NCBI GenBank assembly: GCA_016203305.1 | Contig: JACQMY010000020.1 | Location: forward strand, 8,003 to 72,002 | DNA: 64,000 nucleotides | Direction: 5' to 3' | Source of the DNA: Candidatus Woesearchaeota archaeon | GTDB taxonomy: Archaea > Nanobdellota > Nanobdellia > Woesearchaeales > ARS49 | Shown here: positions 1 through 64,000 of the stretch, piece after piece | Layout: each line of letters opens with the position of its first letter | Numbering within the stretch: the first letter of the stretch is position 1 | Made by a program: the position numbers and the translations under genes | Notes under the pieces: generated by a model | The model's input: the letters and a program-made list of their open reading frames with translations, nothing else | What the model was told of the DNA's origin: nothing | Databases searched by the model: none

Positions 1-377
1 AAAACCATGTCCGCATTCTGCAAGGCATTCTTAATATCGTGCTCGTTCTCCCTGGCGGCTTCCTCGCCCAACTTCGGATCAGAACCAGCACCCATACCTT
101 TTGTCCGTTCACGACCGATCAAAATCTTCTTATCAGCAGTCGTGTACAACAAGTCCTGAGCATCAGTGTTTATCCCAATAGTTTCAGCCCCCTGAATGCC
201 AACCTCAGCAATACGATTGATAGTGTTGTTTCCACCACCGCCACAACCAACCACCTTTATGCTCGCTCGCTGCCTGGACAACATCTCCTCAAGCTCAGTA
301 TCAATAGGGTGATTAGTTGTACGTTTTTGCAATAATTTCGGATCACTCGTTGGCTGCTGCGGCTTGATAAAATTCAT
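1..377 (-). CDS. ftsZ: Cell division GTPase FtsZ, N-terminal 125 codons; the gene runs off the window start
   Basis: Reverse-strand translation from the ATG at 377 gives MNFIKPQQ...IKVVGCGGGGNNTINRIAEVGIQGAETIGINTDAQDL...GMGAGSDPKLGEEAARE...ADMVF. The GGGGNN tubulin P-loop and the NTDAQ and ADMVF motifs are typical of FtsZ. It is missing from the ORF track because it is truncated at the window edge. Confidence 0.85.
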   Translation of the reverse strand, partial: MNFIKPQQPTSDPKLLQKRTTNHPIDTELEEMLSRQRASIKVVGCGGGGNNTINRIAEVGIQGAETIGINTDAQDLLYTTADKKILIGRERTKGMGAGSDPKLGEEAARENEHDIKNALQNADMV

Positions 378-483
378 CCCTTTTACACCCACCAGAACGA
401 ACAACCAATGCCTATTTAAGGATTGTTGAGAGTCAGAATATAGTTGCAGGCAGCTGGCTTTTGGACATTAGCTATTAGCCTGC

Positions 484-570
484 AGTTGGTAGTGTGGGTA
501 GGGCGCAGGATGAAGGAAGAAGATGGAAGGATGAAGGCAGTAGGACGTAGGTTGAAGAATGTAGACTACT
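484..570 (+). repeat. Degenerate heptamer tract (NNNNAGG)n in the divergent ftsZ/ribL spacer
   Basis: gcaggatgaaggaagaagatggaaggatgaaggcagtaggacgtaggttgaag has AGG at 7-nt spacing. It belongs to the same family as the other tracts listed below. Confidence 0.7.
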
Positions 571-640
571 AACTACGCACTACAAACTCAGAAGAAGGAC
601 GAGGAGCGTGAAATTATTAAACAAAGCCAAAAATACACTG

Positions 641-1075
641 CTAATGAAAACAGTAATGGCATTCGGAACATTTGATGTATTGCATCCAGGACACTTGTTT
701 CTATTTTCAGAAGCCAAAAAACATGGCGATCGCCTTGTGGTAGTTGTAGCCCGCGACAAAACAGTACAAAAAGTCAAAGGACACCAAACACTCCATGACG
801 AACAAAAAAGATTGCTTGCAGTCAAACAATCTACTGAAGTAGATCTGGCAGTACTCGGACACCTTGACGACGTATACAAAGTTCTTGAAGAACACAAGCC
901 AAACGTTATTTGCCTAGGGTACGACCAGCACGCATTCACAGACAAGCTAGCGTGTGAATTGGAAAAACGAAAAATAAACGCAAGCATAGTACGACTCCCA
1001 CCATACCAAGAACACTTATACAAAAGCTCGATCATCAAGAGCAAACACGCTTCCTGCCAACAGGATGTTCTCTAA
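641..1075 (+). CDS. ribL: FAD synthase / cytidylyltransferase-like nucleotidyltransferase (archaeal RibL type)
   Basis: MKTVMAFGTFDVLHPGHLFLF...VVVARD matches the HxGH nucleotidyltransferase motif and the layout of archaeal RibL. The ORF track starts at a GTG at 608; the ATG at 641 fits the RibL N-terminus better. Confidence 0.7.
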   Translation, partial: LMKTVMAFGTFDVLHPGHLFLFSEAKKHGDRLVVVVARDKTVQKVKGHQTLHDEQKRLLAVKQSTEVDLAVLGHLDDVYKVLEEHKPNVICLGYDQHAFTDKLACELEKRKINASIVRLPPYQEHLYKSSIIKSKHASCQQDVL

Positions 1076-1286
1076 ACACTTTTTTCAGATGCAACATGTC
1101 TGCAGTTGCTTTCTTGGCAGTCTCCTGATCCTTCGTCACATTGCGCAACTGCAACAGCCTCCGAATGACAGGAGCATAACCGTCACGCTTCACCAATCTT
1201 TCCAACAAAGAACGACGCTTTGATTGAAGCAAAGACTTGCTCCAACCACCAAGCTTGCCAGACTCAAAATGCGCCCATTTTTTCAT
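1035..1286 (-). CDS. Small basic hypothetical protein (83 aa), downstream of cmk and the FKBP gene on the same strand
   Basis: Lys/Arg-rich ORF. I cannot place it in a recognisable ribosomal-protein family. The call rests on position and intact reading frame only. Confidence 0.35.
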   Translation of the reverse strand: MKKWAHFESGKLGGWSKSLLQSKRRSLLERLVKRDGYAPVIRRLLQLRNVTKDQETAKKATADMLHLKKVFREHPVGRKRVCS

Positions 1287-1324
1287 AAGCTAAGTATAAT
1301 ATCTGCGCTTAAAAGAATTGTGAA

Positions 1325-2035
1325 TCAATGCTTATGATTCGGATCGCTATGGTCGTGTCCAGCATGATCGTGATGGTCGTCTGCTTTTTTTGACTCTGGT
1401 TCATGAAGGATGTAATCAACGTCACAACCTGTCAGTTCCTTAACCTTCTTAGAAAGCTCGGCCAAAATTTCAGCAGGCAACTTTGGAATGTCAACCTTTG
1501 CCTTATTGCCAGCAACTTCAACCTTTGTCCTAATGCCCAAAAGCACCTTAAGAATGGATTCAACCTGCACCTTTTTGTCCGTAACAACCTTGTTAACCTT
1601 CAGCTCGTAAATAACATCATGACCAGCAAGAGGGTGGTTGAAATCAACAACAGTTCTGCCACCACTAACAGACTTGATAATGCCAACGTAGCCGTCAATA
1701 TTTAATCTCAGACCAGGAACAGGCTTGATCCCTTGTTCAGCAAACTTGTTAGTCGGCAACATTTTCAGCATGCTAGCATCTTTTTTGCCAAAAGCATGGT
1801 CTGCCTTAATTTCAACAGAAAACTTGCCAGCATCCTTGCCAACCAAAAACTCATCTAGACCCTTCAACAAATGGCCCTCGCCAACGCAGATAACAATAGG
1901 TTGGTATATTGCATTCTTCGCATGAATCTTAGACTCCTTCGCAGTTTTCTCATCAGTAGTATCAAACACTTCATTAGAATCCTTCAAACGGCCAGTATAT
2001 TCCAACTCGACAAAATCGTTCTTTTTAATCGGCAT
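1325..2035 (-). CDS. FKBP-type peptidyl-prolyl cis-trans isomerase (long archaeal SlyD/FKBP26-like) with a His-rich C-terminal tail
   Basis: The FKBP fold signature is present (VELEYTGRL..G.VFDTT, HPLAGH). The C-terminal HHDHAGHDHSDPNHKH resembles SlyD metal-binding tails. The likely start is the ATG at 2035 (MPIKKNDF). The GTG at 2053 overlaps the cmk stop. Confidence 0.8.
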   Translation of the reverse strand: MPIKKNDFVELEYTGRLKDSNEVFDTTDEKTAKESKIHAKNAIYQPIVICVGEGHLLKGLDEFLVGKDAGKFSVEIKADHAFGKKDASMLKMLPTNKFAEQGIKPVPGLRLNIDGYVGIIKSVSGGRTVVDFNHPLAGHDVIYELKVNKVVTDKKVQVESILKVLLGIRTKVEVAGNKAKVDIPKLPAEILAELSKKVKELTGCDVDYILHEPESKKADDHHDHAGHDHSDPNHKH

Positions 2036-2049
2036 AGAACGAGGGGGAC

Positions 2050-2601
2050 TCACTTGCTTTTTAAAACTTTGCCCTTCATCAAATCAATGATCTTTTTGGC
2101 TATTTTATCCGGTGTGAGATTTGTTGTGTCAATAATGTGGTCATAATTCTTCAGATTCAAAAAGTCAACATTATACCATTTCTTATAGCGAGCAGCTGTC
2201 TCGTTCAGCCTTTTTGAAATCATTTCAAACACTTCTTCAACGGAATCCTTGTGCGCTTCATCAGGCCGTTGGTTTGCGAAAATCCGTCTTGCAGCTTCAT
2301 GTAAATCGACGTCCAGAAAAATCTTCACAGAGTTTGGAATAAAATTCCACGCAAGCCAGCTGTCAAACACGATATTATCCTCGGTCTTGCCCATCTTTTC
2401 TAGCAAATCATCACACTCCTTATCAGTCCAGATCTCCTTCTTTCCAACCTCATTCAACTGGTCTATAGTCAGCCCGTGCTTCATCGCGATCTGGCCTCTC
2501 AAATCGCCAGCAGAAAAAAACTTGTAACCAAGCTCCTTTGCTACAATCCTAGCAACAGTAGACTTTCCAGAACCTGGCTTACCGGTAAGTGTGATTATCA
2601 T
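2050..2601 (-). CDS. cmk: Cytidylate kinase, archaeal type
   Basis: MIITLTGKPGSGKSTVARIVAKELGYKFFSAGD carries the P-loop. Length and layout match archaeal CMP kinases. Confidence 0.8.
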   Translation of the reverse strand: MIITLTGKPGSGKSTVARIVAKELGYKFFSAGDLRGQIAMKHGLTIDQLNEVGKKEIWTDKECDDLLEKMGKTEDNIVFDSWLAWNFIPNSVKIFLDVDLHEAARRIFANQRPDEAHKDSVEEVFEMISKRLNETAARYKKWYNVDFLNLKNYDHIIDTTNLTPDKIAKKIIDLMKGKVLKSK

Positions 2602-2692
2602 TTCTTTGCAAAATATTTACTTGTTTATAATCATTATTGTAGCCCTCTTTTATAAAAATTATCAATAGAGGATAAAATTTATAAAGAGGTCC

Positions 2693-3577
2693 TTGTGGCA
2701 GCAGACTGTGAGTGAAGAAATCCAGTTTGAAGAACAACATCAGACACAAGTAGCTATTGCTCCTGAAATGAGCAGAGCATACAAGGAAGCAACAGGAGAC
2801 ACAAACAAACTCCACGACGTCTACGCACTAGGCTTTCAACTTGAACTAATTCTGGAAAGACTAGCACGGCCGGTAGTTACAAGGTATAATCCCTTCCATG
2901 AGCTTGTCGGCATTCAAACAACATTCCACCTGCCAGTACCAGTTGATGCAACATGCACTGCAGAAATCAAAGCAGACGCAGATAGAGCCTATATTCAGGC
3001 ACAACTTATCCACGAAGGAAAAGTTGCAACAACCAGCGAATTACGTTATGGCTTCGAAGGAGTCAGACTATGCGCTCCTGGAACACTTTGCCTTGCAGTA
3101 CCAACAATTGAAGCACGCGCAAAACAACACCTTCCAGTACAATACGTGCTAACTGAACAAAACGCGCGACTTGCAGCACAAGGAATAGGCAAAACAGAAC
3201 CAGACTATGCAGCATTAGCACTAGGACTAGTAAGCAACGCGCTAATCCAACGAGCACGAGAACTCCAACCAGAAGGAGGAGAATCAAAACAACCAAAATA
3301 CGACCAGCACACAATCATACCCTGCGCAGGAATACGCGAGCTTACAGACGGCACAAGTATAGATGTATATGTTGCCCTAGAACCAATAGAAGAAACAGTA
3401 AAAAATCCATTAACTGGAAATCGCACAGAACTCAAGCGCACAAACAGATACCGCGCATTAGCATACGCAGAAGCAGAAAAAGTGCCAGTCTATGCATTCC
3501 TCGCGCAAATCAAAATCATGAAAGAAGGCGGACTACAAAGACTGCTTGACAAGGCAAAAAGAACCGCAAACCCATAA
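2693..3577 (+). CDS. Hypothetical protein (294 aa)
   Basis: Long ORF with ordinary composition, upstream of the thermosome gene on the same strand. No family recognised. Confidence 0.5.
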   Translation: MWQQTVSEEIQFEEQHQTQVAIAPEMSRAYKEATGDTNKLHDVYALGFQLELILERLARPVVTRYNPFHELVGIQTTFHLPVPVDATCTAEIKADADRAYIQAQLIHEGKVATTSELRYGFEGVRLCAPGTLCLAVPTIEARAKQHLPVQYVLTEQNARLAAQGIGKTEPDYAALALGLVSNALIQRARELQPEGGESKQPKYDQHTIIPCAGIRELTDGTSIDVYVALEPIEETVKNPLTGNRTELKRTNRYRALAYAEAEKVPVYAFLAQIKIMKEGGLQRLLDKAKRTANP

Positions 3578-3626
3578 TCTTTTTAAACCACCTGCTTCCG
3601 ATTATAGTAATACTGGGGTGAACACC

Positions 3627-3657
3627 ATGGTATCGAAAGCTTCGCTTTCGGAACCAT
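3627..3657. promoter_or_regulatory. Near-palindromic 31-nt element in the thermosome promoter region; candidate heat-shock operator
   Basis: GGTATCGAAAGC TTC GCTTTCGGAACC has a perfect CGAAAGC/GCTTTCG core. AT-rich TATA-like boxes flank it at 3604-3614 and 3655-3664, and GGAGGTG sits 7 nt before the ATG. Confidence 0.4.
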
Positions 3658-3696
3658 AAAAATCACTTTAGCACATAAACACTGGAGGTGTTTTTT

Positions 3697-5322
3697 ATGG
3701 CCAAAGAAGTACAACCAATCTTTATCCTGCCGGAAGGCACACAACGAACTACAGGAAAGAACGCGCAACGCAACAACATAATGGCAGCAAAACTAGTTGC
3801 TGAAACTGTTCGCACAACACTAGGGCCAAAAGGCATGGACAAAATGATCGTTGACTCAATGGGAGACATCACCATAACAAACGACGGAGTCACAATCCTT
3901 GAAGAGATGCAAGTAGAACACCCAGCAGCAAAAATGATAGTCGAAGTAGCAAAGACACAAGAAGCAGAAGTCGGAGATGGAACGACAACAGCGGTTGTCA
4001 TCGCAGGCGAACTACTTAGACGCGCAGAAGAACTACTAGACCAAAACGTGCATCCGACAGTCATCGCGCGCGGCTTCAGACTAGCAGAAGAAAAAGCACA
4101 AGAAGTCCTCAACAAAATAGCAGAAGACGTGAGCGACAAAGATGATGCAGTATTGCGGAAGATAGCAGGAACAGCATTAACAGGCAAGGGAGCAGAATCA
4201 GCAAAGGACAAACTCTCAGAAATAGCAGTCAAAGCAGTCAAACGCGTGATCGAACATGAAGGAGGACACATCCACTTCGACAGAGACAATGTCAAGCTAG
4301 AAAAGAAAACAGGCGGCTCGGTGGAAGACACAGAACTAATTGAAGGAATCGTAGTAGAAAAAGAAGCAGTGCATCCCCAAATGCCAAAAATGATCAAAGC
4401 ACCAAAAATCGTATTGCTGGATTGCGCAATAGAAATCAAAGACACGGAAATAGACGCAAAAATCGAAATAACAGAACCATCACAAATGCAAGCATTCTTG
4501 GCACAGGAAGAAAAAATACTGTCAGAAATGGCAGACAAAATAGCAGCAAGCGGCGCAAACGTCCTCTTCTGCCAAAAAGGAATAGATGATTTAGCTCAAC
4601 ACTTCCTGGCTAAAAAAGGCATATACGCAGCAAGACGGGTGAAGAAAAGCGACTTAGAAGCACTCAGCAGAGCAACAGGAGCGCGCGTAGTGACGTCAAT
4701 CAAAGACTTGAACAGCAAAGACCTAGGAACAGCCGGTATGGTAGAAGAGAAAAAAATCGGCAGCGAAGAAATGACCTTTGTAACAGGATGCAAAAACCCA
4801 AAGGCAGTAACAATATTGGTACGCGGCGGAACCGAGCATGTTGTTGATGAAGCAAAAAGAGCGCTTACTGACGCCATAGGAGACGTAGCAGCATCAATCA
4901 AAATCGGCAAAGTAGTGGCAGGAGCAGGAGCGCCAGAAATAGAAGTCTCAAAAGAATTACGCAAGTTCTCAGACACCCTAACAGGAAGAGAGCAACTAGC
5001 AGTCATGGCTTTTGCTGAAGCACTCGAAGTAATTCCAAGAACGCTCGCAGAGAACGCAGGAATGGACCCAATAGACATCTTGGTTGAGTTGCGCGCGGCT
5101 CATGATAAGAAGCAGAAGTGGGCAGGCATAGACGTCTTCAAAGGAAAAGTAGTAGATTCATGGGCAGCAGGTGTAATTGAGCCACTCAAGATAAAAACAC
5201 AAGCTCTGAGTTCTGCATCAGAAGTGGCACAAATGATACTGCGAATAGACGACGTCATAGCTGGCAGCAGCAAAGGCGGCGGAATGCCACCAATGGGCGG
5301 CGGCCACGGAATGGAGATGTAA
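3697..5322 (+). CDS. ths: Thermosome subunit (group II chaperonin)
   Basis: [28 protein letters not shown]...LGPKGMDKM...[16 protein letters not shown] and a C-terminal GGM tail ([15 protein letters not shown]). The ATG at 3697 is preceded by GGAGGTG. Confidence 0.95.
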
Positions 5323-5432
5323 GATAGGATGAAGGACGTTAGGGATTAGGCATTGGGTACTAGGTTGTAGGTATTAGGACGAAGGGCGCAGGATGAAGGC
5401 GGAAGGAAGAAGGACACAGGTTGTAGGAAAAA
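5322..5432 (+). repeat. Heptamer tract (NNNNAGG)n immediately 3' of the thermosome gene
   Basis: GATTAGG CATTGGG TACTAGG TTGTAGG TATTAGG ACGAAGG GCGCAGG ATGAAGG CGGAAGG AAGAAGG ACACAGG TTGTAGG: twelve consecutive in-phase 7-mers ending in AGG or GGG. Confidence 0.8.
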
Positions 5433-5626
5433 GATAAGAACTGTTGGCTGTCCAGATCCTAACCAAGCATACATAACAACGCCAACAATCGTTTAAAGCT
5501 CATACGAGTTCTTAACCAAAACGAGCTTAACTAAACTTTGCAAGGGAAAACGTACAGTATGTGGGGAAATCTTTATATATCCTCCAAGCTCTATTTAAAT
5601 CATTCAACAATAAAAAGGTGATTTAC

Positions 5627-6157
5627 ATGCCAGAAGACGTTCCTCCACAAGAAGAAGAATATGAATTACTTCCGCACAAAGAAATAGAAGAGCTAAAACA
5701 AGAACTCTCCAAACTAAAAGAATTTGAAGTAACACCAAGCAAAAAAATGCACGTCAGCTTGCTGGAACTCAATACAAAGCTCGACAAATTGCTAACCATC
5801 TTTGAAGATGCAGCGCACGAAATGAGAGTAGAAGAAGGCGGACTAAGCTTTGCAGAAAAAATGCGACCACTACTCGAAAAGATGAACAAGGTGCTAGAAC
5901 AAAATAGCGAGATAGCATCAGGCATACTTGCACTTGCGGACATGGTAAAAGACGTGAAAGGACCAACATCCATGCATGACGAGCCAAGAATGCCAGAACC
6001 AGTATTCCCAACACCAGCAGCACCGGCAGGAATGCCTCCACTGCCAGGAATGCCACCAGGAGGAATGCCACTTCAAGGCGCAGGAATCCAGCCGCCACCA
6101 AGAGGCAACATACCACCACTCCCGCCACTTCCACGCAAAAGAACGTTCGGACTCTAA
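5627..6157 (+). CDS. Coiled-coil protein with a Pro/Gly/Met-rich C-terminal tail, hypothetical
   Basis: The ATG at 5627 is preceded by AAGGTGA. Heptad-like EELKQELSKLKEF runs into PAAPAGMPPLPGMPPGGMP...PPLPPLP. Confidence 0.5.
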   Translation: MPEDVPPQEEEYELLPHKEIEELKQELSKLKEFEVTPSKKMHVSLLELNTKLDKLLTIFEDAAHEMRVEEGGLSFAEKMRPLLEKMNKVLEQNSEIASGILALADMVKDVKGPTSMHDEPRMPEPVFPTPAAPAGMPPLPGMPPGGMPLQGAGIQPPPRGNIPPLPPLPRKRTFGL

Positions 6158-6160
6158 ACA

Positions 6161-6700
6161 ATGACCAAGCTAGACATCGGAGACATGTTTATAGACCGAG
6201 TAAAAAGCAGCCTATTTCTCTACTACCTAGCACGCGCAAGCCAAAGACAAGATAACAGGCAATTAAGGCATCGCAAGGAAGAACTAGCAGTCAAACAAAT
6301 GCGCAAGCTAAACACCAACGCCCTACGTGGGCACGTAAAAGAACTAGACACGCACATGACAGAAGCAATAAAACGCGAAAGAGCCATACAAACCCACCAG
6401 CAAGGAGAAGAACACGTACACACAGAACTAAAACACAAAATCACAGCACTAGAAGGCAAGCTAGGAAGATATTTGGAAACACAAGAACAACGCAAAAAAA
6501 GAGTGCAAGAGCTTGAGCAAAAAATTGTTCAAAAATTCAAAACCAAAAAAGAAAAAATAAACGCATTACACCAGGATGTAAGCAAGCTAACCAAGATTTA
6601 TTTAGCAATAAAGAAAAGCAGAAAGCACACACCAGAACAATTGTTACGCGTTGCGAAACGGATAGCGGTGCTGAAGCAAAGAATAGCGATGCTGCACTAA
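6161..6700 (+). CDS. Coiled-coil hypothetical protein, co-operonic with the preceding gene
   Basis: It starts 4 nt after the previous stop. It is highly charged and predicted helical throughout. Confidence 0.5.
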   Translation: MTKLDIGDMFIDRVKSSLFLYYLARASQRQDNRQLRHRKEELAVKQMRKLNTNALRGHVKELDTHMTEAIKRERAIQTHQQGEEHVHTELKHKITALEGKLGRYLETQEQRKKRVQELEQKIVQKFKTKKEKINALHQDVSKLTKIYLAIKKSRKHTPEQLLRVAKRIAVLKQRIAMLH

Positions 6701-6718
6701 GTCTCCAAATGCCGCTCA

Positions 6719-7153
6719 TCAAGCCTTATTTGCCTGAGAAAGATATTCTCCAGGGGTGATGATCTTTGTCTTTCCAATTTGTTTAAGAACGAGCAGATCA
6801 TCATCCAGTGAAACCAAAAAATCAGCATCTATTTGATTTGCAAGCGAAAGAAACTTATCATCTTTTGGATCGCGACACAATCTAATCTCAAATTCCTGCA
6901 GTTGCTGAATATCATAAGAAACCTCTTGAATGATATGAAGAAAATGATCCTGCTTTTCTCTGTCCAACCCAAACTTTTCTCTCGACAAGACACTCTTCAC
7001 TTCTTCAATAATCTCTCTGGTGTAAAAATTGAATACACGTTGCTGAACAATTTGCTCGAAGACAGCGGCAGCACCGCCCGTCTCAGAAAGAAGTGCGGCC
7101 ACGTACGCGCTCGAGTCCAAAATGACTCTAACGCTTCTTGATCTCTCCAACAA
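6719..7153 (-). CDS. vapC: PIN-domain ribonuclease toxin (VapC-like)
   Basis: VILDSSAYVA....D...FLSLANQIDADFLVSLDDD shows the acidic residues of a PIN fold. It overlaps the upstream AbrB-type gene by 26 nt. Confidence 0.65.
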   Translation of the reverse strand: MLERSRSVRVILDSSAYVAALLSETGGAAAVFEQIVQQRVFNFYTREIIEEVKSVLSREKFGLDREKQDHFLHIIQEVSYDIQQLQEFEIRLCRDPKDDKFLSLANQIDADFLVSLDDDLLVLKQIGKTKIITPGEYLSQANKA

Positions 7154-7373
7154 TCTCCGCCTCGCTCAACTTCTCCACGGATGCTCTCAGATTCTGGAAT
7201 TCGCCCAGGAGTTTCTTCCGGTCAACACGCCGGAAAACCAACGTATCCTTATCTACCATCACTATGCTGAACAGCGTTCCCTTTGGAGCAGGCATCTGAT
7301 CACGAATAGACTTTGGAATAACAGCCTGTCCGCGTTCTCCGACCGTTGTCAATTCTACTTCCATGCCTTTCAT
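7128..7373 (-). CDS. vapB: AbrB/SpoVT-MazE-type antitoxin (VapB-like)
   Basis: VGERGQAVIPKSIRDQM is the swapped-hairpin AbrB DNA-binding signature. It sits directly upstream of and overlapping the PIN gene. Confidence 0.65.
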   Translation of the reverse strand: MKGMEVELTTVGERGQAVIPKSIRDQMPAPKGTLFSIVMVDKDTLVFRRVDRKKLLGEFQNLRASVEKLSEAEIVGEIKKR

Positions 7374-7380
7374 TCATATT

Positions 7381-7397
7381 AGTATGATAATCATACT
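7381..7397. promoter_or_regulatory. Perfect palindrome AGTATGAT-A-ATCATACT 8 nt upstream of the vapB start; candidate autoregulatory operator
   Basis: Read directly from the sequence. It sits where TA operators usually sit. Confidence 0.4.
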
Positions 7398-7499
7398 TAT
7401 AAAGATTGCGTTTTTATGTGTGATTATCAAATAGTCCTTATGAAACGAGAAGACTGGCTAAGAATTGTCAAGCCAACCATTGTGGAATTTAGCAACTAA

Positions 7500-8612
7500 T
7501 CACTTGAACTGTAACAGCGCACCACGATAAGTATGAATCCGAATACCCTGTTGTCGCGTCACTTCGCCCGCAACCTTTGCCTCCAAGCCACGGTTTTTTG
7601 CAATTGCAATCACCTGCTCTGGCTGCGGCGTCACCAATAACATGCCATTCCCCATATTCCACGTCCTGTGCGCATCCTCCTCGCTCATCCGCGCCATATC
7701 GTGAATGTCTTTCATCACTTGCGGTGGCTCAAATAACCCTCCCAACGTTGCCCCAAACCCTGAAGGCTGCAACGCCCGTTTCAGCTTCTCAGGAATTCCG
7801 CCGCCAGTAATGTGCGCAACCGCGTGAAGCTTCGCACGAGGCTCATCCCAAACGCCCCCAAACATATCAACGACCGCGGCAGAATAAATGACTGAAGGAG
7901 TAAGCGCCAACTCGCCCAAATGAGCACCCTCTAGTGTTGTTTCCCAGTTCATCCCGTACGCATCACGCAACGTCCTGCGCACCAGCGAAATCCCGTTCGA
8001 GCGAAAACCATTCTCGCGCAAAGCAACAATTGCATCACCTGGCACTACCTCCTTGCCCGTAATCATCTTGTCCTCATGCGCAAACCACACTAACCCTGCG
8101 CCCCAATTATAGTTGAAACCACTATAACCCGAAACACGCGCGCCAAGCTCGGCAACCTCACCATTAATCACAGCAACACCCGCATCCCTCGCTGCGTGCA
8201 CGTACCCTACAGCTAACTGCGCGATCACATTCAAATGATTTTTTTGCGGGCCATTCAACTGATTCACATCCAAAATAGAACCGACCAACACGGGCTCAGC
8301 ACCACGAACAACCGCATCATCGCATACCATCGCAAACAAATCATATGCCACCGTATCATGACTCCCCAAACGCTCCGCAAGTTCCACCTTCGTTCCCACA
8401 CCATCAAACCCCAATGACATGATCGTGCCCTTTGGGAGGTTGCCAACTCTTATTGCTCGCAAACCAGAAAAAGAATCGGTTGGAACAATCACTTCACCTA
8501 AACGACCCTTTCTATTCTCCCACGTCTGCTTTGCCGCCTCATAAAAGATCCGCGAAGCGCCCTCTTTTAGATCATCATGAACCCCTGCGGCAGCATATGC
8601 CTCGTTCGCCAT
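7500..8612 (-). CDS. purM: Phosphoribosylformylglycinamidine cyclo-ligase (AIR synthase)
   Basis: GFDGVGTKV, AMVCDD and the HITGGG-like motifs match the PurM family. The start is the ATG at 8612 (MANEAYAAAGV); the ORF track extends upstream to 8678. Confidence 0.9.
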   Translation of the reverse strand: MANEAYAAAGVHDDLKEGASRIFYEAAKQTWENRKGRLGEVIVPTDSFSGLRAIRVGNLPKGTIMSLGFDGVGTKVELAERLGSHDTVAYDLFAMVCDDAVVRGAEPVLVGSILDVNQLNGPQKNHLNVIAQLAVGYVHAARDAGVAVINGEVAELGARVSGYSGFNYNWGAGLVWFAHEDKMITGKEVVPGDAIVALRENGFRSNGISLVRRTLRDAYGMNWETTLEGAHLGELALTPSVIYSAAVVDMFGGVWDEPRAKLHAVAHITGGGIPEKLKRALQPSGFGATLGGLFEPPQVMKDIHDMARMSEEDAHRTWNMGNGMLLVTPQPEQVIAIAKNRGLEAKVAGEVTRQQGIRIHTYRGALLQFK

Positions 8613-8659
8613 GCGATTCTTTTTCAAGAACTTAGTTATAAGAATTATTGTTCTCAAAT

Positions 8660-10366
8660 CTACTTGTGCGCGAACCAAAATGTTAGTTTATCCTTCTCCT
8701 TCTTGTCCAAACGGCAGAAGCCAAAGCGCTCGAATTGGACCATGTCTCCGGCTTTGAGATCTTTCAAACCAATTTCGCCCAGTCCTTTTATCAATTTCTT
8801 GTCGGTCATCAACACTTCAACGTTCACATTATCAGCATCCCTTGGAAGCCAGTGTAAGGTGGATTCTCCACGCTCGCGATACACAACGTAGTCAGTGCTG
8901 TCAAAAATAAACTCCTTGCCCTCCTTGCGGAAGTTCAAACAATCCATCAGACGATAAAGCTTCTTTGCCTTCGTCTTGTTGAGATCATCCTTGGAAACAT
9001 AAAACTCAGTGTTTGCATTAAAAGAACGATCGCCACGCTTATGATAATCGGGATGCAAGTGAAGTTTGACAGTCTGCTCAGGTGCGTTTTTAACAGTCAA
9101 TTTTACAGGATTTGCAACGAAAAAGTATCTGTTCGCTACAGGGTCGATAATGTCGCGGTTGTGAGCCTCCAAACTCTTGAAAAAATCATCAGCAGGAACA
9201 ACCTTGTCATTCAAACCAATGCCCATGTCCATCGCAAAACGATGGAAAGCACCAGGTTGAAAGCCACGACGCTTCATTGCTGCTAAGGTAACCAAACGAA
9301 TGTCGTCCCAGTCATCATACTCGCCACGCTCAATGGCTGCCTTGATCTTGCGCTTGCTAATCTCAACACCCTCAAAATTAATCTTGCCAATATAGGAATG
9401 AGTTGGAGAATTCCAGCCAAAAAAGTTGTAAATATGCTGCTGGCGCTTCGCATTATCCATATGATCCTTCCCGCGAATAGTGTGCGTTACGCCCATCTCA
9501 TGATCGTCAATAGCAACAGCAAAATTCATCAAAGGCCAAACTTTATACTTATCCTTCGTTCTTGGGTGCACGTTATGATTAATCCGCATAGCAGGCCAGT
9601 CACGCATTGCAGGATTCGGATCATTAATGTCAGTCTTAATTCGTACCACTGCCTGGCCAGGCTCGTACTCAACAAACATCTTATCCCAACGAGAAACTTG
9701 CTCCTTGATTGACAAATCCCTGCAAGGACATGGCTGCTTTTTCATCACAAAATTCCTAAATAAATCACCAGAGCAAGTGCAAACATAAGATTGACCTTTG
9801 TTGATCAACTTCTCCATATAATCATAATAAGTCTCCAAACGATCACTCTGAATGATAACCTTGTGGATATGATTGTCGGTCATCCAATTCCAATCCTGTT
9901 CGGTAAGCCTGTAAGCAGGCTCGTAAATCTCCTCAGGATTCGTGTCCTCAAAACGCAAAATAAGCTTGCCATCATACTCCCTGCAATACAAATGACTCAA
10001 CGAAAAAACAACACCATGACCGATGTGCTGCATACCACTCGGACTTGGAGCTAAACGCATAACAACCTTGCCTTTGACCGCATTAGGCAACGGCTTAAGC
10101 TTTTTTTCTTCAACAACCTTTTTTTCAACCAAAAGTTCAGGAGCAAGCTTTTGCAATTCCTCTATTTGCTGTTCAACAGGAATGACTTTGACTTCATCAC
10201 AAATATTCTTGATCTCCGGCGTTAACGCCTTCAAATTAGCTTTTAACTCAGGACGCTCGCCAATCAATTTACCAACAACAGCCCCCATATTAGGAACACC
10301 ATTGTATTTACGAGCGTTATCCAAAGCGTACTTACGGATGATAAGCTTAAGGTCGTCCATGCACAC
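8660..10366 (-). CDS. gltX: Glutamate--tRNA ligase, archaeal/eukaryal type
   Basis: Class I HIGH motif (PSPSGMQHIGH), ILRFEDTNPE, and the WDD.R..TL..RRG signature of the GluRS/GlnRS family. The N-terminal ~100 aa (YALDNARKY...) is typical of archaeal GluRS. Confidence 0.85.
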   Translation of the reverse strand: MCMDDLKLIIRKYALDNARKYNGVPNMGAVVGKLIGERPELKANLKALTPEIKNICDEVKVIPVEQQIEELQKLAPELLVEKKVVEEKKLKPLPNAVKGKVVMRLAPSPSGMQHIGHGVVFSLSHLYCREYDGKLILRFEDTNPEEIYEPAYRLTEQDWNWMTDNHIHKVIIQSDRLETYYDYMEKLINKGQSYVCTCSGDLFRNFVMKKQPCPCRDLSIKEQVSRWDKMFVEYEPGQAVVRIKTDINDPNPAMRDWPAMRINHNVHPRTKDKYKVWPLMNFAVAIDDHEMGVTHTIRGKDHMDNAKRQQHIYNFFGWNSPTHSYIGKINFEGVEISKRKIKAAIERGEYDDWDDIRLVTLAAMKRRGFQPGAFHRFAMDMGIGLNDKVVPADDFFKSLEAHNRDIIDPVANRYFFVANPVKLTVKNAPEQTVKLHLHPDYHKRGDRSFNANTEFYVSKDDLNKTKAKKLYRLMDCLNFRKEGKEFIFDSTDYVVYRERGESTLHWLPRDADNVNVEVLMTDKKLIKGLGEIGLKDLKAGDMVQFERFGFCRLDKKEKDKLTFWFAHK

Positions 10367-10439
10367 AAGAAGTCAATGATTGCTATTTAAAGCTGACTGT
10401 GCCGAAAGCTATAAAAACCCCACCTTGCGGCGATTCTTT

Positions 10440-11048
10440 ATGAGCAGATTAGAATACAGAGTACAGCCACCAAGTCACGAACTATTCCAAGAAGCACTTG
10501 AGACCTTGCCTTGCCCAGTGCGGCAGCTTAAGGTACGCTTCTTCGCAAATGGATTCATCCCTCCAGAACGAGATGCTGGTGAAGATGCCGTCAATGCATA
10601 TCTTGCACAATGTTCAGAGCATGGAATTATACCAAACTCGTATTCTCAGCTTGAAGTCCACGAAGGTGGCAGATTCTCGACCGATAACTATCGCGCGGAA
10701 ACACTACGAAATGCACCTCCGCGTGCAATGAAAGCATTCCTCCAAGGAGGCAGAGTCAACCACGTTGAAGTTTTCATGCGCGATGGGGATAAAGAAAAAA
10801 TGCGCACATTGAAAGAACTTGTGTTCCCTGAGCTCAAAAAAGCAGCCTACTTGCCTCAATGCGCGAATATCGCGGTAACCATCCGTGGTGAGAGCGCAGA
10901 AAACTCCCTATTCCTTGGATTTGGACGGATCAACCCAGGCCTCTGGCTCTGCTTTGACAGTCTAACCGCAGAACAGCTTAGCGTTTTTGATCCGTGGTAT
11001 CGGGCACTCAAAGAGAAATACCACGACGAGACTTATGTTGAAGAATGA
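10440..11048 (+). CDS. Hypothetical protein (202 aa)
   Basis: The ATG at 10440 follows the TATA-like GCTATAAAAAC at 10408-10418. No family recognised. GC is slightly above its neighbours. Confidence 0.45.
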   Translation: MSRLEYRVQPPSHELFQEALETLPCPVRQLKVRFFANGFIPPERDAGEDAVNAYLAQCSEHGIIPNSYSQLEVHEGGRFSTDNYRAETLRNAPPRAMKAFLQGGRVNHVEVFMRDGDKEKMRTLKELVFPELKKAAYLPQCANIAVTIRGESAENSLFLGFGRINPGLWLCFDSLTAEQLSVFDPWYRALKEKYHDETYVEE

Positions 11049-11091
11049 TTCTTACTAACGCTGCAGCTTCTTCCGTTTATGTGTCCAGTAT

Positions 11092-11433
11092 CTACTTTAT
11101 GATTATATTGTCTTCAGATATAATTGCGATCTTCCCGTGGAGTTGGTTGAGGACTCCTGATAGTAGAACATGAAGGAGAACAGAGGAAACTGTTTCTGGA
11201 TCTTGATGCCGGCAACGCATGAGAATTACGCCAACTTTCTTGTAGAACGATACTTGAGCGAAATCCTTGTCATGGGTGATGATCACTCGCTGTTCTCGCT
11301 TTGCCATTGAGAGAACATGAACATCGGAGCTGCCGGAAAGTTGCTCCTCCTTGATATCCTTGACATCAAACCCTCCTGCGCGTATTCTTTGAACAACAAG
11401 TGCAGCGACGTTTTCATCCGTTAGGAACTTCAT
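11092..11433 (-). CDS. DUF5615-type (PIN-like) putative toxin, paired with the DUF433 gene
   Basis: MKFLTDENV....ITHDKDF is typical of DUF5615. It is 4-nt overlap coupled to the upstream DUF433 gene. Confidence 0.6.
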   Translation of the reverse strand: MKFLTDENVAALVVQRIRAGGFDVKDIKEEQLSGSSDVHVLSMAKREQRVIITHDKDFAQVSFYKKVGVILMRCRHQDPETVSSVLLHVLLSGVLNQLHGKIAIISEDNIIIK

Positions 11434-11660
11434 GCGAGTTGCGCAACGGCATAGAGCTCTTCGTTGCGAAGAACGCGAGATGCATATGCAAGCGCAGCAA
11501 GAACATCCTCGCGCTTGAGTTCAGGGTAGTTTTTGAGAATCTCCGCAATAGTCATGCCAGAGGCAAGAAGTTCAAGAATAAATTCCACGGATATTCGCGT
11601 CCCTCGAATTATCGGTTTTCCAGCAAGGATTTTCTTATCAATGATTATTCGGTCACTCAT
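11430..11660 (-). CDS. DUF433 protein (putative antitoxin partner of DUF5615)
   Basis: MSDRIIIDKKILAGKPIIRGTRISVEFILELLASGMTIAEILKNYPELKREDV matches the DUF433 consensus. The start is at 11660; the track ORF extends to 11777. Confidence 0.65.
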   Translation of the reverse strand: MSDRIIIDKKILAGKPIIRGTRISVEFILELLASGMTIAEILKNYPELKREDVLAALAYASRVLRNEELYAVAQLA

Positions 11661-11718
11661 AAGGGGGGATAAAAGCAGAAGCAATATATAAATTCGTTGC
11701 TGAAATATCCTTCTGCAA

Positions 11719-11973
11719 TCAGCGTTCCAGCTTCGGACTCTTGCGCTTGTGAGCCCAGCCGAGACCGTAAATGGCAACGACCACCCAAATTGTGTTCAGA
11801 ACAAAAGAAGCATACGACTCATGGCGGAAAGTCTCAATTGACAACAAAGCACCACCAAACAAGTTAAGCAACAAGTAAGTGTAAGAATGCGAGTGAACCA
11901 CTTTGTGAGTCAACAACCAAAAGGCCAACAAGATAATAAAAGCACCAGACCAGCCAAGAATGTCAAGAATCAT
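11719..11973 (-). CDS. Small membrane protein (2-3 TM helices)
   Basis: Hydrophobic 84-aa ORF immediately downstream of the M56 peptidase gene. Confidence 0.4.
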   Translation of the reverse strand: MILDILGWSGAFIILLAFWLLTHKVVHSHSYTYLLLNLFGGALLSIETFRHESYASFVLNTIWVVVAIYGLGWAHKRKSPKLER

Positions 11974-12668
11974 CGCACTTTATTCCTCGCGCAACGCACA
12001 AACTTCCACGTTTTCTGAACGCGCGCTGCAAAAGAGTCAGCAGCCATTTCCTCTCGCGCAACAGAAGATGAAGAAAACCAAGCAATTGGTGAAAATGCTC
12101 GCACGATTCCATGGGAGAATTTATTCCAGGAGGCGCCGGATTTTACATGATGAAGCTCGTGCAACAAAACCGCTTCCAGCTCTTTCTGCGAAAGCACATC
12201 AAACATGCCAACAGAAACGAACACCCTCTTGCCCAACGTGAACGCTTGTGGAACACCCTTGTTGATCAAAAATAGCTCGGCAACAATGCCAGTCTTCCTC
12301 AACAATTTGTTGAACAATGCCGAGTCCAAAGGCTTTCCAACAAATCGATACGCGCGCGGCAGAATAAAGACTCCGCCAATCAAAGCAAAAGACAAAGCAA
12401 ACGGCAAAACATACAATATTGCCTTAGCAAACACGAAAGTACACCAAGCAAGCAAGCCCTCAACAAACTTCATGCTACAGTTGACTGACAAAGCGATGTA
12501 AAACAAAGGAGAAAGAACAAACACCAAGTGAGCGAACAACAGCCATGGCTTGTTATACCGCTTCCAAGCAATAAGTGAAGCCATAGCTATCAAAAGCGAA
12601 ACAGTCACCACTAACATTTTCGTTGGATTGGTAAGTAACGCTACCACGCCATCAACAACCATGGTCAC
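11970..12668 (-). CDS. BlaR1/MecR1-like M56 zinc metallopeptidase, short form without a sensor domain
   Basis: Four TM helices, then HELHHV (HEXXH) and a downstream EEMAADSFAARV (E..A.D), as in M56 anti-repressor peptidases. It overlaps the BlaI-like gene by 4 nt. Confidence 0.65.
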   Translation of the reverse strand: MTMVVDGVVALLTNPTKMLVVTVSLLIAMASLIAWKRYNKPWLLFAHLVFVLSPLFYIALSVNCSMKFVEGLLAWCTFVFAKAILYVLPFALSFALIGGVFILPRAYRFVGKPLDSALFNKLLRKTGIVAELFLINKGVPQAFTLGKRVFVSVGMFDVLSQKELEAVLLHELHHVKSGASWNKFSHGIVRAFSPIAWFSSSSVAREEMAADSFAARVQKTWKFVRCARNKVR

Positions 12669-13027
12669 CTCTTGAAACGATCATTGAAATATGACACTGC
12701 ATTCGAGCCAAAAGTCTCGATCAAACGATTGACAGTCTTCTCAACAACAGACTTCTCAAACTCCGCCTTATCTTGAGTTGGGAAATAAATATAACGCACG
12801 CCTCCACGCGCAGTTTCAACCTTTCTCGCCACAATACCCTTGTCATGGAGCCTGTCAAGGATTACAGCAACACTGCTCAATGCAACCTTCCTCTTTAACT
12901 TCTGATGAATCTCGCGAACGCGCAACTTCTTATCAGGCCAAAGAATGCCGAGTACATCTCCCTCCAACGGGCTGAGCAATGCATCAAAATCACTAACCTT
13001 TTCCTTCATAAGCCAAATAATGACCAT
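12665..13027 (-). CDS. BlaI/MecI/CopY-family winged-helix transcriptional repressor
   Basis: LSPLEGDVLGILW....VREIH......SSVAVILDRLHDKGIVAR is the penicillinase-repressor family signature. The alternative start MKEKVSDF is at 13009. Confidence 0.7.
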   Translation of the reverse strand: MVIIWLMKEKVSDFDALLSPLEGDVLGILWPDKKLRVREIHQKLKRKVALSSVAVILDRLHDKGIVARKVETARGGVRYIYFPTQDKAEFEKSVVEKTVNRLIETFGSNAVSYFNDRFKR

Positions 13028-13060
13028 TAGCTTTAAATATTTTACGCAAGTTGTAACGGT

Positions 13061-13660
13061 TTGATGAAACTACACGCATTACTGCTCACACTACTGCTTG
13101 CGTGCAGCACAACATTGACGCCAGAAGAGCAATCGTACAAAGAACTCTGCACTAAAAACAATCATGCATGGATGAGAATGAGCGAGCTCAAAGACGGACA
13201 CCCTACGGGCAACACGTGCTATGGCTGCATGCCAGACGAAAAAAACCACCTCTGCAGCAAGGAAGAGTATGACGCGCTATTGCCAAAACATGATGCTCAT
13301 GAAGCGCACATCGCAACCATGCTAGTACACGCAAATGGCAATCGCACGGTTAACATACACGACTACTCTGTAACCCTTCAACACGACCCGCTCGAAACAG
13401 ACAAAGAACTAGACTTCAAATTCTCTTACGAAAAACAAGGACAGCCGTTAACACTTCAACTCACACATTCTGCACCAATGCACGCGATCATTGTAAGCAA
13501 GGATTTGGAAAAATTCTACCACCTACATCCTGAACTTGAAAAACCTGGAACGCTAAGCACACGCCATATATTTGACAAGCCAGGAAAGTACCGGATGTGG
13601 ATAGAATTCACCTATTATAATATACAGCACACCATTGATTTTGATTTGGAAGTAAAATGA
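13061..13660 (+). CDS. Lipoprotein with lipobox LLLAC, Cys/His-containing, hypothetical
   Basis: A signal peptide is followed by the lipobox Cys. It contains C-x2-C and several His. The stop overlaps the start of the CcdA gene (ATGA). Confidence 0.55.
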   Translation: MMKLHALLLTLLLACSTTLTPEEQSYKELCTKNNHAWMRMSELKDGHPTGNTCYGCMPDEKNHLCSKEEYDALLPKHDAHEAHIATMLVHANGNRTVNIHDYSVTLQHDPLETDKELDFKFSYEKQGQPLTLQLTHSAPMHAIIVSKDLEKFYHLHPELEKPGTLSTRHIFDKPGKYRMWIEFTYYNIQHTIDFDLEVK

Positions 13661-14601
13661 AAAAAATACTGATCGCGATACTACTTTGCGTAGGACTAGC
13701 AGCAGCACTAGAGTTCCCACCAGGAGCGCAAAAAGTACTGGAACACGAGCTAAACATAGGACTGGCAATAACCTTTCTGATAGCATTCATCGGAGGAATA
13801 ATCACTTTCACATCACCATGCGGATTTGTCGTCCTGCCCGCGTTCTTCAGCTACATATTCAAAGAACGCAAAAGAGCGCTATTTATGACATCTTTATTCT
13901 CACTTGGCATGACGCTCGCTTTCATAATATTCGGCATCATAGCAGGCTTAGTTGGAAACTTCTTCAACACCTACAGAGAATTCTTCGCAATCATTTCAGG
14001 ACTGCTCTTGATATTGTTTGGCATAATGCTGATGCTAAACAAAGGCTTCTCACTATTTGATTTCAAAGTCAAACACAAACCAAACCACGGCTGGGGAGTA
14101 TTCTTCCTAGGATTCTTCTTCGCAATCGGCTGGACACCATGCGTGGGGCCAATACTCGCAGGAGTCATAGTCCTCTCCGCGCAAGCAGGAGCTCTTTGGA
14201 AATCAGTAGCATTATTTGCATTTTATGCACTTGGAGTAGCGGCACCATTGCTTCTGGTCTCATATTTTTCTGACAAATATGACTTGTCAAAATGGTTCAC
14301 CAGCAAACACGTACGCATCAAGATACTTGGCAGAACAATTTACACACACCTTTATGGAATAATTGGAGGTTTGTTGTTGGTACTTGTTGGCATTATTATG
14401 GTTGCCTATCAAGGAACAAGAGTGTTCATGGTCACGATACCCCAATATTTGCCATGGACAATGGACTTTTTCACAAGAACAAACGAAAAACTAGTTGAAA
14501 ACACATTCTTCACCGGCACAACAGCAAACGCGATAGGAATAGCATTTGCAGTACTAGTTCTTCTCGTAATGTGGCAAGCGATAAGAAAGCATGGAAAGTA
14601 G
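13657..14601 (+). CDS. ccdA: CcdA/DsbD-family thiol:disulfide electron-transfer membrane protein
   Basis: FTSPCGFVVLPAF and GWTPCVGPILAG are the two conserved Cys motifs of the DsbD transmembrane domain. Multi-pass membrane protein. Confidence 0.75.
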   Translation: MKKILIAILLCVGLAAALEFPPGAQKVLEHELNIGLAITFLIAFIGGIITFTSPCGFVVLPAFFSYIFKERKRALFMTSLFSLGMTLAFIIFGIIAGLVGNFFNTYREFFAIISGLLLILFGIMLMLNKGFSLFDFKVKHKPNHGWGVFFLGFFFAIGWTPCVGPILAGVIVLSAQAGALWKSVALFAFYALGVAAPLLLVSYFSDKYDLSKWFTSKHVRIKILGRTIYTHLYGIIGGLLLVLVGIIMVAYQGTRVFMVTIPQYLPWTMDFFTRTNEKLVENTFFTGTTANAIGIAFAVLVLLVMWQAIRKHGK

Positions 14602-14822
14602 GAGTTTTTATCTGGTTTGAATCTACTTTTCAGCCATTCATAATTAAGCTGTCTACTCAAGCCAAGCACCAGAAGAGCGAGTTCGAGACCGTCCCAGAAT
14701 GCGACTCGTTTGGAATTGTTAAAAGAATGTGAACATGCTCTCTTTATTAAGACATAGAAAAACGTATAACGTCTTTAATGATAATGGAAATTTTAATAAA
14801 CAGTTATTGAAGTTTCGCCAAT

Positions 14823-15182
14823 ATGGAGTTCGACGAATACTTTCTTAATGCACAACGAGATGGCAACGAAGTTTATCTTGGCGAGGACATTGTTCTTGTC
14901 GTATATGAAAATGGAGGTATTGCCTTGCAAACACAACACCCTACATTTTACTTCAATGGCGTATTCTGTGATGCAGAGTTTATTCCCGGAAGCGACCTAG
15001 AGCAACGCCTGAATGAATTAAGAAGGCCCGAAAACCGTCAAGGCATTAAATCTGAACTTACCAATAGACTCAGGCAACTATGGAATATTGTTCAATCTTG
15101 GCATGAAGACAATGACCCTGGAATGGACTTTGATATTCTTGGCAGATATAATCCCTGCCGTTTCAAAGGAAAACCAAAATAA
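14823..15182 (+). CDS. Hypothetical protein (119 aa)
   Basis: Intact ORF in an otherwise non-coding gap. No family recognised. Confidence 0.4.
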   Translation: MEFDEYFLNAQRDGNEVYLGEDIVLVVYENGGIALQTQHPTFYFNGVFCDAEFIPGSDLEQRLNELRRPENRQGIKSELTNRLRQLWNIVQSWHEDNDPGMDFDILGRYNPCRFKGKPK

Positions 15183-15403
15183 TATCACGACCCATTAAGA
15201 TTATCTGGATTGTGGGATGGAAGTCTACGCAATTATTTTTTCGGCTTCAGAAGTTTCAATTTCTGTTGGTTTGTACTGCTCAAGAATTCCTTTGAGTATT
15301 TGGTTATGCAGTTTTATGAGCTGTTGAACAGTTGGATTTTTCTGAATTCCTCAGAACACATTAGCTTTGACATAATAGTGAGCATCATCCAATAAAGCCC
15401 GAA

Positions 15404-16411
15404 CTACTCAACAACCAGCTTGCCACGAGCCATGTCCATGGAGCAATGGTAGACAAAAGTGCCTGCTTTGTCTGGAGTGAACTCTATTGTTGTAAGTTCG
15501 CCTACTGGAATGATCTTCCTGATCTTGAAATCAGGAAAGACAATCTCTCGTGCGCAACCAGCAGACTCCTCAGCAGTAACTTTGATTCTCAAAGGAATGC
15601 CTTTCTTTGCAACAATCACGTTCGGACTGTAAGCAGAATCCTTCATCAACAAATCAACCTCTTGAACGCTTCCTTTCAAGATCGCTTCTTTTTTATCCTC
15701 CTTCTGCTGTAGGTATGCAGGCAGTTTGAGCTCTTGGTTGCTGGCTGTTGGCGGTTGGCTATTGGCTGTTGGTTGGCTGTCAGCTATTGGCTGTTGGCTG
15801 TTAGTTTGTGGTGAGTAGTTTGTAGAGACTGCGAACGACAAACTCAAACTTAGGATCAATGCACCTAACGCGAGAATTGTCCACAAAGATATGAATCCCT
15901 TTGGCACTTCTGGCTTTTTCTTAGGCTGGCAACAACAAATTCCACAATGCACTGCGTACACCAAGCCAAGCACGCTCGCCGCGATAATTAAGGTGAAGAA
16001 TGGAATGAAAATATCTGCATTAAACGGACGCATCATCTGGCCAAGCATGGCACCCATCATGCCACCCATCGGGCCAGCAATCACGCCCTCCATAACGCCC
16101 AAATGGCCGCCAAGTCTTCCCAACGGCAAGCCGAACAACAAACCGACAAGGCTCCCGCCAATAACGCCCCATAAGAAATCACCAGTTGGAAGAACATGCA
16201 AAGTAGCAGTAACCAAGCCAGCAATCATGCCAAACGTCATGCCAACCATCATGCCGTGCATCTCATCAATCCACTTTCTGCGAGGAAGCATGTAAGCAGC
16301 AGCGCTGACTAACAAAATAAGATATGCAACAAAAAGCAGTGCGAAAGAATTGACCATACTGTTACCCTTTTTGTAAAGGTTTTTATACTTTTCGCTATCA
16401 CCCGTTTCCAT
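15404..16411 (-). CDS. Met/Gly-rich polytopic membrane protein fused through a low-complexity linker to a C-terminal cupredoxin-like domain; possible copper-handling protein
   Basis: TM helices carry MHGMMVGMTFGM and GPMGGMMGAMLGQMM plus CGICCC. The linker is SQQPIADSQPTANSQPPTASNQ. The C-terminal domain (IVFPDFKIRKIIPVGELTTIEFTPDKAGTFVYHCSMDMARGKLVVE) resembles the stand-alone cupredoxin-like lipoprotein at 35764. Confidence 0.55.
   Translation of the reverse strand: METGDSEKYKNLYKKGNSMVNSFALLFVAYLILLVSAAAYMLPRRKWIDEMHGMMVGMTFGMIAGLVTATLHVLPTGDFLWGVIGGSLVGLLFGLPLGRLGGHLGVMEGVIAGPMGGMMGAMLGQMMRPFNADIFIPFFTLIIAASVLGLVYAVHCGICCCQPKKKPEVPKGFISLWTILALGALILSLSLSFAVSTNYSPQTNSQQPIADSQPTANSQPPTASNQELKLPAYLQQKEDKKEAILKGSVQEVDLLMKDSAYSPNVIVAKKGIPLRIKVTAEESAGCAREIVFPDFKIRKIIPVGELTTIEFTPDKAGTFVYHCSMDMARGKLVVE
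15733..15828 (+). repeat. (TTGGCTN)n heptamer tract inside the 15404..16411 CDS, where it encodes the low-complexity linker
   Basis: ttggctgttggcggttggctattggctgttggttggctgtcagctattggctgttggctgttag is in the same + orientation as the intergenic tracts. Confidence 0.7.
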
Positions 16412-17039
16412 GGACGATGAAATGACCAGTCATGAAAAAAGAGAAGCAGCCAGGCATGCAAAAGAAACAGAACATCGCAAAAGACAGGAAGAACAAGAAG
16501 CACGCGATCGCAAAAAAAGCTACACCACGACCGGCATCATATTGGCGGTCTTTGTTATCTTTGCAATAGGCATAATATACCTCATGACCACAAAAGAAGA
16601 AATGTACATGCCACGAGAAATCCACTGGCACGCACTAGTCGACATAAACCTCTGCGGGCAACATAAAGATTTGCCACGCGCAGAATCAAGCGACACCGTC
16701 CATGGAAAAGCATACCGTGGAATACACCTCCTTCACACACACGATGACAACGTCATCCACATAGAAGGAGTAATTCCAAAGAAAGAAGACATAGCACTCG
16801 GAAGATTCTTTGACGCCATTGAAGTTCCGTTTGACAAAGACAAAATAATGGACGTAAAGAACGGAGATTTGTGCAACGGCAAGCCAGGATTGCTCAAAAT
16901 GTACGTCAACGACGTCCCAAGCACATCAGTCAGAGACTACATAATTGCGGCAACACCAGATGCGAGAAATCAAGTCATAAAGCTTGTATTCGAGCCAGAA
17001 GGCGGAATGCCTGCAAAATCAAATTCAACGCAAACTTAA
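16410..17039 (+). CDS. Membrane-anchored hypothetical protein with a charged N-terminus, one TM helix and a His/Cys-containing domain
   Basis: KREAARHAKETEHRKRQEEQ... then a TM helix, then HWHALVDINLCGQH...HLLHTHDD. No family recognised. Confidence 0.45.
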   Translation: MDDEMTSHEKREAARHAKETEHRKRQEEQEARDRKKSYTTTGIILAVFVIFAIGIIYLMTTKEEMYMPREIHWHALVDINLCGQHKDLPRAESSDTVHGKAYRGIHLLHTHDDNVIHIEGVIPKKEDIALGRFFDAIEVPFDKDKIMDVKNGDLCNGKPGLLKMYVNDVPSTSVRDYIIAATPDARNQVIKLVFEPEGGMPAKSNSTQT

Positions 17040-17080
17040 TATACCAGAAGCGTTTCAATATTTGTAAAGCAAGAGGGACA

Positions 17081-17800
17081 ATGACAAAAAACGACGACAT
17101 CTTCAGCGGACCATTAGTCTGGGTAATTGCAATAGCAGCAGTACTTATACTATTTAATCAAATACAACTCTACCAACTGAGCACAATGCTAGGCACGCCA
17201 GTGCTGCCAGGAAGCACGTCAACCATAGTCCGCACATTCAGCGGTGGAGATCTAAAAGAAGTTGACGTCAACAACATCAAAAGCACGCCACAAGCAGTAG
17301 CGGCAGTAGTAGACCTATCAGGCGCAAAAGACGCGCAAAGTGTAATCAACGCAATGATCCCGCAAGGAACACCAGACTACGGCAAAGACCTCGGCATCAG
17401 CTACGACGACCCGGTCACAGCACTACAATTCCTCGCGTACAAACTATATCCTGCAATAAAACAAGACGTACAACAAAACAACCCAGACGTCTGGCAAAGA
17501 TACCTGAATCTAGCAACAAAACCAGTAGGCATCAGTTGCGAATACTGCTGCGGCGTAGGACCAGTCAGCATAACAGCACAAGGACAGCTCACCTGCGGAT
17601 GCAGCCACGCACCAGCAATCCACGCAATAACACTCTACCTGATGAAAAACACAGACATGAATGACGCAGAGGTCCTCAGGGAAGTCATGCGCTGGAAAGC
17701 ACTATGGTTCCCGAAAAACATGGTAGAAATCGGCATGAAACTCGCAGGAGGAGACTCAAGCGTACTAGCAGACGTGCCATCAATGGTTGGAGGGTGTTAG
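17081..17800 (+). CDS. N-terminally anchored Cys-containing protein ending in ...VPSMVGGC
   Basis: The ATG at 17081 follows AAGAGGGAC. One TM helix. It contains CEYCCGVGP...CGCSH. Its last 8 codons and stop lie inside a conserved repeat module also found at the end of the next gene. Confidence 0.5.
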   Translation: MTKNDDIFSGPLVWVIAIAAVLILFNQIQLYQLSTMLGTPVLPGSTSTIVRTFSGGDLKEVDVNNIKSTPQAVAAVVDLSGAKDAQSVINAMIPQGTPDYGKDLGISYDDPVTALQFLAYKLYPAIKQDVQQNNPDVWQRYLNLATKPVGISCEYCCGVGPVSITAQGQLTCGCSHAPAIHAITLYLMKNTDMNDAEVLREVMRWKALWFPKNMVEIGMKLAGGDSSVLADVPSMVGGC

Positions 17801-17838
17801 GGCATTAGGATGTAGGTATTAGGTTGTAGGACGAAGAA
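17796..17838 (+). repeat. Heptamer tract (NNNTAGG)n beginning at the stop codon of the 17081 gene
   Basis: GTTAGGG CATTAGG ATGTAGG TATTAGG TTGTAGG ACGAAG. Confidence 0.75.
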
Positions 17839-17874
17839 AACTAACAATTGACATTCAATACGGAGGGGAAAAAC

Positions 17875-18081
17875 ATGAACAAAAACGTCGTAATCGCAAT
17901 CGTGCTCGGCGCACTCGTGCTCATCGCAGGAGTCCAAGCATTCCAGCTGTTCACACTAAAAAACAAGCTGGCAGAGGGAAGCTACAGCACAAGCGTAGCA
18001 CCACAAGCAGGAGCATCAGGAAGCAGCCCACAATTGCCAAGCAACCTGCAAAACCTGCCATCAATGGTTGGCGGATGTTAG
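17875..18081 (+). CDS. Small N-terminally anchored protein (68 aa) ending in ...LPSMVGGC
   Basis: The ATG at 17875 follows GGAGGGG. It has a single TM helix and then an Ala/Ser/Gly/Gln-rich stretch. Its C-terminal 8 residues are identical to those of the preceding gene. Confidence 0.5.
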   Translation: MNKNVVIAIVLGALVLIAGVQAFQLFTLKNKLAEGSYSTSVAPQAGASGSSPQLPSNLQNLPSMVGGC

Positions 18082-18118
18082 TATTGGGATGTAAGGCGTA
18101 GAATGAATGAAGAAGGCA
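18076..18118 (+). repeat. Heptamer tract after the 17875 gene
   Basis: gttagtattgggatgtaaggcgtagaatgaatgaagaagg. Confidence 0.6.
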
Positions 18119-18199
18119 GACTGATGAAAATATCCGTTCTCCGCCATTCACTATTCAAACAGCCAAAAACATAAATAGGGGCACTAGTCGAGGAGTCAT

Positions 18200-19351
18200 A
18201 TGAAGAAGAAAACAGCACTTGATCTCAACACTCTACTTGTAATACTTCTTGTCCTAGTAGTCGCAGCAGGATTGTACTTCACACTAAGCGTGCCAAAACC
18301 AAAAGCACCAGAACCAACACAGCCCGCCCTTAAAATAACCGCAACAATACTAGGCAACGACTGTGAAGACTGCTTCAATACAACAGTAGCAACAGACTTC
18401 TTGGCAAAACAAACAAATCTCAATATTACAGAAATCAAACAACTAACCATACAAGAAAGCAAAGAACTCGCGGATAAGTATAACATAACCAGACTACCAG
18501 CAATAGTGCTAACTGGAGAAGTAAACAATCTCACAATACCAAACTTTGAACAAAAAGAAGGCGCACTAGTGTTTGCGAACGCACCACCACCATATTATGA
18601 TATTGCCACGAAACAGTACCGCGGAAAAATAACACTCACAACAATAGACGTAACGTGCCAAGACTGCTTCAACATGAGCTCTTTACTCGGTCAATTAGAG
18701 CAAGCAGGAGTCAAAATAGACAAAAAAACACAACTCCTGGCAACCAGCGAAGAAGCAAAAACACTCATTTCCAAATACAAAATACAAAAACTACCAACAC
18801 TAATAATGAGCAAAGAAGCTCTTGAGTACGGGGTGATCAACGAAGTATGGGGTCAAGTAGGCAGCGAAGAAGAAGACGGAAACTTAATATTACGGTTTGT
18901 CTACCCACCATACGTAAATGCGAGCACAGGCAAAACAGAAGGACTAGTAGACCTAACGCTGCTAACAGACAAAACATGCACAGACTGCCTAAACACAACA
19001 GTCTACGAAGAACTCTTCAAACAAGGACTAAACATGCGCACCAAAACAATAACAAACGTTGACGTATCAAGCGCAAAAGGAAAACTATTGATAAAAAAAT
19101 ACAACATAACAATCGTGCCAACCCTAATTGCAAGCAAAGATGCAGCACAATATCCTGTCATGGCAGAAGTCTGGCAACAACTAGGAAGTATTGAAAAAGA
19201 CGGCAGCTATGTGCTAAGAAATGTTCAGCTAATGGAACGCGCAGTCGGCAGCCCAATCACGTACAAAAACTTAACATCAGGAGAAACACAACTAAGCTCC
19301 CAACCAAAAGAAGAAGCAGACATCTCTGCACCAGAAGCGGAAGAAGACTAG
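18200..19351 (+). CDS. Membrane-anchored extracytoplasmic protein with three thioredoxin-fold repeats (CxDC active sites)
   Basis: Three ~115-aa repeats, each with C-x-D-C (CEDCFNTT, CQDCFNMS, CTDCLNTT) followed ~35 aa later by a cis-Pro loop (KYNITRLPAIVL, KYKIQKLPTLIM, KYNITIVPTLIA). An N-terminal TM helix is present. Confidence 0.6.
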   Translation: MKKKTALDLNTLLVILLVLVVAAGLYFTLSVPKPKAPEPTQPALKITATILGNDCEDCFNTTVATDFLAKQTNLNITEIKQLTIQESKELADKYNITRLPAIVLTGEVNNLTIPNFEQKEGALVFANAPPPYYDIATKQYRGKITLTTIDVTCQDCFNMSSLLGQLEQAGVKIDKKTQLLATSEEAKTLISKYKIQKLPTLIMSKEALEYGVINEVWGQVGSEEEDGNLILRFVYPPYVNASTGKTEGLVDLTLLTDKTCTDCLNTTVYEELFKQGLNMRTKTITNVDVSSAKGKLLIKKYNITIVPTLIASKDAAQYPVMAEVWQQLGSIEKDGSYVLRNVQLMERAVGSPITYKNLTSGETQLSSQPKEEADISAPEAEED

Positions 19352-19520
19352 TTCTAGGGGTATTGGGACGTAGGCGAAAGGATGAAGGTATTAGGCGTTA
19401 GGTTGTAGGTATTAGGATGTAGGGCGAAGGCGGAAGGGAAAAGGTATTAGGCTGGAGGGTGAAGGGCGGAGGATGAAGATTGGCTTTTGGCCATTGGCTA
19501 TTGGTAGGTAGTCTGCCGTT
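19352..19520 (+). repeat. Longest heptamer tract (about 24 units), 3' of the triple-thioredoxin gene
   Basis: ggtattgggacgtaggcgaaaggatgaaggtattaggcgttaggttgtaggtattaggatgtagggcgaaggcggaagggaaaaggtattaggctggagggtgaagggcggaggatgaag is followed by attggcttttggccattggctattggtaggtag. Confidence 0.8.
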
Positions 19521-19621
19521 TTTATCAAAAGCTCAACAGCCTACGCCGGCCAAGCTAAACTTTGTCGTTCTGCACCCTTTTGTTCGCAACTATTAAAAAC
19601 TTAAGAGTGCAAGCTTTGTTC

Positions 19622-21481
19622 ATGAGGTGGTTGTTATTCGTACCATTGCTTCTTTTAGTAGTTCCTTTTGTTTCTGCTGATTTGTTAAGATGTGATTCAG
19701 AACAATACAAAGGAGTGCTTTGCGAAGCTTCCGAAGGAGTGTATAAAGCCTACCAGAATCATCTGAATGAAGTAAAAGCATCAAAAAGCAATTGTGGAAA
19801 GCAGCCGCGGCTGCCTCAGCCGCCAGGATGCGAAGGAGGATGGGTGCAGTATAAATGTCCCTTTGACGAGCCCGCCAGAAATCTGATATTCGAAATTGCA
19901 GACATTTGCCCAGCAACACCTGAAACTCCAACACCTGCTCCTACTGAAACTCCGAAAACAACGCCTGTCCCTCCAACAGTTACTCCTCCCAAACCTGTAG
20001 TGCCTGTCCCTCCAGCTGAGCGAAAGCACTGCTGTTTTTGTTTGGTACGCAAGGGAATGCAAAGAGAATCGTTGCCCATAGGAATAGTTTATACGCCTGA
20101 GCAATGCCAGCAGTCATGTCAAAAATACGGTTTCCTGAATAATCTGGAAATTATCAAGCATATCGCAAGGGTTGGTTTTTGTCCTCAACTGATGCCGGTG
20201 AGCGCTCCAAAAGAAGAGATCAAGGAAGCTCCCTGCAAAGATTGCCGCTCTCTGCAAATGCTGGTAAACAGCAAAAATGCAGGATTTGCGGCAAAATCCG
20301 CGAAATTGCAGAAACAGCTCGGAATTATTCAACGATATATAGCCTTGCTCAAGAAAAATATTGGTTTCGGTGGTGAAGGAGTAGCATTGACTGAGAATTT
20401 GTATGCAAAACTTGGGAGCGCAGAACGCATGGAAGCAGAAGTTAAAAGGCAACTTGAAGAGATCCAAAAAAAAGTTGATGCGCTTGCCGATGAGTTGTTT
20501 GATTGCATGAACTCTCCACTACCTCCATGCCCTGGCTTGGGCGGTGATGGACTTGAGCGCCCTCCCACTCCTGGAAGCCCCGGAGGAACCGTTGAACGGC
20601 CCAAATTCATAAGCGAAGAACCCCCAGAATGCCATGATTCTGATGCTCTTTCTCCATGGCCTCCTGAAGTGGAAGGTTATGTAAAGGTGACAAAACCCGG
20701 CAAGGATGCCGAAATTTTCAAGGATTCCTGTACAGTGCAAACAATTAAAACGATGTTGGGCGAGCGACCCTTTAGTGCAACACTAACAGAATGGTTTTGC
20801 AAAGATAAGACTGCTGCTTCCATGGAAATAACATGCAATACTGCAGAATGCAATAAAAAAGGAACTGCCTGCGGCCATTCTCTGACAAAAGCTCCTCCTG
20901 AATGTGGGAATTTGAAGGTTGAAACAGGGGAGCAATGTGATCCGCCTGGCGCTATTTGCCTTGGCTCAACATCAAAATATTATTTGAAAGGCGTGTGCAA
21001 GCCTGATTGCAGCAAGTGTGAATGGACTGATAAAACTCCTATACCTCCCGAGCCTCCCAAACCAGCAGAGCCTAAGCCTCCAGAGCCAACTGAGCCAAAA
21101 GGGCCTCCTCCTGTTATTCATTGGGACGATGAAGATGAAGAAGCTGTTGGAGAATGCAAGGATTGCCGCATCTTCAAAACGCGTCTGGACAGCCAAAATA
21201 CAAAATCAAGAGAATTGAGCGCGCAACTCAGCAGTATTCAAAAGCACATAAAAAAACTTGAAATGGATATTGCTCTGAGCGGTGAAGTAAAAGCAGCGGT
21301 TAATAATCTATACGCACAACTCGAAGATGCGAAGCGCACGGAAGCCAAGACTAAAAGTCAGTTTGAGGAAGTTAAAAGGAAAATCTTCGCACATGCTAGT
21401 ATTCTATCATATTGTATGAGCTCTCCATTGCCTCCCTGTGAAGGCTTAGATGAAGATGGCTTGGATCCTTCTAGGTACTGA
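19622..21481 (+). CDS. Large secreted Cys-rich protein with Pro/Thr linkers and an internally duplicated ~110-aa module
   Basis: Signal peptide MRWLLFVPLLLLVVPFVSA. Module 1 (CKDCRSLQMLVNSKN...LYAKLGSAERMEAEVKRQLEEIQKKVDALADELFDCMNSPLPPCPGLGGDGLERP) and module 2 (CKDCRIFKTRLDSQN...LYAQLEDAKRTEAKTKSQFEEVKRKIFAHASILSYCMSSPLPPCEGLDEDGLDP) are clear paralogous repeats. Confidence 0.6.
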   Translation: MRWLLFVPLLLLVVPFVSADLLRCDSEQYKGVLCEASEGVYKAYQNHLNEVKASKSNCGKQPRLPQPPGCEGGWVQYKCPFDEPARNLIFEIADICPATPETPTPAPTETPKTTPVPPTVTPPKPVVPVPPAERKHCCFCLVRKGMQRESLPIGIVYTPEQCQQSCQKYGFLNNLEIIKHIARVGFCPQLMPVSAPKEEIKEAPCKDCRSLQMLVNSKNAGFAAKSAKLQKQLGIIQRYIALLKKNIGFGGEGVALTENLYAKLGSAERMEAEVKRQLEEIQKKVDALADELFDCMNSPLPPCPGLGGDGLERPPTPGSPGGTVERPKFISEEPPECHDSDALSPWPPEVEGYVKVTKPGKDAEIFKDSCTVQTIKTMLGERPFSATLTEWFCKDKTAASMEITCNTAECNKKGTACGHSLTKAPPECGNLKVETGEQCDPPGAICLGSTSKYYLKGVCKPDCSKCEWTDKTPIPPEPPKPAEPKPPEPTEPKGPPPVIHWDDEDEEAVGECKDCRIFKTRLDSQNTKSRELSAQLSSIQKHIKKLEMDIALSGEVKAAVNNLYAQLEDAKRTEAKTKSQFEEVKRKIFAHASILSYCMSSPLPPCEGLDEDGLDPSRY

Positions 21482-21582
21482 AGAAGCTATTACACTGAGC
21501 AGTTTCCATTCCGAAAGTTCACGACCAGACTCAAAAACATGAAAATATCTAATCAGCAGACAATTCCTACAGCCAATATTGC

Positions 21583-21726
21583 CTAGTCAACATCCCGCAA
21601 CAAGTCGTCAGCAGCCTGCATGGTGTCCTCGGCAACCTTGTCCTTGCCACAATACGGGCACAACTTAGGAGCGAAACTCCGCGTAAAACGCCAATTGCAA
21701 GCCCCACAACGATACTTACTCTTCAT
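21583..21726 (-). CDS. Small zinc-ribbon protein (47 aa, two CxxC pairs)
   Basis: MKSKYRCGACNWRFTRSFAPKLCPYCGKDK. The track ORF extends upstream through a heptamer tract; the internal ATG at 21726 gives the plausible gene. Confidence 0.45.
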   Translation of the reverse strand: MKSKYRCGACNWRFTRSFAPKLCPYCGKDKVAEDTMQAADDLLRDVD

Positions 21727-21783
21727 GCTCACCCAAAACAACCTCGGGGAAATATTTAAACTTGTCGAAATTGGGTATTTGTC

Positions 21784-21824
21784 ATTAGGACGTAGGATGA
21801 AGGAAGAAGGCGGAAGGATGAAGA
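21784..21824 (+). repeat. Heptamer tract in the divergent spacer between the zinc-ribbon gene and the 21912 gene
   Basis: ttaggacgtaggatgaaggaagaaggcggaaggatgaag. Confidence 0.7.
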
Positions 21825-21911
21825 ATACGGTCTTTAACCTTCTCCCTTCCACCTTCAATCCCAGATGTTGTTGGCGGCAAGCTTTAATATCGCGCTCACA
21901 ACGCAGAATAT

Positions 21912-22259
21912 GTGAAAACTCTACTCATACTAGCGCTACTATTTGCTGTATTGCTTACGCTCAGCGTGGCACCCTCAATGCTTGCAGAATGTCCCTCCCG
22001 CGCGTACGGAACAAACAACCAAACAACAATCAAATACTTCAGCAGCCCCTTTTGCATAGCCTGCTGGCACCAGAAAACAGAACTCCAACGGATTGCTGCA
22101 GAGAACGGAGACAAGTTCCTGGTAGAAGAATATGATGCAGACCTATGTGCTAGCGCAGCATACCCACAACGAGTAATGGGAGTGCCAGCTTTTATCAAAA
22201 ACAACAACATTTCCTATGGATTTAAGAACAAAGAACAACTACAACAACTCATCACATGA
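21912..22259 (+). CDS. Secreted thioredoxin-like oxidoreductase (CIAC active site)
   Basis: Signal peptide, SPFCIACW (CxxC) and a downstream GVPAF cis-Pro loop. Its stop overlaps the start of the next gene (ATGA). Confidence 0.6.
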   Translation: MKTLLILALLFAVLLTLSVAPSMLAECPSRAYGTNNQTTIKYFSSPFCIACWHQKTELQRIAAENGDKFLVEEYDADLCASAAYPQRVMGVPAFIKNNNISYGFKNKEQLQQLIT

Positions 22260-22459
22260 AATATCGCATCTTGCTCGTCGCATTCTTCCTAGGCGTGCTA
22301 ATCGGTTTGAGCCTATTCTACCAAGCACCAACAGGACAAGCAATAAAATGCACCCTAAACAACCAACCATGCGAATGCAATAACCTCAATTGCACTTGTG
22401 GCGACCAAACAATACCAGCAGAATATTGCACACAAGGTTTAAATAAGAACGAAGGATGA
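22256..22459 (+). CDS. Small secreted Cys-rich peptide (67 aa, 8 Cys)
   Basis: A signal/TM segment, then CTLNNQPCECNNLNCTCGDQTIPAEYCTQG. It is translationally coupled to the thioredoxin-like gene. Confidence 0.5.
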   Translation: MKYRILLVAFFLGVLIGLSLFYQAPTGQAIKCTLNNQPCECNNLNCTCGDQTIPAEYCTQGLNKNEG

Positions 22460-22506
22460 AGGAAGAAGGATGAAGACTGGCTGTTGGCAATTAGCTGTTG
22501 ACTATT
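22448..22506 (+). repeat. Heptamer tract (AGG type then TTGGCT type)
   Basis: aacgaaggatgaaggaagaaggatgaag actggctgttggcaattagctgttgactattgg. Confidence 0.7.
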
Positions 22507-22693
22507 GGAAAAGAGAATGAAAACAGAAACAATCTTTTACACTGTTGGAATAATATTCACCATAGCGACAATCCTATACTTCACCTGGGAGTATCTATTC
22601 GACCTTGCACGATCACTCAAAATCATTGCCCTAAGCTTGCTAACATTATTCTTCTGGTTCCTAGCAAGCTACCTACGCGAGCGTGATGTCTAA
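22505..22693 (+). CDS. Small membrane protein (62 aa)
   Basis: Two hydrophobic helices. Its stop overlaps the next start (TAATG). Confidence 0.4.
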   Translation: MEKRMKTETIFYTVGIIFTIATILYFTWEYLFDLARSLKIIALSLLTLFFWFLASYLRERDV

Positions 22694-22953
22694 TGTGGGC
22701 ACAAGTAGTATTCTGGGCGTTAGTAATCCCACTGCTAATTGTACTGCTCATCGTTTACTTGAAAAGCAAAAAATTACACAGGCTAATGTACATACTCTCA
22801 GTATTCACGTACAGCATGACAATCATGTACGCAATCGACGCGTACGACCTAGGAAGAAACGCAATCCTGGGATTACTAGCATTCAGCGCAGCACTAATGA
22901 TGTACTTAGGCTACCACTTCAGACAACCAGTTGTTCATAAGAGGAAGAAATGA
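22693..22953 (+). CDS. Small membrane protein (86 aa)
   Basis: Three hydrophobic segments. Its stop overlaps the next start (ATGA). Confidence 0.45.
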   Translation: MWAQVVFWALVIPLLIVLLIVYLKSKKLHRLMYILSVFTYSMTIMYAIDAYDLGRNAILGLLAFSAALMMYLGYHFRQPVVHKRKK

Positions 22954-23546
22954 ACAAAAACCTGATCGCAGCAATCGTATGCGTTGTTCTAATCACAATC
23001 ATCACACTACTCAGCGCATTGCCCTTTGGCTTCAGAATAGAACAACAAACAGCACAAACGCTGCCAGCAGACCAAGTCGTGCCAGTAATGGACGAAGGAC
23101 AAGGATACTACGGGCCAACACCAGGACCAACAATACACACAATCACGTTCACAAACACATTCATGCCAAGACAATACGTCCTACCACAAGCACAAGCATG
23201 CCTGTACAACACCAAAAACGGACAAGGAGCATACCTAGGAACACGATGGCAAGTAAGCAGCATGCAAAGCAAAGTAGACTTTGGAGACAACCAAAACGTC
23301 GTCCAACTAGGAAAAGAAACAAGAACAGTCAAGCTCACAATCGACAAATTCGTCAGATGGAAAAGACCAATCGTACCACAAGCAGCAATGCCACCAGAAA
23401 AAATACCAAAAACAACAGATTATCCAGAAGGATTCGACACAATATACCTGTGGCTAATCACAAAAGAACAAAGCAACTTCTACCCGAGCTGTGAAAGCTT
23501 ACAACAAGTTGACATGGAATACGCGAAGAAGATAACATTAGTTTGA
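22950..23546 (+). CDS. N-terminally anchored extracytoplasmic protein, hypothetical
   Basis: One TM helix and then a soluble domain. It is third in a chain of overlapping genes. Confidence 0.5.
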   Translation: MNKNLIAAIVCVVLITIITLLSALPFGFRIEQQTAQTLPADQVVPVMDEGQGYYGPTPGPTIHTITFTNTFMPRQYVLPQAQACLYNTKNGQGAYLGTRWQVSSMQSKVDFGDNQNVVQLGKETRTVKLTIDKFVRWKRPIVPQAAMPPEKIPKTTDYPEGFDTIYLWLITKEQSNFYPSCESLQQVDMEYAKKITLV

Positions 23547-23607
23547 ACTATGCGATCTTTTTAACTGCCAAGAACGCTTTATATTCTGCGGACCAACCTT
23601 TTTGTGT

Positions 23608-24366
23608 ATGGATGAGCGGATTCGTGAGCTTGAGAGGAGGGCTAGGGCTTCTCGTGATATTAATGCTGTGAATGCGTATTTTGGTGCGCTGCTGCGTTTG
23701 GGTTCCCAGTGTTTGCAGGGTTTGCTTGGCAGTGGCAGCGATTGGTGGCAGAACTTGCTGTACCGGCGGGCCTTAAAGGAGTTAGGTGGTGGTCGTGCTG
23801 ATTTGGACTTAACCTTGCCGCACCGTTGGAGTGTTGTTGGTTCTGGCAACATTAATTTTGGCGCCTGCCGCTTGCAGCTAGTGCAGGAGTGCAAGGAGGA
23901 TCCAGAAACGCATCAGAATGACCATGGACTTCACCCTTTTTTCGACCATGATGCGAGACCTTTGACTTTTAAGGAGACTATTCAAGCTCGGATGAACCAG
24001 TGGGAGGAGTCGAAAGGAACAGAGTGGAGTTTGTGGGTGTCATGGCTTGACTCGTGCACAGGCATTGTTTGGGAAGCTGGAGGAAGACGTTTTAAGATTG
24101 TTCCAATGCATGGTGAATTGCTGACTGCGCCAGCATCAAACGCTGAATATCTTTCTGCAAGCTTCGCAAATACTCCAGGCGATCCTTTAACGGTTGATGC
24201 AACGTACGATCGTGATTTGACTTTTGATGAGGTTATCGTGCATAAGGGCTGGCTCGCGGCAGTCGAAGGAGATGAAAGCTTGCTTCACCGATACGCGCAA
24301 ACCGCATTCGCACGCTTCGGAAGACAGAGGGATGCGATTCTGGACTGTCAGATCCGGACTTCCTGA
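23608..24366 (+). CDS. Hypothetical protein encoded in a GC-rich segment; likely horizontally acquired
   Basis: GC is visibly higher than its surroundings (e.g. gtgcgctgctgcgtttgggttcccagtgtttgcagggtttgcttggcagtggcagcg). No family recognised. Confidence 0.45.
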   Translation: MDERIRELERRARASRDINAVNAYFGALLRLGSQCLQGLLGSGSDWWQNLLYRRALKELGGGRADLDLTLPHRWSVVGSGNINFGACRLQLVQECKEDPETHQNDHGLHPFFDHDARPLTFKETIQARMNQWEESKGTEWSLWVSWLDSCTGIVWEAGGRRFKIVPMHGELLTAPASNAEYLSASFANTPGDPLTVDATYDRDLTFDEVIVHKGWLAAVEGDESLLHRYAQTAFARFGRQRDAILDCQIRTS

Positions 24367-24497
24367 ACACTTGCGGGCGTTGTGCGCCTACAGTCTTAAC
24401 GGCATCTGCGATTGTGATGGCGACTGGAATCTCGACGGCGGCGCCCGTCTCGCCCGAGTGCGTCCGCTATAATGTGCGAGCGGAGCGAGCCACTCAC

Positions 24498-25100
24498 TTA
24501 CTTGCGGCTGAGAACAATCCGTGCATCAACAGCAAGAACTTCCTTATCATTCGCGAACAAAGGATTAACGTCAAGCTCCTCAATATCAGGCATTTTGTCA
24601 GGAAGTTTTGACAATTCAACCATAGAGTCAAGCAAAGCCTTCCTGTTAACAGGCTTTTGGCCACGAACGCCCTCCAACAGTCTGCTGCCCTTAAGCTCAG
24701 CAAGCATGCTCTCCGCGTCTTTTCTTGAAATAGGACACACACGAAAAGAGACATCCTTGTACACCTCAACGAAAATACCACCAACACCCGCAAGCAAAAC
24801 ATGACCAAAAGACGGGTCACGCTTAATGCCTAGAAACATCTCAACACCAGAAGAATGCTCCTGCACCAGAACCTTGCCGAGCTTCAATAACCTTGCAGCA
24901 GCAGACCTTGCCTCTGCAGCATCACGTGCAATAACAACACCACCAGCCTCTGTCTTGTGCACAACCTTCGCGCTAACAGCCTTCAAAACAACAGGAAAAC
25001 CAAGACGCTTGGCAAAACGCTCAGCCTGCTTGAGATTAGTTGCAACCTCAAACTTAGCAATAGGAATATTCAAAGACTGAAGCGCGACATCCAACATCAC
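24498..25100 (-). CDS. ATP-grasp domain protein resembling the beta subunit of ADP-forming acetyl-CoA synthetase
   Basis: FPVVLKAVSAKVVHKTEAGGV...ARDAAEA and LAGVGGIFVEVY resemble ACD-beta / succinyl-CoA ligase ATP-grasp modules. It overlaps the MFS gene by 4 nt. Confidence 0.6.
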   Translation of the reverse strand: MMLDVALQSLNIPIAKFEVATNLKQAERFAKRLGFPVVLKAVSAKVVHKTEAGGVVIARDAAEARSAAARLLKLGKVLVQEHSSGVEMFLGIKRDPSFGHVLLAGVGGIFVEVYKDVSFRVCPISRKDAESMLAELKGSRLLEGVRGQKPVNRKALLDSMVELSKLPDKMPDIEELDVNPLFANDKEVLAVDARIVLSRK

Positions 25101-26290
25101 TCAGGAACACCCCGCAAAAAGCCCAAGCCAACAGCAAAAAACACAAGCAAAGAAAGCAAAGCCGCCTGGTAGCTAACGAAATGCGCAAGCGCTCCAAACA
25201 CAATAGGGCCAAAAATTCCACTAAACTTGTTCGTAAGCTCCAAAAAACCAAAAAACTGGCCCGCATTAGCATGCTTAACCATATCCAACAATTTCGGACG
25301 CTGAGCAGTCCACACAGCACCCAGCGCAGCGCCACCCAAAGTACCAGCAAGGATGAACATCGGCAAATTCTTCACAAACATCAACAATATGATAACAGCA
25401 ATCCAGCCCCAAACAGACCACAGCAAAACCTTCTTGCTACCAAAACGATCAACAGCCCTGCCGGAAATCACGCTGCCAACAGTCGCGCCCAACGATTGAA
25501 TAGTGTAAACAACAAAAAAAGCCTTAACACTCAAATGAATCTGGTGCTTTGCGAACAAAAACAAAAACACGATAACAGCATTAATAGCATTTGTCACAAA
25601 AAACATTGACAACAAAAACCACAACACATGACGATGCTTTGAAACATTACGCAAAGTCTTCCAAACAGCTCTAACAGACTCGCCCAAATGCACAACAACA
25701 CCCTTGCGTAGCCGCAGTGCATGCTCGTGAATCCCGAAAAAAGTAGGCAAAGAAAACACGAAAAACATAATCGCAGTAGCCACGAAAATCGCACGCGCGC
25801 CCTCAGCAGTCTCCCAACCAAGACGCATCAACAACAAAGCAGCAATGCCCAAAGAAATCAATGTTCCAAGATAACCCATTGCTGTTCCAATCCCTGAGAC
25901 GTTTCCTGTCTCGTTTTTACCCGCAATCCTCGGCAACAGCGCATTATAGGTTGTCAATGCAGCGTGATACGAAAAGTTTGCCAAAAAACCAGCCAACAAC
26001 GCCCATGCCAGAGGAACAGCAGAAACAAAGGCAGTAAATAAACAACAAATAATTGTGAACACAATAATGAACGGCATCCGCCTCCCCAACAAATCACTCC
26101 ATGCACCAATCACAGGAACCGTAAACGCAACAGCCAACATGCTCAAACCAAACACCAAACCAATCTGCAACTCGTTACCACCCAAAAACTGCTTCACATA
26201 AAACGGGTAAAAGAACGTGACGAACAACGCGCTAAAAATAGTATTTGCAAGGTCGTACATGCCCCAAGCAAATACCTCTCTTTTGTTCAT
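25097..26290 (-). CDS. MFS transporter
   Basis: Twelve predicted TM helices with the G...D(R/K)xGRR-like motif (GAWSDLLGRRMP). Confidence 0.8.
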   Translation of the reverse strand: MNKREVFAWGMYDLANTIFSALFVTFFYPFYVKQFLGGNELQIGLVFGLSMLAVAFTVPVIGAWSDLLGRRMPFIIVFTIICCLFTAFVSAVPLAWALLAGFLANFSYHAALTTYNALLPRIAGKNETGNVSGIGTAMGYLGTLISLGIAALLLMRLGWETAEGARAIFVATAIMFFVFSLPTFFGIHEHALRLRKGVVVHLGESVRAVWKTLRNVSKHRHVLWFLLSMFFVTNAINAVIVFLFLFAKHQIHLSVKAFFVVYTIQSLGATVGSVISGRAVDRFGSKKVLLWSVWGWIAVIILLMFVKNLPMFILAGTLGGAALGAVWTAQRPKLLDMVKHANAGQFFGFLELTNKFSGIFGPIVFGALAHFVSYQAALLSLLVFFAVGLGFLRGVPE

Positions 26291-26374
26291 TAACGAATAA
26301 AAACGTTCTTTGCTTTTTAAATGTTAGTTTCGAGTATAGATATTCTTTTTAACAATGCACCACAAATCATCAAC

Positions 26375-26746
26375 ATGGACCTCCACGAGCTTCAACAACA
26401 AATCAAAGCATTCAACCAAGAAAGAGACTGGGACCAGTACCACAACCCAAAAGACCTATTTGTGGCGCTAGTAAGCGAGATAGGAGAGCTCGCAGACTGC
26501 TATCGCTGGCTCAACGCGGAAGGAATAGCAAAAATCCATTCAGACCCTGAAAAGAGGAAAAAGGTAGAGGAAGAACTGGCAGACATCATGATATATCTGC
26601 TGATACTCGCTTACAAAACAGACATAGACTTGCTTAGGGTGGCCCAGGAAAAATTGGAGAAAAACAAGCTAAAATACCCAATTGACAAAAGCAAAGGAGT
26701 ACACAGCAACGCGATTGAAGGGTATAAGGGAGTAGGCAGGTTGTAG
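26375..26746 (+). CDS. MazG-like nucleoside triphosphate pyrophosphohydrolase
   Basis: EIGELAD....EELADIMIY is the MazG EExx(E/D) motif pair. The ATG is at 26375. The last codons (GYKGVGRL) run into the heptamer tract. Confidence 0.7.
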   Translation: MDLHELQQQIKAFNQERDWDQYHNPKDLFVALVSEIGELADCYRWLNAEGIAKIHSDPEKRKKVEEELADIMIYLLILAYKTDIDLLRVAQEKLEKNKLKYPIDKSKGVHSNAIEGYKGVGRL

Positions 26747-26875
26747 GAGTTAGGACGTAGGTAGAAGGATGAAGGGAAAAGGATGTAGGACGTAGGATGA
26801 AGGTGGAAAATTGGCTGTTGGCAATTAGCTGTTAGTTGGTAGTGTGTAGTTTGTAGGATGTAGAAAGATGAAGAA
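26726..26875 (+). repeat. Heptamer tract (AGG type then TTGGCT type), about 21 units
   Basis: gggagtaggcaggttgtaggagttaggacgtaggtagaaggatgaagggaaaaggatgtaggacgtaggatgaaggtggaaaattggctgttggcaattagctgttagttggtagtgtgtagtttgtaggatgtag. Confidence 0.8.
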
Positions 26876-26977
26876 TGCAGTCTTCCCCCTTCTGTTTCAT
26901 ACCTTCAACCTCAAAAACAGGATGCCCGCACAAACCTTTAAAAACGTTTCCTGCCATCTTTCCAATAAAAGAGGACA

Positions 26978-27592
26978 ATGGTTTACGCAATAACAAAAAG
27001 AATATTCTGGCCACTCATCAGGCTATTTGTCAAAAGCATAGAAGGCTTGGAGAACCTGCCAGATGGCCAGTGCATTTACGTGTTCAACCACCACAGCTAC
27101 CTTGACGGATTTCTCGTGCCAATGATGGTAGCATGGTATCAAAACAAGAAAGTCTACATTTTTGCTACAAATCAAAAATTCACAGGCTGGCTATGGGATG
27201 GATTGTTTGAACACTTCGGCGCAATAAGAATTGGCGGAAGCATGCCAAAAGCAATCGAAAAATACAAACAAGGCTACAGCCTGGCACTCGCGCCAGAAGG
27301 ACAAAGAAGCTATCTAGAAAAAACCCAGCCAGTGCATCACACCGGACTAGGCGTAATAGCACTTGAAACACAAGCACTCATCGTGCCAATCGGACTGGAT
27401 ACCTACCACTTCTGGAACAGATTCGACAAGCTGCCAAGATTCAGAAAAAATATCGCCATAACAATAGGCAGGCCAATGAAGTTCACGTACAAAAAAAGCC
27501 CGGCAAACTTCAAAAAAGTAGTAACTCTTGTCATGAAAGAGGTGGACAAACTTGCGCGAATATCTCACACTCGCTCAACTGCGCTCGTATAG
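26978..27592 (+). CDS. plsC: 1-acyl-sn-glycerol-3-phosphate acyltransferase family (PlsC/LPLAT)
   Basis: NHHSYLD is the H(x)4D motif and ALAPEGQRS is the PEG(T/Q)R motif of the family. Confidence 0.7.
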   Translation: MVYAITKRIFWPLIRLFVKSIEGLENLPDGQCIYVFNHHSYLDGFLVPMMVAWYQNKKVYIFATNQKFTGWLWDGLFEHFGAIRIGGSMPKAIEKYKQGYSLALAPEGQRSYLEKTQPVHHTGLGVIALETQALIVPIGLDTYHFWNRFDKLPRFRKNIAITIGRPMKFTYKKSPANFKKVVTLVMKEVDKLARISHTRSTALV

Positions 27593-29018
27593 TTTTGCAA
27601 AAATCCAACGACTGCAAAACCTCAGGTTCAAAGCAACCTGCAGCTACCTGCTGCCACAAGTGCCATTCTACAAACACCTCTTCCAAGCATACAATATAGA
27701 CCAGTATAAACTCCACACGCCAGAAGACTGGAAAAAACTAGGGTTGCCACTAATCAAGAAGGCAACATACCTTGAACGGCCAAAAGAGTTCGTCGTCACA
27801 CCAGACGTTAAGAATATATTTCAAAACCATTTACGATATCTGATCAGACAGGACGAATACCAAACAGCAGCAGCGCTACTCCTTGCATTCGACAAAAAAG
27901 AACGACTCAAAAACTACTACTCTCCAAAAATGCTCGTCTTCTCAGGAGGAACAGAAAGCGGAAATCCAGTGCCAGTATTACTAACAGCACAACAGAAATT
28001 CGACACGCTCATGAGCGTACTACGCATGATAGGACAAATGGCGCTTGGAACAATGCAACCTGAAAAGACAACAGGAATGAACCTGTTTCCCTACGCGCCA
28101 CACCTCGGATGGCATGCAGTTCACCATGCGCTCGACATCAACGCAGACTTAAACCTATGCACGGCAGCAGGAGGGGCAATCTCAACAGAAAGACTAGTGC
28201 AAATAGCAGACAAAACAAAGCCAAACATAATCTGCGGCATGAGTGAGTATCTACGCAACAGATTCCTGCCACTTGCAATCCAGAAAAAGATCACACTTCC
28301 TGAGCAAGTGCTTTTCGTCAACGGAGCGCAAAAAATGCACGAACCAGAACGTGAAAAAATAAGCCAACTCGCAGGAAAGATCGGTGTGAAAGATGCAATA
28401 GTCCTTGACCTTTATGGCGCCAGCGAGCTAAAAGAAGCACTGCTGCCAGAATGCCAACCAGGAAGCGGATTCCACCACGTCGCGCCACTAAGCACCATCA
28501 TCCGGACTGTTGAAGCAGAACACGCAACAAAAGAATTCATAGACGAATGGAACTTTGTGGAAGGCAAAGGATACGCAGCAAGCTGGAACATAGACGGTGG
28601 CGGAACACTCCTTGCAGGCTATTTACTCGGAGACCATTACGAAAAAGTTGTCAATGAACGATGTGCCCATTGCAGCCTGAATGTTGTGCGCATATACAAC
28701 ATCAACAGAATAAGAGAAGTAGAAGCACAATTGAAACTAACAGGGGTTGTTGAAGAAAAAATCAAAGGAACACGAGTAAACCTCGCAGCATACAGAGAAA
28801 CAGCACTCGCCATTCCAGAAGTCAAAGAAGCACAAGTTGTACTACAACGCAAAAAAGCACAACTTGAATTGAAGTATGTTTCAGACAAGCCAGCAATCGC
28901 GCGACAAAAACTCACCAAAGCCTTTGCCGCAGCAGAAATGAAGCCAAAACTCATCTTCACAACACTTGATAAAATACAAGGAAAAAAGATAAAGCTAGAG
29001 GCGATAAGGATAGAATGA
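27552..29018 (+). CDS. Adenylate-forming enzyme of the phenylacetate-CoA ligase (PaaK/CapK/F390-synthetase) family
   Basis: The N-terminal pattern is LRFKATCSYLLPQVPFYKHLFQAYNI. FSGGTESGNPVPV is an SSGTTG-like P-loop. It overlaps plsC by 41 nt and acdA by 4 nt. Confidence 0.6.
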   Translation: MREYLTLAQLRSYSFAKIQRLQNLRFKATCSYLLPQVPFYKHLFQAYNIDQYKLHTPEDWKKLGLPLIKKATYLERPKEFVVTPDVKNIFQNHLRYLIRQDEYQTAAALLLAFDKKERLKNYYSPKMLVFSGGTESGNPVPVLLTAQQKFDTLMSVLRMIGQMALGTMQPEKTTGMNLFPYAPHLGWHAVHHALDINADLNLCTAAGGAISTERLVQIADKTKPNIICGMSEYLRNRFLPLAIQKKITLPEQVLFVNGAQKMHEPEREKISQLAGKIGVKDAIVLDLYGASELKEALLPECQPGSGFHHVAPLSTIIRTVEAEHATKEFIDEWNFVEGKGYAASWNIDGGGTLLAGYLLGDHYEKVVNERCAHCSLNVVRIYNINRIREVEAQLKLTGVVEEKIKGTRVNLAAYRETALAIPEVKEAQVVLQRKKAQLELKYVSDKPAIARQKLTKAFAAAEMKPKLIFTTLDKIQGKKIKLEAIRIE

Positions 29019-30364
29019 ACCTCGAACCATTCTTCAAAGCAAGAACAATAGCAGTCATCGGAGCAAGCAGAGAATCAGGCAAAATAGGAAACGTCATACT
29101 CAAACAACTCATGGGCAGGGCATTCACACCATATCCCGTCAACCCCTCTGCAGAAAGCATTCTGGGACTGAGATGCTATCCTGTGGTTACCGACATTACA
29201 GGAAGCGTGGAACTCGCAGTCATCGCAACACCTGCAGCAACCATTCCAGCAGTCCTAGACCAATGCGGCAAAAAAGGAATACACCATGTCGTGATTATCA
29301 GCGCAGGATTCAAAGAAATAGGCAACACCAAACTAGAAAAACAATTACAAGACAAGCTCAAAGCAAACAATATCCACTGCATTGGACCAAATTGCCTTGG
29401 AGTCTTTGACGCGCACACCAAGCTAGACATGCTATTCCTCCCACACGAAAAACTCAAACGACCAAAACCAGGAGTGATATCATTCATCAGCCAAAGCGGA
29501 GCAACAGGAAGCGCCATCCTAGACCTGGCAGCACACGAAGGCTACGGGTTTGCGAAATTCATCAGCTATGGCAATGCGGCAAACGTAGACGAAAGCGACC
29601 TACTAGAATACCTTGCAAACGACCCGGACACAAAAGTCATCTGCATGTACGTCGAAGGCATAACACAAGGCAGGAAATTCATTGACATCGCAAAAAGATG
29701 CAAGAAACCAATCATTGCAGTAAAGGGAGGCACTACTACAGTGGGCAGCAGAGCAGCACAAAGCCACACAGGAAGCCTCGCAGGAAGCGCAGAAGTCTAC
29801 TTTGGAGCATTCGCACAAGCAGGAGTCATCCGCGCAAAAACCCTGCAGGAACTCTTTGAGTACGTAACAATATTTGAAAAAAGCAGAGTGAGAGCAGCAG
29901 GAAACAGAGTGCATATCGTAACCAACGGAGGAGGATACGGCATACTAACTGCAGATGCAGTAGAACACGAAGGACTACAACTCGCGAAACCAGGGAAAAA
30001 CCTCAGCCAATTAAGAAAAAACTTTCCGCCAACAGTAGTGCTGCACAATCCAACAGACCTGCTCGGAGACGCAACAGACGAACGCTACCAATTAGTACTC
30101 GATGCGATCATCAAAGACTCAGAAAACGATGCAATCATCGTAATAGCACTTCCACAAACACCACTACTTGATGAAAACCTCATCCACGTGCTCGCGGCAG
30201 CATACAAAAAAAGCCACAAACCAATAGTCCTCGTGACAACAGGAAGCGAAACAGCACAAAACCTCAAAAGAAAAGCAGAAGCAGCAGGAATACCCGCATA
30301 TGACTTTCCGGAGAATGCCGTAAGAGCGTTAGCGGCTTACACAAAATATTGCTCAAACTGTTAA
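29015..30364 (+). CDS. acdA: Acetyl-CoA synthetase (ADP-forming) alpha subunit / CoA-binding domain protein
   Basis: N-terminal CoA-binding domain (ARTIAVIGASRESGKIGN), then the phospho-His loop AQSHTGSLAGS. Confidence 0.8.
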   Translation: MNLEPFFKARTIAVIGASRESGKIGNVILKQLMGRAFTPYPVNPSAESILGLRCYPVVTDITGSVELAVIATPAATIPAVLDQCGKKGIHHVVIISAGFKEIGNTKLEKQLQDKLKANNIHCIGPNCLGVFDAHTKLDMLFLPHEKLKRPKPGVISFISQSGATGSAILDLAAHEGYGFAKFISYGNAANVDESDLLEYLANDPDTKVICMYVEGITQGRKFIDIAKRCKKPIIAVKGGTTTVGSRAAQSHTGSLAGSAEVYFGAFAQAGVIRAKTLQELFEYVTIFEKSRVRAAGNRVHIVTNGGGYGILTADAVEHEGLQLAKPGKNLSQLRKNFPPTVVLHNPTDLLGDATDERYQLVLDAIIKDSENDAIIVIALPQTPLLDENLIHVLAAAYKKSHKPIVLVTTGSETAQNLKRKAEAAGIPAYDFPENAVRALAAYTKYCSNC

Positions 30365-30377
30365 ATCACGATCCAAC

Positions 30378-30908
30378 ATGAAAGAAATCAAACTCGAAAA
30401 AGGAATCACATTACGCCCATTCTCCAAAGAAGATAAAAACGGATACGCAGAAGTAAACAACGACCCTTTAACAAAAAAAATGTTCACAAGCGTACCAGCA
30501 GACGAAGCAGAGCTGGACGCAGAAATTGAAGAAAAAATAGGAAAAGCAAAAGCAGGAGTGTCCAAAACTTTAACAATACTGGTGAATGGAGAATACGCAG
30601 GAGGAGTTGTTCTTGAATTCGAGAATTGGGACCCAAAAAATGATGTTGGTCGAGTGCACGTATGGATACATCCAAAATTCAGGAATAAAGGCATTGCAAC
30701 AAAAGCACTCCAATGGATTGTCGGTCACGGATTCAAAATCGGATTCAAAAGGATATACGCACAGCATAAAACGATAAACCTTGCCGTTGCCAAAATCAAC
30801 AAAAAACTAGGATTTGTCCTTGAAAGAGAAATGGTGCAAGGTGATGTCAAAAAGTTAAGATGGTACAAAGACAACCCAATGCCTGCAAAGACAAAGATAA
30901 AATTCTAA
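30378..30908 (+). CDS. GNAT-family N-acetyltransferase
   Basis: RNKGIATKAL and the acetyl-CoA-binding motif A region are present. Its size is typical of RimJ/RimL-like GNATs. Confidence 0.7.
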   Translation: MKEIKLEKGITLRPFSKEDKNGYAEVNNDPLTKKMFTSVPADEAELDAEIEEKIGKAKAGVSKTLTILVNGEYAGGVVLEFENWDPKNDVGRVHVWIHPKFRNKGIATKALQWIVGHGFKIGFKRIYAQHKTINLAVAKINKKLGFVLEREMVQGDVKKLRWYKDNPMPAKTKIKF

Positions 30909-30916
30909 ATGGCCAA

Positions 30917-32080
30917 TCACTTCTTGCCTTGTCTGCTTATGAACTTCTCAATACTGTCCATCGCCGTCTCAATAACAGGAAGCTTTGTCGCAAAACTGCA
31001 CCTTATATGACCATCGCCTTCAGAGCCAAAATCACTGCCCGGAACAACAGCAACTTTTTCCTTTTTCAACAATTCAAACGCGAACTTCTTGCTGTTCCTG
31101 CTCAGATGTTTAATGTTTGAAAATGTGTAAAAAGCGCCCTTTGGACTCGGCGTTGAAAGTCCCATCTCGTTCAACCTTTCAACAATGACCTTTCTTCTTT
31201 TGTCATACTCCTTAACCATGGCATTAGTGTACTTAGCTGGCAAAGAAAGCGCTTTCACGCCGAGCTTTTGTGAAATTGTTGGAGCACAAATAGTCGTGTA
31301 AACATGAGTCTTTTTGATAGCCTCAGCAACATGCTTAGGAGCCACGACATAACCAAGACGAAAACCACACATTGCAAAAGACTTTGAAAAAGTCTGAAAA
31401 GTAAACACGTGCTTATCCATGCCATTCAGACTCGCCATGCTGACATGCTTCGCACCATTGTAAACAAGCTTCTCGTATGCTTCGTCAGAAAAAACCGACA
31501 AATCAAACTCAACAGCAAGATCGGCAATCTCTTCCAACACTTTTTTTCTTATCACATTGCCAGTTGGATTGGCAGGAGAGTTCAAGATCAGAACTTTTGT
31601 CTTCTTACGATCAATGTTCTTCCTGATCTCATCAGGATCAGGCTCGAACGAGTTCTCCTCTTTCAGCGAAAAAAACCTGGGGGATGCATTAAACAACTCG
31701 ATAGTCGGCAAAAACGCCATAAAACTCGGATTCGGCAAAAGAACCTGTTCTGACGGGTCCAACGTAACAGCAGCAGCAATAAGCAAAGCCTCCTGAGAAC
31801 CACACGTAACCACTACGTTCTCAGGAACAGCACGAATACCATTCTCTTTTTTCAGTTTTTTACAAATCGCCTCGCGCAACTCCAACAAACCACCAGGAGA
31901 AGCATAATGATTAACTTGGTTTGCAAGTCTCTTAACCTCTGAAACCAACGGCTTAGGCAACGGAAAATCAGGCTCGCCAGGACCAAGAGAAAGCACACTC
32001 TTATCCTCAACCATCAACTCAATAAGCTTCTCAATAGCCTGATCAGGCAACTGCTGCTCGCGCTCGGATAAGTGGACCAT
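30917..32080 (-). CDS. Class I/II PLP-dependent aminotransferase (aspartate aminotransferase-like)
   Basis: FQTFSKSFAMCGFRLGY contains the PLP-lysine motif. The overall length is also diagnostic. Confidence 0.85.
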   Translation of the reverse strand: MVHLSEREQQLPDQAIEKLIELMVEDKSVLSLGPGEPDFPLPKPLVSEVKRLANQVNHYASPGGLLELREAICKKLKKENGIRAVPENVVVTCGSQEALLIAAAVTLDPSEQVLLPNPSFMAFLPTIELFNASPRFFSLKEENSFEPDPDEIRKNIDRKKTKVLILNSPANPTGNVIRKKVLEEIADLAVEFDLSVFSDEAYEKLVYNGAKHVSMASLNGMDKHVFTFQTFSKSFAMCGFRLGYVVAPKHVAEAIKKTHVYTTICAPTISQKLGVKALSLPAKYTNAMVKEYDKRRKVIVERLNEMGLSTPSPKGAFYTFSNIKHLSRNSKKFAFELLKKEKVAVVPGSDFGSEGDGHIRCSFATKLPVIETAMDSIEKFISRQGKK

Positions 32081-32082
32081 TC

Positions 32083-32108
32083 AGGTATTAGGCATTAGGT
32101 TGTAGGCA
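32083..32108 (+). repeat. Short heptamer tract just upstream of the aminotransferase start, + orientation
   Basis: aggtattaggcattaggttgtagg. Confidence 0.6.
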
Positions 32109-32161
32109 AATGCATCCTCCTTTTCATCAGACAGAACACAACGCAATATTAAAAGGTTTGG

Positions 32162-32359
32162 TCACGAAAGCATCTCGACCTTTACTTGCCTCGGCAAAGG
32201 CATTCGCTCTTTCACGAAAAGAATCTCGATTCCAATGATTTGCCCATCACTATCGTAATCAATCATTGTATCAACATTCACTTCCTCAGTCTTCGCTACC
32301 TTACCCTCTCGCAACTTGATGTACATCGCATCCGCAGTTGTATCATATTGTATTTTCAT
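32162..32359 (-). CDS. DUF2283-family small protein
   Basis: YDTTADAMYIKLREG and YDSDGQIIGIEIL resemble the DUF2283 consensus. It sits adjacent to a DUF4258 gene. Confidence 0.55.
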   Translation of the reverse strand: MKIQYDTTADAMYIKLREGKVAKTEEVNVDTMIDYDSDGQIIGIEILFVKERMPLPRQVKVEMLS

Positions 32360-32360
32360 C

Positions 32361-32570
32361 TTACACCCAGTACATGGTAATAACCTTTATATGCGTTTCT
32401 CTCACGTATACCACGCGTAATGTTTTACCGTTCAATTTCTTTGTCACGTAAAACTTGTGCTCTTGCCTCTTTGTGAAATTCGGTGCCTTGATGGTTTCCT
32501 CAACCCAAACACGCTCAACGCACCTCGCATTCAGTTGGTATTCCGCATGATTTGTGTATTCAATTCGCAC
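32361..32570 (-). CDS. DUF4258-family small protein
   Basis: MRIEYTNHAEYQLNAR...TIKAPNF is DUF4258-like. A 1-nt gap separates it from the DUF2283 gene. Confidence 0.55.
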   Translation of the reverse strand: MRIEYTNHAEYQLNARCVERVWVEETIKAPNFTKRQEHKFYVTKKLNGKTLRVVYVRETHIKVITMYWV

Positions 32571-32645
32571 TTACTACACAAGATATCAACCCTTAATATA
32601 CCCGTCGATGCAAAAACCGGAAAGTTTACGGATCAGATTGGAAAT

Positions 32646-33854
32646 TCAGTGCTGACAAGCATCTCTCTTGGTGAACAAGTTAAGCGTCCACTCCCATGCT
32701 GTTCTCAACTTGTTGCCAAAGCCGATGATTTTCGTCAAATAAATCGTTCGGTTCAGCCACCAAGCAAAAAAACCAGTAACCTTGAAGCCAAATATTATTC
32801 CTGTGCCGTGTCCTTTGCCTAAAGACAAAAGGGTGCCTTTAGACTTGTACAAAAATGGCTCTGGCGATCTTCCGTCCAGCAAAGCACGGATGTTCCTTGC
32901 AACATGCTTGCCCTCCTCAGTAGCCACCTGGGCCAAAGCGGGCAAAGGGTCAGCAGATCCTTTTTGTGTGTATGTTGCACAGTCACCAATCACGAAAACC
33001 TCAGGAAAAGCAGGCACTTGCAAAAACTCATTAACCAAAATGCAACCACGTTCATTAGCTAAAGAAGGAGTTGTTGGCAAAACATTAGGCTTAACACCTG
33101 CAGTCCAAATAATCGTTCCAGCATCAATTGCTTTCTTGTCAAGAACAACCTGTCCATGATTAACTTCCTTCACAGGACTGTTAAGCAGCACTTTCACACC
33201 ATGCTTTCTCAATTGACGCTCAGCATCCTTTCTGAGTTCGGGAAGCTGCGGCAAAATATGCTCTCCACGCTGCACCAAAACAACCTCTGCGCGATGCTTG
33301 AAATTCTTGTTGCTCGCCACCACTTGGTCTAACAACTCCTGCATCTCAATAGCAAGCTCAACACCAGTAGGACCAGCACCAATGACAACAACACGAGACA
33401 ACGAATCACGCTCTAGCGCCGTCTTTGCTTTGAATGCCTTCTCCAAACACTCAATAACTTGAGACTTAATCCTGTGCGCATCATGCAAACCCTTCAAAGT
33501 TAAACAATTCTTTTCAGCACCTAGAATGTTGAAAAAGTTTGTAGTAGAACCAGTGCTCAACACAAGATGATCGTACTTCAATTCCTGTTCATCAAGTTTC
33601 ACAATACTTCTTTCCAAATCAACAGACTGCGCAACACCTTTTATGAAAGTAAAGTTAGGAGCGTTCAACACCTCACGAATAGGCTCTGCAAGATTGTGGC
33701 CGCACAAACCACCAGTAGCAACCTCGTGCAACATGGGCACAAACAAGAAAAAATTAGTCCTGTTCACCAAAGTAACGTGCGCATTAGCCTTCAACAACTT
33801 CTTAGCGCAATACACACCAGCAAAACCGCCACCGATGATAACTATGCGTTTCAT
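32646..33854 (-). CDS. Type II NADH dehydrogenase (NDH-2)-like FAD/NAD(P)-binding oxidoreductase
   Basis: Two Rossmann GxGxxG motifs (IVIIGGGFAGV and VVVIGAGPTGVELA) in NDH-2/SQR spacing. Confidence 0.8.
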   Translation of the reverse strand: MKRIVIIGGGFAGVYCAKKLLKANAHVTLVNRTNFFLFVPMLHEVATGGLCGHNLAEPIREVLNAPNFTFIKGVAQSVDLERSIVKLDEQELKYDHLVLSTGSTTNFFNILGAEKNCLTLKGLHDAHRIKSQVIECLEKAFKAKTALERDSLSRVVVIGAGPTGVELAIEMQELLDQVVASNKNFKHRAEVVLVQRGEHILPQLPELRKDAERQLRKHGVKVLLNSPVKEVNHGQVVLDKKAIDAGTIIWTAGVKPNVLPTTPSLANERGCILVNEFLQVPAFPEVFVIGDCATYTQKGSADPLPALAQVATEEGKHVARNIRALLDGRSPEPFLYKSKGTLLSLGKGHGTGIIFGFKVTGFFAWWLNRTIYLTKIIGFGNKLRTAWEWTLNLFTKRDACQH

Positions 33855-34074
33855 TGACTCATTTGCAGAAGTCGGTTATAAAAAACTGCTGCACAAAGCT
33901 TAAAAACCAAAGCTTTTCAATCATTGTTATGCAAGGGATGACGAAAGATGATTGGGTGTTGGTTGTTATCATACTAATACTCCTAGTTGTAATAGCGCTC
34001 ATAACAATGAATCTTGACACGTTCTTCCCAACACCAACAGCACAACAAGCAGTAATACAAGCAATGAACAAAAC

Positions 34075-34863
34075 ATGATACTACAACATTTTGCAATAAA
34101 AGAATTCGTAAACACCCTGCAACAATTGAAAAAATCACCATTCCTCCTTGTTGTAGCAGCACTCATCGACGCAGCATCATTCATAGCGTACGGATTCTTC
34201 ACCACGTCAATCTCTGACAGAATAGTAGCGCAAGGTGTTCTGCTGACAAACCAAGTCAGCAGCCTGCTCGCTCAAGGGAAACAAGGAATACTATACCTCC
34301 TCTTTCAAAACCCGATACGGCCGCTCACAGGCAAACTACTAATGCTATTAGCACTTCTATTTGTTGTAACATTCATCGTGTACACGGCATTCCAAGCAAC
34401 AAGCTGGTATTTCGCACACCACATCGCAGGAAGAAAACCAGGATACAAAAACTACGTGCTAACATTCGCTAAACTAAACTTATTCTGGACAGCGCTGTAC
34501 ATACTCTACAAAATCCTAGACACATACTTCGGCCTACGCTATGTTGTCATCAAAAAATTCTCACCAGAAGCATACAATATGGCGGGCATTATTCTGTTCA
34601 TGCTGTTAGTTATTGCATTAATAGCAGCAGCATTCAGCTATGCAACGCTAAACACAAAAACCCTCTTCAGAACACCATTAAAGAAAACAATCCCATTGCT
34701 TTTGGTATGTGCAATAATATTCCTCAACGCACAATTCCTAATAAACCAAGCAGCAAAAGTAAATATTGATTTTGGCCTTGTGTTTGGAATAGTCCTGTTA
34801 TTCCCAGTCATAATATTCCTAAAAACATACCTGGTGAACTGCCTTGATCACGCACAACATTAA
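34075..34863 (+). CDS. Polytopic membrane protein, hypothetical
   Basis: Six or seven hydrophobic helices. It overlaps lgt by 20 nt. Confidence 0.5.
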   Translation: MILQHFAIKEFVNTLQQLKKSPFLLVVAALIDAASFIAYGFFTTSISDRIVAQGVLLTNQVSSLLAQGKQGILYLLFQNPIRPLTGKLLMLLALLFVVTFIVYTAFQATSWYFAHHIAGRKPGYKNYVLTFAKLNLFWTALYILYKILDTYFGLRYVVIKKFSPEAYNMAGIILFMLLVIALIAAAFSYATLNTKTLFRTPLKKTIPLLLVCAIIFLNAQFLINQAAKVNIDFGLVFGIVLLFPVIIFLKTYLVNCLDHAQH

Positions 34864-35590
34864 CCCAACAATCCTGCACCTGGGACCACTCGAAATAAGA
34901 TGGTACGGAGTAATGTACTTACTTGCCTTCCTGATAGTACACTATTATTGCAAAAGAGCCATCAAACAAGGCAAGCTAAAAATAACAGAAAAAGAACTAG
35001 ACGACCTGCTAGGACAACAAGTACTTGCCATGATCATCGGCGCGCGCATATTCTACGCACTCTTCTACAACCCAACATACTTCATGCAGTATCCGTGGAA
35101 GATAATCGCGGTCTGGGAAGGAGGACTATCATTCCACGGTGGACTAATAGCCATGATAATAACAGGAGTGTGGTTCTGCCGCAAGAAAAAACTACACTTC
35201 TGGCAACTAGTTGACGTGTTCATAGTACCATTAAGCCTTGGAAACGCGCTGGGACGAATAGGAAATTTCATCAACGGAGAACTATACGGAATACCAACAA
35301 GCCTGCCATGGGGAATATTATTCCCCGGAACAACAGAACCAAGGCATCCAACACAATTGTACGAAGCAGCATACAACGTTCTAATATTTGGCATACTCTA
35401 CGCAACACGAAACAAACCCTGGAAACCAGGAACACACTTCGGCCTCTTCTTAATATTATACGGAATCTTCCGATTTGCAACAGAATTTATCAAAGACCTG
35501 CCAGTTTATGGGCCTTTAACAATGGGACAATGGCTAACACTACCAGTATTTCTAGCAGGAATATGGCTGGTGTGGAGAAATAAGGAATAG
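34844..35590 (+). CDS. lgt: Prolipoprotein diacylglyceryl transferase
   Basis: LEIRWYGVMYLLAF, the GNFINGELYG signature and RHPTQLYEA match the bacterial Lgt family closely. Confidence 0.85.
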   Translation: MITHNINPTILHLGPLEIRWYGVMYLLAFLIVHYYCKRAIKQGKLKITEKELDDLLGQQVLAMIIGARIFYALFYNPTYFMQYPWKIIAVWEGGLSFHGGLIAMIITGVWFCRKKKLHFWQLVDVFIVPLSLGNALGRIGNFINGELYGIPTSLPWGILFPGTTEPRHPTQLYEAAYNVLIFGILYATRNKPWKPGTHFGLFLILYGIFRFATEFIKDLPVYGPLTMGQWLTLPVFLAGIWLVWRNKE

Positions 35591-35730
35591 GCATTAGGTG
35601 TTAGGACGTAGGTATTAGGTTGTTGGCTGTTAGCTATTGAAATTTGGCTGTTTGCTCTTGGCCGGTGGCGGTTAGTAATAATGGCTAAAGGCCAATGGTT
35701 GTAGGGCGAAGGCGGAAGAAGAACTACGTA
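35585..35730 (+). repeat. Heptamer tract (AGG type, then TTGGCT type, then AGG type) 3' of lgt
   Basis: ggaataggcattaggtgttaggacgtaggtattagg ttgttggctgttagctattgaaatttggctgtttgctcttggccggtggcggttag ... ggttgtagggcgaaggcggaagaag. Confidence 0.8.
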
Positions 35731-35763
35731 ATGTTTAAATACTTCCCAACTCTTTTTATCGAT

Positions 35764-36198
35764 ATGCAAAAAAGAGCGTTGATGGTAGTATTATTACTTG
35801 TCCTGGCAGCATGCGCAAATGAGGTACAACCCGTGCAGCCAAGGCCAATGCCAAACATCGACATCTCGATACCAAGCTCACTACCAGATCGGCCACGCTA
35901 CGAGCCACCACCAACCTCGCCAACAGCAATGCCAACAGTTGTAAGGCATGAAATCGAAGCAACAAGAGCAGAATTCCTACCAAGCGAAATCAAAGTCAAA
36001 AAAGGAACCTATGTAAAGCTCGTAATCACTGCAGTTGACGTCGCACAAAGGTTCACCATGCCAACCTATGGCGTAGATGAGCCGCTGCCAGTAGGACAAG
36101 ACATAACAATAGAATTCCTCGCAGACAGAGAAGGAAGCTACACGTTCTACTCAGAAGGCCACAAAGGCATGGAAGGAAGACTGGTAGTTACGCCTTAG
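35764..36198 (+). CDS. Lipoprotein (lipobox LLVLAAC) with a cupredoxin-like beta-sandwich domain
   Basis: The C-terminal domain (FLPSEIKVKKGTYVKLVITAVDV...ITIEFLADREGSYTFYSEGHKGMEGRLVV) is homologous to the C-terminal domain of the 15404..16411 protein. Confidence 0.6.
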   Translation: MQKRALMVVLLLVLAACANEVQPVQPRPMPNIDISIPSSLPDRPRYEPPPTSPTAMPTVVRHEIEATRAEFLPSEIKVKKGTYVKLVITAVDVAQRFTMPTYGVDEPLPVGQDITIEFLADREGSYTFYSEGHKGMEGRLVVTP

Positions 36199-37120
36199 TA
36201 TCTTTCAATTCTCTAACGCTCTTCCAGAAAAAGAACACAAGCACGCCAACAGTTATCGCAGGGCTTCCCCAAACAGGAATGTGTGCGCCAAAAGCCTCGG
36301 CAACCATAAAACTCCCCAAAAACAAAATGCTATACATCGCGCCATTCTTCAAATACTTGTACTTCTTAACCCGCTCAATATTACCAACAGTAAGTTGGCG
36401 AACAGCAATAGCGCCCAAACCATTCCCCAACAAAATCAACGGCAAACTAAAAGTAAAAGCGAAAGCACCAAGAACACCATCAATGCTAAACGTAGCATCA
36501 ATCGCCTCCAAGTACATAATCTTGCTAATATCAGACAAGCTGCCCTTTTCCTTTTCATGCAACAATTGGTGCTCAACAGCCTCAGCATTCTGCTTGAAGC
36601 CATGCACTATAAAGAAAACAGTAGAGCCAACAACAGCAGAAAAGCCCAGAATTCCGCTAATCTTAATCGCGTACCATGTAACAAATGCCAAAATCACAGA
36701 AACAGCAGCGTAAAACCAAACACTATGCCTGTGGAAGAACCTCTCATGATGCAAACCATAATTCTTTGTCTCCATGAAAAGCCAATGGAAAAACAAGAAA
36801 ACCAAGAAAATCCCGCCACCCATCAACAAAACAGGAGAAGACTTCTCAATAATTTCATGAACAGAAGAATCATTCGAAAAGGTAGCAGTCAAAGAACCAA
36901 TAAAGCCAAGCTCAGGAGCAGTAAAGAAAATGATCAACCAAGGCAGCAAGCCACGAATCAAAAACACGGCAACAAGAATGCCCCACACCAAAAACCAACG
37001 ACGCGCCTTCCGCGACATTGTGTTCAACACTTCAGCGTTGATAACAGCATTATCAACACTGCTAACGATCTCGAACAAACACAAACCAACAACGGTAAAA
37101 ACAGCAAGCAGCCATTCCAT
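36188..37120 (-). CDS. TerC/DUF475-family integral membrane protein
   Basis: SVDNAVINA (DN motif) and a repeated multi-TM architecture. Confidence 0.55.
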   Translation of the reverse strand: MEWLLAVFTVVGLCLFEIVSSVDNAVINAEVLNTMSRKARRWFLVWGILVAVFLIRGLLPWLIIFFTAPELGFIGSLTATFSNDSSVHEIIEKSSPVLLMGGGIFLVFLFFHWLFMETKNYGLHHERFFHRHSVWFYAAVSVILAFVTWYAIKISGILGFSAVVGSTVFFIVHGFKQNAEAVEHQLLHEKEKGSLSDISKIMYLEAIDATFSIDGVLGAFAFTFSLPLILLGNGLGAIAVRQLTVGNIERVKKYKYLKNGAMYSILFLGSFMVAEAFGAHIPVWGSPAITVGVLVFFFWKSVRELKDTKA

Positions 37121-37206
37121 ACAACCATTTTCACGTCCACTGTTTAAAAGACTGACGGTCGCACAATTTAAATACCTCTAATGCAACAGTATGACAAAAG
37201 AGGCAC

Positions 37207-38379
37207 ATGAAATACGTCTTTGCATTTTTCATACTGTTACTGGCGGCATGCGCGCCATTCCAAGCAGGAAAAGCAACAGAGTTCAACGACTGCGCGCAAT
37301 TACAAGAAAAACTCGAACAACTAAATGCGCTAAAAGCAAAATACACTGCAGACTGCAGGAATGGAGATTCTAATGCCTGCCTACTAATGCGTGAACAAGA
37401 TCAAAAAATAGGCCAATACGCCTCTGCAGCACGGGCATGCGCAGCAGTTCCGCCTGCACAGCCAGGCATAACGCCTGCAGTGCCACCAACACTCCCTGGA
37501 ATACCTCCTACTCCACAGATACCTGGGCAAACAACCCCTGCTGTACCACCGCCGCCAAGCGTTCCTGAACAAGTAGCTCCAGCAGTGCCACCGCCACCTG
37601 CTGCACCAGGACAAACAACACCCACCCCGCCACCTAGCACTCAACCAGCCCCTATGGCACCACCGCCACCACCAACGCCTGGAACTCAACCATCTCCAAC
37701 TGCGCCCCCACCACCGCCTGCTCCGACAGCATCACGCGCAGACATAACAACCTCACCAGAAGGACCAGTAAGATACCTTCCAGTCACGCAACGCGGCTGC
37801 TCAGCAGACCTAGGAAAATCCTGCGGAAAGTGCGGCGGCATTGTGAAATGCGACGGAACATGCAGCATACAAACCCCTGCAAACATTGACGCGTCATGCG
37901 GCAAATGCGGAGGAAAAATCAAGTGCGACGGAACATGCAGCATACAGACTCCAGCGAACATTGACCAGCCTTGCGGTTGCGGAGGAAAAATCAATTGCGT
38001 AGGAACGTGCACAGACACGCAAACATACAGACTTGGACAGGCATGCAATTGCGGCGTCACCCAATGCGTTAACAATGCCTACCAATGCTCAGGCCCAACA
38101 TGCGCATACCCAAAAACCTGCCAGGCAGGAACGTGCAAGCTGCCCTGCACTGATACAGACGGAGGTAAAAACGCAGCAGTGCGTGGAATTACAACCGGAT
38201 ACACCCGCACCCCCTGGGGAGGACTATCATCCTACCCGCTGACTATGAATGATTACTGCGATGGAGCGTACCTCGTTGAATACTTCTGCCAACAAGGCTA
38301 CGTGGGCCCAGGAGCCATGGACGGCCTGCTCGAACAAGTCAGAATACAGTGCAGGTGCAGTGGCGGAGCTTGTGTTTAA
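37207..38379 (+). CDS. Lipoprotein (lipobox LLLAAC) with a Pro-rich linker and Cys-rich tandem repeats
   Basis: PAVPPPP linker, then CGKCGGIVKCDGTCSIQTPANIDASCGKCGGKIKCDGTCSIQTPANID (direct repeat), then further Cys-rich sequence. Confidence 0.6.
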   Translation: MKYVFAFFILLLAACAPFQAGKATEFNDCAQLQEKLEQLNALKAKYTADCRNGDSNACLLMREQDQKIGQYASAARACAAVPPAQPGITPAVPPTLPGIPPTPQIPGQTTPAVPPPPSVPEQVAPAVPPPPAAPGQTTPTPPPSTQPAPMAPPPPPTPGTQPSPTAPPPPPAPTASRADITTSPEGPVRYLPVTQRGCSADLGKSCGKCGGIVKCDGTCSIQTPANIDASCGKCGGKIKCDGTCSIQTPANIDQPCGCGGKINCVGTCTDTQTYRLGQACNCGVTQCVNNAYQCSGPTCAYPKTCQAGTCKLPCTDTDGGKNAAVRGITTGYTRTPWGGLSSYPLTMNDYCDGAYLVEYFCQQGYVGPGAMDGLLEQVRIQCRCSGGACV

Positions 38380-38431
38380 TCACAATCTTTAAATAAGAAC
38401 TGTGCTCTTTTCCACAAAAAGGTGATTCACA

Positions 38432-38716
38432 ATGGCAACAGCAACAAAAACCAAGGTGGTACCAAAACCAGCCACAAAAACAACAAAAGTCAAAGTCTAC
38501 TCAACACCAACCTGCCCGTACTGCCACGCGGCAAAAGACTTTTTGAAAGAAAATAAAGTTGAGTATGAAGACATAGACGTAAGCAAAAACCAAGACGCAG
38601 CCCAAGAAATGATAGAAAAAAGCGGACAAATGGGCGTACCAGTCCTAGACATCAACGGCACAATAATAGTCGGATTTGACAAAGACGCAATAAAGAAAGC
38701 GCTGAAACTCAAGTGA
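38432..38716 (+). CDS. Glutaredoxin / NrdH-like redoxin
   Basis: VKVYSTPTCPYCHAAKDFL with a downstream GVPVLDING is the classic glutaredoxin fold signature. Confidence 0.8.
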   Translation: MATATKTKVVPKPATKTTKVKVYSTPTCPYCHAAKDFLKENKVEYEDIDVSKNQDAAQEMIEKSGQMGVPVLDINGTIIVGFDKDAIKKALKLK

Positions 38717-38738
38717 TACGCGTTAAAGTTGAATTAGT

Positions 38739-38927
38739 TCAGCCAGTTTTGTAATTGTCCCTTCTTACACGTTCCTTGTACGACTGCTCTTTTGCGGGAG
38801 GAACGTATGACTCTTTCTTTAGCAAAGCCAGCGCTTCCTCAGTTGCTATCTCCCAGCGCAAATCATCAAGCATGCGTTCAAGATCAGGATTATGGCAACA
38901 CCACGGGCGTAAATGACGGTCACTCAC
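38739..38927 (-). CDS. Small hypothetical protein (62 aa)
   Basis: ORF only. Weak call. Confidence 0.2.
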   Translation of the reverse strand: MSDRHLRPWCCHNPDLERMLDDLRWEIATEEALALLKKESYVPPAKEQSYKERVRRDNYKTG

Positions 38928-39048
38928 ACATTACACAAAAAGACTCTTCTTTAAAAACACTATGACTTATTTCTCAGCCCAACGCTAGACCTATCAAAAG
39001 GTTAATTGTTCCAAAACACTTAAAAAACCCAACAGCATTGTCCTATCA

Positions 39049-39103
39049 AAGAGGCATCGCCACTTCGTGGCGGGTCTCATTTTTGAACCAAAAATGAGGT
39101 GAT
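39049..39103 (+). promoter_or_regulatory. Conserved structured 5' leader, copy 1: UUCG-tetraloop hairpin plus an SD-sequestering hairpin
   Basis: agaggcatcgccacttcgtggcgggtctcatttttgaaccaaaaatgaggtga. CGCCAC-TTCG-GTGGCG and CTCATTTTTG-AAC-CAAAAATGAG form two stems, and the 3' arm of the second stem overlaps GAGGTGA (SD) 5 nt before the ATG at 39107. It is near-identical to 52075..52127. Confidence 0.5.
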
Positions 39104-39106
39104 ATC

Positions 39107-39313
39107 ATGAAAAAAACAATAATCACTGCATTAGTCGTAGCGATATCCGCACTAAGCGCAGCAGCACAAACAGGAGACTGGGGAATGATGGGCGGCTCGA
39201 TGTATTACTCGCCATGGAAAGGATTCCTCACAGGAGCGTTCTTCCTAGGACTAACACTCGTCGTCTGGCTATGGGCATACAAGCTCTGGAAAGAAATCAG
39301 AAGAATGAAATAA
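39107..39313 (+). CDS. Small secreted/membrane protein (68 aa)
   Basis: Signal-like N-terminus, GDWGMMGGSMYYSPW, then a TM helix. It has a good SD. Confidence 0.5.
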   Translation: MKKTIITALVVAISALSAAAQTGDWGMMGGSMYYSPWKGFLTGAFFLGLTLVVWLWAYKLWKEIRRMK

Positions 39314-39315
39314 GT

Positions 39316-39966
39316 TCATTTTTCTATTTTAGCAGCTTTTGCAAAACCCTGACGTGCCAAATAACTGCCAAGTTCATCCCAAGAAGCAACATCTTGGCTC
39401 TCTTGATATTTGCGCAACCGTGGAAGTTCGTCCCTGCCTAACGCACCAACCCAAGAATCCTGCAAAACCTTATCCTTCCGCACCCAGTCATCCACCATGT
39501 GCGGAGCAGGAACAACCCGCGCGTCACCTTGCAATTCTTTCAACAAAGTCATATAAGCACGAACCTGATGATAGCCAGCAGTAACCAACAAAGCACTCTT
39601 CCAACCATTCTCCTTCATCCTCGCAACACTCTTCAACGCCTGAGACTTCGTGCCAAGACCATCATTCTCAGCATCAGCATAAACGATGCTTTTCGGGACA
39701 TCCTCTGCAGCCAAATAATGTGCATAACACTCAGCATCCGCACCAGGATTTTGCTTCCAAGAATAACTATTACACCCGAAAATATCAATACGCGGAGCAA
39801 GCCCATCCCGCCACAACTTAGCAGCACGATCGCACAAACGCGTACCATACCCAGTCCATAACAAAATCACATCAGCCCTTTCAGGAGTTTGCTCCAACAC
39901 GCACTCGGCTAGAGCACACTCCAACGAATCCGAAAACACAACCGGCAATACTTGATGAAAGTTCAT
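39316..39966 (-). CDS. DUF218 (YdcF/ElyC-like) domain protein
   Basis: ADAENDGLGTKSQALKS and LLVTAGYHQVRA match the DUF218 conserved blocks. The start is MNFHQV at 39966. Confidence 0.5.
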   Translation of the reverse strand: MNFHQVLPVVFSDSLECALAECVLEQTPERADVILLWTGYGTRLCDRAAKLWRDGLAPRIDIFGCNSYSWKQNPGADAECYAHYLAAEDVPKSIVYADAENDGLGTKSQALKSVARMKENGWKSALLVTAGYHQVRAYMTLLKELQGDARVVPAPHMVDDWVRKDKVLQDSWVGALGRDELPRLRKYQESQDVASWDELGSYLARQGFAKAAKIEK

Positions 39967-40030
39967 AGTTATTCGCATTTCGCGCCAACACGCTACATTT
40001 ATAAATGATTCGTAGGCTTTAACAGTCCAA

Positions 40031-40104
40031 GGGCGCGTAGCTCAGCCTGGTAGAGCACATCGTTCGCAACGATGGGGCCCCGAGTTCAAATCTCGGCGCG
40101 TCCA
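40031..40104 (+). tRNA. tRNA-Ala (anticodon CGC)
   Basis: GGGCGCG/CGCGTCC acceptor stem with G3:U70, anticodon loop TTCGCAA, T-loop TTCAAAT, discriminator A, no encoded CCA. Confidence 0.85.
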
Positions 40105-40255
40105 CTTCGTCAACAACCATTCGCTAAAGCGAGTGGCGTGATTGACGAATGTCAAAGGCGAGACATCATGGCTCGCGGTTGTTGAGCGTGCTCGGAAATC
40201 CTGCGCCTATCCACAGGCCAAAGCCCACGATGTCCGCGCAGAGGATTTCCGACAC

Positions 40256-41008
40256 ATGAAGCTCGTCTCTTGGAACGTCGCAGGAATAAAAGCCTGCATA
40301 AAAAAAGGACTATTTGATTTTGTGCAAAAAGAACAAGCAGATGCTTACTGTTTCCAAGAAGTAAAAGCATCCCCAAAAGACACAACAATAACGTTCCCCG
40401 GATACCACTCACATTGGCAACTGGCAGAAAAAAACGGATACAGCGGATTGTTAACCCTCACAAAAAACAAACCACTTTCAATTACTCAAGGACTCGGCGA
40501 GAAAACCATCGATGCTGAAGGTAGAGTGTGCACGCTAGAATTCGACAAATTCTTCCTCATCAATGCGTACTTTCCACACGCGCACAGAGAACTCCACAGG
40601 CTACCATACAAACTCCGGTTCAACAAACAATTTGAAACACACTGCAAAAAACTAGCAATAAAAAAACCAGTCATCATCGCCGCAGACTTCAACGTAGCAC
40701 ACCAAGAAATCGACCTAAGAAATCCAAAACAAAACCAAGGAAATGCAGGATTTACCGCAGAAGAACGAGAATGGCTTGACCAATTCCTAAAGTCAGGCTA
40801 TGTAGACACATTCCGACACTTTGTAACAGAAGGCGGACACTACACCTGGTGGACATACCGCAACAACGCACGACAAAGAAACATCGGCTGGCGCATCGAC
40901 TACTTAATTGTGAACAAAGAACTAATAGAGTGCGTGAAAGAAAGCAACATACTCAAAGATGTAGCCGGATCAGACCATTGCCCGATACTCCTGGACATCA
41001 AACTATAA
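40256..41008 (+). CDS. xth: Exodeoxyribonuclease III / AP endonuclease
   Basis: MKLVSWNVAG...QEVK...GSDHCPILLDI matches the Xth/APE1 family. The ATG at 40256 is preferred; the track ORF start at 40142 would begin 38 nt after the tRNA. Confidence 0.85.
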   Translation: MKLVSWNVAGIKACIKKGLFDFVQKEQADAYCFQEVKASPKDTTITFPGYHSHWQLAEKNGYSGLLTLTKNKPLSITQGLGEKTIDAEGRVCTLEFDKFFLINAYFPHAHRELHRLPYKLRFNKQFETHCKKLAIKKPVIIAADFNVAHQEIDLRNPKQNQGNAGFTAEEREWLDQFLKSGYVDTFRHFVTEGGHYTWWTYRNNARQRNIGWRIDYLIVNKELIECVKESNILKDVAGSDHCPILLDIKL

Positions 41009-41635
41009 CCGTTTCTTAACACCAGCTTTTGGACACAACTTATTCACCGGACACTTGCTGCAATAAGGATCAGGAGCAGCACAAGCAGCTCTTCCATGTG
41101 CTTTTAGAACGTGCGGAAGCTTGTCCCACTCAGACTTTGGAAACAACTTCATCAAATCAGCCTCAACTTTCTCAGGATTAGTATTCTTCGTCCAGCCCAA
41201 TCTGAAAGCGACACGCAAAACATGAGTATCACAAGGAACACCAACAATAATGTCATAAGCGTTTTGTAAAATAGCATTAGCAGTCTTGCTACCAATACCC
41301 GGAAGCTCTGTCAATTCCCCCATATTCTTCGGCACCTTGCCACCATGCCTTTCAACCAAAAGCTTACACGCAGCGACAATATTCCTCGCCTTGTTGCCAG
41401 CAAAAGAAACCTTGCCAATGAACTTCAATAGGTCATCAACAGAAGCACCAGCATAATCATCAGCCTTCTTGTACTTTGCAAATAATGTTTGAGTGGCAGC
41501 ATTAACAACCTCATCCCTGACCCGTGCAGACAAAATGGCAGCAACCATTAAGTCGAGAGGAGTTTTGAAATTCAAGTAATACTTTGCATGCGGATAAGTT
41601 TTTTTCAGAATCTTCCAAGCTTCAATGTTTGCCAT
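41003..41635 (-). CDS. nth: Endonuclease III (DNA glycosylase/AP lyase)
   Basis: HhH-GPD motif (LPGIGSKTANAIL) and a C-terminal C-x6-C-x2-C-x5-C 4Fe-4S cluster loop. Confidence 0.9.
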   Translation of the reverse strand: MANIEAWKILKKTYPHAKYYLNFKTPLDLMVAAILSARVRDEVVNAATQTLFAKYKKADDYAGASVDDLLKFIGKVSFAGNKARNIVAACKLLVERHGGKVPKNMGELTELPGIGSKTANAILQNAYDIIVGVPCDTHVLRVAFRLGWTKNTNPEKVEADLMKLFPKSEWDKLPHVLKAHGRAACAAPDPYCSKCPVNKLCPKAGVKKRL

Positions 41636-41636
41636 G

Positions 41637-42977
41637 CTAACGCTTCACGAGAATTTGCGAAGCAACAATTGTTGCATTGGCAGGCCTTGGCATCTGGCGA
41701 ACGGGTTTTGAGACTCCTGAAGGAATAATCGGTCCTCTGACAATGGCTGGTGCGGTTTGAGGAACAGTAACTCTTGTCGGGTAGAGCATTGCGGGTGTTG
41801 AAGGCATGCACCTACAAACTCTGTCGCATACACCTATCTTTCCATCCGACAGAGCACATCTTCCTCCCGGCGGATCACATTGCTCGCCGATGTCCGGCAC
41901 TTGATTGCCACACGCGCCAGGAGTTATTCCTGTCACCGGCCTTCCGGTGCACATGCACGTGCGGGAACACGTGCCCCAGCTACCCTCAATAGTCATGCAT
42001 TCCCTGCCCGGAGGGTCACATTGTTCAAGACTGTCTCTTCTTCCGTCACCACATCTTGTCACAGTCTGTTGGCATTTGCAATCCCTTGAGCATGTGCCCA
42101 AAAAGACCTGAAGCGAAGTGCAAGCACTTCCCGGGGGGTCGCATTCCTCATTGCCCTCCCGTTGTTGGTTTCCACACCTTGGTCCAGGTACACACGCGCA
42201 CGCATTATTGCACGTCCCCTGCTCGCCAGCAGCAGTAACGCATCCGCCTCCAGGAGGATCACACTGCTCTCTGCCAGAAACCTGACGGTCACCACAGAAT
42301 GGAATTGAGGTCAAGCACGTGCAAAACTGTGAGCATACACCCTTGACTCCCTCCTTGGTGCACGCGCCATTTGGCGGATCGCACGTTTCACCAGCGTCAA
42401 GCCGTCCGTCACCACACCTGCCGCCCTGAGGAACGAAACACCCACACATCTTGCTGCACACGCCCCATTCACCTCTCCCAGTAAGACAGCGCTGTCCCGG
42501 AGGGTCACACTCCTCGCCTTGATCAACACGAGCATCCCCACACCTTGGTCCAGGCAAGCATTTACACTGGGCGCTACAAGTCCCAGGCTGAGCAGCAACT
42601 CCCAAAGACAACCTCTGAACCGTACAGTCTGCGCCGGGAGGATCACACTCCTCCCACGGATTCAAATTATAATCACCACACGTGCCTTCCTCTGTCTTAA
42701 TGCAGGCAGCACCTGTCTTCAGTTCCTTACACCCTGCGAAACCATACTTTGTACAGTCAAACGCTTTGCCCGTAGCAATCCCCTTTGCGCAAAAAGCCTC
42801 CTTTATTGTTTTGCCATCAACACATTCATCACGTGCAACCAGTTTACCAGCAGCAGCCCAGCCCGGCAATCCAAGAGAAGAAACTACATTCATTGAGGAA
42901 CTATCGCTGTCCATGCACCCATTTTGCGCGAGCACTGGAACAGCCAGCACAAACAGCAGGGCAATCAACGCTTTCAA
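41637..42977 (-). CDS. Secreted protein made of about 8 Myxococcus-type cysteine-rich repeats (C-G-D-x-R-x-D-x-G-E-x-C-D-P-P-G), in a GC-rich segment
   Basis: Signal peptide, then repeated RCGDARVDQGEECDPPGQRC / RCGDGRLDAGETCDPPNGAC / FCGDRQVSGREQCDPPGGGC and so on. Local GC is clearly above the genome background. Confidence 0.65.
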   Translation of the reverse strand: MKALIALLFVLAVPVLAQNGCMDSDSSSMNVVSSLGLPGWAAAGKLVARDECVDGKTIKEAFCAKGIATGKAFDCTKYGFAGCKELKTGAACIKTEEGTCGDYNLNPWEECDPPGADCTVQRLSLGVAAQPGTCSAQCKCLPGPRCGDARVDQGEECDPPGQRCLTGRGEWGVCSKMCGCFVPQGGRCGDGRLDAGETCDPPNGACTKEGVKGVCSQFCTCLTSIPFCGDRQVSGREQCDPPGGGCVTAAGEQGTCNNACACVPGPRCGNQQREGNEECDPPGSACTSLQVFLGTCSRDCKCQQTVTRCGDGRRDSLEQCDPPGRECMTIEGSWGTCSRTCMCTGRPVTGITPGACGNQVPDIGEQCDPPGGRCALSDGKIGVCDRVCRCMPSTPAMLYPTRVTVPQTAPAIVRGPIIPSGVSKPVRQMPRPANATIVASQILVKR

Positions 42978-43201
42978 AGCATCACCTTTTTTTCAGACAG
43001 AATGGATTTTTCCTTATAATACTTCCGCAACAATGCATCTTTTTCAATACACCGGAAACCCTCTGCGCGGAAACCGATTCAGCCACGCAGAAGAACTGTT
43101 TATAGCGACAAATTTTAATAATCGGATAAACAGAGTAAAGTTTGTCGAATATAGTAATCGAAGACAACATCCGAAAATTAAAGTCGATTACTATAAAAAC
43201 A

Positions 43202-43636
43202 TTATGACATGCGTTTCGCCCACGACAAAAGCTCGTCAACACTTCCAAACAAACAACTCAGCGGACGCTCAACCATAGGATTATTGCCAGAAGGCAACAA
43301 CTGCCGAGGATCAGTACGCAAACCAACACACACCTTGCCCAAAGCATGCACAAACCCAAGCTCAAAAGCAGCACCCTCATCCACAGAACGACCATCAAGA
43401 ACAATTAACAAAAAATCACAATCCTTCATAGCCTTAACATCCGCATCAAACACCCTTCTCGCAGCTTCCTCAGCAGAAACACCAGACTTTATCAAGTCCA
43501 CCAGTAAGCATCCATCATCCTGCGGCAAGTAAACAACAAAAAACTCCTCCAAAAGCCGCTTAAGCTTCACATTAAACTCCCGTTCGGCAACACTAAACAA
43601 AGGACCAGCAAGATAGAGATGGGGTTTTTTGACCAT
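43202..43636 (-). CDS. Nucleoside 2-deoxyribosyltransferase-like protein
   Basis: HLYLAGPLFSVAERE...D and VDEGAAFELGF fit the NDT family (PF05014-like). The start is the ATG at 43636. Confidence 0.55.
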   Translation of the reverse strand: MVKKPHLYLAGPLFSVAEREFNVKLKRLLEEFFVVYLPQDDGCLLVDLIKSGVSAEEAARRVFDADVKAMKDCDFLLIVLDGRSVDEGAAFELGFVHALGKVCVGLRTDPRQLLPSGNNPMVERPLSCLFGSVDELLSWAKRMS

Positions 43637-43695
43637 TTGAAGAAGAATCAAACAAGGCATTTATATTAATTCTGTAACCTTCGGGGTGCCATAAA

Positions 43696-43769
43696 TGGAC
43701 AGGCGGGGATTTGAACCCCGGGCATCTCCGCTGCCAGCGGAGCATTCTACCGAGCTGAATTACCTGCCC
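43696..43769 (-). tRNA. tRNA-Ala (anticodon GGC)
   Basis: The reverse complement gives GGGCAGG...CCTGTCC acceptor stem with G3:U70, anticodon loop CTGGCAG, T-loop TTCAAAT, discriminator A. Confidence 0.85.
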
Positions 43770-43806
43770 GTACTAGAGAATATGGCAACGCGGCCGGTTT
43801 AAAAAG

Positions 43807-44487
43807 CTACCGTGCACCAACAGGAACTCTGCGCTTAAGCATTTCAACCATCTGGGTTTCAAGCTCTTCAATCATTGCTCGCTGGTCAAAACCAGCTTTA
43901 AGCCTGGCAAGATGATCGCGCCATTCGGCAACAACCCGCATGCCGTCAGGGCCAAGCGTTTCACAACGCGCAGCAATACTAATCTGCGGATTAACAACAA
44001 ACGCTTCAGGCAACATTTTACTTCTCAAATTTCTTCCTGCTTCGTACTTTGTCAGACGAATGCCAGCAAAAGTGTCCAATAGCCCAATTCGTTGCTGAAT
44101 TTTCCTCAAATCAGCCTCAAAACGAACACGCATGTGCGGCAACTGTCTCATAGTCTCCTTGCGAATCTCGTGAGCAACCCTCAAAAAAGCAGTCTGGCCA
44201 GCAGCACTCTTCTGCATTGCGTCAGCATACATGTTGACCTTTTTCTCCATTTCAGCCTCGTGCCCTTCAGGCGCGAACAAAACCAGCTTTGAAACATCAT
44301 CAACAGAAGTATCTCTGACAGCTTCAACTGCCTTATTTAAACAGTCCCGCAAGCCAGGACCAGCCGCCTCTTTCAAATCCTTGCGCAACTTCTTAAAACG
44401 CTCCTTAGCAGCAAGCACCTTTGCAGCAATATCCTCGGAAGCCTGAACCTCAGCAGATTTGCCCAAAAACCATTCACGCAATCCCAT
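43807..44487 (-). CDS. Hypothetical protein (226 aa), moderately GC-rich
   Basis: Intact ORF. No family recognised. Confidence 0.45.
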   Translation of the reverse strand: MGLREWFLGKSAEVQASEDIAAKVLAAKERFKKLRKDLKEAAGPGLRDCLNKAVEAVRDTSVDDVSKLVLFAPEGHEAEMEKKVNMYADAMQKSAAGQTAFLRVAHEIRKETMRQLPHMRVRFEADLRKIQQRIGLLDTFAGIRLTKYEAGRNLRSKMLPEAFVVNPQISIAARCETLGPDGMRVVAEWRDHLARLKAGFDQRAMIEELETQMVEMLKRRVPVGAR

Positions 44488-44493
44488 CTTTTT

Positions 44494-45108
44494 TTACCTC
44501 AAATACTCTGGAATACCAATATGTGAGAATTCCTTTAATAATCCTTTGCCATGCATCAACCTGGAAAAAGCCTCAGCCTCCATCTTCGCATCAGTCAAAG
44601 CATGATGCGGCTTAGGCAGCCCAGGCAAGCCAACATAACCCAACGTCCGGTCCAAGTTCAAACCAGAGATGCTATTCTTCAAAGCAGGACGCAAACCTCT
44701 CCTGCGCATGTGCGCTTGGGAAATAGAATGCAAGTCTATCAAACGATGACCAAAAAACCAATACAAACCCTGACGTTCCATGGTAACCTTCAAAAAATTA
44801 TGATCAAAACCAACACACTCCCCAGCAAGAGTACGCTCCTCACACTCCTCAGACCATTTCACAAACTTCTCCAACAACTGCCTAACAGACTGCTTGCTAA
44901 CATCACGAATCTGCTGCTCAGAAAAACCATTCACCATCAAAGCATCCAGTGCAACAGCCGCACCATCATCAATACGACATTCCTCGTAGAAAAAATTCTC
45001 CGGATTACAAAAATCAACAGCACCAACACTCAACAAACAATGCCTATAAGGATCCAAACCAGTAGTCTCAATGTCAACAACGATCATTTTGACCCTCAAA
45101 GTCAACAA
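44494..45108 (-). CDS. DEDDh-family 3'-5' exonuclease (DnaQ/RNase T-like)
   Basis: VVDIETTGLDP (Exo I), FDHNFL (Exo II) and HHALTDA (Exo III with His). Confidence 0.7.
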   Translation of the reverse strand: MLTLRVKMIVVDIETTGLDPYRHCLLSVGAVDFCNPENFFYEECRIDDGAAVALDALMVNGFSEQQIRDVSKQSVRQLLEKFVKWSEECEERTLAGECVGFDHNFLKVTMERQGLYWFFGHRLIDLHSISQAHMRRRGLRPALKNSISGLNLDRTLGYVGLPGLPKPHHALTDAKMEAEAFSRLMHGKGLLKEFSHIGIPEYLR

Positions 45109-45973
45109 AGCAATGACCTAAATTCCTTTTCAAACAATAATCTTTATTATGCACGTGCTCGCCACTTGAGAACAATTTGCACAATTCTACTGCGCGCAGC
45201 CGAATGCTTTCAGGCAATGAATGACGCTCCCGCGAACCACTCAAGCCAGTCCCTAAGCGGTCAACAAGATCTGTTATTGCTATTCCTTTGTCCAGGAGGC
45301 TTGGCGCTTGCTGCAACTCATCATACTCGTTTCGCACAATACGTGCGCCATTCTTCAAATAAGCCGGCGCACCAGAAGCATCATAAGCCTTGCCGTCAAC
45401 AATAATCCAACTCTGTCCATCATACTGTGCTTTCTTCCTTAAGCGCAAGACTCTATCAAGAATGTCCATGTCCCACCCTTTTAAGCGCAACAAACCATGA
45501 ACTTCATAGGTCTTATTTCCATACCGCTGCGCGTGTCCAGCAACAACACCCCCATCAACGCGCACCCCCCAATGTCTTTCCTCTTTAGCGCTCAGCCCAA
45601 AACTCTGCAACACGTCCATCACACAACTCCGCATTCTCTTATAGGGAATGTGCGTTGGAACCTCCTCTGTTGCATCATGTTCAAGTCTGCCAAACAAACT
45701 ATATCCTAAAGTGTGCTCATCAACGTATACAGCGGACCCGCTTGAAAAGCGACGCGTGACATCAACTTTGCCAAAAGCAGATTCTCTGACATCACTTACA
45801 TCCTGGTGCTTGCTCAAAATCATACCAGGTCTAGAGAAAAAATACAAGCGCACAATTTCTTCATGCACTCCATCGCGCACGGCCTCAAAGCACGCCTCAT
45901 TTATTGCCAAATTTTCAGCAGCAGGACGAGAAGAATCAACAACGCATAACTTGCTTCCATTCATAGAATTCAC
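45074..45973 (-). CDS. lplA: Lipoate-protein ligase A family protein (BPL/LPL catalytic domain)
   Basis: VTRRFSSGSAVYVDEHTLGYSL matches the RR..GGGAV(Y/F)HD motif of LplA/LipB. It overlaps the exonuclease gene by 35 nt. Confidence 0.6.
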   Translation of the reverse strand: MNSMNGSKLCVVDSSRPAAENLAINEACFEAVRDGVHEEIVRLYFFSRPGMILSKHQDVSDVRESAFGKVDVTRRFSSGSAVYVDEHTLGYSLFGRLEHDATEEVPTHIPYKRMRSCVMDVLQSFGLSAKEERHWGVRVDGGVVAGHAQRYGNKTYEVHGLLRLKGWDMDILDRVLRLRKKAQYDGQSWIIVDGKAYDASGAPAYLKNGARIVRNEYDELQQAPSLLDKGIAITDLVDRLGTGLSGSRERHSLPESIRLRAVELCKLFSSGEHVHNKDYCLKRNLGHCFVDFEGQNDRC

Positions 45974-46009
45974 AGAATAAAGCCTCTTTAAAAAAATGAT
46001 TGTGCTACA

Positions 46010-46717
46010 CTACAACGGTAACACTCCCAGCGCTTTCCCGATCAAATAGCCAGCAATGGCAGCAGTCATGCCAACCAATGCCATCTCCAAGCCAGACTTC
46101 CAAGGAGTGGTGCCAGTATAGTTCGCCTTGATCGCACCAGAACCAAACAAAACCAATGTTGAAACTCCCAACGTTGTGACAACTGCAATAGGAATAGGCA
46201 ACAAGATAAAAGGTATCAACGGAATCAAACTGCCAATGATCGCTGCAAAACCAACAACCAACGCATCACGAACAGGATGCGCAAACTCATCCTCACTCAA
46301 TCCAAGCTCGTCTCTCATCATGGTTTGAACCCAAACTTTCTTGTTACTTGTAATCGTCTTAACAATCTGGTTCAACAAACTGCCCTTGAAACCCTTCTTT
46401 GCATACAACGCCCTGACTTCCGCAACTTCCTCAGCAGGCTTCTCACGCACTTCCTGCCATTCCATCGCCAACTGACGATCATAATACTCCTTCGATGCCT
46501 TGCTGCTAGTATATGCGACAGCAGCCATTGAAATAGATTCAGCAAATGTAGCGGCCAAGCCAGAAATCAAAATCACGCTCCTACTGTTGGTAGCTTCAGC
46601 AACAGCCAAAACAATACCCAACACGTTCACCAAGCCATCCTGGCCACCAAGAATAACATCACGAATAACAGCCGAGCCATTCCCGTGAAACTCCTTCTTA
46701 TGCAAACCTCTTTTCAT
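46010..46717 (-). CDS. VIT1/CCC1-family iron/manganese transporter
   Basis: VILGGQDGLVNVLGIVLAV, an acidic cytoplasmic helix (EEVAEVRALYAKKGF) and C-terminal TM helices. Confidence 0.7.
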   Translation of the reverse strand: MKRGLHKKEFHGNGSAVIRDVILGGQDGLVNVLGIVLAVAEATNSRSVILISGLAATFAESISMAAVAYTSSKASKEYYDRQLAMEWQEVREKPAEEVAEVRALYAKKGFKGSLLNQIVKTITSNKKVWVQTMMRDELGLSEDEFAHPVRDALVVGFAAIIGSLIPLIPFILLPIPIAVVTTLGVSTLVLFGSGAIKANYTGTTPWKSGLEMALVGMTAAIAGYLIGKALGVLPL

Positions 46718-46741
46718 TAGACAATAAAAGTAACCTGTTGT

Positions 46742-47683
46742 TTAAAAACGTTTAGCTTGCCTGTGAAGCTCGCGCATCACAGACTCACGAATAGCGCCAT
46801 CAGAAACAGAATGGCCAGCAGTCACGATGAAAAGCTTGGACTTAGGCAAAGCAACATGCAAACGATAAGCATTCTCAGCAGGGCAGACAAAATCATAACG
46901 GCCATGAACGATTGACAATGGAATATTCTTCAGCTTTCCCGCGTTCCTCAAAATGTAATTATTTGACAGAAAACAACCATTCCTGAAAAAATGAGCCTCG
47001 ATCTTAGCCAGCGCAATAACTCTCTTATCCCACAAATCCTTACTTGCCTGCTTAGGATCATACTCCAAGCGCAACAAGCTAGACTCGTACAACGCCCACT
47101 CCCGGCAATATTTCTTCATCACGCGCTTATTTTTAGAATGCATCATCCTCCAATAATAAGAAGAAGGCCGCTCACTGAAACGCTTGGGAACAACACCCAC
47201 AAACCTCTTCCAAACATCAGGAAACTGATGTTTCGGACCGCCAGTAAGCATAAAGTCATCATCAAAACCACTACCAAGATAAATGCCACGCAAAACCATG
47301 CCGAGAACTGTTTTCGAGTATTTTATCGCGTAACACAACGACAAACAACTCCCCCAAGACCCACCAAACAAAAAAGTTTTCTCAATCTTCAAAAACCTCA
47401 AAAAATCACGCAAATCCTTCACAAGCTTTTGCGTCGTATTGCCCCTCAAACCAGCAAAAGGCCTGCTCTTGCCAGCACCCCTCTGATCAATAGTCAAAAT
47501 GTTGAACTTTTTCGGATTAAAATGACGATGAGCGCTCTCACTACAGCCAGCACCAGGACCACCATGCACGAACAAAACAGGAACACCTCTTGGGTTGCCG
47601 TACAACGCGTAAAATAATTCATGACAGTCAGACACCTTGAAAAAGCCCTTACGATATGGTTTACGAGACGGGAAAAGTTTCAT
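46742..47683 (-). CDS. pip: Proline iminopeptidase (S33 alpha/beta hydrolase)
   Basis: VLFVHGGPGAG, the nucleophile elbow GGSWGS, and the overall length. Confidence 0.8.
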   Translation of the reverse strand: MKLFPSRKPYRKGFFKVSDCHELFYALYGNPRGVPVLFVHGGPGAGCSESAHRHFNPKKFNILTIDQRGAGKSRPFAGLRGNTTQKLVKDLRDFLRFLKIEKTFLFGGSWGSCLSLCYAIKYSKTVLGMVLRGIYLGSGFDDDFMLTGGPKHQFPDVWKRFVGVVPKRFSERPSSYYWRMMHSKNKRVMKKYCREWALYESSLLRLEYDPKQASKDLWDKRVIALAKIEAHFFRNGCFLSNNYILRNAGKLKNIPLSIVHGRYDFVCPAENAYRLHVALPKSKLFIVTAGHSVSDGAIRESVMRELHRQAKRF

Positions 47684-47719
47684 ACACCAGAGAAATAGCG
47701 CATCGCTTAATAATTCTTG

Positions 47720-47950
47720 TCAAAACAAGTTAACAAATTCCTCCTTTGTAAACCCTGACTGGCGGATGATGCTCAGCAAGGTGCCGGGTGCGAGTTCATC
47801 ATTTCCGTGCAGTGGAACAGACACCAATCTTTTCTCCCCTCTTACCAATCCCAAAAGCTGCACGTGAGAACCGCGCTGATTCCTAACGATAAAACCTTGC
47901 TTAAGAAGTTCCTTTAACACTTCCTTGCCAGTTAGTCTCGGCAGCTTCAC
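47720..47950 (-). CDS. hicA: HicA-family mRNA interferase toxin
   Basis: LTGKEVLKELLKQGFIVRNQRGSHVQL is the YcfA/HicA fold signature. Confidence 0.75.
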   Translation of the reverse strand: MKLPRLTGKEVLKELLKQGFIVRNQRGSHVQLLGLVRGEKRLVSVPLHGNDELAPGTLLSIIRQSGFTKEEFVNLF

Positions 47951-48189
47951 TCAGCAGGAAGCGGAACAGACAAATAGGTCACGCGTGCCTTGCGAAACAA
48001 TTCAGGAAGCATTCCTTCCTCGCGCGCAACAAACAAATGACCTTCGACTGCCTCTTTCAAGTTTTTCCGCGCCTCGGAAGGAGTCCTGCCCTGGCTTGCT
48101 ACATCAATCTCTGGGCAGATCGCGGAATAAAATTTTCCTTCCTTCCGAACAATGCACGTTAACTTCAACAGTCGCGTCATCACTTCCAA
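47947..48189 (-). CDS. hicB: HicB-family antitoxin (UPF0150)
   Basis: YSAICPEIDVASQGRTPSEARKNLKEAVE is HicB-like. It overlaps hicA by 4 nt. Confidence 0.7.
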   Translation of the reverse strand: MEVMTRLLKLTCIVRKEGKFYSAICPEIDVASQGRTPSEARKNLKEAVEGHLFVAREEGMLPELFRKARVTYLSVPLPAE

Positions 48190-48302
48190 TCACCACTCCT
48201 ATCTATAAAAACTTTGCTTAATTACCCATCGAGACGAAAACCAGAGGGTTTATACCTTTGGCTGGAATCCTTTTTATTCATGCTGGAAGAAATATGGAGA
48301 CT

Positions 48303-50861
48303 TTACGGCATAGGCACTGCTTTCGCAAGCTTTGGAGTGTAAAATCTCAAAATCAAACTGTTGCTAACCACGCTCACGCTGCTTAACGCCATTGCAACAC
48401 CGGCAAGCACAGGATTCAACAAATGGCCGGTTATGGGATAAATCGCGCCAGCAGCAACAGGAATTAAAATGATATTGTAAGCAAAAGCCCAGAACAAGTT
48501 CTGCTTGATCTTCCGCATGGTACGAGCACTCAACTGCATGGCTGTTACAACATCACGCACGTCATTCTTAACCAAAACTATGTTTCCAGCCTCGATTGCG
48601 ATATCAGTACCAGAACCAATAGCAATTCCAACATCCGCCTGTGTCAATGCAGGGGCATCATTAATACCATCACCAACCATGGCAACCTTGAACTTTGCCT
48701 GCAACTCCTTAATTTTCTCAGCCTTCTGGCCAGGAAGCACCCCAGCCAACACGTTATCAATACCAGCTTCCTGCGCAATAGCTCTCGCAGTACGCTCGTT
48801 ATCACCAGTAATAAGGTAAACCTTTTTGCCCAAAGAATGCAACTCCTGAACAGCCTCCTTTGCAAATGGCTTAAGTTCGTCACGCACAGCAATCAAGCCA
48901 AGCACTTGCTTAGCGGTAGCCACAAACACCACTGTTTTTCCTTGACCCTCCAACTCAACTGCCTTCTGCTCGAAAGCAGCAACATCAATCTTCTTGCCCT
49001 CCAACAAAGCACGATTGCCAAGGAATAGCTGCTTGCCACCATACTTGGCAGACACGCCCTTGCCAGTTATAGACTCAAAATGAGATGCTTCAGGAACAGA
49101 CAACTTCCTCTCCTTCGCAGCACGCACAACAGCCTCAGCCAACGGATGCTCACTGCGCTTTTCCAAAATAGCAGCAACCTGCAACACTGCATCAGGCCTT
49201 GCCTTGCCAACAGGAATAACATCAGTGACCTCAGGTTTGCCCTTAGTCAACGTACCAGTCTTATCAAACACTATAATCTTCAAATCCCTTGCCTTCTGCA
49301 AAGACTCAGCATCCTTAAACAAAACACCATGCTCGGCAGCCTTGCCAGTCCCAACCATTATGGCAGTTGGCGTAGCCAAACCAAGAGCACACGGACACGC
49401 GATGATAAGAACAGCAATGAAAGTTGTCAAACCCATACTCGTCGCTCCAAACGCCCACCAAGAAGCAAAACTCGCAACAGCAATCAACATGACAGCAGGA
49501 ACAAAATAAAACGAAATCTTATCAGCAAGCTCTTGAATAGGTGCCTTGCTGCCTTGAGCTTCCTCAACCATTCGAATTATCTGAGCAAGCAAAGTATCAG
49601 CACCGATCTTTGACGCTTTAAAAGTAAAAGTTCCCGTAGCATTAACAGTGCCACCAATAACCTTGCTGCTTATCGTTTTTTCAACAGGAATACTCTCACC
49701 AGAAATCATGCTCTCATCAACACTAGAATGGCCTGATGTCACAACGCCATCAACAGGAACACGCTGGCCAGGCTTCACAACAACAACATCACCAATCTTC
49801 ACATCATCAATAGAAATTTCAACCTCATCCTTGCCCCTCAAAACAATAGCGGTCTTAGCCTGCAATTTGAGCAACTTTTTGATAGCCTCAGAAGTCTTGC
49901 CCTTAGCAATAGCCTCCAACATCTTACCCAACATTATGAAAGCAACAATAAGTCCGGCAATCTCAAAATACAACAACTCAGTCGTATAACCTGTGCCAGC
50001 AAATAACATCACCGCAACAAACAAACTATACACGTACGCTGCACCGGTTCCAATCGCGACCAAGGAATCCATATTAGGCAGACGATTAAACAAAGCCCTA
50101 AAACCCTTGGTGTAGAACTCGCTACCAGCAAGCACAATAGGAGTTGCCAACACGAATTGCAACAAAGCATTCACGCGATCAGACAACATCGGCAAAGGCA
50201 AACCAGCCATGTGACCCATAGCCAGGTACAAAAGCGGAATGCCAAAAATTGCAGCAATCAAAACACGCAGTTTCCAATGACGAACTTCGGCTTCCCTGGC
50301 CTCACGCTCGCCATCAGCCAATGAAGCGTCATAGCCAGCGTTTTTAACAGCGAGAATTAACTTATCAGCACTAACAGTGCCTGTAACAAAAGCCTTGTTA
50401 GAAGCAAGATTAACCTTAACACCAGAAACACCCTCAACCTTCAACAAACTCTGTTCAACAATATTAGCACAATGCTGGCTCTCCATACCAGAAATTCCAA
50501 GAGTAACTTTCCCACCAGCAACTGCCTCATGAACCTCAGTCTCGTAACCAGTCTTCTTAATAGCGTCCTTCAACACCTGCTCAGAAACCATTGCAGGATC
50601 ATAGTCAACAAAAGCCTTGCCAGAAGCAAAGTTAACAACAGCAGACTTAACACCACCAACACCCTTCAACACGCTCTCAATCTTCAAAACACAACTCGCA
50701 CAACGCATGCCGGAAATCGGAATAACGCTTTTCGTTGTCTTTTTTTCAAACTGCTCCTTACAATTCAAACTGCAAAAGTAAAAAGTCTCGCCACTCTTTT
50801 TTATTGAGAACTTGGCAGTAATAGGACTAACATCCATGCCACAAGAAGGGTCCTTTACCAT
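48303..50861 (-). CDS. copA: Copper-translocating P1B-type ATPase with an N-terminal TRASH/YHS domain and two HMA domains
   Basis: CGMDVSP....FYFCSLNCKEQF (TRASH), GMRCASC and GMESQHCANI (HMA), CPCALGLATP, DKTGTLT and GDGINDAP. Confidence 0.9.
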   Translation of the reverse strand: MVKDPSCGMDVSPITAKFSIKKSGETFYFCSLNCKEQFEKKTTKSVIPISGMRCASCVLKIESVLKGVGGVKSAVVNFASGKAFVDYDPAMVSEQVLKDAIKKTGYETEVHEAVAGGKVTLGISGMESQHCANIVEQSLLKVEGVSGVKVNLASNKAFVTGTVSADKLILAVKNAGYDASLADGEREAREAEVRHWKLRVLIAAIFGIPLLYLAMGHMAGLPLPMLSDRVNALLQFVLATPIVLAGSEFYTKGFRALFNRLPNMDSLVAIGTGAAYVYSLFVAVMLFAGTGYTTELLYFEIAGLIVAFIMLGKMLEAIAKGKTSEAIKKLLKLQAKTAIVLRGKDEVEISIDDVKIGDVVVVKPGQRVPVDGVVTSGHSSVDESMISGESIPVEKTISSKVIGGTVNATGTFTFKASKIGADTLLAQIIRMVEEAQGSKAPIQELADKISFYFVPAVMLIAVASFASWWAFGATSMGLTTFIAVLIIACPCALGLATPTAIMVGTGKAAEHGVLFKDAESLQKARDLKIIVFDKTGTLTKGKPEVTDVIPVGKARPDAVLQVAAILEKRSEHPLAEAVVRAAKERKLSVPEASHFESITGKGVSAKYGGKQLFLGNRALLEGKKIDVAAFEQKAVELEGQGKTVVFVATAKQVLGLIAVRDELKPFAKEAVQELHSLGKKVYLITGDNERTARAIAQEAGIDNVLAGVLPGQKAEKIKELQAKFKVAMVGDGINDAPALTQADVGIAIGSGTDIAIEAGNIVLVKNDVRDVVTAMQLSARTMRKIKQNLFWAFAYNIILIPVAAGAIYPITGHLLNPVLAGVAMALSSVSVVSNSLILRFYTPKLAKAVPMP

Positions 50862-50897
50862 AATTGTAACGGTTGGCGGTCAAGCTATTTAAACATT

Positions 50898-51920
50898 ATG
50901 AAGAACATTCACGCAGCCTTACGCAAAACACGACAAGCATGCAGAACGATTAATCCATACACACCTATTATAAATCAGAAATTCTTCCTCTGCCACATGT
51001 ACCAAGAGGTGATAGTATTTCTAGTAGGCTGCATAGTATTAGTCAAAAGCTCAGACTACGCAGTAAGGTCAATAGCGCACATCGCAAGATCATTGCGGAT
51101 GACAGAATTCGTAACAAGCTTTATCATGGTAGCGCTGGTGTCAGCACTGCCAGAAACATTCATCAGCATAATAGCGGCAATCAAAGGAGACCCGAGCATA
51201 GGAATAGGAACCCTGCTTGGAAGCAACATAGCAGACCTAACGCTCATCCTTGGATTGGTCGCCCTCGCAGGACACCCGCTAACAGTCCATAGCAGCATAA
51301 TCAAAAAAGACATGTATTTTGTCGGACTAACAACACTGCCAATCATACTCGGACTAGACGGAACACTTGGAAGAATAGACGCGGCAATACTACTCATCAG
51401 CGGAATAACATTCATGATAGTCCTCCTATCAGAAAGAGAATACTTCCACAAATCATACAAAGACGGCAACCACTTTATCAAAAACACCCTAATATTCATA
51501 CTCAGCGCAGCACTAATGCTTGCAGCAGCAACAGCAATCGTAACCAGCAGCCACACACTCGCCATCAACATAGGAATACCCGCAATGATAATCGGACTAG
51601 TGCTAATCGCACTAGGAACAACACTCCCAGAATTCACATTCTCACTACAAAGCATCAGAAAAGGACATTCCTCACTCGCAATTGGAGACCTGCTAGGAGT
51701 AGTAGTAGTTGACGCGACAATCATAACAGGAATAACAGCACTAATCCAACCAGTAACGCTCAACCTATTCCTACTATCAATAGTAGGAGTCTTCACAGCA
51801 ATAGCAGCAGTATTCGCACTAATGTTTATGAGAACAGACGAAACAATAAACAAAAACGAAGCCATAACACTCATATTATTCTACATTGCATTTGTAGTTG
51901 TACAAGTGTTTTTAGCGTAG
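50898..51920 (+). CDS. Na+/Ca2+ exchanger (CaCA family, YrbG-like)
   Basis: Two alpha-repeat motifs: GSNIADLTLILG and GDLLGVVVVDATIITG. The alternative start MYQEV is at 50997. Confidence 0.75.
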   Translation: MKNIHAALRKTRQACRTINPYTPIINQKFFLCHMYQEVIVFLVGCIVLVKSSDYAVRSIAHIARSLRMTEFVTSFIMVALVSALPETFISIIAAIKGDPSIGIGTLLGSNIADLTLILGLVALAGHPLTVHSSIIKKDMYFVGLTTLPIILGLDGTLGRIDAAILLISGITFMIVLLSEREYFHKSYKDGNHFIKNTLIFILSAALMLAAATAIVTSSHTLAINIGIPAMIIGLVLIALGTTLPEFTFSLQSIRKGHSSLAIGDLLGVVVVDATIITGITALIQPVTLNLFLLSIVGVFTAIAAVFALMFMRTDETINKNEAITLILFYIAFVVVQVFLA

Positions 51921-51998
51921 ACGAAGGACGTAGGCTGTAGGACGAAGGCGATTGGCTGTTGGCTTTTAGCTATTAGGATGAAGGATGAAGATCGTTAT
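51916..51998 (+). repeat. Heptamer tract 3' of the exchanger gene
   Basis: gtagacgaaggacgtaggctgtaggacgaaggcgattggctgttggcttttagctattaggatgaaggatgaag. Confidence 0.75.
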
Positions 51999-52074
51999 TC
52001 GACGTTCGTAATACGTCACTATAGTAGTATTGTACTTGAACAATATTTATATCACACACGGAAATGTTCAACAG

Positions 52075-52127
52075 AGAGGCATCGCCACTTCGTGGCGGGT
52101 CTCATTCTTGAGCCAAAAATGAGGTGA
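52075..52127 (+). promoter_or_regulatory. Conserved structured 5' leader, copy 2
   Basis: agaggcatcgccacttcgtggcgggtctcattcttgagccaaaaatgaggtga differs from copy 1 at only 2 positions. TATTTATAT lies ~30 nt upstream and the ATG at 52132 lies 5 nt downstream. Confidence 0.5.
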
Positions 52128-52131
52128 ACAC

Positions 52132-52443
52132 ATGAGCGAAAAAATTGCGATAATGATATTAGGCATTGTAGCACTAATAGGAAGCATAGGACTTGTAGCA
52201 ATGCTTACAGGAACATCAACAGGAGCCATGGCATCATCAGCCAGAATGGATTCAAAAATCGCAGAATGCATGAAATTGCTTGAACAGATCGGAAACCAGC
52301 CAGTCCCAAGCGTGGAAGCAGGATTGCCTTGCCAAAAACAACCAAACGGATACTGCGACCCAAGCGATGACTGCCAAGTAGGAATCCGATACGGCAAATG
52401 CGACAAAAACTGCAATTGCGTGCTAACAAAAGCAAAAGCATAA
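52132..52443 (+). CDS. Small secreted Cys-rich protein (103 aa)
   Basis: An N-terminal TM/signal segment, then LPCQKQPNGYCDPSDDCQVGIRYGKCDKNCNC. Confidence 0.5.
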   Translation: MSEKIAIMILGIVALIGSIGLVAMLTGTSTGAMASSARMDSKIAECMKLLEQIGNQPVPSVEAGLPCQKQPNGYCDPSDDCQVGIRYGKCDKNCNCVLTKAKA

Positions 52444-52626
52444 GTTTTGAATTTTTTAGTTTTTTTAACTTATAGCGCCGGACATAAATAATCATATCAA
52501 ACTTATGTCCGGCGAATATAACAACGGACAAAAATGATCAATCATTTAGGTCCGTTGCTATATGCAACAAAATTATTTCTAACGTGAGATATCTTTAAAT
52601 ACAGTCATTTTGCTCATTCTCCATAC

Positions 52627-52712
52627 GGCGCCGTAGCAAAGCCTGGCCAAATGCGGAGGACTTAAGATCCTCTCCCTTAGTGGGTTCGCAGGTTCAAATC
52701 CTGCCGGCGCCA
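52627..52712 (+). tRNA. tRNA-Leu (anticodon TAA) with a long variable arm
   Basis: GGCGCCG/CGGCGCC acceptor stem, U8, anticodon loop CTTAAGA, variable arm TCCCTTAGTGGGTTC, T-loop TTCAAAT, discriminator A. Confidence 0.85.
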
Positions 52713-52716
52713 CTTA

Positions 52717-53028
52717 ATGAAAATCCTTTTCATCTGCAACCAAAACAAGCATCGAAGCAAGACAGCAGAAATTCTATCTCGTAATCAACACGAAACAAGA
52801 TCAGCAGGACTATACAACGAAACACCTGTCACACCATCACAACTTGAATGGGCAGAACTTGTCATTGTCATGGAAGAAGAACAACGCATGGAACTAATGA
52901 AGCGCTTTCCTAAAAATGTCATGCAAAAACGAATAGTCTGTTTGAATATTGATGACACTTATTCCTACGGACAACCTGCATTAATTGAACAATTGCAATG
53001 CAAAATGGATGAATATTATTGTGAGTGA
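52717..53028 (+). CDS. Small LMW-PTP/ArsC-like protein with a C-x5-R-S P-loop
   Basis: ILFICNQNKHRSKTAE is a CX5R(S/T) motif at the expected N-terminal position. At 103 aa it is shorter than canonical LMW-PTPs. It starts 4 nt after the tRNA-Leu 3' end. Confidence 0.4.
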   Translation: MKILFICNQNKHRSKTAEILSRNQHETRSAGLYNETPVTPSQLEWAELVIVMEEEQRMELMKRFPKNVMQKRIVCLNIDDTYSYGQPALIEQLQCKMDEYYCE

Positions 53029-53088
53029 CCATCATTCAATAATTCGGCCTTAGTTACTCTTAAATATATCCAAACATTCAGCCAGCCC

Positions 53089-55266
53089 ATGAAAAGAGCA
53101 GTGATACTCGTGCTTCTTATAGTAATTCCGGCAGTTATCGCCTACGAGTGCCCGCCAGGAACGGTGTGGAGCAGAGGAGTCATTGGTTGCGTTCAAGAAA
53201 AATGCCCGCCAGGATCAGGAAGACTCTACAGCGAAGCATGCTCGTGCTGGACCTCAGAATGGGGAGGAACGCCAAAAGTCACGTGTTCTGAAAATGGACT
53301 AGCAACGCACTGCCTGCCAGAAGGAGGAAAGTGCGAAGAAAACCCATCGCCCTGGGACCCAATAACAGGCCAGTGCAAATCAGGATACACGCTAAACGCA
53401 GACAAAACATCCTGCGTGGCAGGAACATCAGGAACAACAGATGGCGGATCTAGCACGCCATCGCCACCAAGCTCACAAACAACACCAGATGAAACCGGGA
53501 CTTCAGGCACTTCACCCCCGCCAGCACAAACAGAAGAACAATACTGCGCAAGCAGGCCAAACATGCAATACGTCAACGGCAAGTGCACGTGCGCCACAGG
53601 ATACCTTCAGGATTTACAAAGAAAAGGCTGCGTAACACCAGAACAACTAGAAGCACAATGCGACTTCATACTTGATGCTCGTTATGACCCAGCAACAAAA
53701 AAATGCGTGTGCGAAAACCCCAAAGAATACCCCAGCGGATATTCATGGGTGTGCGAAAATGCACAAACCTTCGGAGACCAAGTATGCAACAACCGTTACA
53801 TGGGAGCAGTATACTCGGCAACAGACAAAAAATGCACTTGCCCTCCAGGAACAACCACTTCGCCAGACAAAAAATCCTGCACCAAACCAGGAGCAATCGG
53901 AGCAGCGTGCAGCGACACAAAACCCTGCCCGAACACAAACTACGCGTGCGTTGACGGAACATGCGCGTGCTCCAGTGGATACCGCGCAAGCGTAGATGGA
54001 AAAAGTTGCGTAACACAAGAAGAATACGGCAATGAAGCATGCCCCCAACGATATCCAGGATCTGTTTACGATGCAGCAAACAAAAAATGTTCATGTCCAG
54101 CCGGAACAACAAAATCACCAGACGGGAAATCCTGCATAAAAAGCACAGCAGCAGGAGCAGCTTGTGACACGAATTCAAATTGTACTCAAACAACAAGCTG
54201 CGATCCAACAAGCAAAACATGCAAAGAAGTCCCATGCGAATGCGGCGAAGTAAAAGACCACAAATGCGAAGCATACGCGTGCTGCGATGACACAAAGTGC
54301 GCAAATGACGAAAAATGCGACACAACAGACCACAAATGCACAAAAGTAGATTGTCCAACAGGAACAATCAGAAACCACGAGTGCAACCCAGGAGACTGCG
54401 ACAATGACAACAACAAATGTCCGGACGATAAAAAATGCGAAGCAAATACCTGCACGTCAATAACTTGCGATTGCGGCAAAATAGAAAACCACGCGTGCAC
54501 GCCATACGAGTGCTGCCAAGACACACAATGCACCACGCCAGACACTGCATGCGACACTAACGAACACAAATGCAAACCAGTTGAAGTATGCAAGCACGTA
54601 CTCAACAGCGGAGACTCCACAAAGTTTGACCTAGTATTCGTACCAGACAAGTACACAGCAGCGCAAAAAGGCACGTTCGAATCAGACGTGCGCAAAATCT
54701 ACGACAAGTTAATAGACATGGAACCATTCAAGTCAAACAGAAACAAAATAAACGTGCACAGAGTAGAAAAGTTCGACCAAAACTTAAACTGCAACTACCA
54801 ACAAGCACCCCTGGACCCAGCAGAACGAGAACAATGGAGACTATTAGTCTGCGACGCAGGAAAAGCAACAACGCTCGCCTCAAAATGCCCAGCCGACAAC
54901 GTAATGGTCGTAGTTAATTCAGCACAATACGGCGGATCAGGAGGAAGCGTAGCAGTATCGTACAACGGCGACGTAGCAATAGGAGTCCTCGTCCACGAAC
55001 TCGGCCACATGCTAGGACTAGATGACGAATACTCCTACGGCACAAACGCGGCAGCAGGCAAAAGCCCACGCGCAAACTGTGACTCAAGCAACACGTGCAC
55101 CAAATGGAATGCTGTAGCGGGAACCAGTTGCAACCAAAAATGCAGCTACGAAAACTGGTACCGCTCAACACCAGGAGGAGACATTATGCTGGACAATACA
55201 AACAACCTCTTCTTTAGAACAGTATCACAAAACCACATCAAAACAATACTCGCGGGGTACAGATGA
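53089..55266 (+). CDS. Large secreted Cys-rich repeat protein with a C-terminal M64 (IgA-peptidase-like) zinc metallopeptidase domain
   Basis: Signal peptide. Many repeats of the type KKC.CP.GTT.SPD.KSC. C-terminal VVVNSAQYGGSGGSVAVSYNGDVAIGVLVHELGHMLGLDDEY resembles the M64 HExxH...DEY block. Confidence 0.55.
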   Translation: MKRAVILVLLIVIPAVIAYECPPGTVWSRGVIGCVQEKCPPGSGRLYSEACSCWTSEWGGTPKVTCSENGLATHCLPEGGKCEENPSPWDPITGQCKSGYTLNADKTSCVAGTSGTTDGGSSTPSPPSSQTTPDETGTSGTSPPPAQTEEQYCASRPNMQYVNGKCTCATGYLQDLQRKGCVTPEQLEAQCDFILDARYDPATKKCVCENPKEYPSGYSWVCENAQTFGDQVCNNRYMGAVYSATDKKCTCPPGTTTSPDKKSCTKPGAIGAACSDTKPCPNTNYACVDGTCACSSGYRASVDGKSCVTQEEYGNEACPQRYPGSVYDAANKKCSCPAGTTKSPDGKSCIKSTAAGAACDTNSNCTQTTSCDPTSKTCKEVPCECGEVKDHKCEAYACCDDTKCANDEKCDTTDHKCTKVDCPTGTIRNHECNPGDCDNDNNKCPDDKKCEANTCTSITCDCGKIENHACTPYECCQDTQCTTPDTACDTNEHKCKPVEVCKHVLNSGDSTKFDLVFVPDKYTAAQKGTFESDVRKIYDKLIDMEPFKSNRNKINVHRVEKFDQNLNCNYQQAPLDPAEREQWRLLVCDAGKATTLASKCPADNVMVVVNSAQYGGSGGSVAVSYNGDVAIGVLVHELGHMLGLDDEYSYGTNAAAGKSPRANCDSSNTCTKWNAVAGTSCNQKCSYENWYRSTPGGDIMLDNTNNLFFRTVSQNHIKTILAGYR

Positions 55267-56015
55267 AACGAATAGCGATTCTAATTCTCCTACTAGCAAC
55301 ACTAGCAACAGCAGAACAGCTAAAAGACAAATCCTACTTTATAACACTACACTACTCACAAGGAAGTGTGACAGTAAAAAACGTCACCGTCGGCTACGGC
55401 TACGCACCAGACACAGTAAACCAGCCAACACAAGGATACAAAATAGTCCTCAAAGACTACAACAACGCAATAGTTTACGTCAAACTATTCACAATACCAA
55501 ACCAGATCGAAGCACCAATGACACCAGACGGCAGATGGTCGCCCTGGATAACACTCGACAACTTTGACTTTGTAGTCCAACTACCATACTACACAGAAGG
55601 CGGAACAATAGAAGCACAAACACCAACAGGACAACCAGTACCTGTTGAACCTGGTAAACCTGCGGCACTCCCCGGAAAAACAAGCACTCCAAGCGCAATA
55701 AACAACCCGGCCACGAACCAAGTCAACGTCAAACCACTAGCACAATGCAACCAAAACAAAATCTGCGACAACAGAGAAACCAGCAAAACATGCACGGACT
55801 GCAAAGGAACACAACAAGGACCAACAGCCAAGTACTTGTCAGGCGAAAAACTCACGCTAGGAGAAGCAGAACTAGAAGACCTGCCACTAGACGACAGCGT
55901 AGGCATCCCATGCAAAACCAAAATACCTCCAATTGTAACAAACAACCTCCTCTGGATCATACTGGCAATTGTTATCATAGCGGTCGTATACTGGAAAAAA
56001 CGAAAGAAATCCTGA
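55263..56015 (+). CDS. Secreted protein with a C-terminal TM anchor followed by a basic tail (sortase-like sorting-signal architecture)
   Basis: Signal peptide. It ends ...PPIVTNNLLWIILAIVIIAVVYWKKRKKS. It is coupled to the M64 gene by an ATGA overlap. Confidence 0.55.
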   Translation: MKRIAILILLLATLATAEQLKDKSYFITLHYSQGSVTVKNVTVGYGYAPDTVNQPTQGYKIVLKDYNNAIVYVKLFTIPNQIEAPMTPDGRWSPWITLDNFDFVVQLPYYTEGGTIEAQTPTGQPVPVEPGKPAALPGKTSTPSAINNPATNQVNVKPLAQCNQNKICDNRETSKTCTDCKGTQQGPTAKYLSGEKLTLGEAELEDLPLDDSVGIPCKTKIPPIVTNNLLWIILAIVIIAVVYWKKRKKS

Positions 56016-56597
56016 CTACTCATCCTTCAACAAGTCAGGCAAAACCCTCATGTCAAGCTGAGAAGTCCTATACTGACGAACACGGCTTGCCTCTATTTGT
56101 TCCTCAACATCATCAGGCAAAACAGTCAAGCCACCAAGAACAAAAGAAACACTCTCTGAACGAGTATCATGCATGGCTCTCAAAATTGCAGGAACTGGAG
56201 ATCCCTCGTAACCCTGCACTGTATTAACTCCGAGCTTTGATGACTTTATGACCTTTTCCAAGGGGGGCTGCGGAAAAGCATAAAAAATTCCAGTGCTAGC
56301 ACATTCGCCTGCACGCCGTACCACGTCATGAAAGCCATCGAGCACGCAATGATACGCGCCCTCCTGCACACGCCTCAAAAAATCAACATAAAACCTTCCT
56401 GCTTGCTCCTTTCCAACCAGCTCTCGCAACGCGCGCAAAGGATCCATCTGTTTATTACCCAAAACCTCACGCACGCGCAAAGGATCCAAACCACTAGCCA
56501 CCCGCTGAATGCCCTCTGAATATAATCTCGAAACATCCAACGTCGCATCCAAAGAAAACAACACCAAACCAGTCATAAATGTCGTAAAGCAAAACAT
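56016..56597 (-). CDS. Hypothetical protein
   Basis: ORF only. Confidence 0.35.
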   Translation of the reverse strand: MFCFTTFMTGLVLFSLDATLDVSRLYSEGIQRVASGLDPLRVREVLGNKQMDPLRALRELVGKEQAGRFYVDFLRRVQEGAYHCVLDGFHDVVRRAGECASTGIFYAFPQPPLEKVIKSSKLGVNTVQGYEGSPVPAILRAMHDTRSESVSFVLGGLTVLPDDVEEQIEASRVRQYRTSQLDMRVLPDLLKDE

Positions 56598-56669
56598 ACT
56601 TAAATAACATTCGACACAAATTAACCATGTTACAAAAAACTTTTAAAGTACGTTAAACGCCACAACCAA

Positions 56670-57794
56670 ATGAAAAAAGTCTTTTTATTGATTCTACTAA
56701 TAGCCTGCAGCCAGGCAAACGAAAAAATCTTTGTAGCAAACGAAGAAGCAGGAACAATATCAATCATTGACGCTACAACATTAAAAGAAATAGAACGAGT
56801 AACACTCTCTAATAAAGGAGACGACTACCTGCCACACAACATACAAACAGTCGGAAATTTAGTATTGATAACGGCAAACCACTATCATGGAGCACACGAT
56901 GAAAGCTCGCACAGCCACACAGAAAGTGTTGAGATGAACAAGCACATGGACGATCATGGAGAAACTCACGCGGGCAATCACGACCTAGCAGCAGAAAAAC
57001 CAACAATAGCATTCGGCATTGTTACGGTAGAAGCACACGAAGGAGAAGAGGAAGCACAAGAAATACACCCTGACCAGCTCGTCATAATGGACGCCAAAAC
57101 ACACAAAATAACCGAAAGAATAAACTTGGATGTTGAAGCACACCTCGCACACGTCGTATCAGATGGAGAGAATGCCTACATCACGGCAACAAACAAGAAC
57201 TTGTTATACATTGTAAACTTGGAAAACAAAAACCTCAACTACATAGAACTGGGAAACAGCAGCCCACACGGCATAAGACTAACACCAGACAAAGCAATAA
57301 TCGCAGGGATGAACAACCAACTACAACTGGTAGATTTACGAACAAACAAAGTAGAAACCATCAAACTCCCAGGCAAAGCAGTACAAACCGGCTATGTAAC
57401 GGGTAAAGCACTAGCGACAATCTACGACACCAAGCAAATAGCAATCTACGATCTCACGAGCAAAAAACTAGAATTTGTCAACCTAACCAACGCAAAAGGA
57501 CCAATACAACTATACCCAACACCAAATGAGAAATACATCTATGTTGCTGATCAAGGAGTTTATTTCGCACAACCACCAGGAACTAACACTTACAAAATAA
57601 ACCTGGAAACAAAACAAATAACGACCATACCAACAGGTCAAGCACCACATGGAGTAGTGGTAAGCCCAGACGGCAGAGTATGGGTGACAAACCTTCAAGG
57701 CAACACAGTCAGCCTACTAGAAAACGACAAAAAAACAGCAGAGATAGACGTCGGCGTGCTACCAAACGGGATAACGTACTGGAGCAAGGTTTAA
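56670..57794 (+). CDS. Lipoprotein (lipobox LIACS) with a YVTN-type beta-propeller and a His-rich insert
   Basis: Repeated ...YV(A/T)...G.V.V(I/V)D... blades (YITATNKNLLYIVN, YIYVADQG, VWVTNLQGNTVSLL) plus HYHGAHDESSHSHTE...HMDDHGETHAGNHD. Confidence 0.6.
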   Translation: MKKVFLLILLIACSQANEKIFVANEEAGTISIIDATTLKEIERVTLSNKGDDYLPHNIQTVGNLVLITANHYHGAHDESSHSHTESVEMNKHMDDHGETHAGNHDLAAEKPTIAFGIVTVEAHEGEEEAQEIHPDQLVIMDAKTHKITERINLDVEAHLAHVVSDGENAYITATNKNLLYIVNLENKNLNYIELGNSSPHGIRLTPDKAIIAGMNNQLQLVDLRTNKVETIKLPGKAVQTGYVTGKALATIYDTKQIAIYDLTSKKLEFVNLTNAKGPIQLYPTPNEKYIYVADQGVYFAQPPGTNTYKINLETKQITTIPTGQAPHGVVVSPDGRVWVTNLQGNTVSLLENDKKTAEIDVGVLPNGITYWSKV

Positions 57795-57820
57795 AAACAA
57801 CTCTTTCTGACAACGCACGC

Positions 57821-58213
57821 ATGGAAATAATCAACACGATACTCTCGCCACCGTTCTTAGTAGCAAACACATCAATAATCGCGGCAATCCTCGGCGGAAT
57901 GACATTATTCTTCTTCGGAACACTATTTGACAAGAAATTAATATTCCCAACAGCCAAATGGATAGACAACCACGCCTACTCATTCATCCGCCACAAAACC
58001 CACACCAAAGCAAAGTACTGCGCACACGCATCAGAAAGCATAGCAACAATATTCCTCATCATTTACTGCTATCTCAACGTAACCCTACTCGCAGAATACA
58101 TCTACGCACCAATACTCCAACGATTAAGAGGAATACTATTGCTGGTTTGCATAGGATTGCTTATACTAACAAGCTGGGCATACCACCATTATCAGTTGCA
58201 CAGGAAATGGTGA
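57821..58213 (+). CDS. Membrane protein, hypothetical
   Basis: The internal ATG at 57821 gives a 4-TM protein. The long track ORF upstream overlaps the previous gene. Confidence 0.4.
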   Translation: MEIINTILSPPFLVANTSIIAAILGGMTLFFFGTLFDKKLIFPTAKWIDNHAYSFIRHKTHTKAKYCAHASESIATIFLIIYCYLNVTLLAEYIYAPILQRLRGILLLVCIGLLILTSWAYHHYQLHRKW

Positions 58214-58261
58214 GTTCTACAACAAGATTTAAAAACCATAAGACGGGGCACAGTAGAATAT

Positions 58262-58373
58262 GCCTTCGTAGCATAGTAGCTATTGCGCCACCTTGGTATC
58301 ACCTGGCCATTGGCAGTCAGCCATTCGCCAGCCAACAAGGTGGAGGTCGCGGGTGCAACTCCCGTCGAAGGCT
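58262..58373 (+). tRNA. Candidate intron-containing tRNA-Thr (anticodon GGT)
   Basis: Perfect 7-bp acceptor stem GCCTTCG/CGAAGGC, U8, A14, A21, anticodon stem CCACC/GGTGG, U33-GGT-A37, then a ~39-nt insertion at the canonical 37/38 site (TCACCTGGCC...GCCAACA), T-arm GCGGG-TGCAACT-CCCGT. The T-loop has an unusual G55, so confidence is moderate. Confidence 0.5.
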
Positions 58374-58548
58374 CTAAAAATCTGCGGATTTTGGATCCTC
58401 GAAGTGCAAAGCACGTTCGAGGCTCTACAAAAACATTAATCTAATTTACGGCCATAAAAAATCAATTATTTCTAGCTTGAAATTCTCCGTCGATAAACGT
58501 AAACCTTATATATCCATTGATCGCCGGAAGATATCTTAAGATATCCTT

Positions 58549-58752
58549 ATGGAAAGCAAGAAAGTTCTACTAACGCTGAACAAGGGATTGTATGAACTAC
58601 TCAAGCAGAAAGCAGACCAGAACTACATGAGCGTGCAGGAACTCATCTACGACGTTCTAAGACGGAACGTACTGCCAACAAAGAAAACAGGTGCAGGCAG
58701 GCCAAAGAAGGTAGAAGACCAATACATAGAATACTTTTCAAGAAAGAGGTGA
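58549..58752 (+). CDS. Ribbon-helix-helix (CopG-like) small DNA-binding protein
   Basis: An N-terminal beta-strand (KVLLTLNKGLYELL), then two helices and a basic tail. Confidence 0.45.
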   Translation: MESKKVLLTLNKGLYELLKQKADQNYMSVQELIYDVLRRNVLPTKKTGAGRPKKVEDQYIEYFSRKR

Positions 58753-58755
58753 ACC

Positions 58756-59028
58756 ATGGACCCAACAATGATCGCAGGAATCCTAGGAGGCGTAGGCGGA
58801 GCCACAAGAGGACTAATAGGACTACTCAAAAGCCTCGCACTCAAAAGAAAGGTACTCTGGCAGTACTGGGCAATAACAGTCGCGATATCAATAATCATCG
58901 GCATATTCACCGGCATAGTGTTCAACTACGACCCACGATTAAGCCTCCTAGCCGGCTACGCAGGCACAGACATACTTGAAGGCATCTACAAAGGCTTCAA
59001 GGCGGAGAAAGTGTTGGTGAGGAAGTGA
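58756..59028 (+). CDS. Small membrane protein
   Basis: Two TM helices. It starts 4 nt after the RHH gene. Confidence 0.45.
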   Translation: MDPTMIAGILGGVGGATRGLIGLLKSLALKRKVLWQYWAITVAISIIIGIFTGIVFNYDPRLSLLAGYAGTDILEGIYKGFKAEKVLVRK

Positions 59029-59150
59029 ACCAGTCGCTGGCTTTGGAAATATATTGGTTCCAAAGCATTTGGGACTGGAATGGCATTGACTCAATCTATG
59101 ATCAGAGATTTTACACTATTGCCTTTTTAGTGTTAGGTAGAAATCTCTCG

Positions 59151-59537
59151 TCATTGACTCACTCGTTTCTTTGTTTCTCCAAGAATAAGTTTCCAGAATG
59201 TTTTCACAAGCGCAATCGCCTCGTCCAAATCCATCAATGATGCTTGATACCCATTGTAGTTTATGTTTTGCCGAACAGTGCGCAGCCAGTCAAGCGCCTG
59301 TAACGGACGGTCTGCAGTTACCTGTAAACCAATCACTGCTTTCAGCCGATCCTCATGATTTTCAACCTTCCCTTCCATAGCGAGCAACGCCTGTCCGAGT
59401 TGATGAAAGCATTCGTAAATCCTGCTAACAATGGTGGATGCACCCTCTGCAGTAGGTTTGAGTTCTAATAAATACTGCATCTCCCGCTCACTTGCCTGCA
59501 CGAGCGACCGTGCCTTTGCGACATCAGGCGCTTTCAT
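59151..59537 (-). CDS. HEPN-domain protein (partner of the adjacent nucleotidyltransferase)
   Basis: All-helical 128-aa protein. It overlaps the MNT gene by 4 nt. The classic HEPN/MNT arrangement. Confidence 0.6.
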   Translation of the reverse strand: MKAPDVAKARSLVQASEREMQYLLELKPTAEGASTIVSRIYECFHQLGQALLAMEGKVENHEDRLKAVIGLQVTADRPLQALDWLRTVRQNINYNGYQASLMDLDEAIALVKTFWKLILGETKKRVSQ

Positions 59538-60115
59538 GGCTTCACCTCCAAAAAGCCATCAAGAACAATGCCGTTCGCAATGTTGGCGAATAGGTTGATG
59601 TCAACTTTATCTCTTGAGAAAAGAAGCAGGTTGACTTTGATATTATCCCGGTAGCCAATAGTGACTGTTCTGAAGCGTTCAACTCTTGCACTTAGGCCTG
59701 GAAGCTCAATCGCAATATCCAAGTCGCTCTTGCGCTCGTCCTCTCCCTTCCTGAAGCTGCCAAATAGCGTGATCGAGCGCGCCTGTGGGTATGCTCTGCG
59801 GATCTCGTCCACAAGAGGAGTGCAGTATATATTCGCAAGATTCGAGGCAATCTTCAGCCGAACGAACTGCAAGGAAGCTTTATTTGCCATCAGACGCCAA
59901 GAGCGCCCGAAATGATTTTTCAGGATAAGCCCTTTCTTGATCGCTTCCTCAATGAGGGGACTTGCCGTCTTTTTAGCAGTTTTCGTCTGCTCACACACCT
60001 CGGTCAGCGTCCAGTCACTATCAGGAAAAGAGAAAAACCACTGCATAATGCGTGCAGCAGCAGTGAACAACTCTGCGCTGACCTTCTTCCCGGAAAGTGG
60101 CTTATTCTTTGACAT
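59534..60115 (-). CDS. Minimal nucleotidyltransferase (MNT, Pol-beta superfamily) with an N-terminal wHTH
   Basis: ITLFGSFRKGEDERKSDLDIAIEL is the GS-x(9-13)-D-x-D NTase motif. Confidence 0.7.
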   Translation of the reverse strand: MSKNKPLSGKKVSAELFTAAARIMQWFFSFPDSDWTLTEVCEQTKTAKKTASPLIEEAIKKGLILKNHFGRSWRLMANKASLQFVRLKIASNLANIYCTPLVDEIRRAYPQARSITLFGSFRKGEDERKSDLDIAIELPGLSARVERFRTVTIGYRDNIKVNLLLFSRDKVDINLFANIANGIVLDGFLEVKP

Positions 60116-60147
60116 ACTACATAGTTTCCAATGTTACTATAAAAGAC

Positions 60148-60200
60148 TTTCGGAAACCAATTAGTCTCTTCGGAAACCAATCGGTTTCTCTGGAAACCAT
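60148..60200. promoter_or_regulatory. Three direct repeats of (T)TCGGAAACCAAT at ~21-nt spacing upstream of the MNT-HEPN operon
   Basis: ctttCGGAAACCAATtagtctctttCGGAAACCAATcggtttctctGGAAACCATgc. The TATA-like CTTTTATAG (reverse strand) is at 60137-60145. Confidence 0.4.
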
Positions 60201-60282
60201 GCTTTGTTTGTTACAAATATCCCTTCGCTTGCGACGGCTGGTTTGCAGAAACAATGATTAGTAAGGGTTTGTAACAATGATC

Positions 60283-60852
60283 CTATTCCAATTCTCTTTT
60301 CAAAGTTTTGTGCGCATGATTAATGGCCTTGAACTTTTCAAGATTGCCAGTAGGAGTATCAGGATGGTGTGCGCGAGCAAGATCCTTGTAACGCTTGTTG
60401 ATCTCATCCAAATTCTTAACATCATGGTTTAAACCAAGAACTTCACGCGCTTGCTTGCGCTTCTCCTCGACATCCTCGTCCTCTGCAAAAGCCCCAATAA
60501 AGTCCATCATGGACTTCTCCTCGTTCAAAACAGCAGCAACCTCGAGTTCCAAAACCTTGGAAACAACGTAAAGATTATTGACAAACTTGCCAACATCATA
60601 CTGGTAAAACATTCGATGACCCTCAGCAAACCACTCAACAGACGCAGCAACCTTCTTGAAACCAGGCTCCAAAGGAATTTCAACCTGGCCATCAGGAATT
60701 CCCAGTTTTTTCAAAGCGTGAATTATATTATTCTTCAACTGCACAGCACGTCTGTCAAAAGAATCCCTGGCAATGACGGCATCAAACTCGTAACCCTTCA
60801 CCTTGACTATCATACGATTACCTGCGCCGCTTCCAAAAATGTTCCTGACCAT
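60283..60852 (-). CDS. J-domain (DnaJ-like) protein with an uncharacterised N-terminal domain
   Basis: The C-terminal YKDLARAHHPDTPTGNLEKFKAINHAHKTL contains the HPD tripeptide. It overlaps the DEAD-box helicase gene by 35 nt. Confidence 0.7.
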   Translation of the reverse strand: MVRNIFGSGAGNRMIVKVKGYEFDAVIARDSFDRRAVQLKNNIIHALKKLGIPDGQVEIPLEPGFKKVAASVEWFAEGHRMFYQYDVGKFVNNLYVVSKVLELEVAAVLNEEKSMMDFIGAFAEDEDVEEKRKQAREVLGLNHDVKNLDEINKRYKDLARAHHPDTPTGNLEKFKAINHAHKTLKRELE

Positions 60853-62008
60853 GATGTTTATTCGCCCTATGCTCAGGACGCTTATGGTCAGAAGTCACTG
60901 TGATTTTTTCAAAAGCAGGAAGCAAAGCCTGCGGTATCTGCCTGTTAACATGGCGCATGATGCCCTTAAAGTCATGAACATCAGAAGGTGTTACGAACGT
61001 AACAGCATCCCCTTTAGCGCCGGCACGAGCAGTCCTGCCAATCCGGTGAACGTAATCATCAGGAGTCTGCGGCAAGTCAAAATTGTACACGTGAGAAATG
61101 TTATCAATATGCAAGCCTCTGGATGCAACATCGGTAGCAACTAGAATACCAACACCGCGCTTGTGCAAACTATTAATCGTATGAATCCTATTGCTCTGAG
61201 ACAAACCACCATGAATGGGAGTAGCGTCAATCCTTTGAGCGCGCAAATTACGAGCGACACGATCACAACCATGACGCGTCTTACAAAACACGATAGCAAT
61301 ACCAGGAGTCTCGTGCTTCAAACAATGAACAAGCAAAGAAAACTTGTCAGGACCATGAACTGCAAAAGCCCTCTCAGCAAGCAAGCTCGTGTCAACATGA
61401 GTCTTGGCTTCAACCATTACAGGAGAGTTCATGTACTTGTGCACCAAAGACTTCAAACGAGGAGCCAAAGTAGCGCTGAACAGCATAGTCTGCCTCTGTT
61501 TAGGAGTGCAACGAATAATTTTTTCAACATCATCAATAAAACCCATGTCCAACATACGGTCAGCCTCATCCAACACCAAATGACGAACAGTATGCAACTT
61601 AACTCCTCTTTCAATCAAGTCAAGCAACCTGCCAGGAGTTGCAACGATAACTTCAGCGGTTCTCACTGCACCCAACTGAGCACCAATACCGACACCGCCA
61701 AAAACAGGAACAACACGCAAACGAGCAAAACCCCTCAATGCATCACTAACTTGAACGCACAACTCACGAGTAGGAGTCAAAACCAAAACTTGAATACCCC
61801 TGCCAGACTGAATCAAGCTCAAAATCGGCAAGCCAAAAGCAGCAGTTTTACCAGAACCAGTCTCAGAATGACCAATAACATCCTTGCCCTCCAAAATGAG
61901 CGGAATAGCCTTCTGTTGGATCAAAGTCGGCTCAGTATAGCCAAGCCTATGAACACTCTTTAATACGTCCTCAGACAAGTTAAAATCGGAAAACTGCACG
62001 TCATTCAC
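60818..62008 (-). CDS. DEAD-box ATP-dependent RNA helicase
   Basis: Q-motif region, GSGKTAAFGLP (motif I), VLDEADRMLDMGF (DEAD), SAT and HRIGRTARAG (motif VI). Confidence 0.9.
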   Translation of the reverse strand: MNDVQFSDFNLSEDVLKSVHRLGYTEPTLIQQKAIPLILEGKDVIGHSETGSGKTAAFGLPILSLIQSGRGIQVLVLTPTRELCVQVSDALRGFARLRVVPVFGGVGIGAQLGAVRTAEVIVATPGRLLDLIERGVKLHTVRHLVLDEADRMLDMGFIDDVEKIIRCTPKQRQTMLFSATLAPRLKSLVHKYMNSPVMVEAKTHVDTSLLAERAFAVHGPDKFSLLVHCLKHETPGIAIVFCKTRHGCDRVARNLRAQRIDATPIHGGLSQSNRIHTINSLHKRGVGILVATDVASRGLHIDNISHVYNFDLPQTPDDYVHRIGRTARAGAKGDAVTFVTPSDVHDFKGIMRHVNRQIPQALLPAFEKITVTSDHKRPEHRANKHHGQEHFWKRRR

Positions 62009-62149
62009 TCCTATCCTTAAAACTATAGTTCAGAATAGTATATATTAACCCTGTAGGTCCCTTTATAAATGTTTGCTTTTGCAAAACCGTCAGGACAGAG
62101 ATACGCGCCAGGAAAAAGACGCACAGAACAATAGCGTTCTTCGAAACAC

Positions 62150-62434
62150 TTAAGCAAACTCATCCTTCAAATCATAAAACAACGCAACAAACTTCTGCAC
62201 TGCAATCTTTAACTCCTTTTGGCCAGAAGGAGTTATCTTATATTTCTTCTCGCGACCAGACTCCTTGACCTCCTCAATCAAGCCATTCCTGCTTAACTCC
62301 TTCAAAACAGGATAAACAGTCCCTGGAGACGGCCGGCAACCCTTGCGCTTCTCCATCTCATCACGAATCTCGTCACCAGACATGGACTTCTTGCTGATCA
62401 TTCGCAGTATAAGAAACGTAAGAAATCCCTTCAT
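62150..62434 (-). CDS. PadR-family transcriptional regulator
   Basis: MKGFLTFLILRMISKKSMSGDEIRDEME....GTVYPVLKELSRNGLI is the PadR wHTH signature. Confidence 0.7.
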   Translation of the reverse strand: MKGFLTFLILRMISKKSMSGDEIRDEMEKRKGCRPSPGTVYPVLKELSRNGLIEEVKESGREKKYKITPSGQKELKIAVQKFVALFYDLKDEFA

Positions 62435-62499
62435 CTCGCACGCAGTCATGCGACAAAAAATGGCACGAGACTATATATTATTTTCCTGTAAAGATCTTC

Positions 62500-63588
62500 T
62501 TATCTTAAACCAAACTCATCCTTAACAGCATCAACAGGAATAGCAAAGTTCAAACCCTCGGCATCAGCAAACTTCTGCGTCACAACACCAACAAGCTCGC
62601 CATTCTTGTTAACCAAAGGACCGCCAGAATTACCGCCATTGACAGCAGCATCAAATTGGAGCCAAAAACGGCCAAAACCGTCATCAAGGTCACGATCAAG
62701 AGCAGATACAATGCCCTGAGTGGCAGTAAACTCCAAATACTGAGGATTGCCCAAAGCCAGAACCTCGTCACCAACAGCAAGAGCATCAGAACTACCCAAA
62801 GAAACAAACGAGCCAACAAGAGAAGTTTCCAACAAAGCCAAATCATAATCATCATTCAACTCAATAACTTCAGCAGAAGAACGTATTCCATCACCTGTAA
62901 CGATCTCTATAGTTGGAGCGCCAACACAAGTGAAAAATACAGAATAGAGAGGATCATCGCAAATCAATTCACGAGGATCAGCAACGTGCTTGTTAGTCAA
63001 AACAACACCGTGCTTATTGATAACAGCACCAGAACCGCCGATTGGCAAAACAATAGACATTGGAGAAATATCCCCCATCAACATCAAACCCTTTGAAGTC
63101 AAGCCGGACTCCAAAGAATCCAAAGATGAAAAGTCAAAATTCCACTCAACAGGAATACTTGTTGTAATCTCAACAACAGAAGGCAAAACACCCTGGACAA
63201 CATCAGAAAAATCACTCGCCTTACGGTCAACAGTAACGATCTGGTCAGACAACTCAAGAGTCTGACGCTGCAATTTCTTAGCACTGCGAGAAACACCATG
63301 AAGATCCTTATCCTGCTGCGACAATCTGCTCCTCACCAACAACTCTTGGCTGGCAAGCTCGTCCTCAAACGCAGACAATTGAGCAAGACGTTCATGCTGC
63401 TGTTGCGCAGCAAGCAACTGTTGCTGTTGTATCGCAAACTGTGAAGCAGAAACCTGCTGACGCATGGCTTCCAAATCATTTTGCAAGCCAGATTGAACAT
63501 CGGCCTGATAAGCAAGAATTGCAACCAATGGAATAAGGACAACTGCCAAAAGTAAGATTAACGTTTTCATAACTTGTAGAGAATGCAA
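62500..63588 (-). CDS. Membrane-anchored trypsin-like (S1/HtrA-type) serine protease with an N-terminal Gln-rich coiled coil and no PDZ domain
   Basis: TNKHVAD (His), DLALLE (Asp) and GGNSGGPLVN (Ser) form the catalytic triad. An N-terminal TM helix and QQQQLLAAQQQ are present. Confidence 0.8.
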   Translation of the reverse strand: MHSLQVMKTLILLLAVVLIPLVAILAYQADVQSGLQNDLEAMRQQVSASQFAIQQQQLLAAQQQHERLAQLSAFEDELASQELLVRSRLSQQDKDLHGVSRSAKKLQRQTLELSDQIVTVDRKASDFSDVVQGVLPSVVEITTSIPVEWNFDFSSLDSLESGLTSKGLMLMGDISPMSIVLPIGGSGAVINKHGVVLTNKHVADPRELICDDPLYSVFFTCVGAPTIEIVTGDGIRSSAEVIELNDDYDLALLETSLVGSFVSLGSSDALAVGDEVLALGNPQYLEFTATQGIVSALDRDLDDGFGRFWLQFDAAVNGGNSGGPLVNKNGELVGVVTQKFADAEGLNFAIPVDAVKDEFGLR

Positions 63589-63633
63589 GTCATTTATAAA
63601 CCATTCGGTTTCTTTACCACTACAGAATGGTGT

Positions 63634-63940
63634 CTATTTGTTTTCTGTTCCATGATGGTAAAATTCACCAGCACGCCGCATCTCGTTAACAGAAGCACCC
63701 TGACGGAAAGAAGCATCAGCACGAATCACCATCTTCGCATCATTAACATCACCAATCAACACAGGCTTTATCAGAACCCGATCGCCAATACCCGAATTCT
63801 CCAAAGTCCTCTTGCCAACAAGAAGCAGAAGTAGAAACGCTACTTCCAGCAATCTTAAACGCAACATCCTCCTGACCACTCGGAAGAACACCATACTTGC
63901 GACCCTCAACAGCATCGGCAAGAGTCTGAGCCTTCCTCAA
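63634..63940 (-). pseudogene. Possible frameshifted TOBE/Mop-like domain gene; two overlapping frames
   Basis: One frame gives ...GVLPSGQEDVAFKIAGSS (like G-Q-x-L-x-A-x-I-T-x-x-S). The other gives LENSGIGDRVLIKPVLIGDV...MVIRADASF (like EELGLKVGDEVxAxIKAxxVMIA). The first frame stays open to the window end. This is weak. Confidence 0.25.
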
Positions 63941-64000
63941 AACACCACTATACCTTCTCTGCTCAAAAGGAATAAGCTCAAACTGATCAGTACTATTAGA

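Follow-up and report, generated by a model that had tools for sequence, protein, structure and literature searches.

Twelve degenerate tandem arrays with a 7-nt period are found in the window, the 64,000-nt stretch of groundwater Woesearchaeota (DPANN archaea) DNA analysed here, and all of them carry their G/T-rich strand on the + strand. They cover ~1.04 kb in total (16 bp per kb), and their polarity is tied to an extreme compositional skew that ignores gene orientation, as observed in one skew domain and two relatives. Our preferred reading, which we hold tentatively and at somewhat less than even chances, is that these are DNA-level arrays, seeded where genes on the lagging strand end in a stop codon and tolerated only when they point one way relative to replication, a reading drawn from the single skew domain examined.

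The arrays themselves can be recognized with confidence. All eleven heptamer tracts listed in the preliminary description are present in the sequence at their coordinates, and a twelfth, at 15730-15811, had been missed. The 7-nt period is real and far above chance. On the + strand there are 9 chains of at least four AGG triplets phased at 7-nt spacing, and on the - strand there are 0. The period can also be detected without reference to any motif, by counting regions in which 26 or more of 42 positions are identical to the base at lag 7; this gave 9 regions at period 7, 0 to 1 at the other periods from 4 to 11, and 3 at period 12. The same count gave 0 regions in each of 20 Markov shuffles, and a stricter 28-nt test returned 7 regions at period 7 and 0 at periods 5, 6 and 8-11. 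An assembly artefact, which had been raised as a concern, can be set aside because independent Logan assemblies match two of the tracts exactly, with 0 mismatches to the window over 51916-51998 (two SRA runs) and 475-570 (identical in assembly L323). Units follow one another head to tail at exactly 7 nt, and this register is unbroken across changes of module. Tract lengths range from 26 to 169 nt and copy numbers from 4 to 18, and the ends are not conserved. In terms of location, 11/12 tracts lie in spacers or overlap a stop codon only, the exception being 15730-15811, which falls within a coding linker.

Eight of the 12 tracts start where a + gene ends, at its stop codon or overlapping it, so that the array start abuts the ORF. 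The ~15 A-type units (NNKWAGG) of 5323-5432 begin at the first base past the TAA stop codon (5320-5322) of the thermosome gene. At 17796-17838 there are six A-type units, the first of which holds the TAG stop codon of gene 16871-17800; the spacer between this gene and gene 17848-18081 is 47 nt long, and the tract lies in it ahead of the latter gene's Shine-Dalgarno (SD) sequence. Over and past the stop codon of that next gene lies a weak, decayed A-type tract (18076-18118), a paralogous copy of the context at 17796. The longest tract, 19352-19520, has its first base directly after the TAG stop codon of gene 18200-19351 and consists of 18 A-type units, ATGAAGA, four TTGGCTN units and GTAG units. 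Four A-type and then five TTGGCTN-type units make up 22449-22506, where the TGA stop codon of ORF 22256-22459 (coding score 0.52, with a homologue in relative L002) falls in unit 2. This tract has a 22-nt identity in common with 26726-26875, in which A-type, TTGGCTN and GTAGTNT units are followed by GATGAAGAA and which contains the terminal TAG of a MazG-like ORF (26321-26746). Tract 35585-35730 (six A-type units, ~9 B-type units and a short A-type tail) overlaps the stop codon of the Lgt gene (34844-35590) and lies upstream of the next gene's TATA box, and 51916-51998 (four A-type units, four TTGGCTN units and GATGAAG x2) follows the TAG stop codon of a Na/Ca-exchanger gene (50898-51920).

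Other contexts are seen as well. The composite tract at 475-570 starts with B/C-type units (TTAGCCT GCAGTTG GTAGTGT), continues with 10 A-type units, and is placed ~150 nt past the upstream stop codon, in the spacer between + genes 39-335 and 608-1075. Tract 21783-21857 is an orphan within a 430-nt spacer, with a TATA-like box upstream at ~21752; its six A-type units (21783-21824) are followed by a CCTTC-phased inverted arm (21831-21857), and it is the sole tract with a significant hairpin (27-nt arms, 78% complementary, z = -3.75). Both of these spacers had been described as divergent, which is wrong, as each sits between + genes: ORF 39-335 is a real + gene with 43-59% identical homologues in three relatives, and the gene after 21783-21857 is + by codon statistics. 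Four A-type units at 32083-32108 start 3 nt from the ATG of a minus-strand aminotransferase gene (30917-32080), and their G-rich strand is antisense to both adjoining genes. Finally, the B-type tract 15730-15811, (TTGGCTN)n followed by GTAGTTT units, lies inside the minus-strand ORF 15404-16411, where it reads on the - strand as a Q/P/T/S linker 15 aa longer than that of the L004 orthologue. This expansion of the linker by heptamer-derived sequence fits a DNA-level process.

The strand bias of the tracts is strict. That they occupy a single strand had been proposed from the first, and holds for 12/12 (two-sided binomial p ~0.0005). The + strand of the tracts is 38% G and 9% C, compared with 19% G and 26% C for the whole window. 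A tract is present in 9/18 spacers 3' of + genes and in 0/11 spacers 3' of - genes (Fisher p = 0.005), a contrast that is 8/13 vs 0/6 inside 0-36 kb. Nine of the 12 tracts fall in 15.7-35.7 kb, where genes are mostly +. Where tracts adjoin or lie within minus-strand genes (32083, 15730), the G-rich strand is still on +. The proposal that orientation follows the chromosome and not the genes can therefore be kept in part: gene orientation alone is insufficient to explain these figures, but the tracts are not independent of genes, with 8/12 at + stop codons.

What the chromosome strand means here can be read from codon third positions. On their coding strand, + genes have a GC3 skew of -0.31 and an AT3 skew of +0.52, and - genes have +0.34 and -0.52; GC3 skew is negative on the + strand in 57/59 ORFs. 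Because the third-codon skews share their sign on the + strand for both gene orientations, the window is one strongly skewed domain. Leading strands have G>C and T>A, so the C/A-rich strand is here called lagging-type. It is on this strand of the window's single skew domain (C3>G3, A3>T3) that the G/T-rich tracts are found, against mutation pressure, and the AGG phase is retained despite a dominant G-to-A pressure on the + strand.

Comparison with relatives adds to this picture. Relative L447 has a reversed local skew, and its tract, in the operon spacer orthologous to 17796-17838, is on the other strand; it consists of 6 B/C-type units, and the same spacer in L004 is 23 nt without a tract. 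Relative L001 has a single tract, which starts on the TAG of a 790-aa ORF and has its G/T-rich strand on + with a flank GC skew of -0.22. In relatives with the same gene order (L001, L002, L004 and L005) the orthologous spacers hold no tracts and are shorter; no tract was found in their thermosome 3' spacer, and the L002 spacer orthologous to 19352-19520 is 62 nt without a tract. Of the further relative loci, six showed no tract, and the eight reached via thermosome homologues yielded one clear extra tract and a perfect (TTTTTGG)3 run in a coding region. Gain, loss and length change between related genomes are thus fast. Based on the tract-free, shorter orthologous spacers, the 15-aa linker expansion and the two-unit blocks shared between tracts, the tracts appear to be recent and lineage-specific in origin. 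Relatives L002 and L004 have an equally strong skew and no tracts, so skew alone is not sufficient, a point that counts against our preferred reading.

According to this DNA-level reading, arrays would arise and spread as DNA. Seeding would take place where a stop codon followed by G already gives a W-A-G-G unit, which is the proposed reason that arrays begin exactly at the stop codon. Arrays would then grow, or be copied between sites, in the 7-nt register; two-unit blocks are common to different tracts (5 observed vs 1.35 expected after unit shuffling, p = 0.0035), and copying may be the mechanism behind them. Persistence would be possible only with the G/T-rich strand on the lagging-type strand (C- and A-rich at synonymous sites), a filter modelled on structure-prone repeats, whose expansion and deletion depend on their orientation. 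The arrays would in this way become a feature of the 3' ends of lagging-type-strand genes, transcribed head-on to the fork. They would be carried passively in 3' UTRs and intercistronic RNA and would not terminate transcription, as the tract in the 47-nt operon spacer suggests. Whatever reads or makes the arrays would recognize the phased K-W-A-G-G core, in keeping with the pattern of unit conservation.

That pattern is a difficulty for a DNA-level account. Two families of units, A-type ending in AGG and then TTGGCTN, had been distinguished at the outset and are borne out, with the switch between them seen in 19352, 22449, 26726, 35585 and 51916 in the same 7-nt register. A module order recurs, from T-type units to GAAGG units, ATGAAGA, TTGGCTN and GTAGTNT. 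Individual units are diverse, with 46 distinct sequences among 89 units and only a K-W-A-G-G core kept; positions 5-7 carry 1.45-1.63 bits and positions 1-2 ~0.1 bit, so that only positions 3-7 are conserved. Some units have decayed to AGA and AAG with the register kept, and Tandem Repeats Finder (TRF) reports only 69-88% matches within tracts. Adjacent units differ at 2.42 of positions 1-4 on average, compared with 2.49 for random pairs, and recent slippage can be rejected, as adjacent, lag-2 and lag-3 units are no closer to each other than random pairs. Since neither recent slippage nor neutral decay predicts conservation of positions 3-7 only without neighbour similarity, the pattern argues for selection on a phased motif, perhaps at the RNA level; this speaks against the DNA-level reading.

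An RNA-level cis element is the foremost alternative, and one that we regard as possible though rather doubtful. It would make the tracts unstructured 3'-UTR or intercistronic platforms presenting (U/A)AGG every 7 nt, bound by a single-strand RNA-binding protein or weakly by the 16S anti-SD end, with effects on mRNA 3'-end stability or re-initiation. Apart from the position-specific conservation, this alternative can draw on the operon-spacer tract that immediately precedes the SD sequence of the following gene, and on the orthologous spacer that bears tracts with different units in two lineages. A-type tracts show no significant fold (z near 0), as is typical of binding platforms. A protein-sponge or attenuator RNA of the CsrB/CsrA or TRAP type would have repeated GGA or NAG motifs and a cognate binding protein; what the tracts have is phased WAGG on RNA predicted to be unstructured. 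Among the matches listed for viral arrays, an ORF stop in the sense direction is found at the 5' end in 99/190 vs 36/190 for the mirror arrangement, a ratio biased by stop codons inside the arrays. Against it, a sense tract is present in 0/11 spacers 3' of minus-strand genes; tracts 32083 and 15730 are antisense to their genes, and the orthologous spacers of most relatives are without tracts. The W at unit position 4, read from the sequence, avoids the GAGG/GGAG SD core used by genes here, and no candidate binding protein was identified in the window. Rfam placed no family within any tract, finding tRNAs only. An archaeal intrinsic terminator can be rejected, given that the tracts have no T runs and that 17796 sits in an intercistronic spacer directly upstream of an SD sequence; a hairpin or terminator fits tract 21783-21857 only.

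The tracts could also be functionless heptamer microsatellite debris, whose single orientation would result from the sense-strand and stop-codon preference of the class, from clustering among + genes and from chance. We consider this unlikely. Fast turnover between relatives, the wide occurrence of the class without known function (PMC6344855, PMC4692102) and the concentration of 9/12 tracts within 15.7-35.7 kb, among mostly + genes, are all in its favour, as are the mixed orientations on bacterial contigs with several tracts among the scan matches listed. It is opposed by the strand and spacer counts (12/12, p ~0.0005; 9/18 vs 0/11, p = 0.005; 8/13 vs 0/6 in 0-36 kb), by the retention of the AGG phase against the dominant G-to-A pressure, by the absence of the neighbour similarity expected of slippage debris, and by the L447 tract, which follows the reversed skew.

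A more ambitious extension of the DNA-level reading, to which we give a low probability, is a replication-strand-specific cis element. K-W-A-G-G arrays at the fork-facing 3' ends of lagging-strand genes would be kept against mutation pressure through an action on DNA, for example in head-on replication-transcription encounters or lagging-strand priming. If true, this would provide the first functional handle on the pervasive 7-nt arrays in prokaryotic spacers. The present DPANN genome is unusually informative in this regard: its diverged units expose the K-W-A-G-G core at 7-nt spacing, every array is on one strand, and the host's very strong skew, blind to gene orientation, allows the replication strand to be told apart even on short contigs.

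IS200/IS605-type transposons, which move as single-strand DNA, insert in one orientation relative to the fork, and the tracts might all derive from one small, non-autonomous mobile element that behaves likewise and whose sequence repeats internally every 7 nt. The recurrent module order, the shared two-unit blocks, the 22-nt identity between the 22449 and 26726 tracts and the insertion precisely after a stop codon (17796 spacer vs L004) would suit such an element, yet it is improbable: the tracts share no conserved ends and span anything between 26 and 169 nt, the 17796 junction shows no target-site duplication, and inverted repeats, whether terminal or subterminal, are missing from the tract ends in 10/11 regions (the hairpin of 21783-21857 excepted; pairs are short and imperfect). 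Scanning 40 window proteins against Pfam gave 0 transposase, integrase or reverse transcriptase, and the tracts in the window do not have the make-up of a MITE, REP or IS200-605-derived element. Least probable of all is a non-B structure: with their GG-N5 pattern the arrays would fold into two-tetrad G-quadruplexes, or would favour R-loops at the 3' ends of genes transcribed head-on, and in either way pause RNA polymerase or the fork. In its favour, most tracts have their G-rich strand as the non-template strand of the gene upstream, the tracts would lie at the fork-facing end of lagging-strand genes, and the related GGGAATC and GGGGACT repeats form G4 in vitro (PMC4692102). Against it, the tracts have GG runs only, with 5-nt loops, the register survives the decay of units to AGA and AAG, TTGGCTN modules have no G runs, and ViennaRNA with G-quadruplex energies places no G4 in 9/10 tracts and none in pure A-type tracts; the earlier G-quadruplex suggestion is not supported.

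Scans of other DNA place the tracts in a wider setting. The same units (ATGAAGG, CAGTAGG, TTGGCTG) are frequent in phage and metagenome DNA among the matches listed. Those from a metagenome scan with a five-unit mixed pattern included no contig of the host lineage and were mostly eukaryotic telomere-like TTTAGGG variants and bacterial CAGTAGG/CAGAAGG arrays; viral scans with A-type and B-type patterns likewise listed nothing of the host lineage. Among the matches listed, the non-lineage arrays sampled (bacterial, phage and metagenome, many of them of the eukaryote-type telomere-like kind) have G-rich flanks on the array's own G-rich strand in ~70% of cases. A general rule of a G-rich array on a C-rich bulk strand thus fails outside the host lineage. 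The feature common across organisms may be the sense strand rather than the replication strand, which counts against the preferred reading.

Among known systems, KOPS and Chi likewise have an orientation tied to the chromosome strand, and the tracts had been likened to them. The analogy does not hold: KOPS and Chi occur as isolated 8-mers, dispersed through genes with an enrichment on the leading strand, unlike these tandem arrays in spacers on the lagging-type strand. A CRISPR array can also be rejected, as the period is 7 nt without spacers, compared with 23-50 nt repeats and unique spacers. CTG/CAG repeats in E. coli and yeast show an instability that depends on orientation relative to the replication origin, and in this way a replichore could come to keep a strand-asymmetric repeat in one orientation only; they are triplets with stable hairpins, unlike the A-type tracts, which have no predicted structure. 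The TTGGCTN units are similar to the STRR2 unit, TTGGTCA. As relayed in PMC4692102 and PMC4679880, the STRR heptanucleotide repeats of cyanobacteria (Mazel 1990) and the long simple-sequence repeats, or LSSRs (Mrazek 2007), are similarly tandem heptamers dispersed in spacers, and in that account are described for bacteria. The polymerase-slippage explanation given for them predicts near-identical neighbouring units, which is not the case here.

Closest in form are the G-rich heptameric intergenic repeats of Xanthomonas (GGGAATC) and Nostoc (GGGGA[C/T]T) (Rehm et al. 2015, PMC4692102). They also have a 7-nt unit with a G run at a fixed phase, are overwhelmingly intergenic, adjoin the neighbouring ORF with the 5' end of their G-rich strand, differ in length and sequence between close relatives, and have no assigned function. 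At times they sit on the non-coding strand immediately before a start codon, as does 32083 here, and inverted pairs occasionally occur, as at 21783-21857. The Xanthomonas and Nostoc units are near-perfect, favour four copies, contain runs of G3-4 and have been shown to form G4, whereas the present units lack such near-identity (46 distinct among 89) and have GG runs only, in 4 to 18 copies. Nor are both strands used equally here: the Xanthomonas/Nostoc repeats occur on either strand at about equal frequency and favour neither the leading nor the lagging strand, while our tracts are 12/12 on one strand, and the absence of a preference in Xanthomonas counts against the reading we favour. The TAACTGA direct repeats of marine Beggiatoaceae, also heptamers in many spacers, have been proposed to bind a single-strand-binding post-transcriptional regulator of the S1/Csp/CsrA-like kind (MacGregor 2015, PMC4679880); they occur as 2-6 perfect copies just upstream of start codons, in contrast to the long, degenerate arrays just downstream of stop codons described here.

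Among the tandem repeats of prokaryotic spacers, heptanucleotide arrays are the most abundant class, with 'no clear clue' to their function (SPADE survey, PMC6344855), and in bacteria they are documented, widespread and unexplained (PMC6344855, PMC4692102, PMC4679880). The preliminary view that no such archaeal element has been described stands to the extent that the searchable literature yielded no archaeal or DPANN description of heptamer arrays, and does not extend to bacteria, where they are documented. Of all domains, archaea show the lowest density of short tandem repeats (PMC12699852). The tracts are an archaeal variant of the bacterial intergenic heptamer arrays (STRR/LSSRs) and not a new kind of element, set apart by their DPANN host, their very degenerate units, their strict polarity and their link to a skew that is blind to gene orientation.

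The heptamer tracts are a real feature of this DNA, which belongs to a Candidatus Woesearchaeota (DPANN) genome, and a variant, not yet described, of a known, unexplained repeat class. Each of the 11 tracts of the preliminary description, named here by their first base, was found in its place, together with a twelfth that it had not listed (15730-15811), built of TTGGCTN (B-type) units. The 7-nt period was likewise confirmed: runs of four or more AGG, exactly 7 nt apart, form nine chains on the + strand and none on the - strand, and a motif-free self-match test returned nine regions for period 7, against none in each of 20 shuffles and 0 to 1 for the other periods from 4 to 11. The tracts amount to 1,040 bp, or 16 bp per kb, and their + strand contains 38% G and 9% C, compared with 19% G and 26% C in the whole window. 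Independent Logan assemblies reproduce the window with no mismatch across tract 484 and, in two sequencing runs, across tract 51916; this excludes assembly artefacts, a concern raised with the first description of the tracts. Two contigs from independent short-read assemblies of two runs (L081 and L082) both end at window base 52104, about 100 nt past tract 51916-51998; this common break may reflect variation between strains or a drop in coverage.

Eight of the 12 tracts (5322, 17796, 18076, 19352, 22448, 26726, 35585 and 51916) start at the stop codon of a + gene or overlap it. For instance, tract 5322 begins at the first base after the thermosome stop, the C-terminal residue of the protein being that of its relatives, and tract 17796 occupies a 47-nt spacer within an operon, with the stop codon on one side and the Shine-Dalgarno (SD) sequence of the following gene on the other. 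Elsewhere, a 430-nt spacer holds tract 21784 as an orphan, and tract 32083 begins at a distance of 3 nt from a minus-strand start codon. Tract 15730 is embedded in a minus-strand gene; the Q/P/T/S linker that it encodes there exceeds the one in the orthologue of the relative L004 by 15 aa. Tract 484 sits between two + genes, the upstream ORF (39-335) being real by homology; because of the gene arrangement around each tract, the divergent contexts first read at 484 and 21784 were wrong. Two adjacent genes (309 aa and 77 aa; ends 17756-17800 and 18036-18081) and their orthologues share a C-terminal motif, P-x-x-V-G-G-C-stop, which occurs as PSMVGGC in the window, as PAMVGGC and PSMVGGC in the relative L447 (760-1082) and as PSQVGGC in L004 (21500-21540). 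These proteins form a small, unannotated family whose members end in cysteine, and the N-terminus of the 77-aa protein, MNKNVVIAIVLG, resembles a signal or transmembrane segment.

All 12 tracts carry their G/T-rich side on the + strand, as originally noted for 11 of them (two-sided binomial p ~0.0005), and tracts occupy 9 of 18 spacers 3' of + genes versus 0 of 11 spacers 3' of - genes in minus orientation (Fisher p = 0.005). The view that orientation follows the chromosome and not the genes holds in part: it predicts both cases in which the two rules conflict (32083 and 15730), but the tracts are not independent of genes, eight of the 12 beginning at + gene stops. Coding-strand skews are opposite in + genes (GC3 -0.31, AT3 +0.52) and - genes (GC3 +0.34, AT3 -0.52), and synonymous sites are therefore skewed alike on the + strand in any gene orientation. 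There, GC3 skew is negative in 57 of 59 ORFs, with whole-window values of about -0.32 (GC3) and +0.52 (AT3). The window is one single, very strongly skewed domain, the only domain of the source genome examined. A reversed skew is seen in ORF 23602-24366. Skew is near zero in the 639-aa ORF 19562-21481, probably a recent insertion, which has no Pfam match, is missing from the syntenic region of the relative L002 and is flanked on either side by tracts (19352-19520 and 21783-21824). Leading strands carry G>C and T>A. From this general rule we infer that the + strand is the lagging-type strand; the tracts would thus be G-rich islands on a strand that loses G. No array in the (CCT)n orientation, which would escape G-loss pressure, was seen in the window. 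A-type units (NNKWAGG) ending in AGA, AAG or AAA occur and look like the expected G-to-A decay.

In the relatives L001, L002, L004 and L005 the orthologous spacers are shorter and without tracts, and seven further relative loci have none; since L002 and L004 are equally skewed without tracts, skew is not sufficient for them. L001 has one tract, which begins on the TAG of a 790-aa + ORF, on the C-rich strand. In L447 (thermosome identity 87%), local skew is reversed relative to locus coordinates, and six B/C-type units (C-type being GTAG-containing units such as GTAGTNT) lie on the other strand immediately past the stop of the orthologue of gene 16871-17800. The operon spacer after this gene has six A-type units in the window, six B/C-type in L447 and none in L004. 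Very strong third-position asymmetry, independent of gene orientation, extends across this Woesearchaeota clade (window 1-64000, L001, L002, L004, L445, L447). A ~3-kb block of L447 (9108-12256), spanning an upstream ORF, the thermosome gene and two following genes, has third-position skew opposite to the remaining contig, which fits a recent local inversion still carrying its old skew.

The mechanism that we prefer, tentatively and from one skew domain, is that of DNA-level arrays. Stop codons would seed them, since TAG-G or TAA-GG is in itself one unit; the arrays would then be copied in register, and would be tolerated only with the G/T-rich strand as the lagging-type strand, which would make them markers of the 3' ends of genes on the lagging strand. 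All modules keep one common 7-nt register, usually running from T-type (xATTAGG, xxGTAGG) through purine-type (xxGAAGG) and a closing ATGAAGA to TTGGCTN and GTAGTNT. Two-unit blocks common to different tracts number 5 against 1.35 expected with units shuffled (p = 0.0035). In the main rival, to which we give a modest chance, phased WAGG would form a platform at the RNA level, in 3' UTRs and in operon spacers. The conservation of the 89 A-type units (46 distinct sequences) fits this reading well: the AGG at positions 5-7 carries 1.45-1.63 bits per position, positions 3 (G or T) and 4 (T or A) have 0.8 and 0.6 bit, and positions 1-2 have ~0.1 bit. The absence of predicted structure also fits well: on neither strand is a significant fold predicted for A-type tracts, and the only true hairpin is at tract 21784 (27-nt arms, z = -3.75). 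However, such a platform leaves unexplained the tractless minus-strand genes and the two antisense cases (32083, 15730). Chance with regional clustering is unlikely; neighbouring A-type units are no more alike than random pairs (2.42 versus 2.49 differences at positions 1-4). We consider a mobile element improbable; the gene content is housekeeping, and no mobile-element protein appeared among 40 window proteins scanned against Pfam. G4/R-loop structures have slightly poorer prospects still, and the two-quartet G-quadruplexes suggested early on were not borne out by structure prediction, ViennaRNA placing one in just 1 of 10 tracts.

The product of the thermosome gene (3697-5322) matches NCBI protein MBI4146205.1, encoded on an 83.8-kb contig, at 100% identity; the closest species representatives reach only 82-88% thermosome identity, with the same gene order. 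Leading-strand gene bias is absent (43 + and 44 - ORFs). Other repeats include a 75-nt tandem repeat (2.2 copies, 82% matches; 37849-38011) encoding a repeated 25-aa segment inside ORF 37207-38379 (390 aa, unmatched in Pfam), and a 20-nt direct repeat, TTCGGAAACCAATCAGTCTC (2.5 copies, 60149-60199), in the 167-nt spacer immediately upstream of minus-strand gene 59534-60115, which could be a regulator-binding site. A 112-nt Rfam tRNA match (58262-58373, 48 bits), uncalled by ARAGORN and overlapping the 3' portion of ORF 57958-58377, is probably an intron-containing archaeal tRNA.

By appearance and location, the tracts belong to the known class of intergenic heptanucleotide arrays. The statement that no such archaeal element had been described stands insofar as a literature search for archaeal or DPANN heptamer arrays found no description, but the class itself is known. 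Mrazek (2007), as summarised in PMC4679880 and PMC4692102, found heptamers over-represented among prokaryotic simple repeats and ascribed them to polymerase slippage; short-tandem-repeat density is lower in archaea than in any other domain (PMC12699852). In Xanthomonas and Nostoc, G-rich heptamers adjoin their 5' neighbouring ORF, are transcribed, vary between relatives and have no leading/lagging preference (PMC4692102). Among the matches listed, phage and metagenome arrays share units with the window (ATGAAGG, CAGTAGG, CTGAAGG, GATTAGG, TTGGCTG and others), many with inverted partners. Some phage contigs (L094, L202) carry four to six arrays each; in L094 (IMGVR_UViG_3300009494_000037, 745-13463), an inverted copy follows each (GGATTAA)n and (GGGGTAA)n array to form long hairpins beside gene ends on both strands, and these look like a family of terminator-like elements made of heptamers. 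Among the matches listed, 99 of 190 arrays have a sense ORF stop no more than 30 nt from their 5' end, versus 36 of 190 for the mirror arrangement, a test biased by in-array stop codons, and multi-array contigs outside the archaeon have mixed orientations. In ~70% of these listed arrays the strand that is G-rich in the array is also G-rich in its flanks, the reverse of the archaeon. The known class has near-perfect units and uses both strands, whereas the window tracts depart from it in both features.
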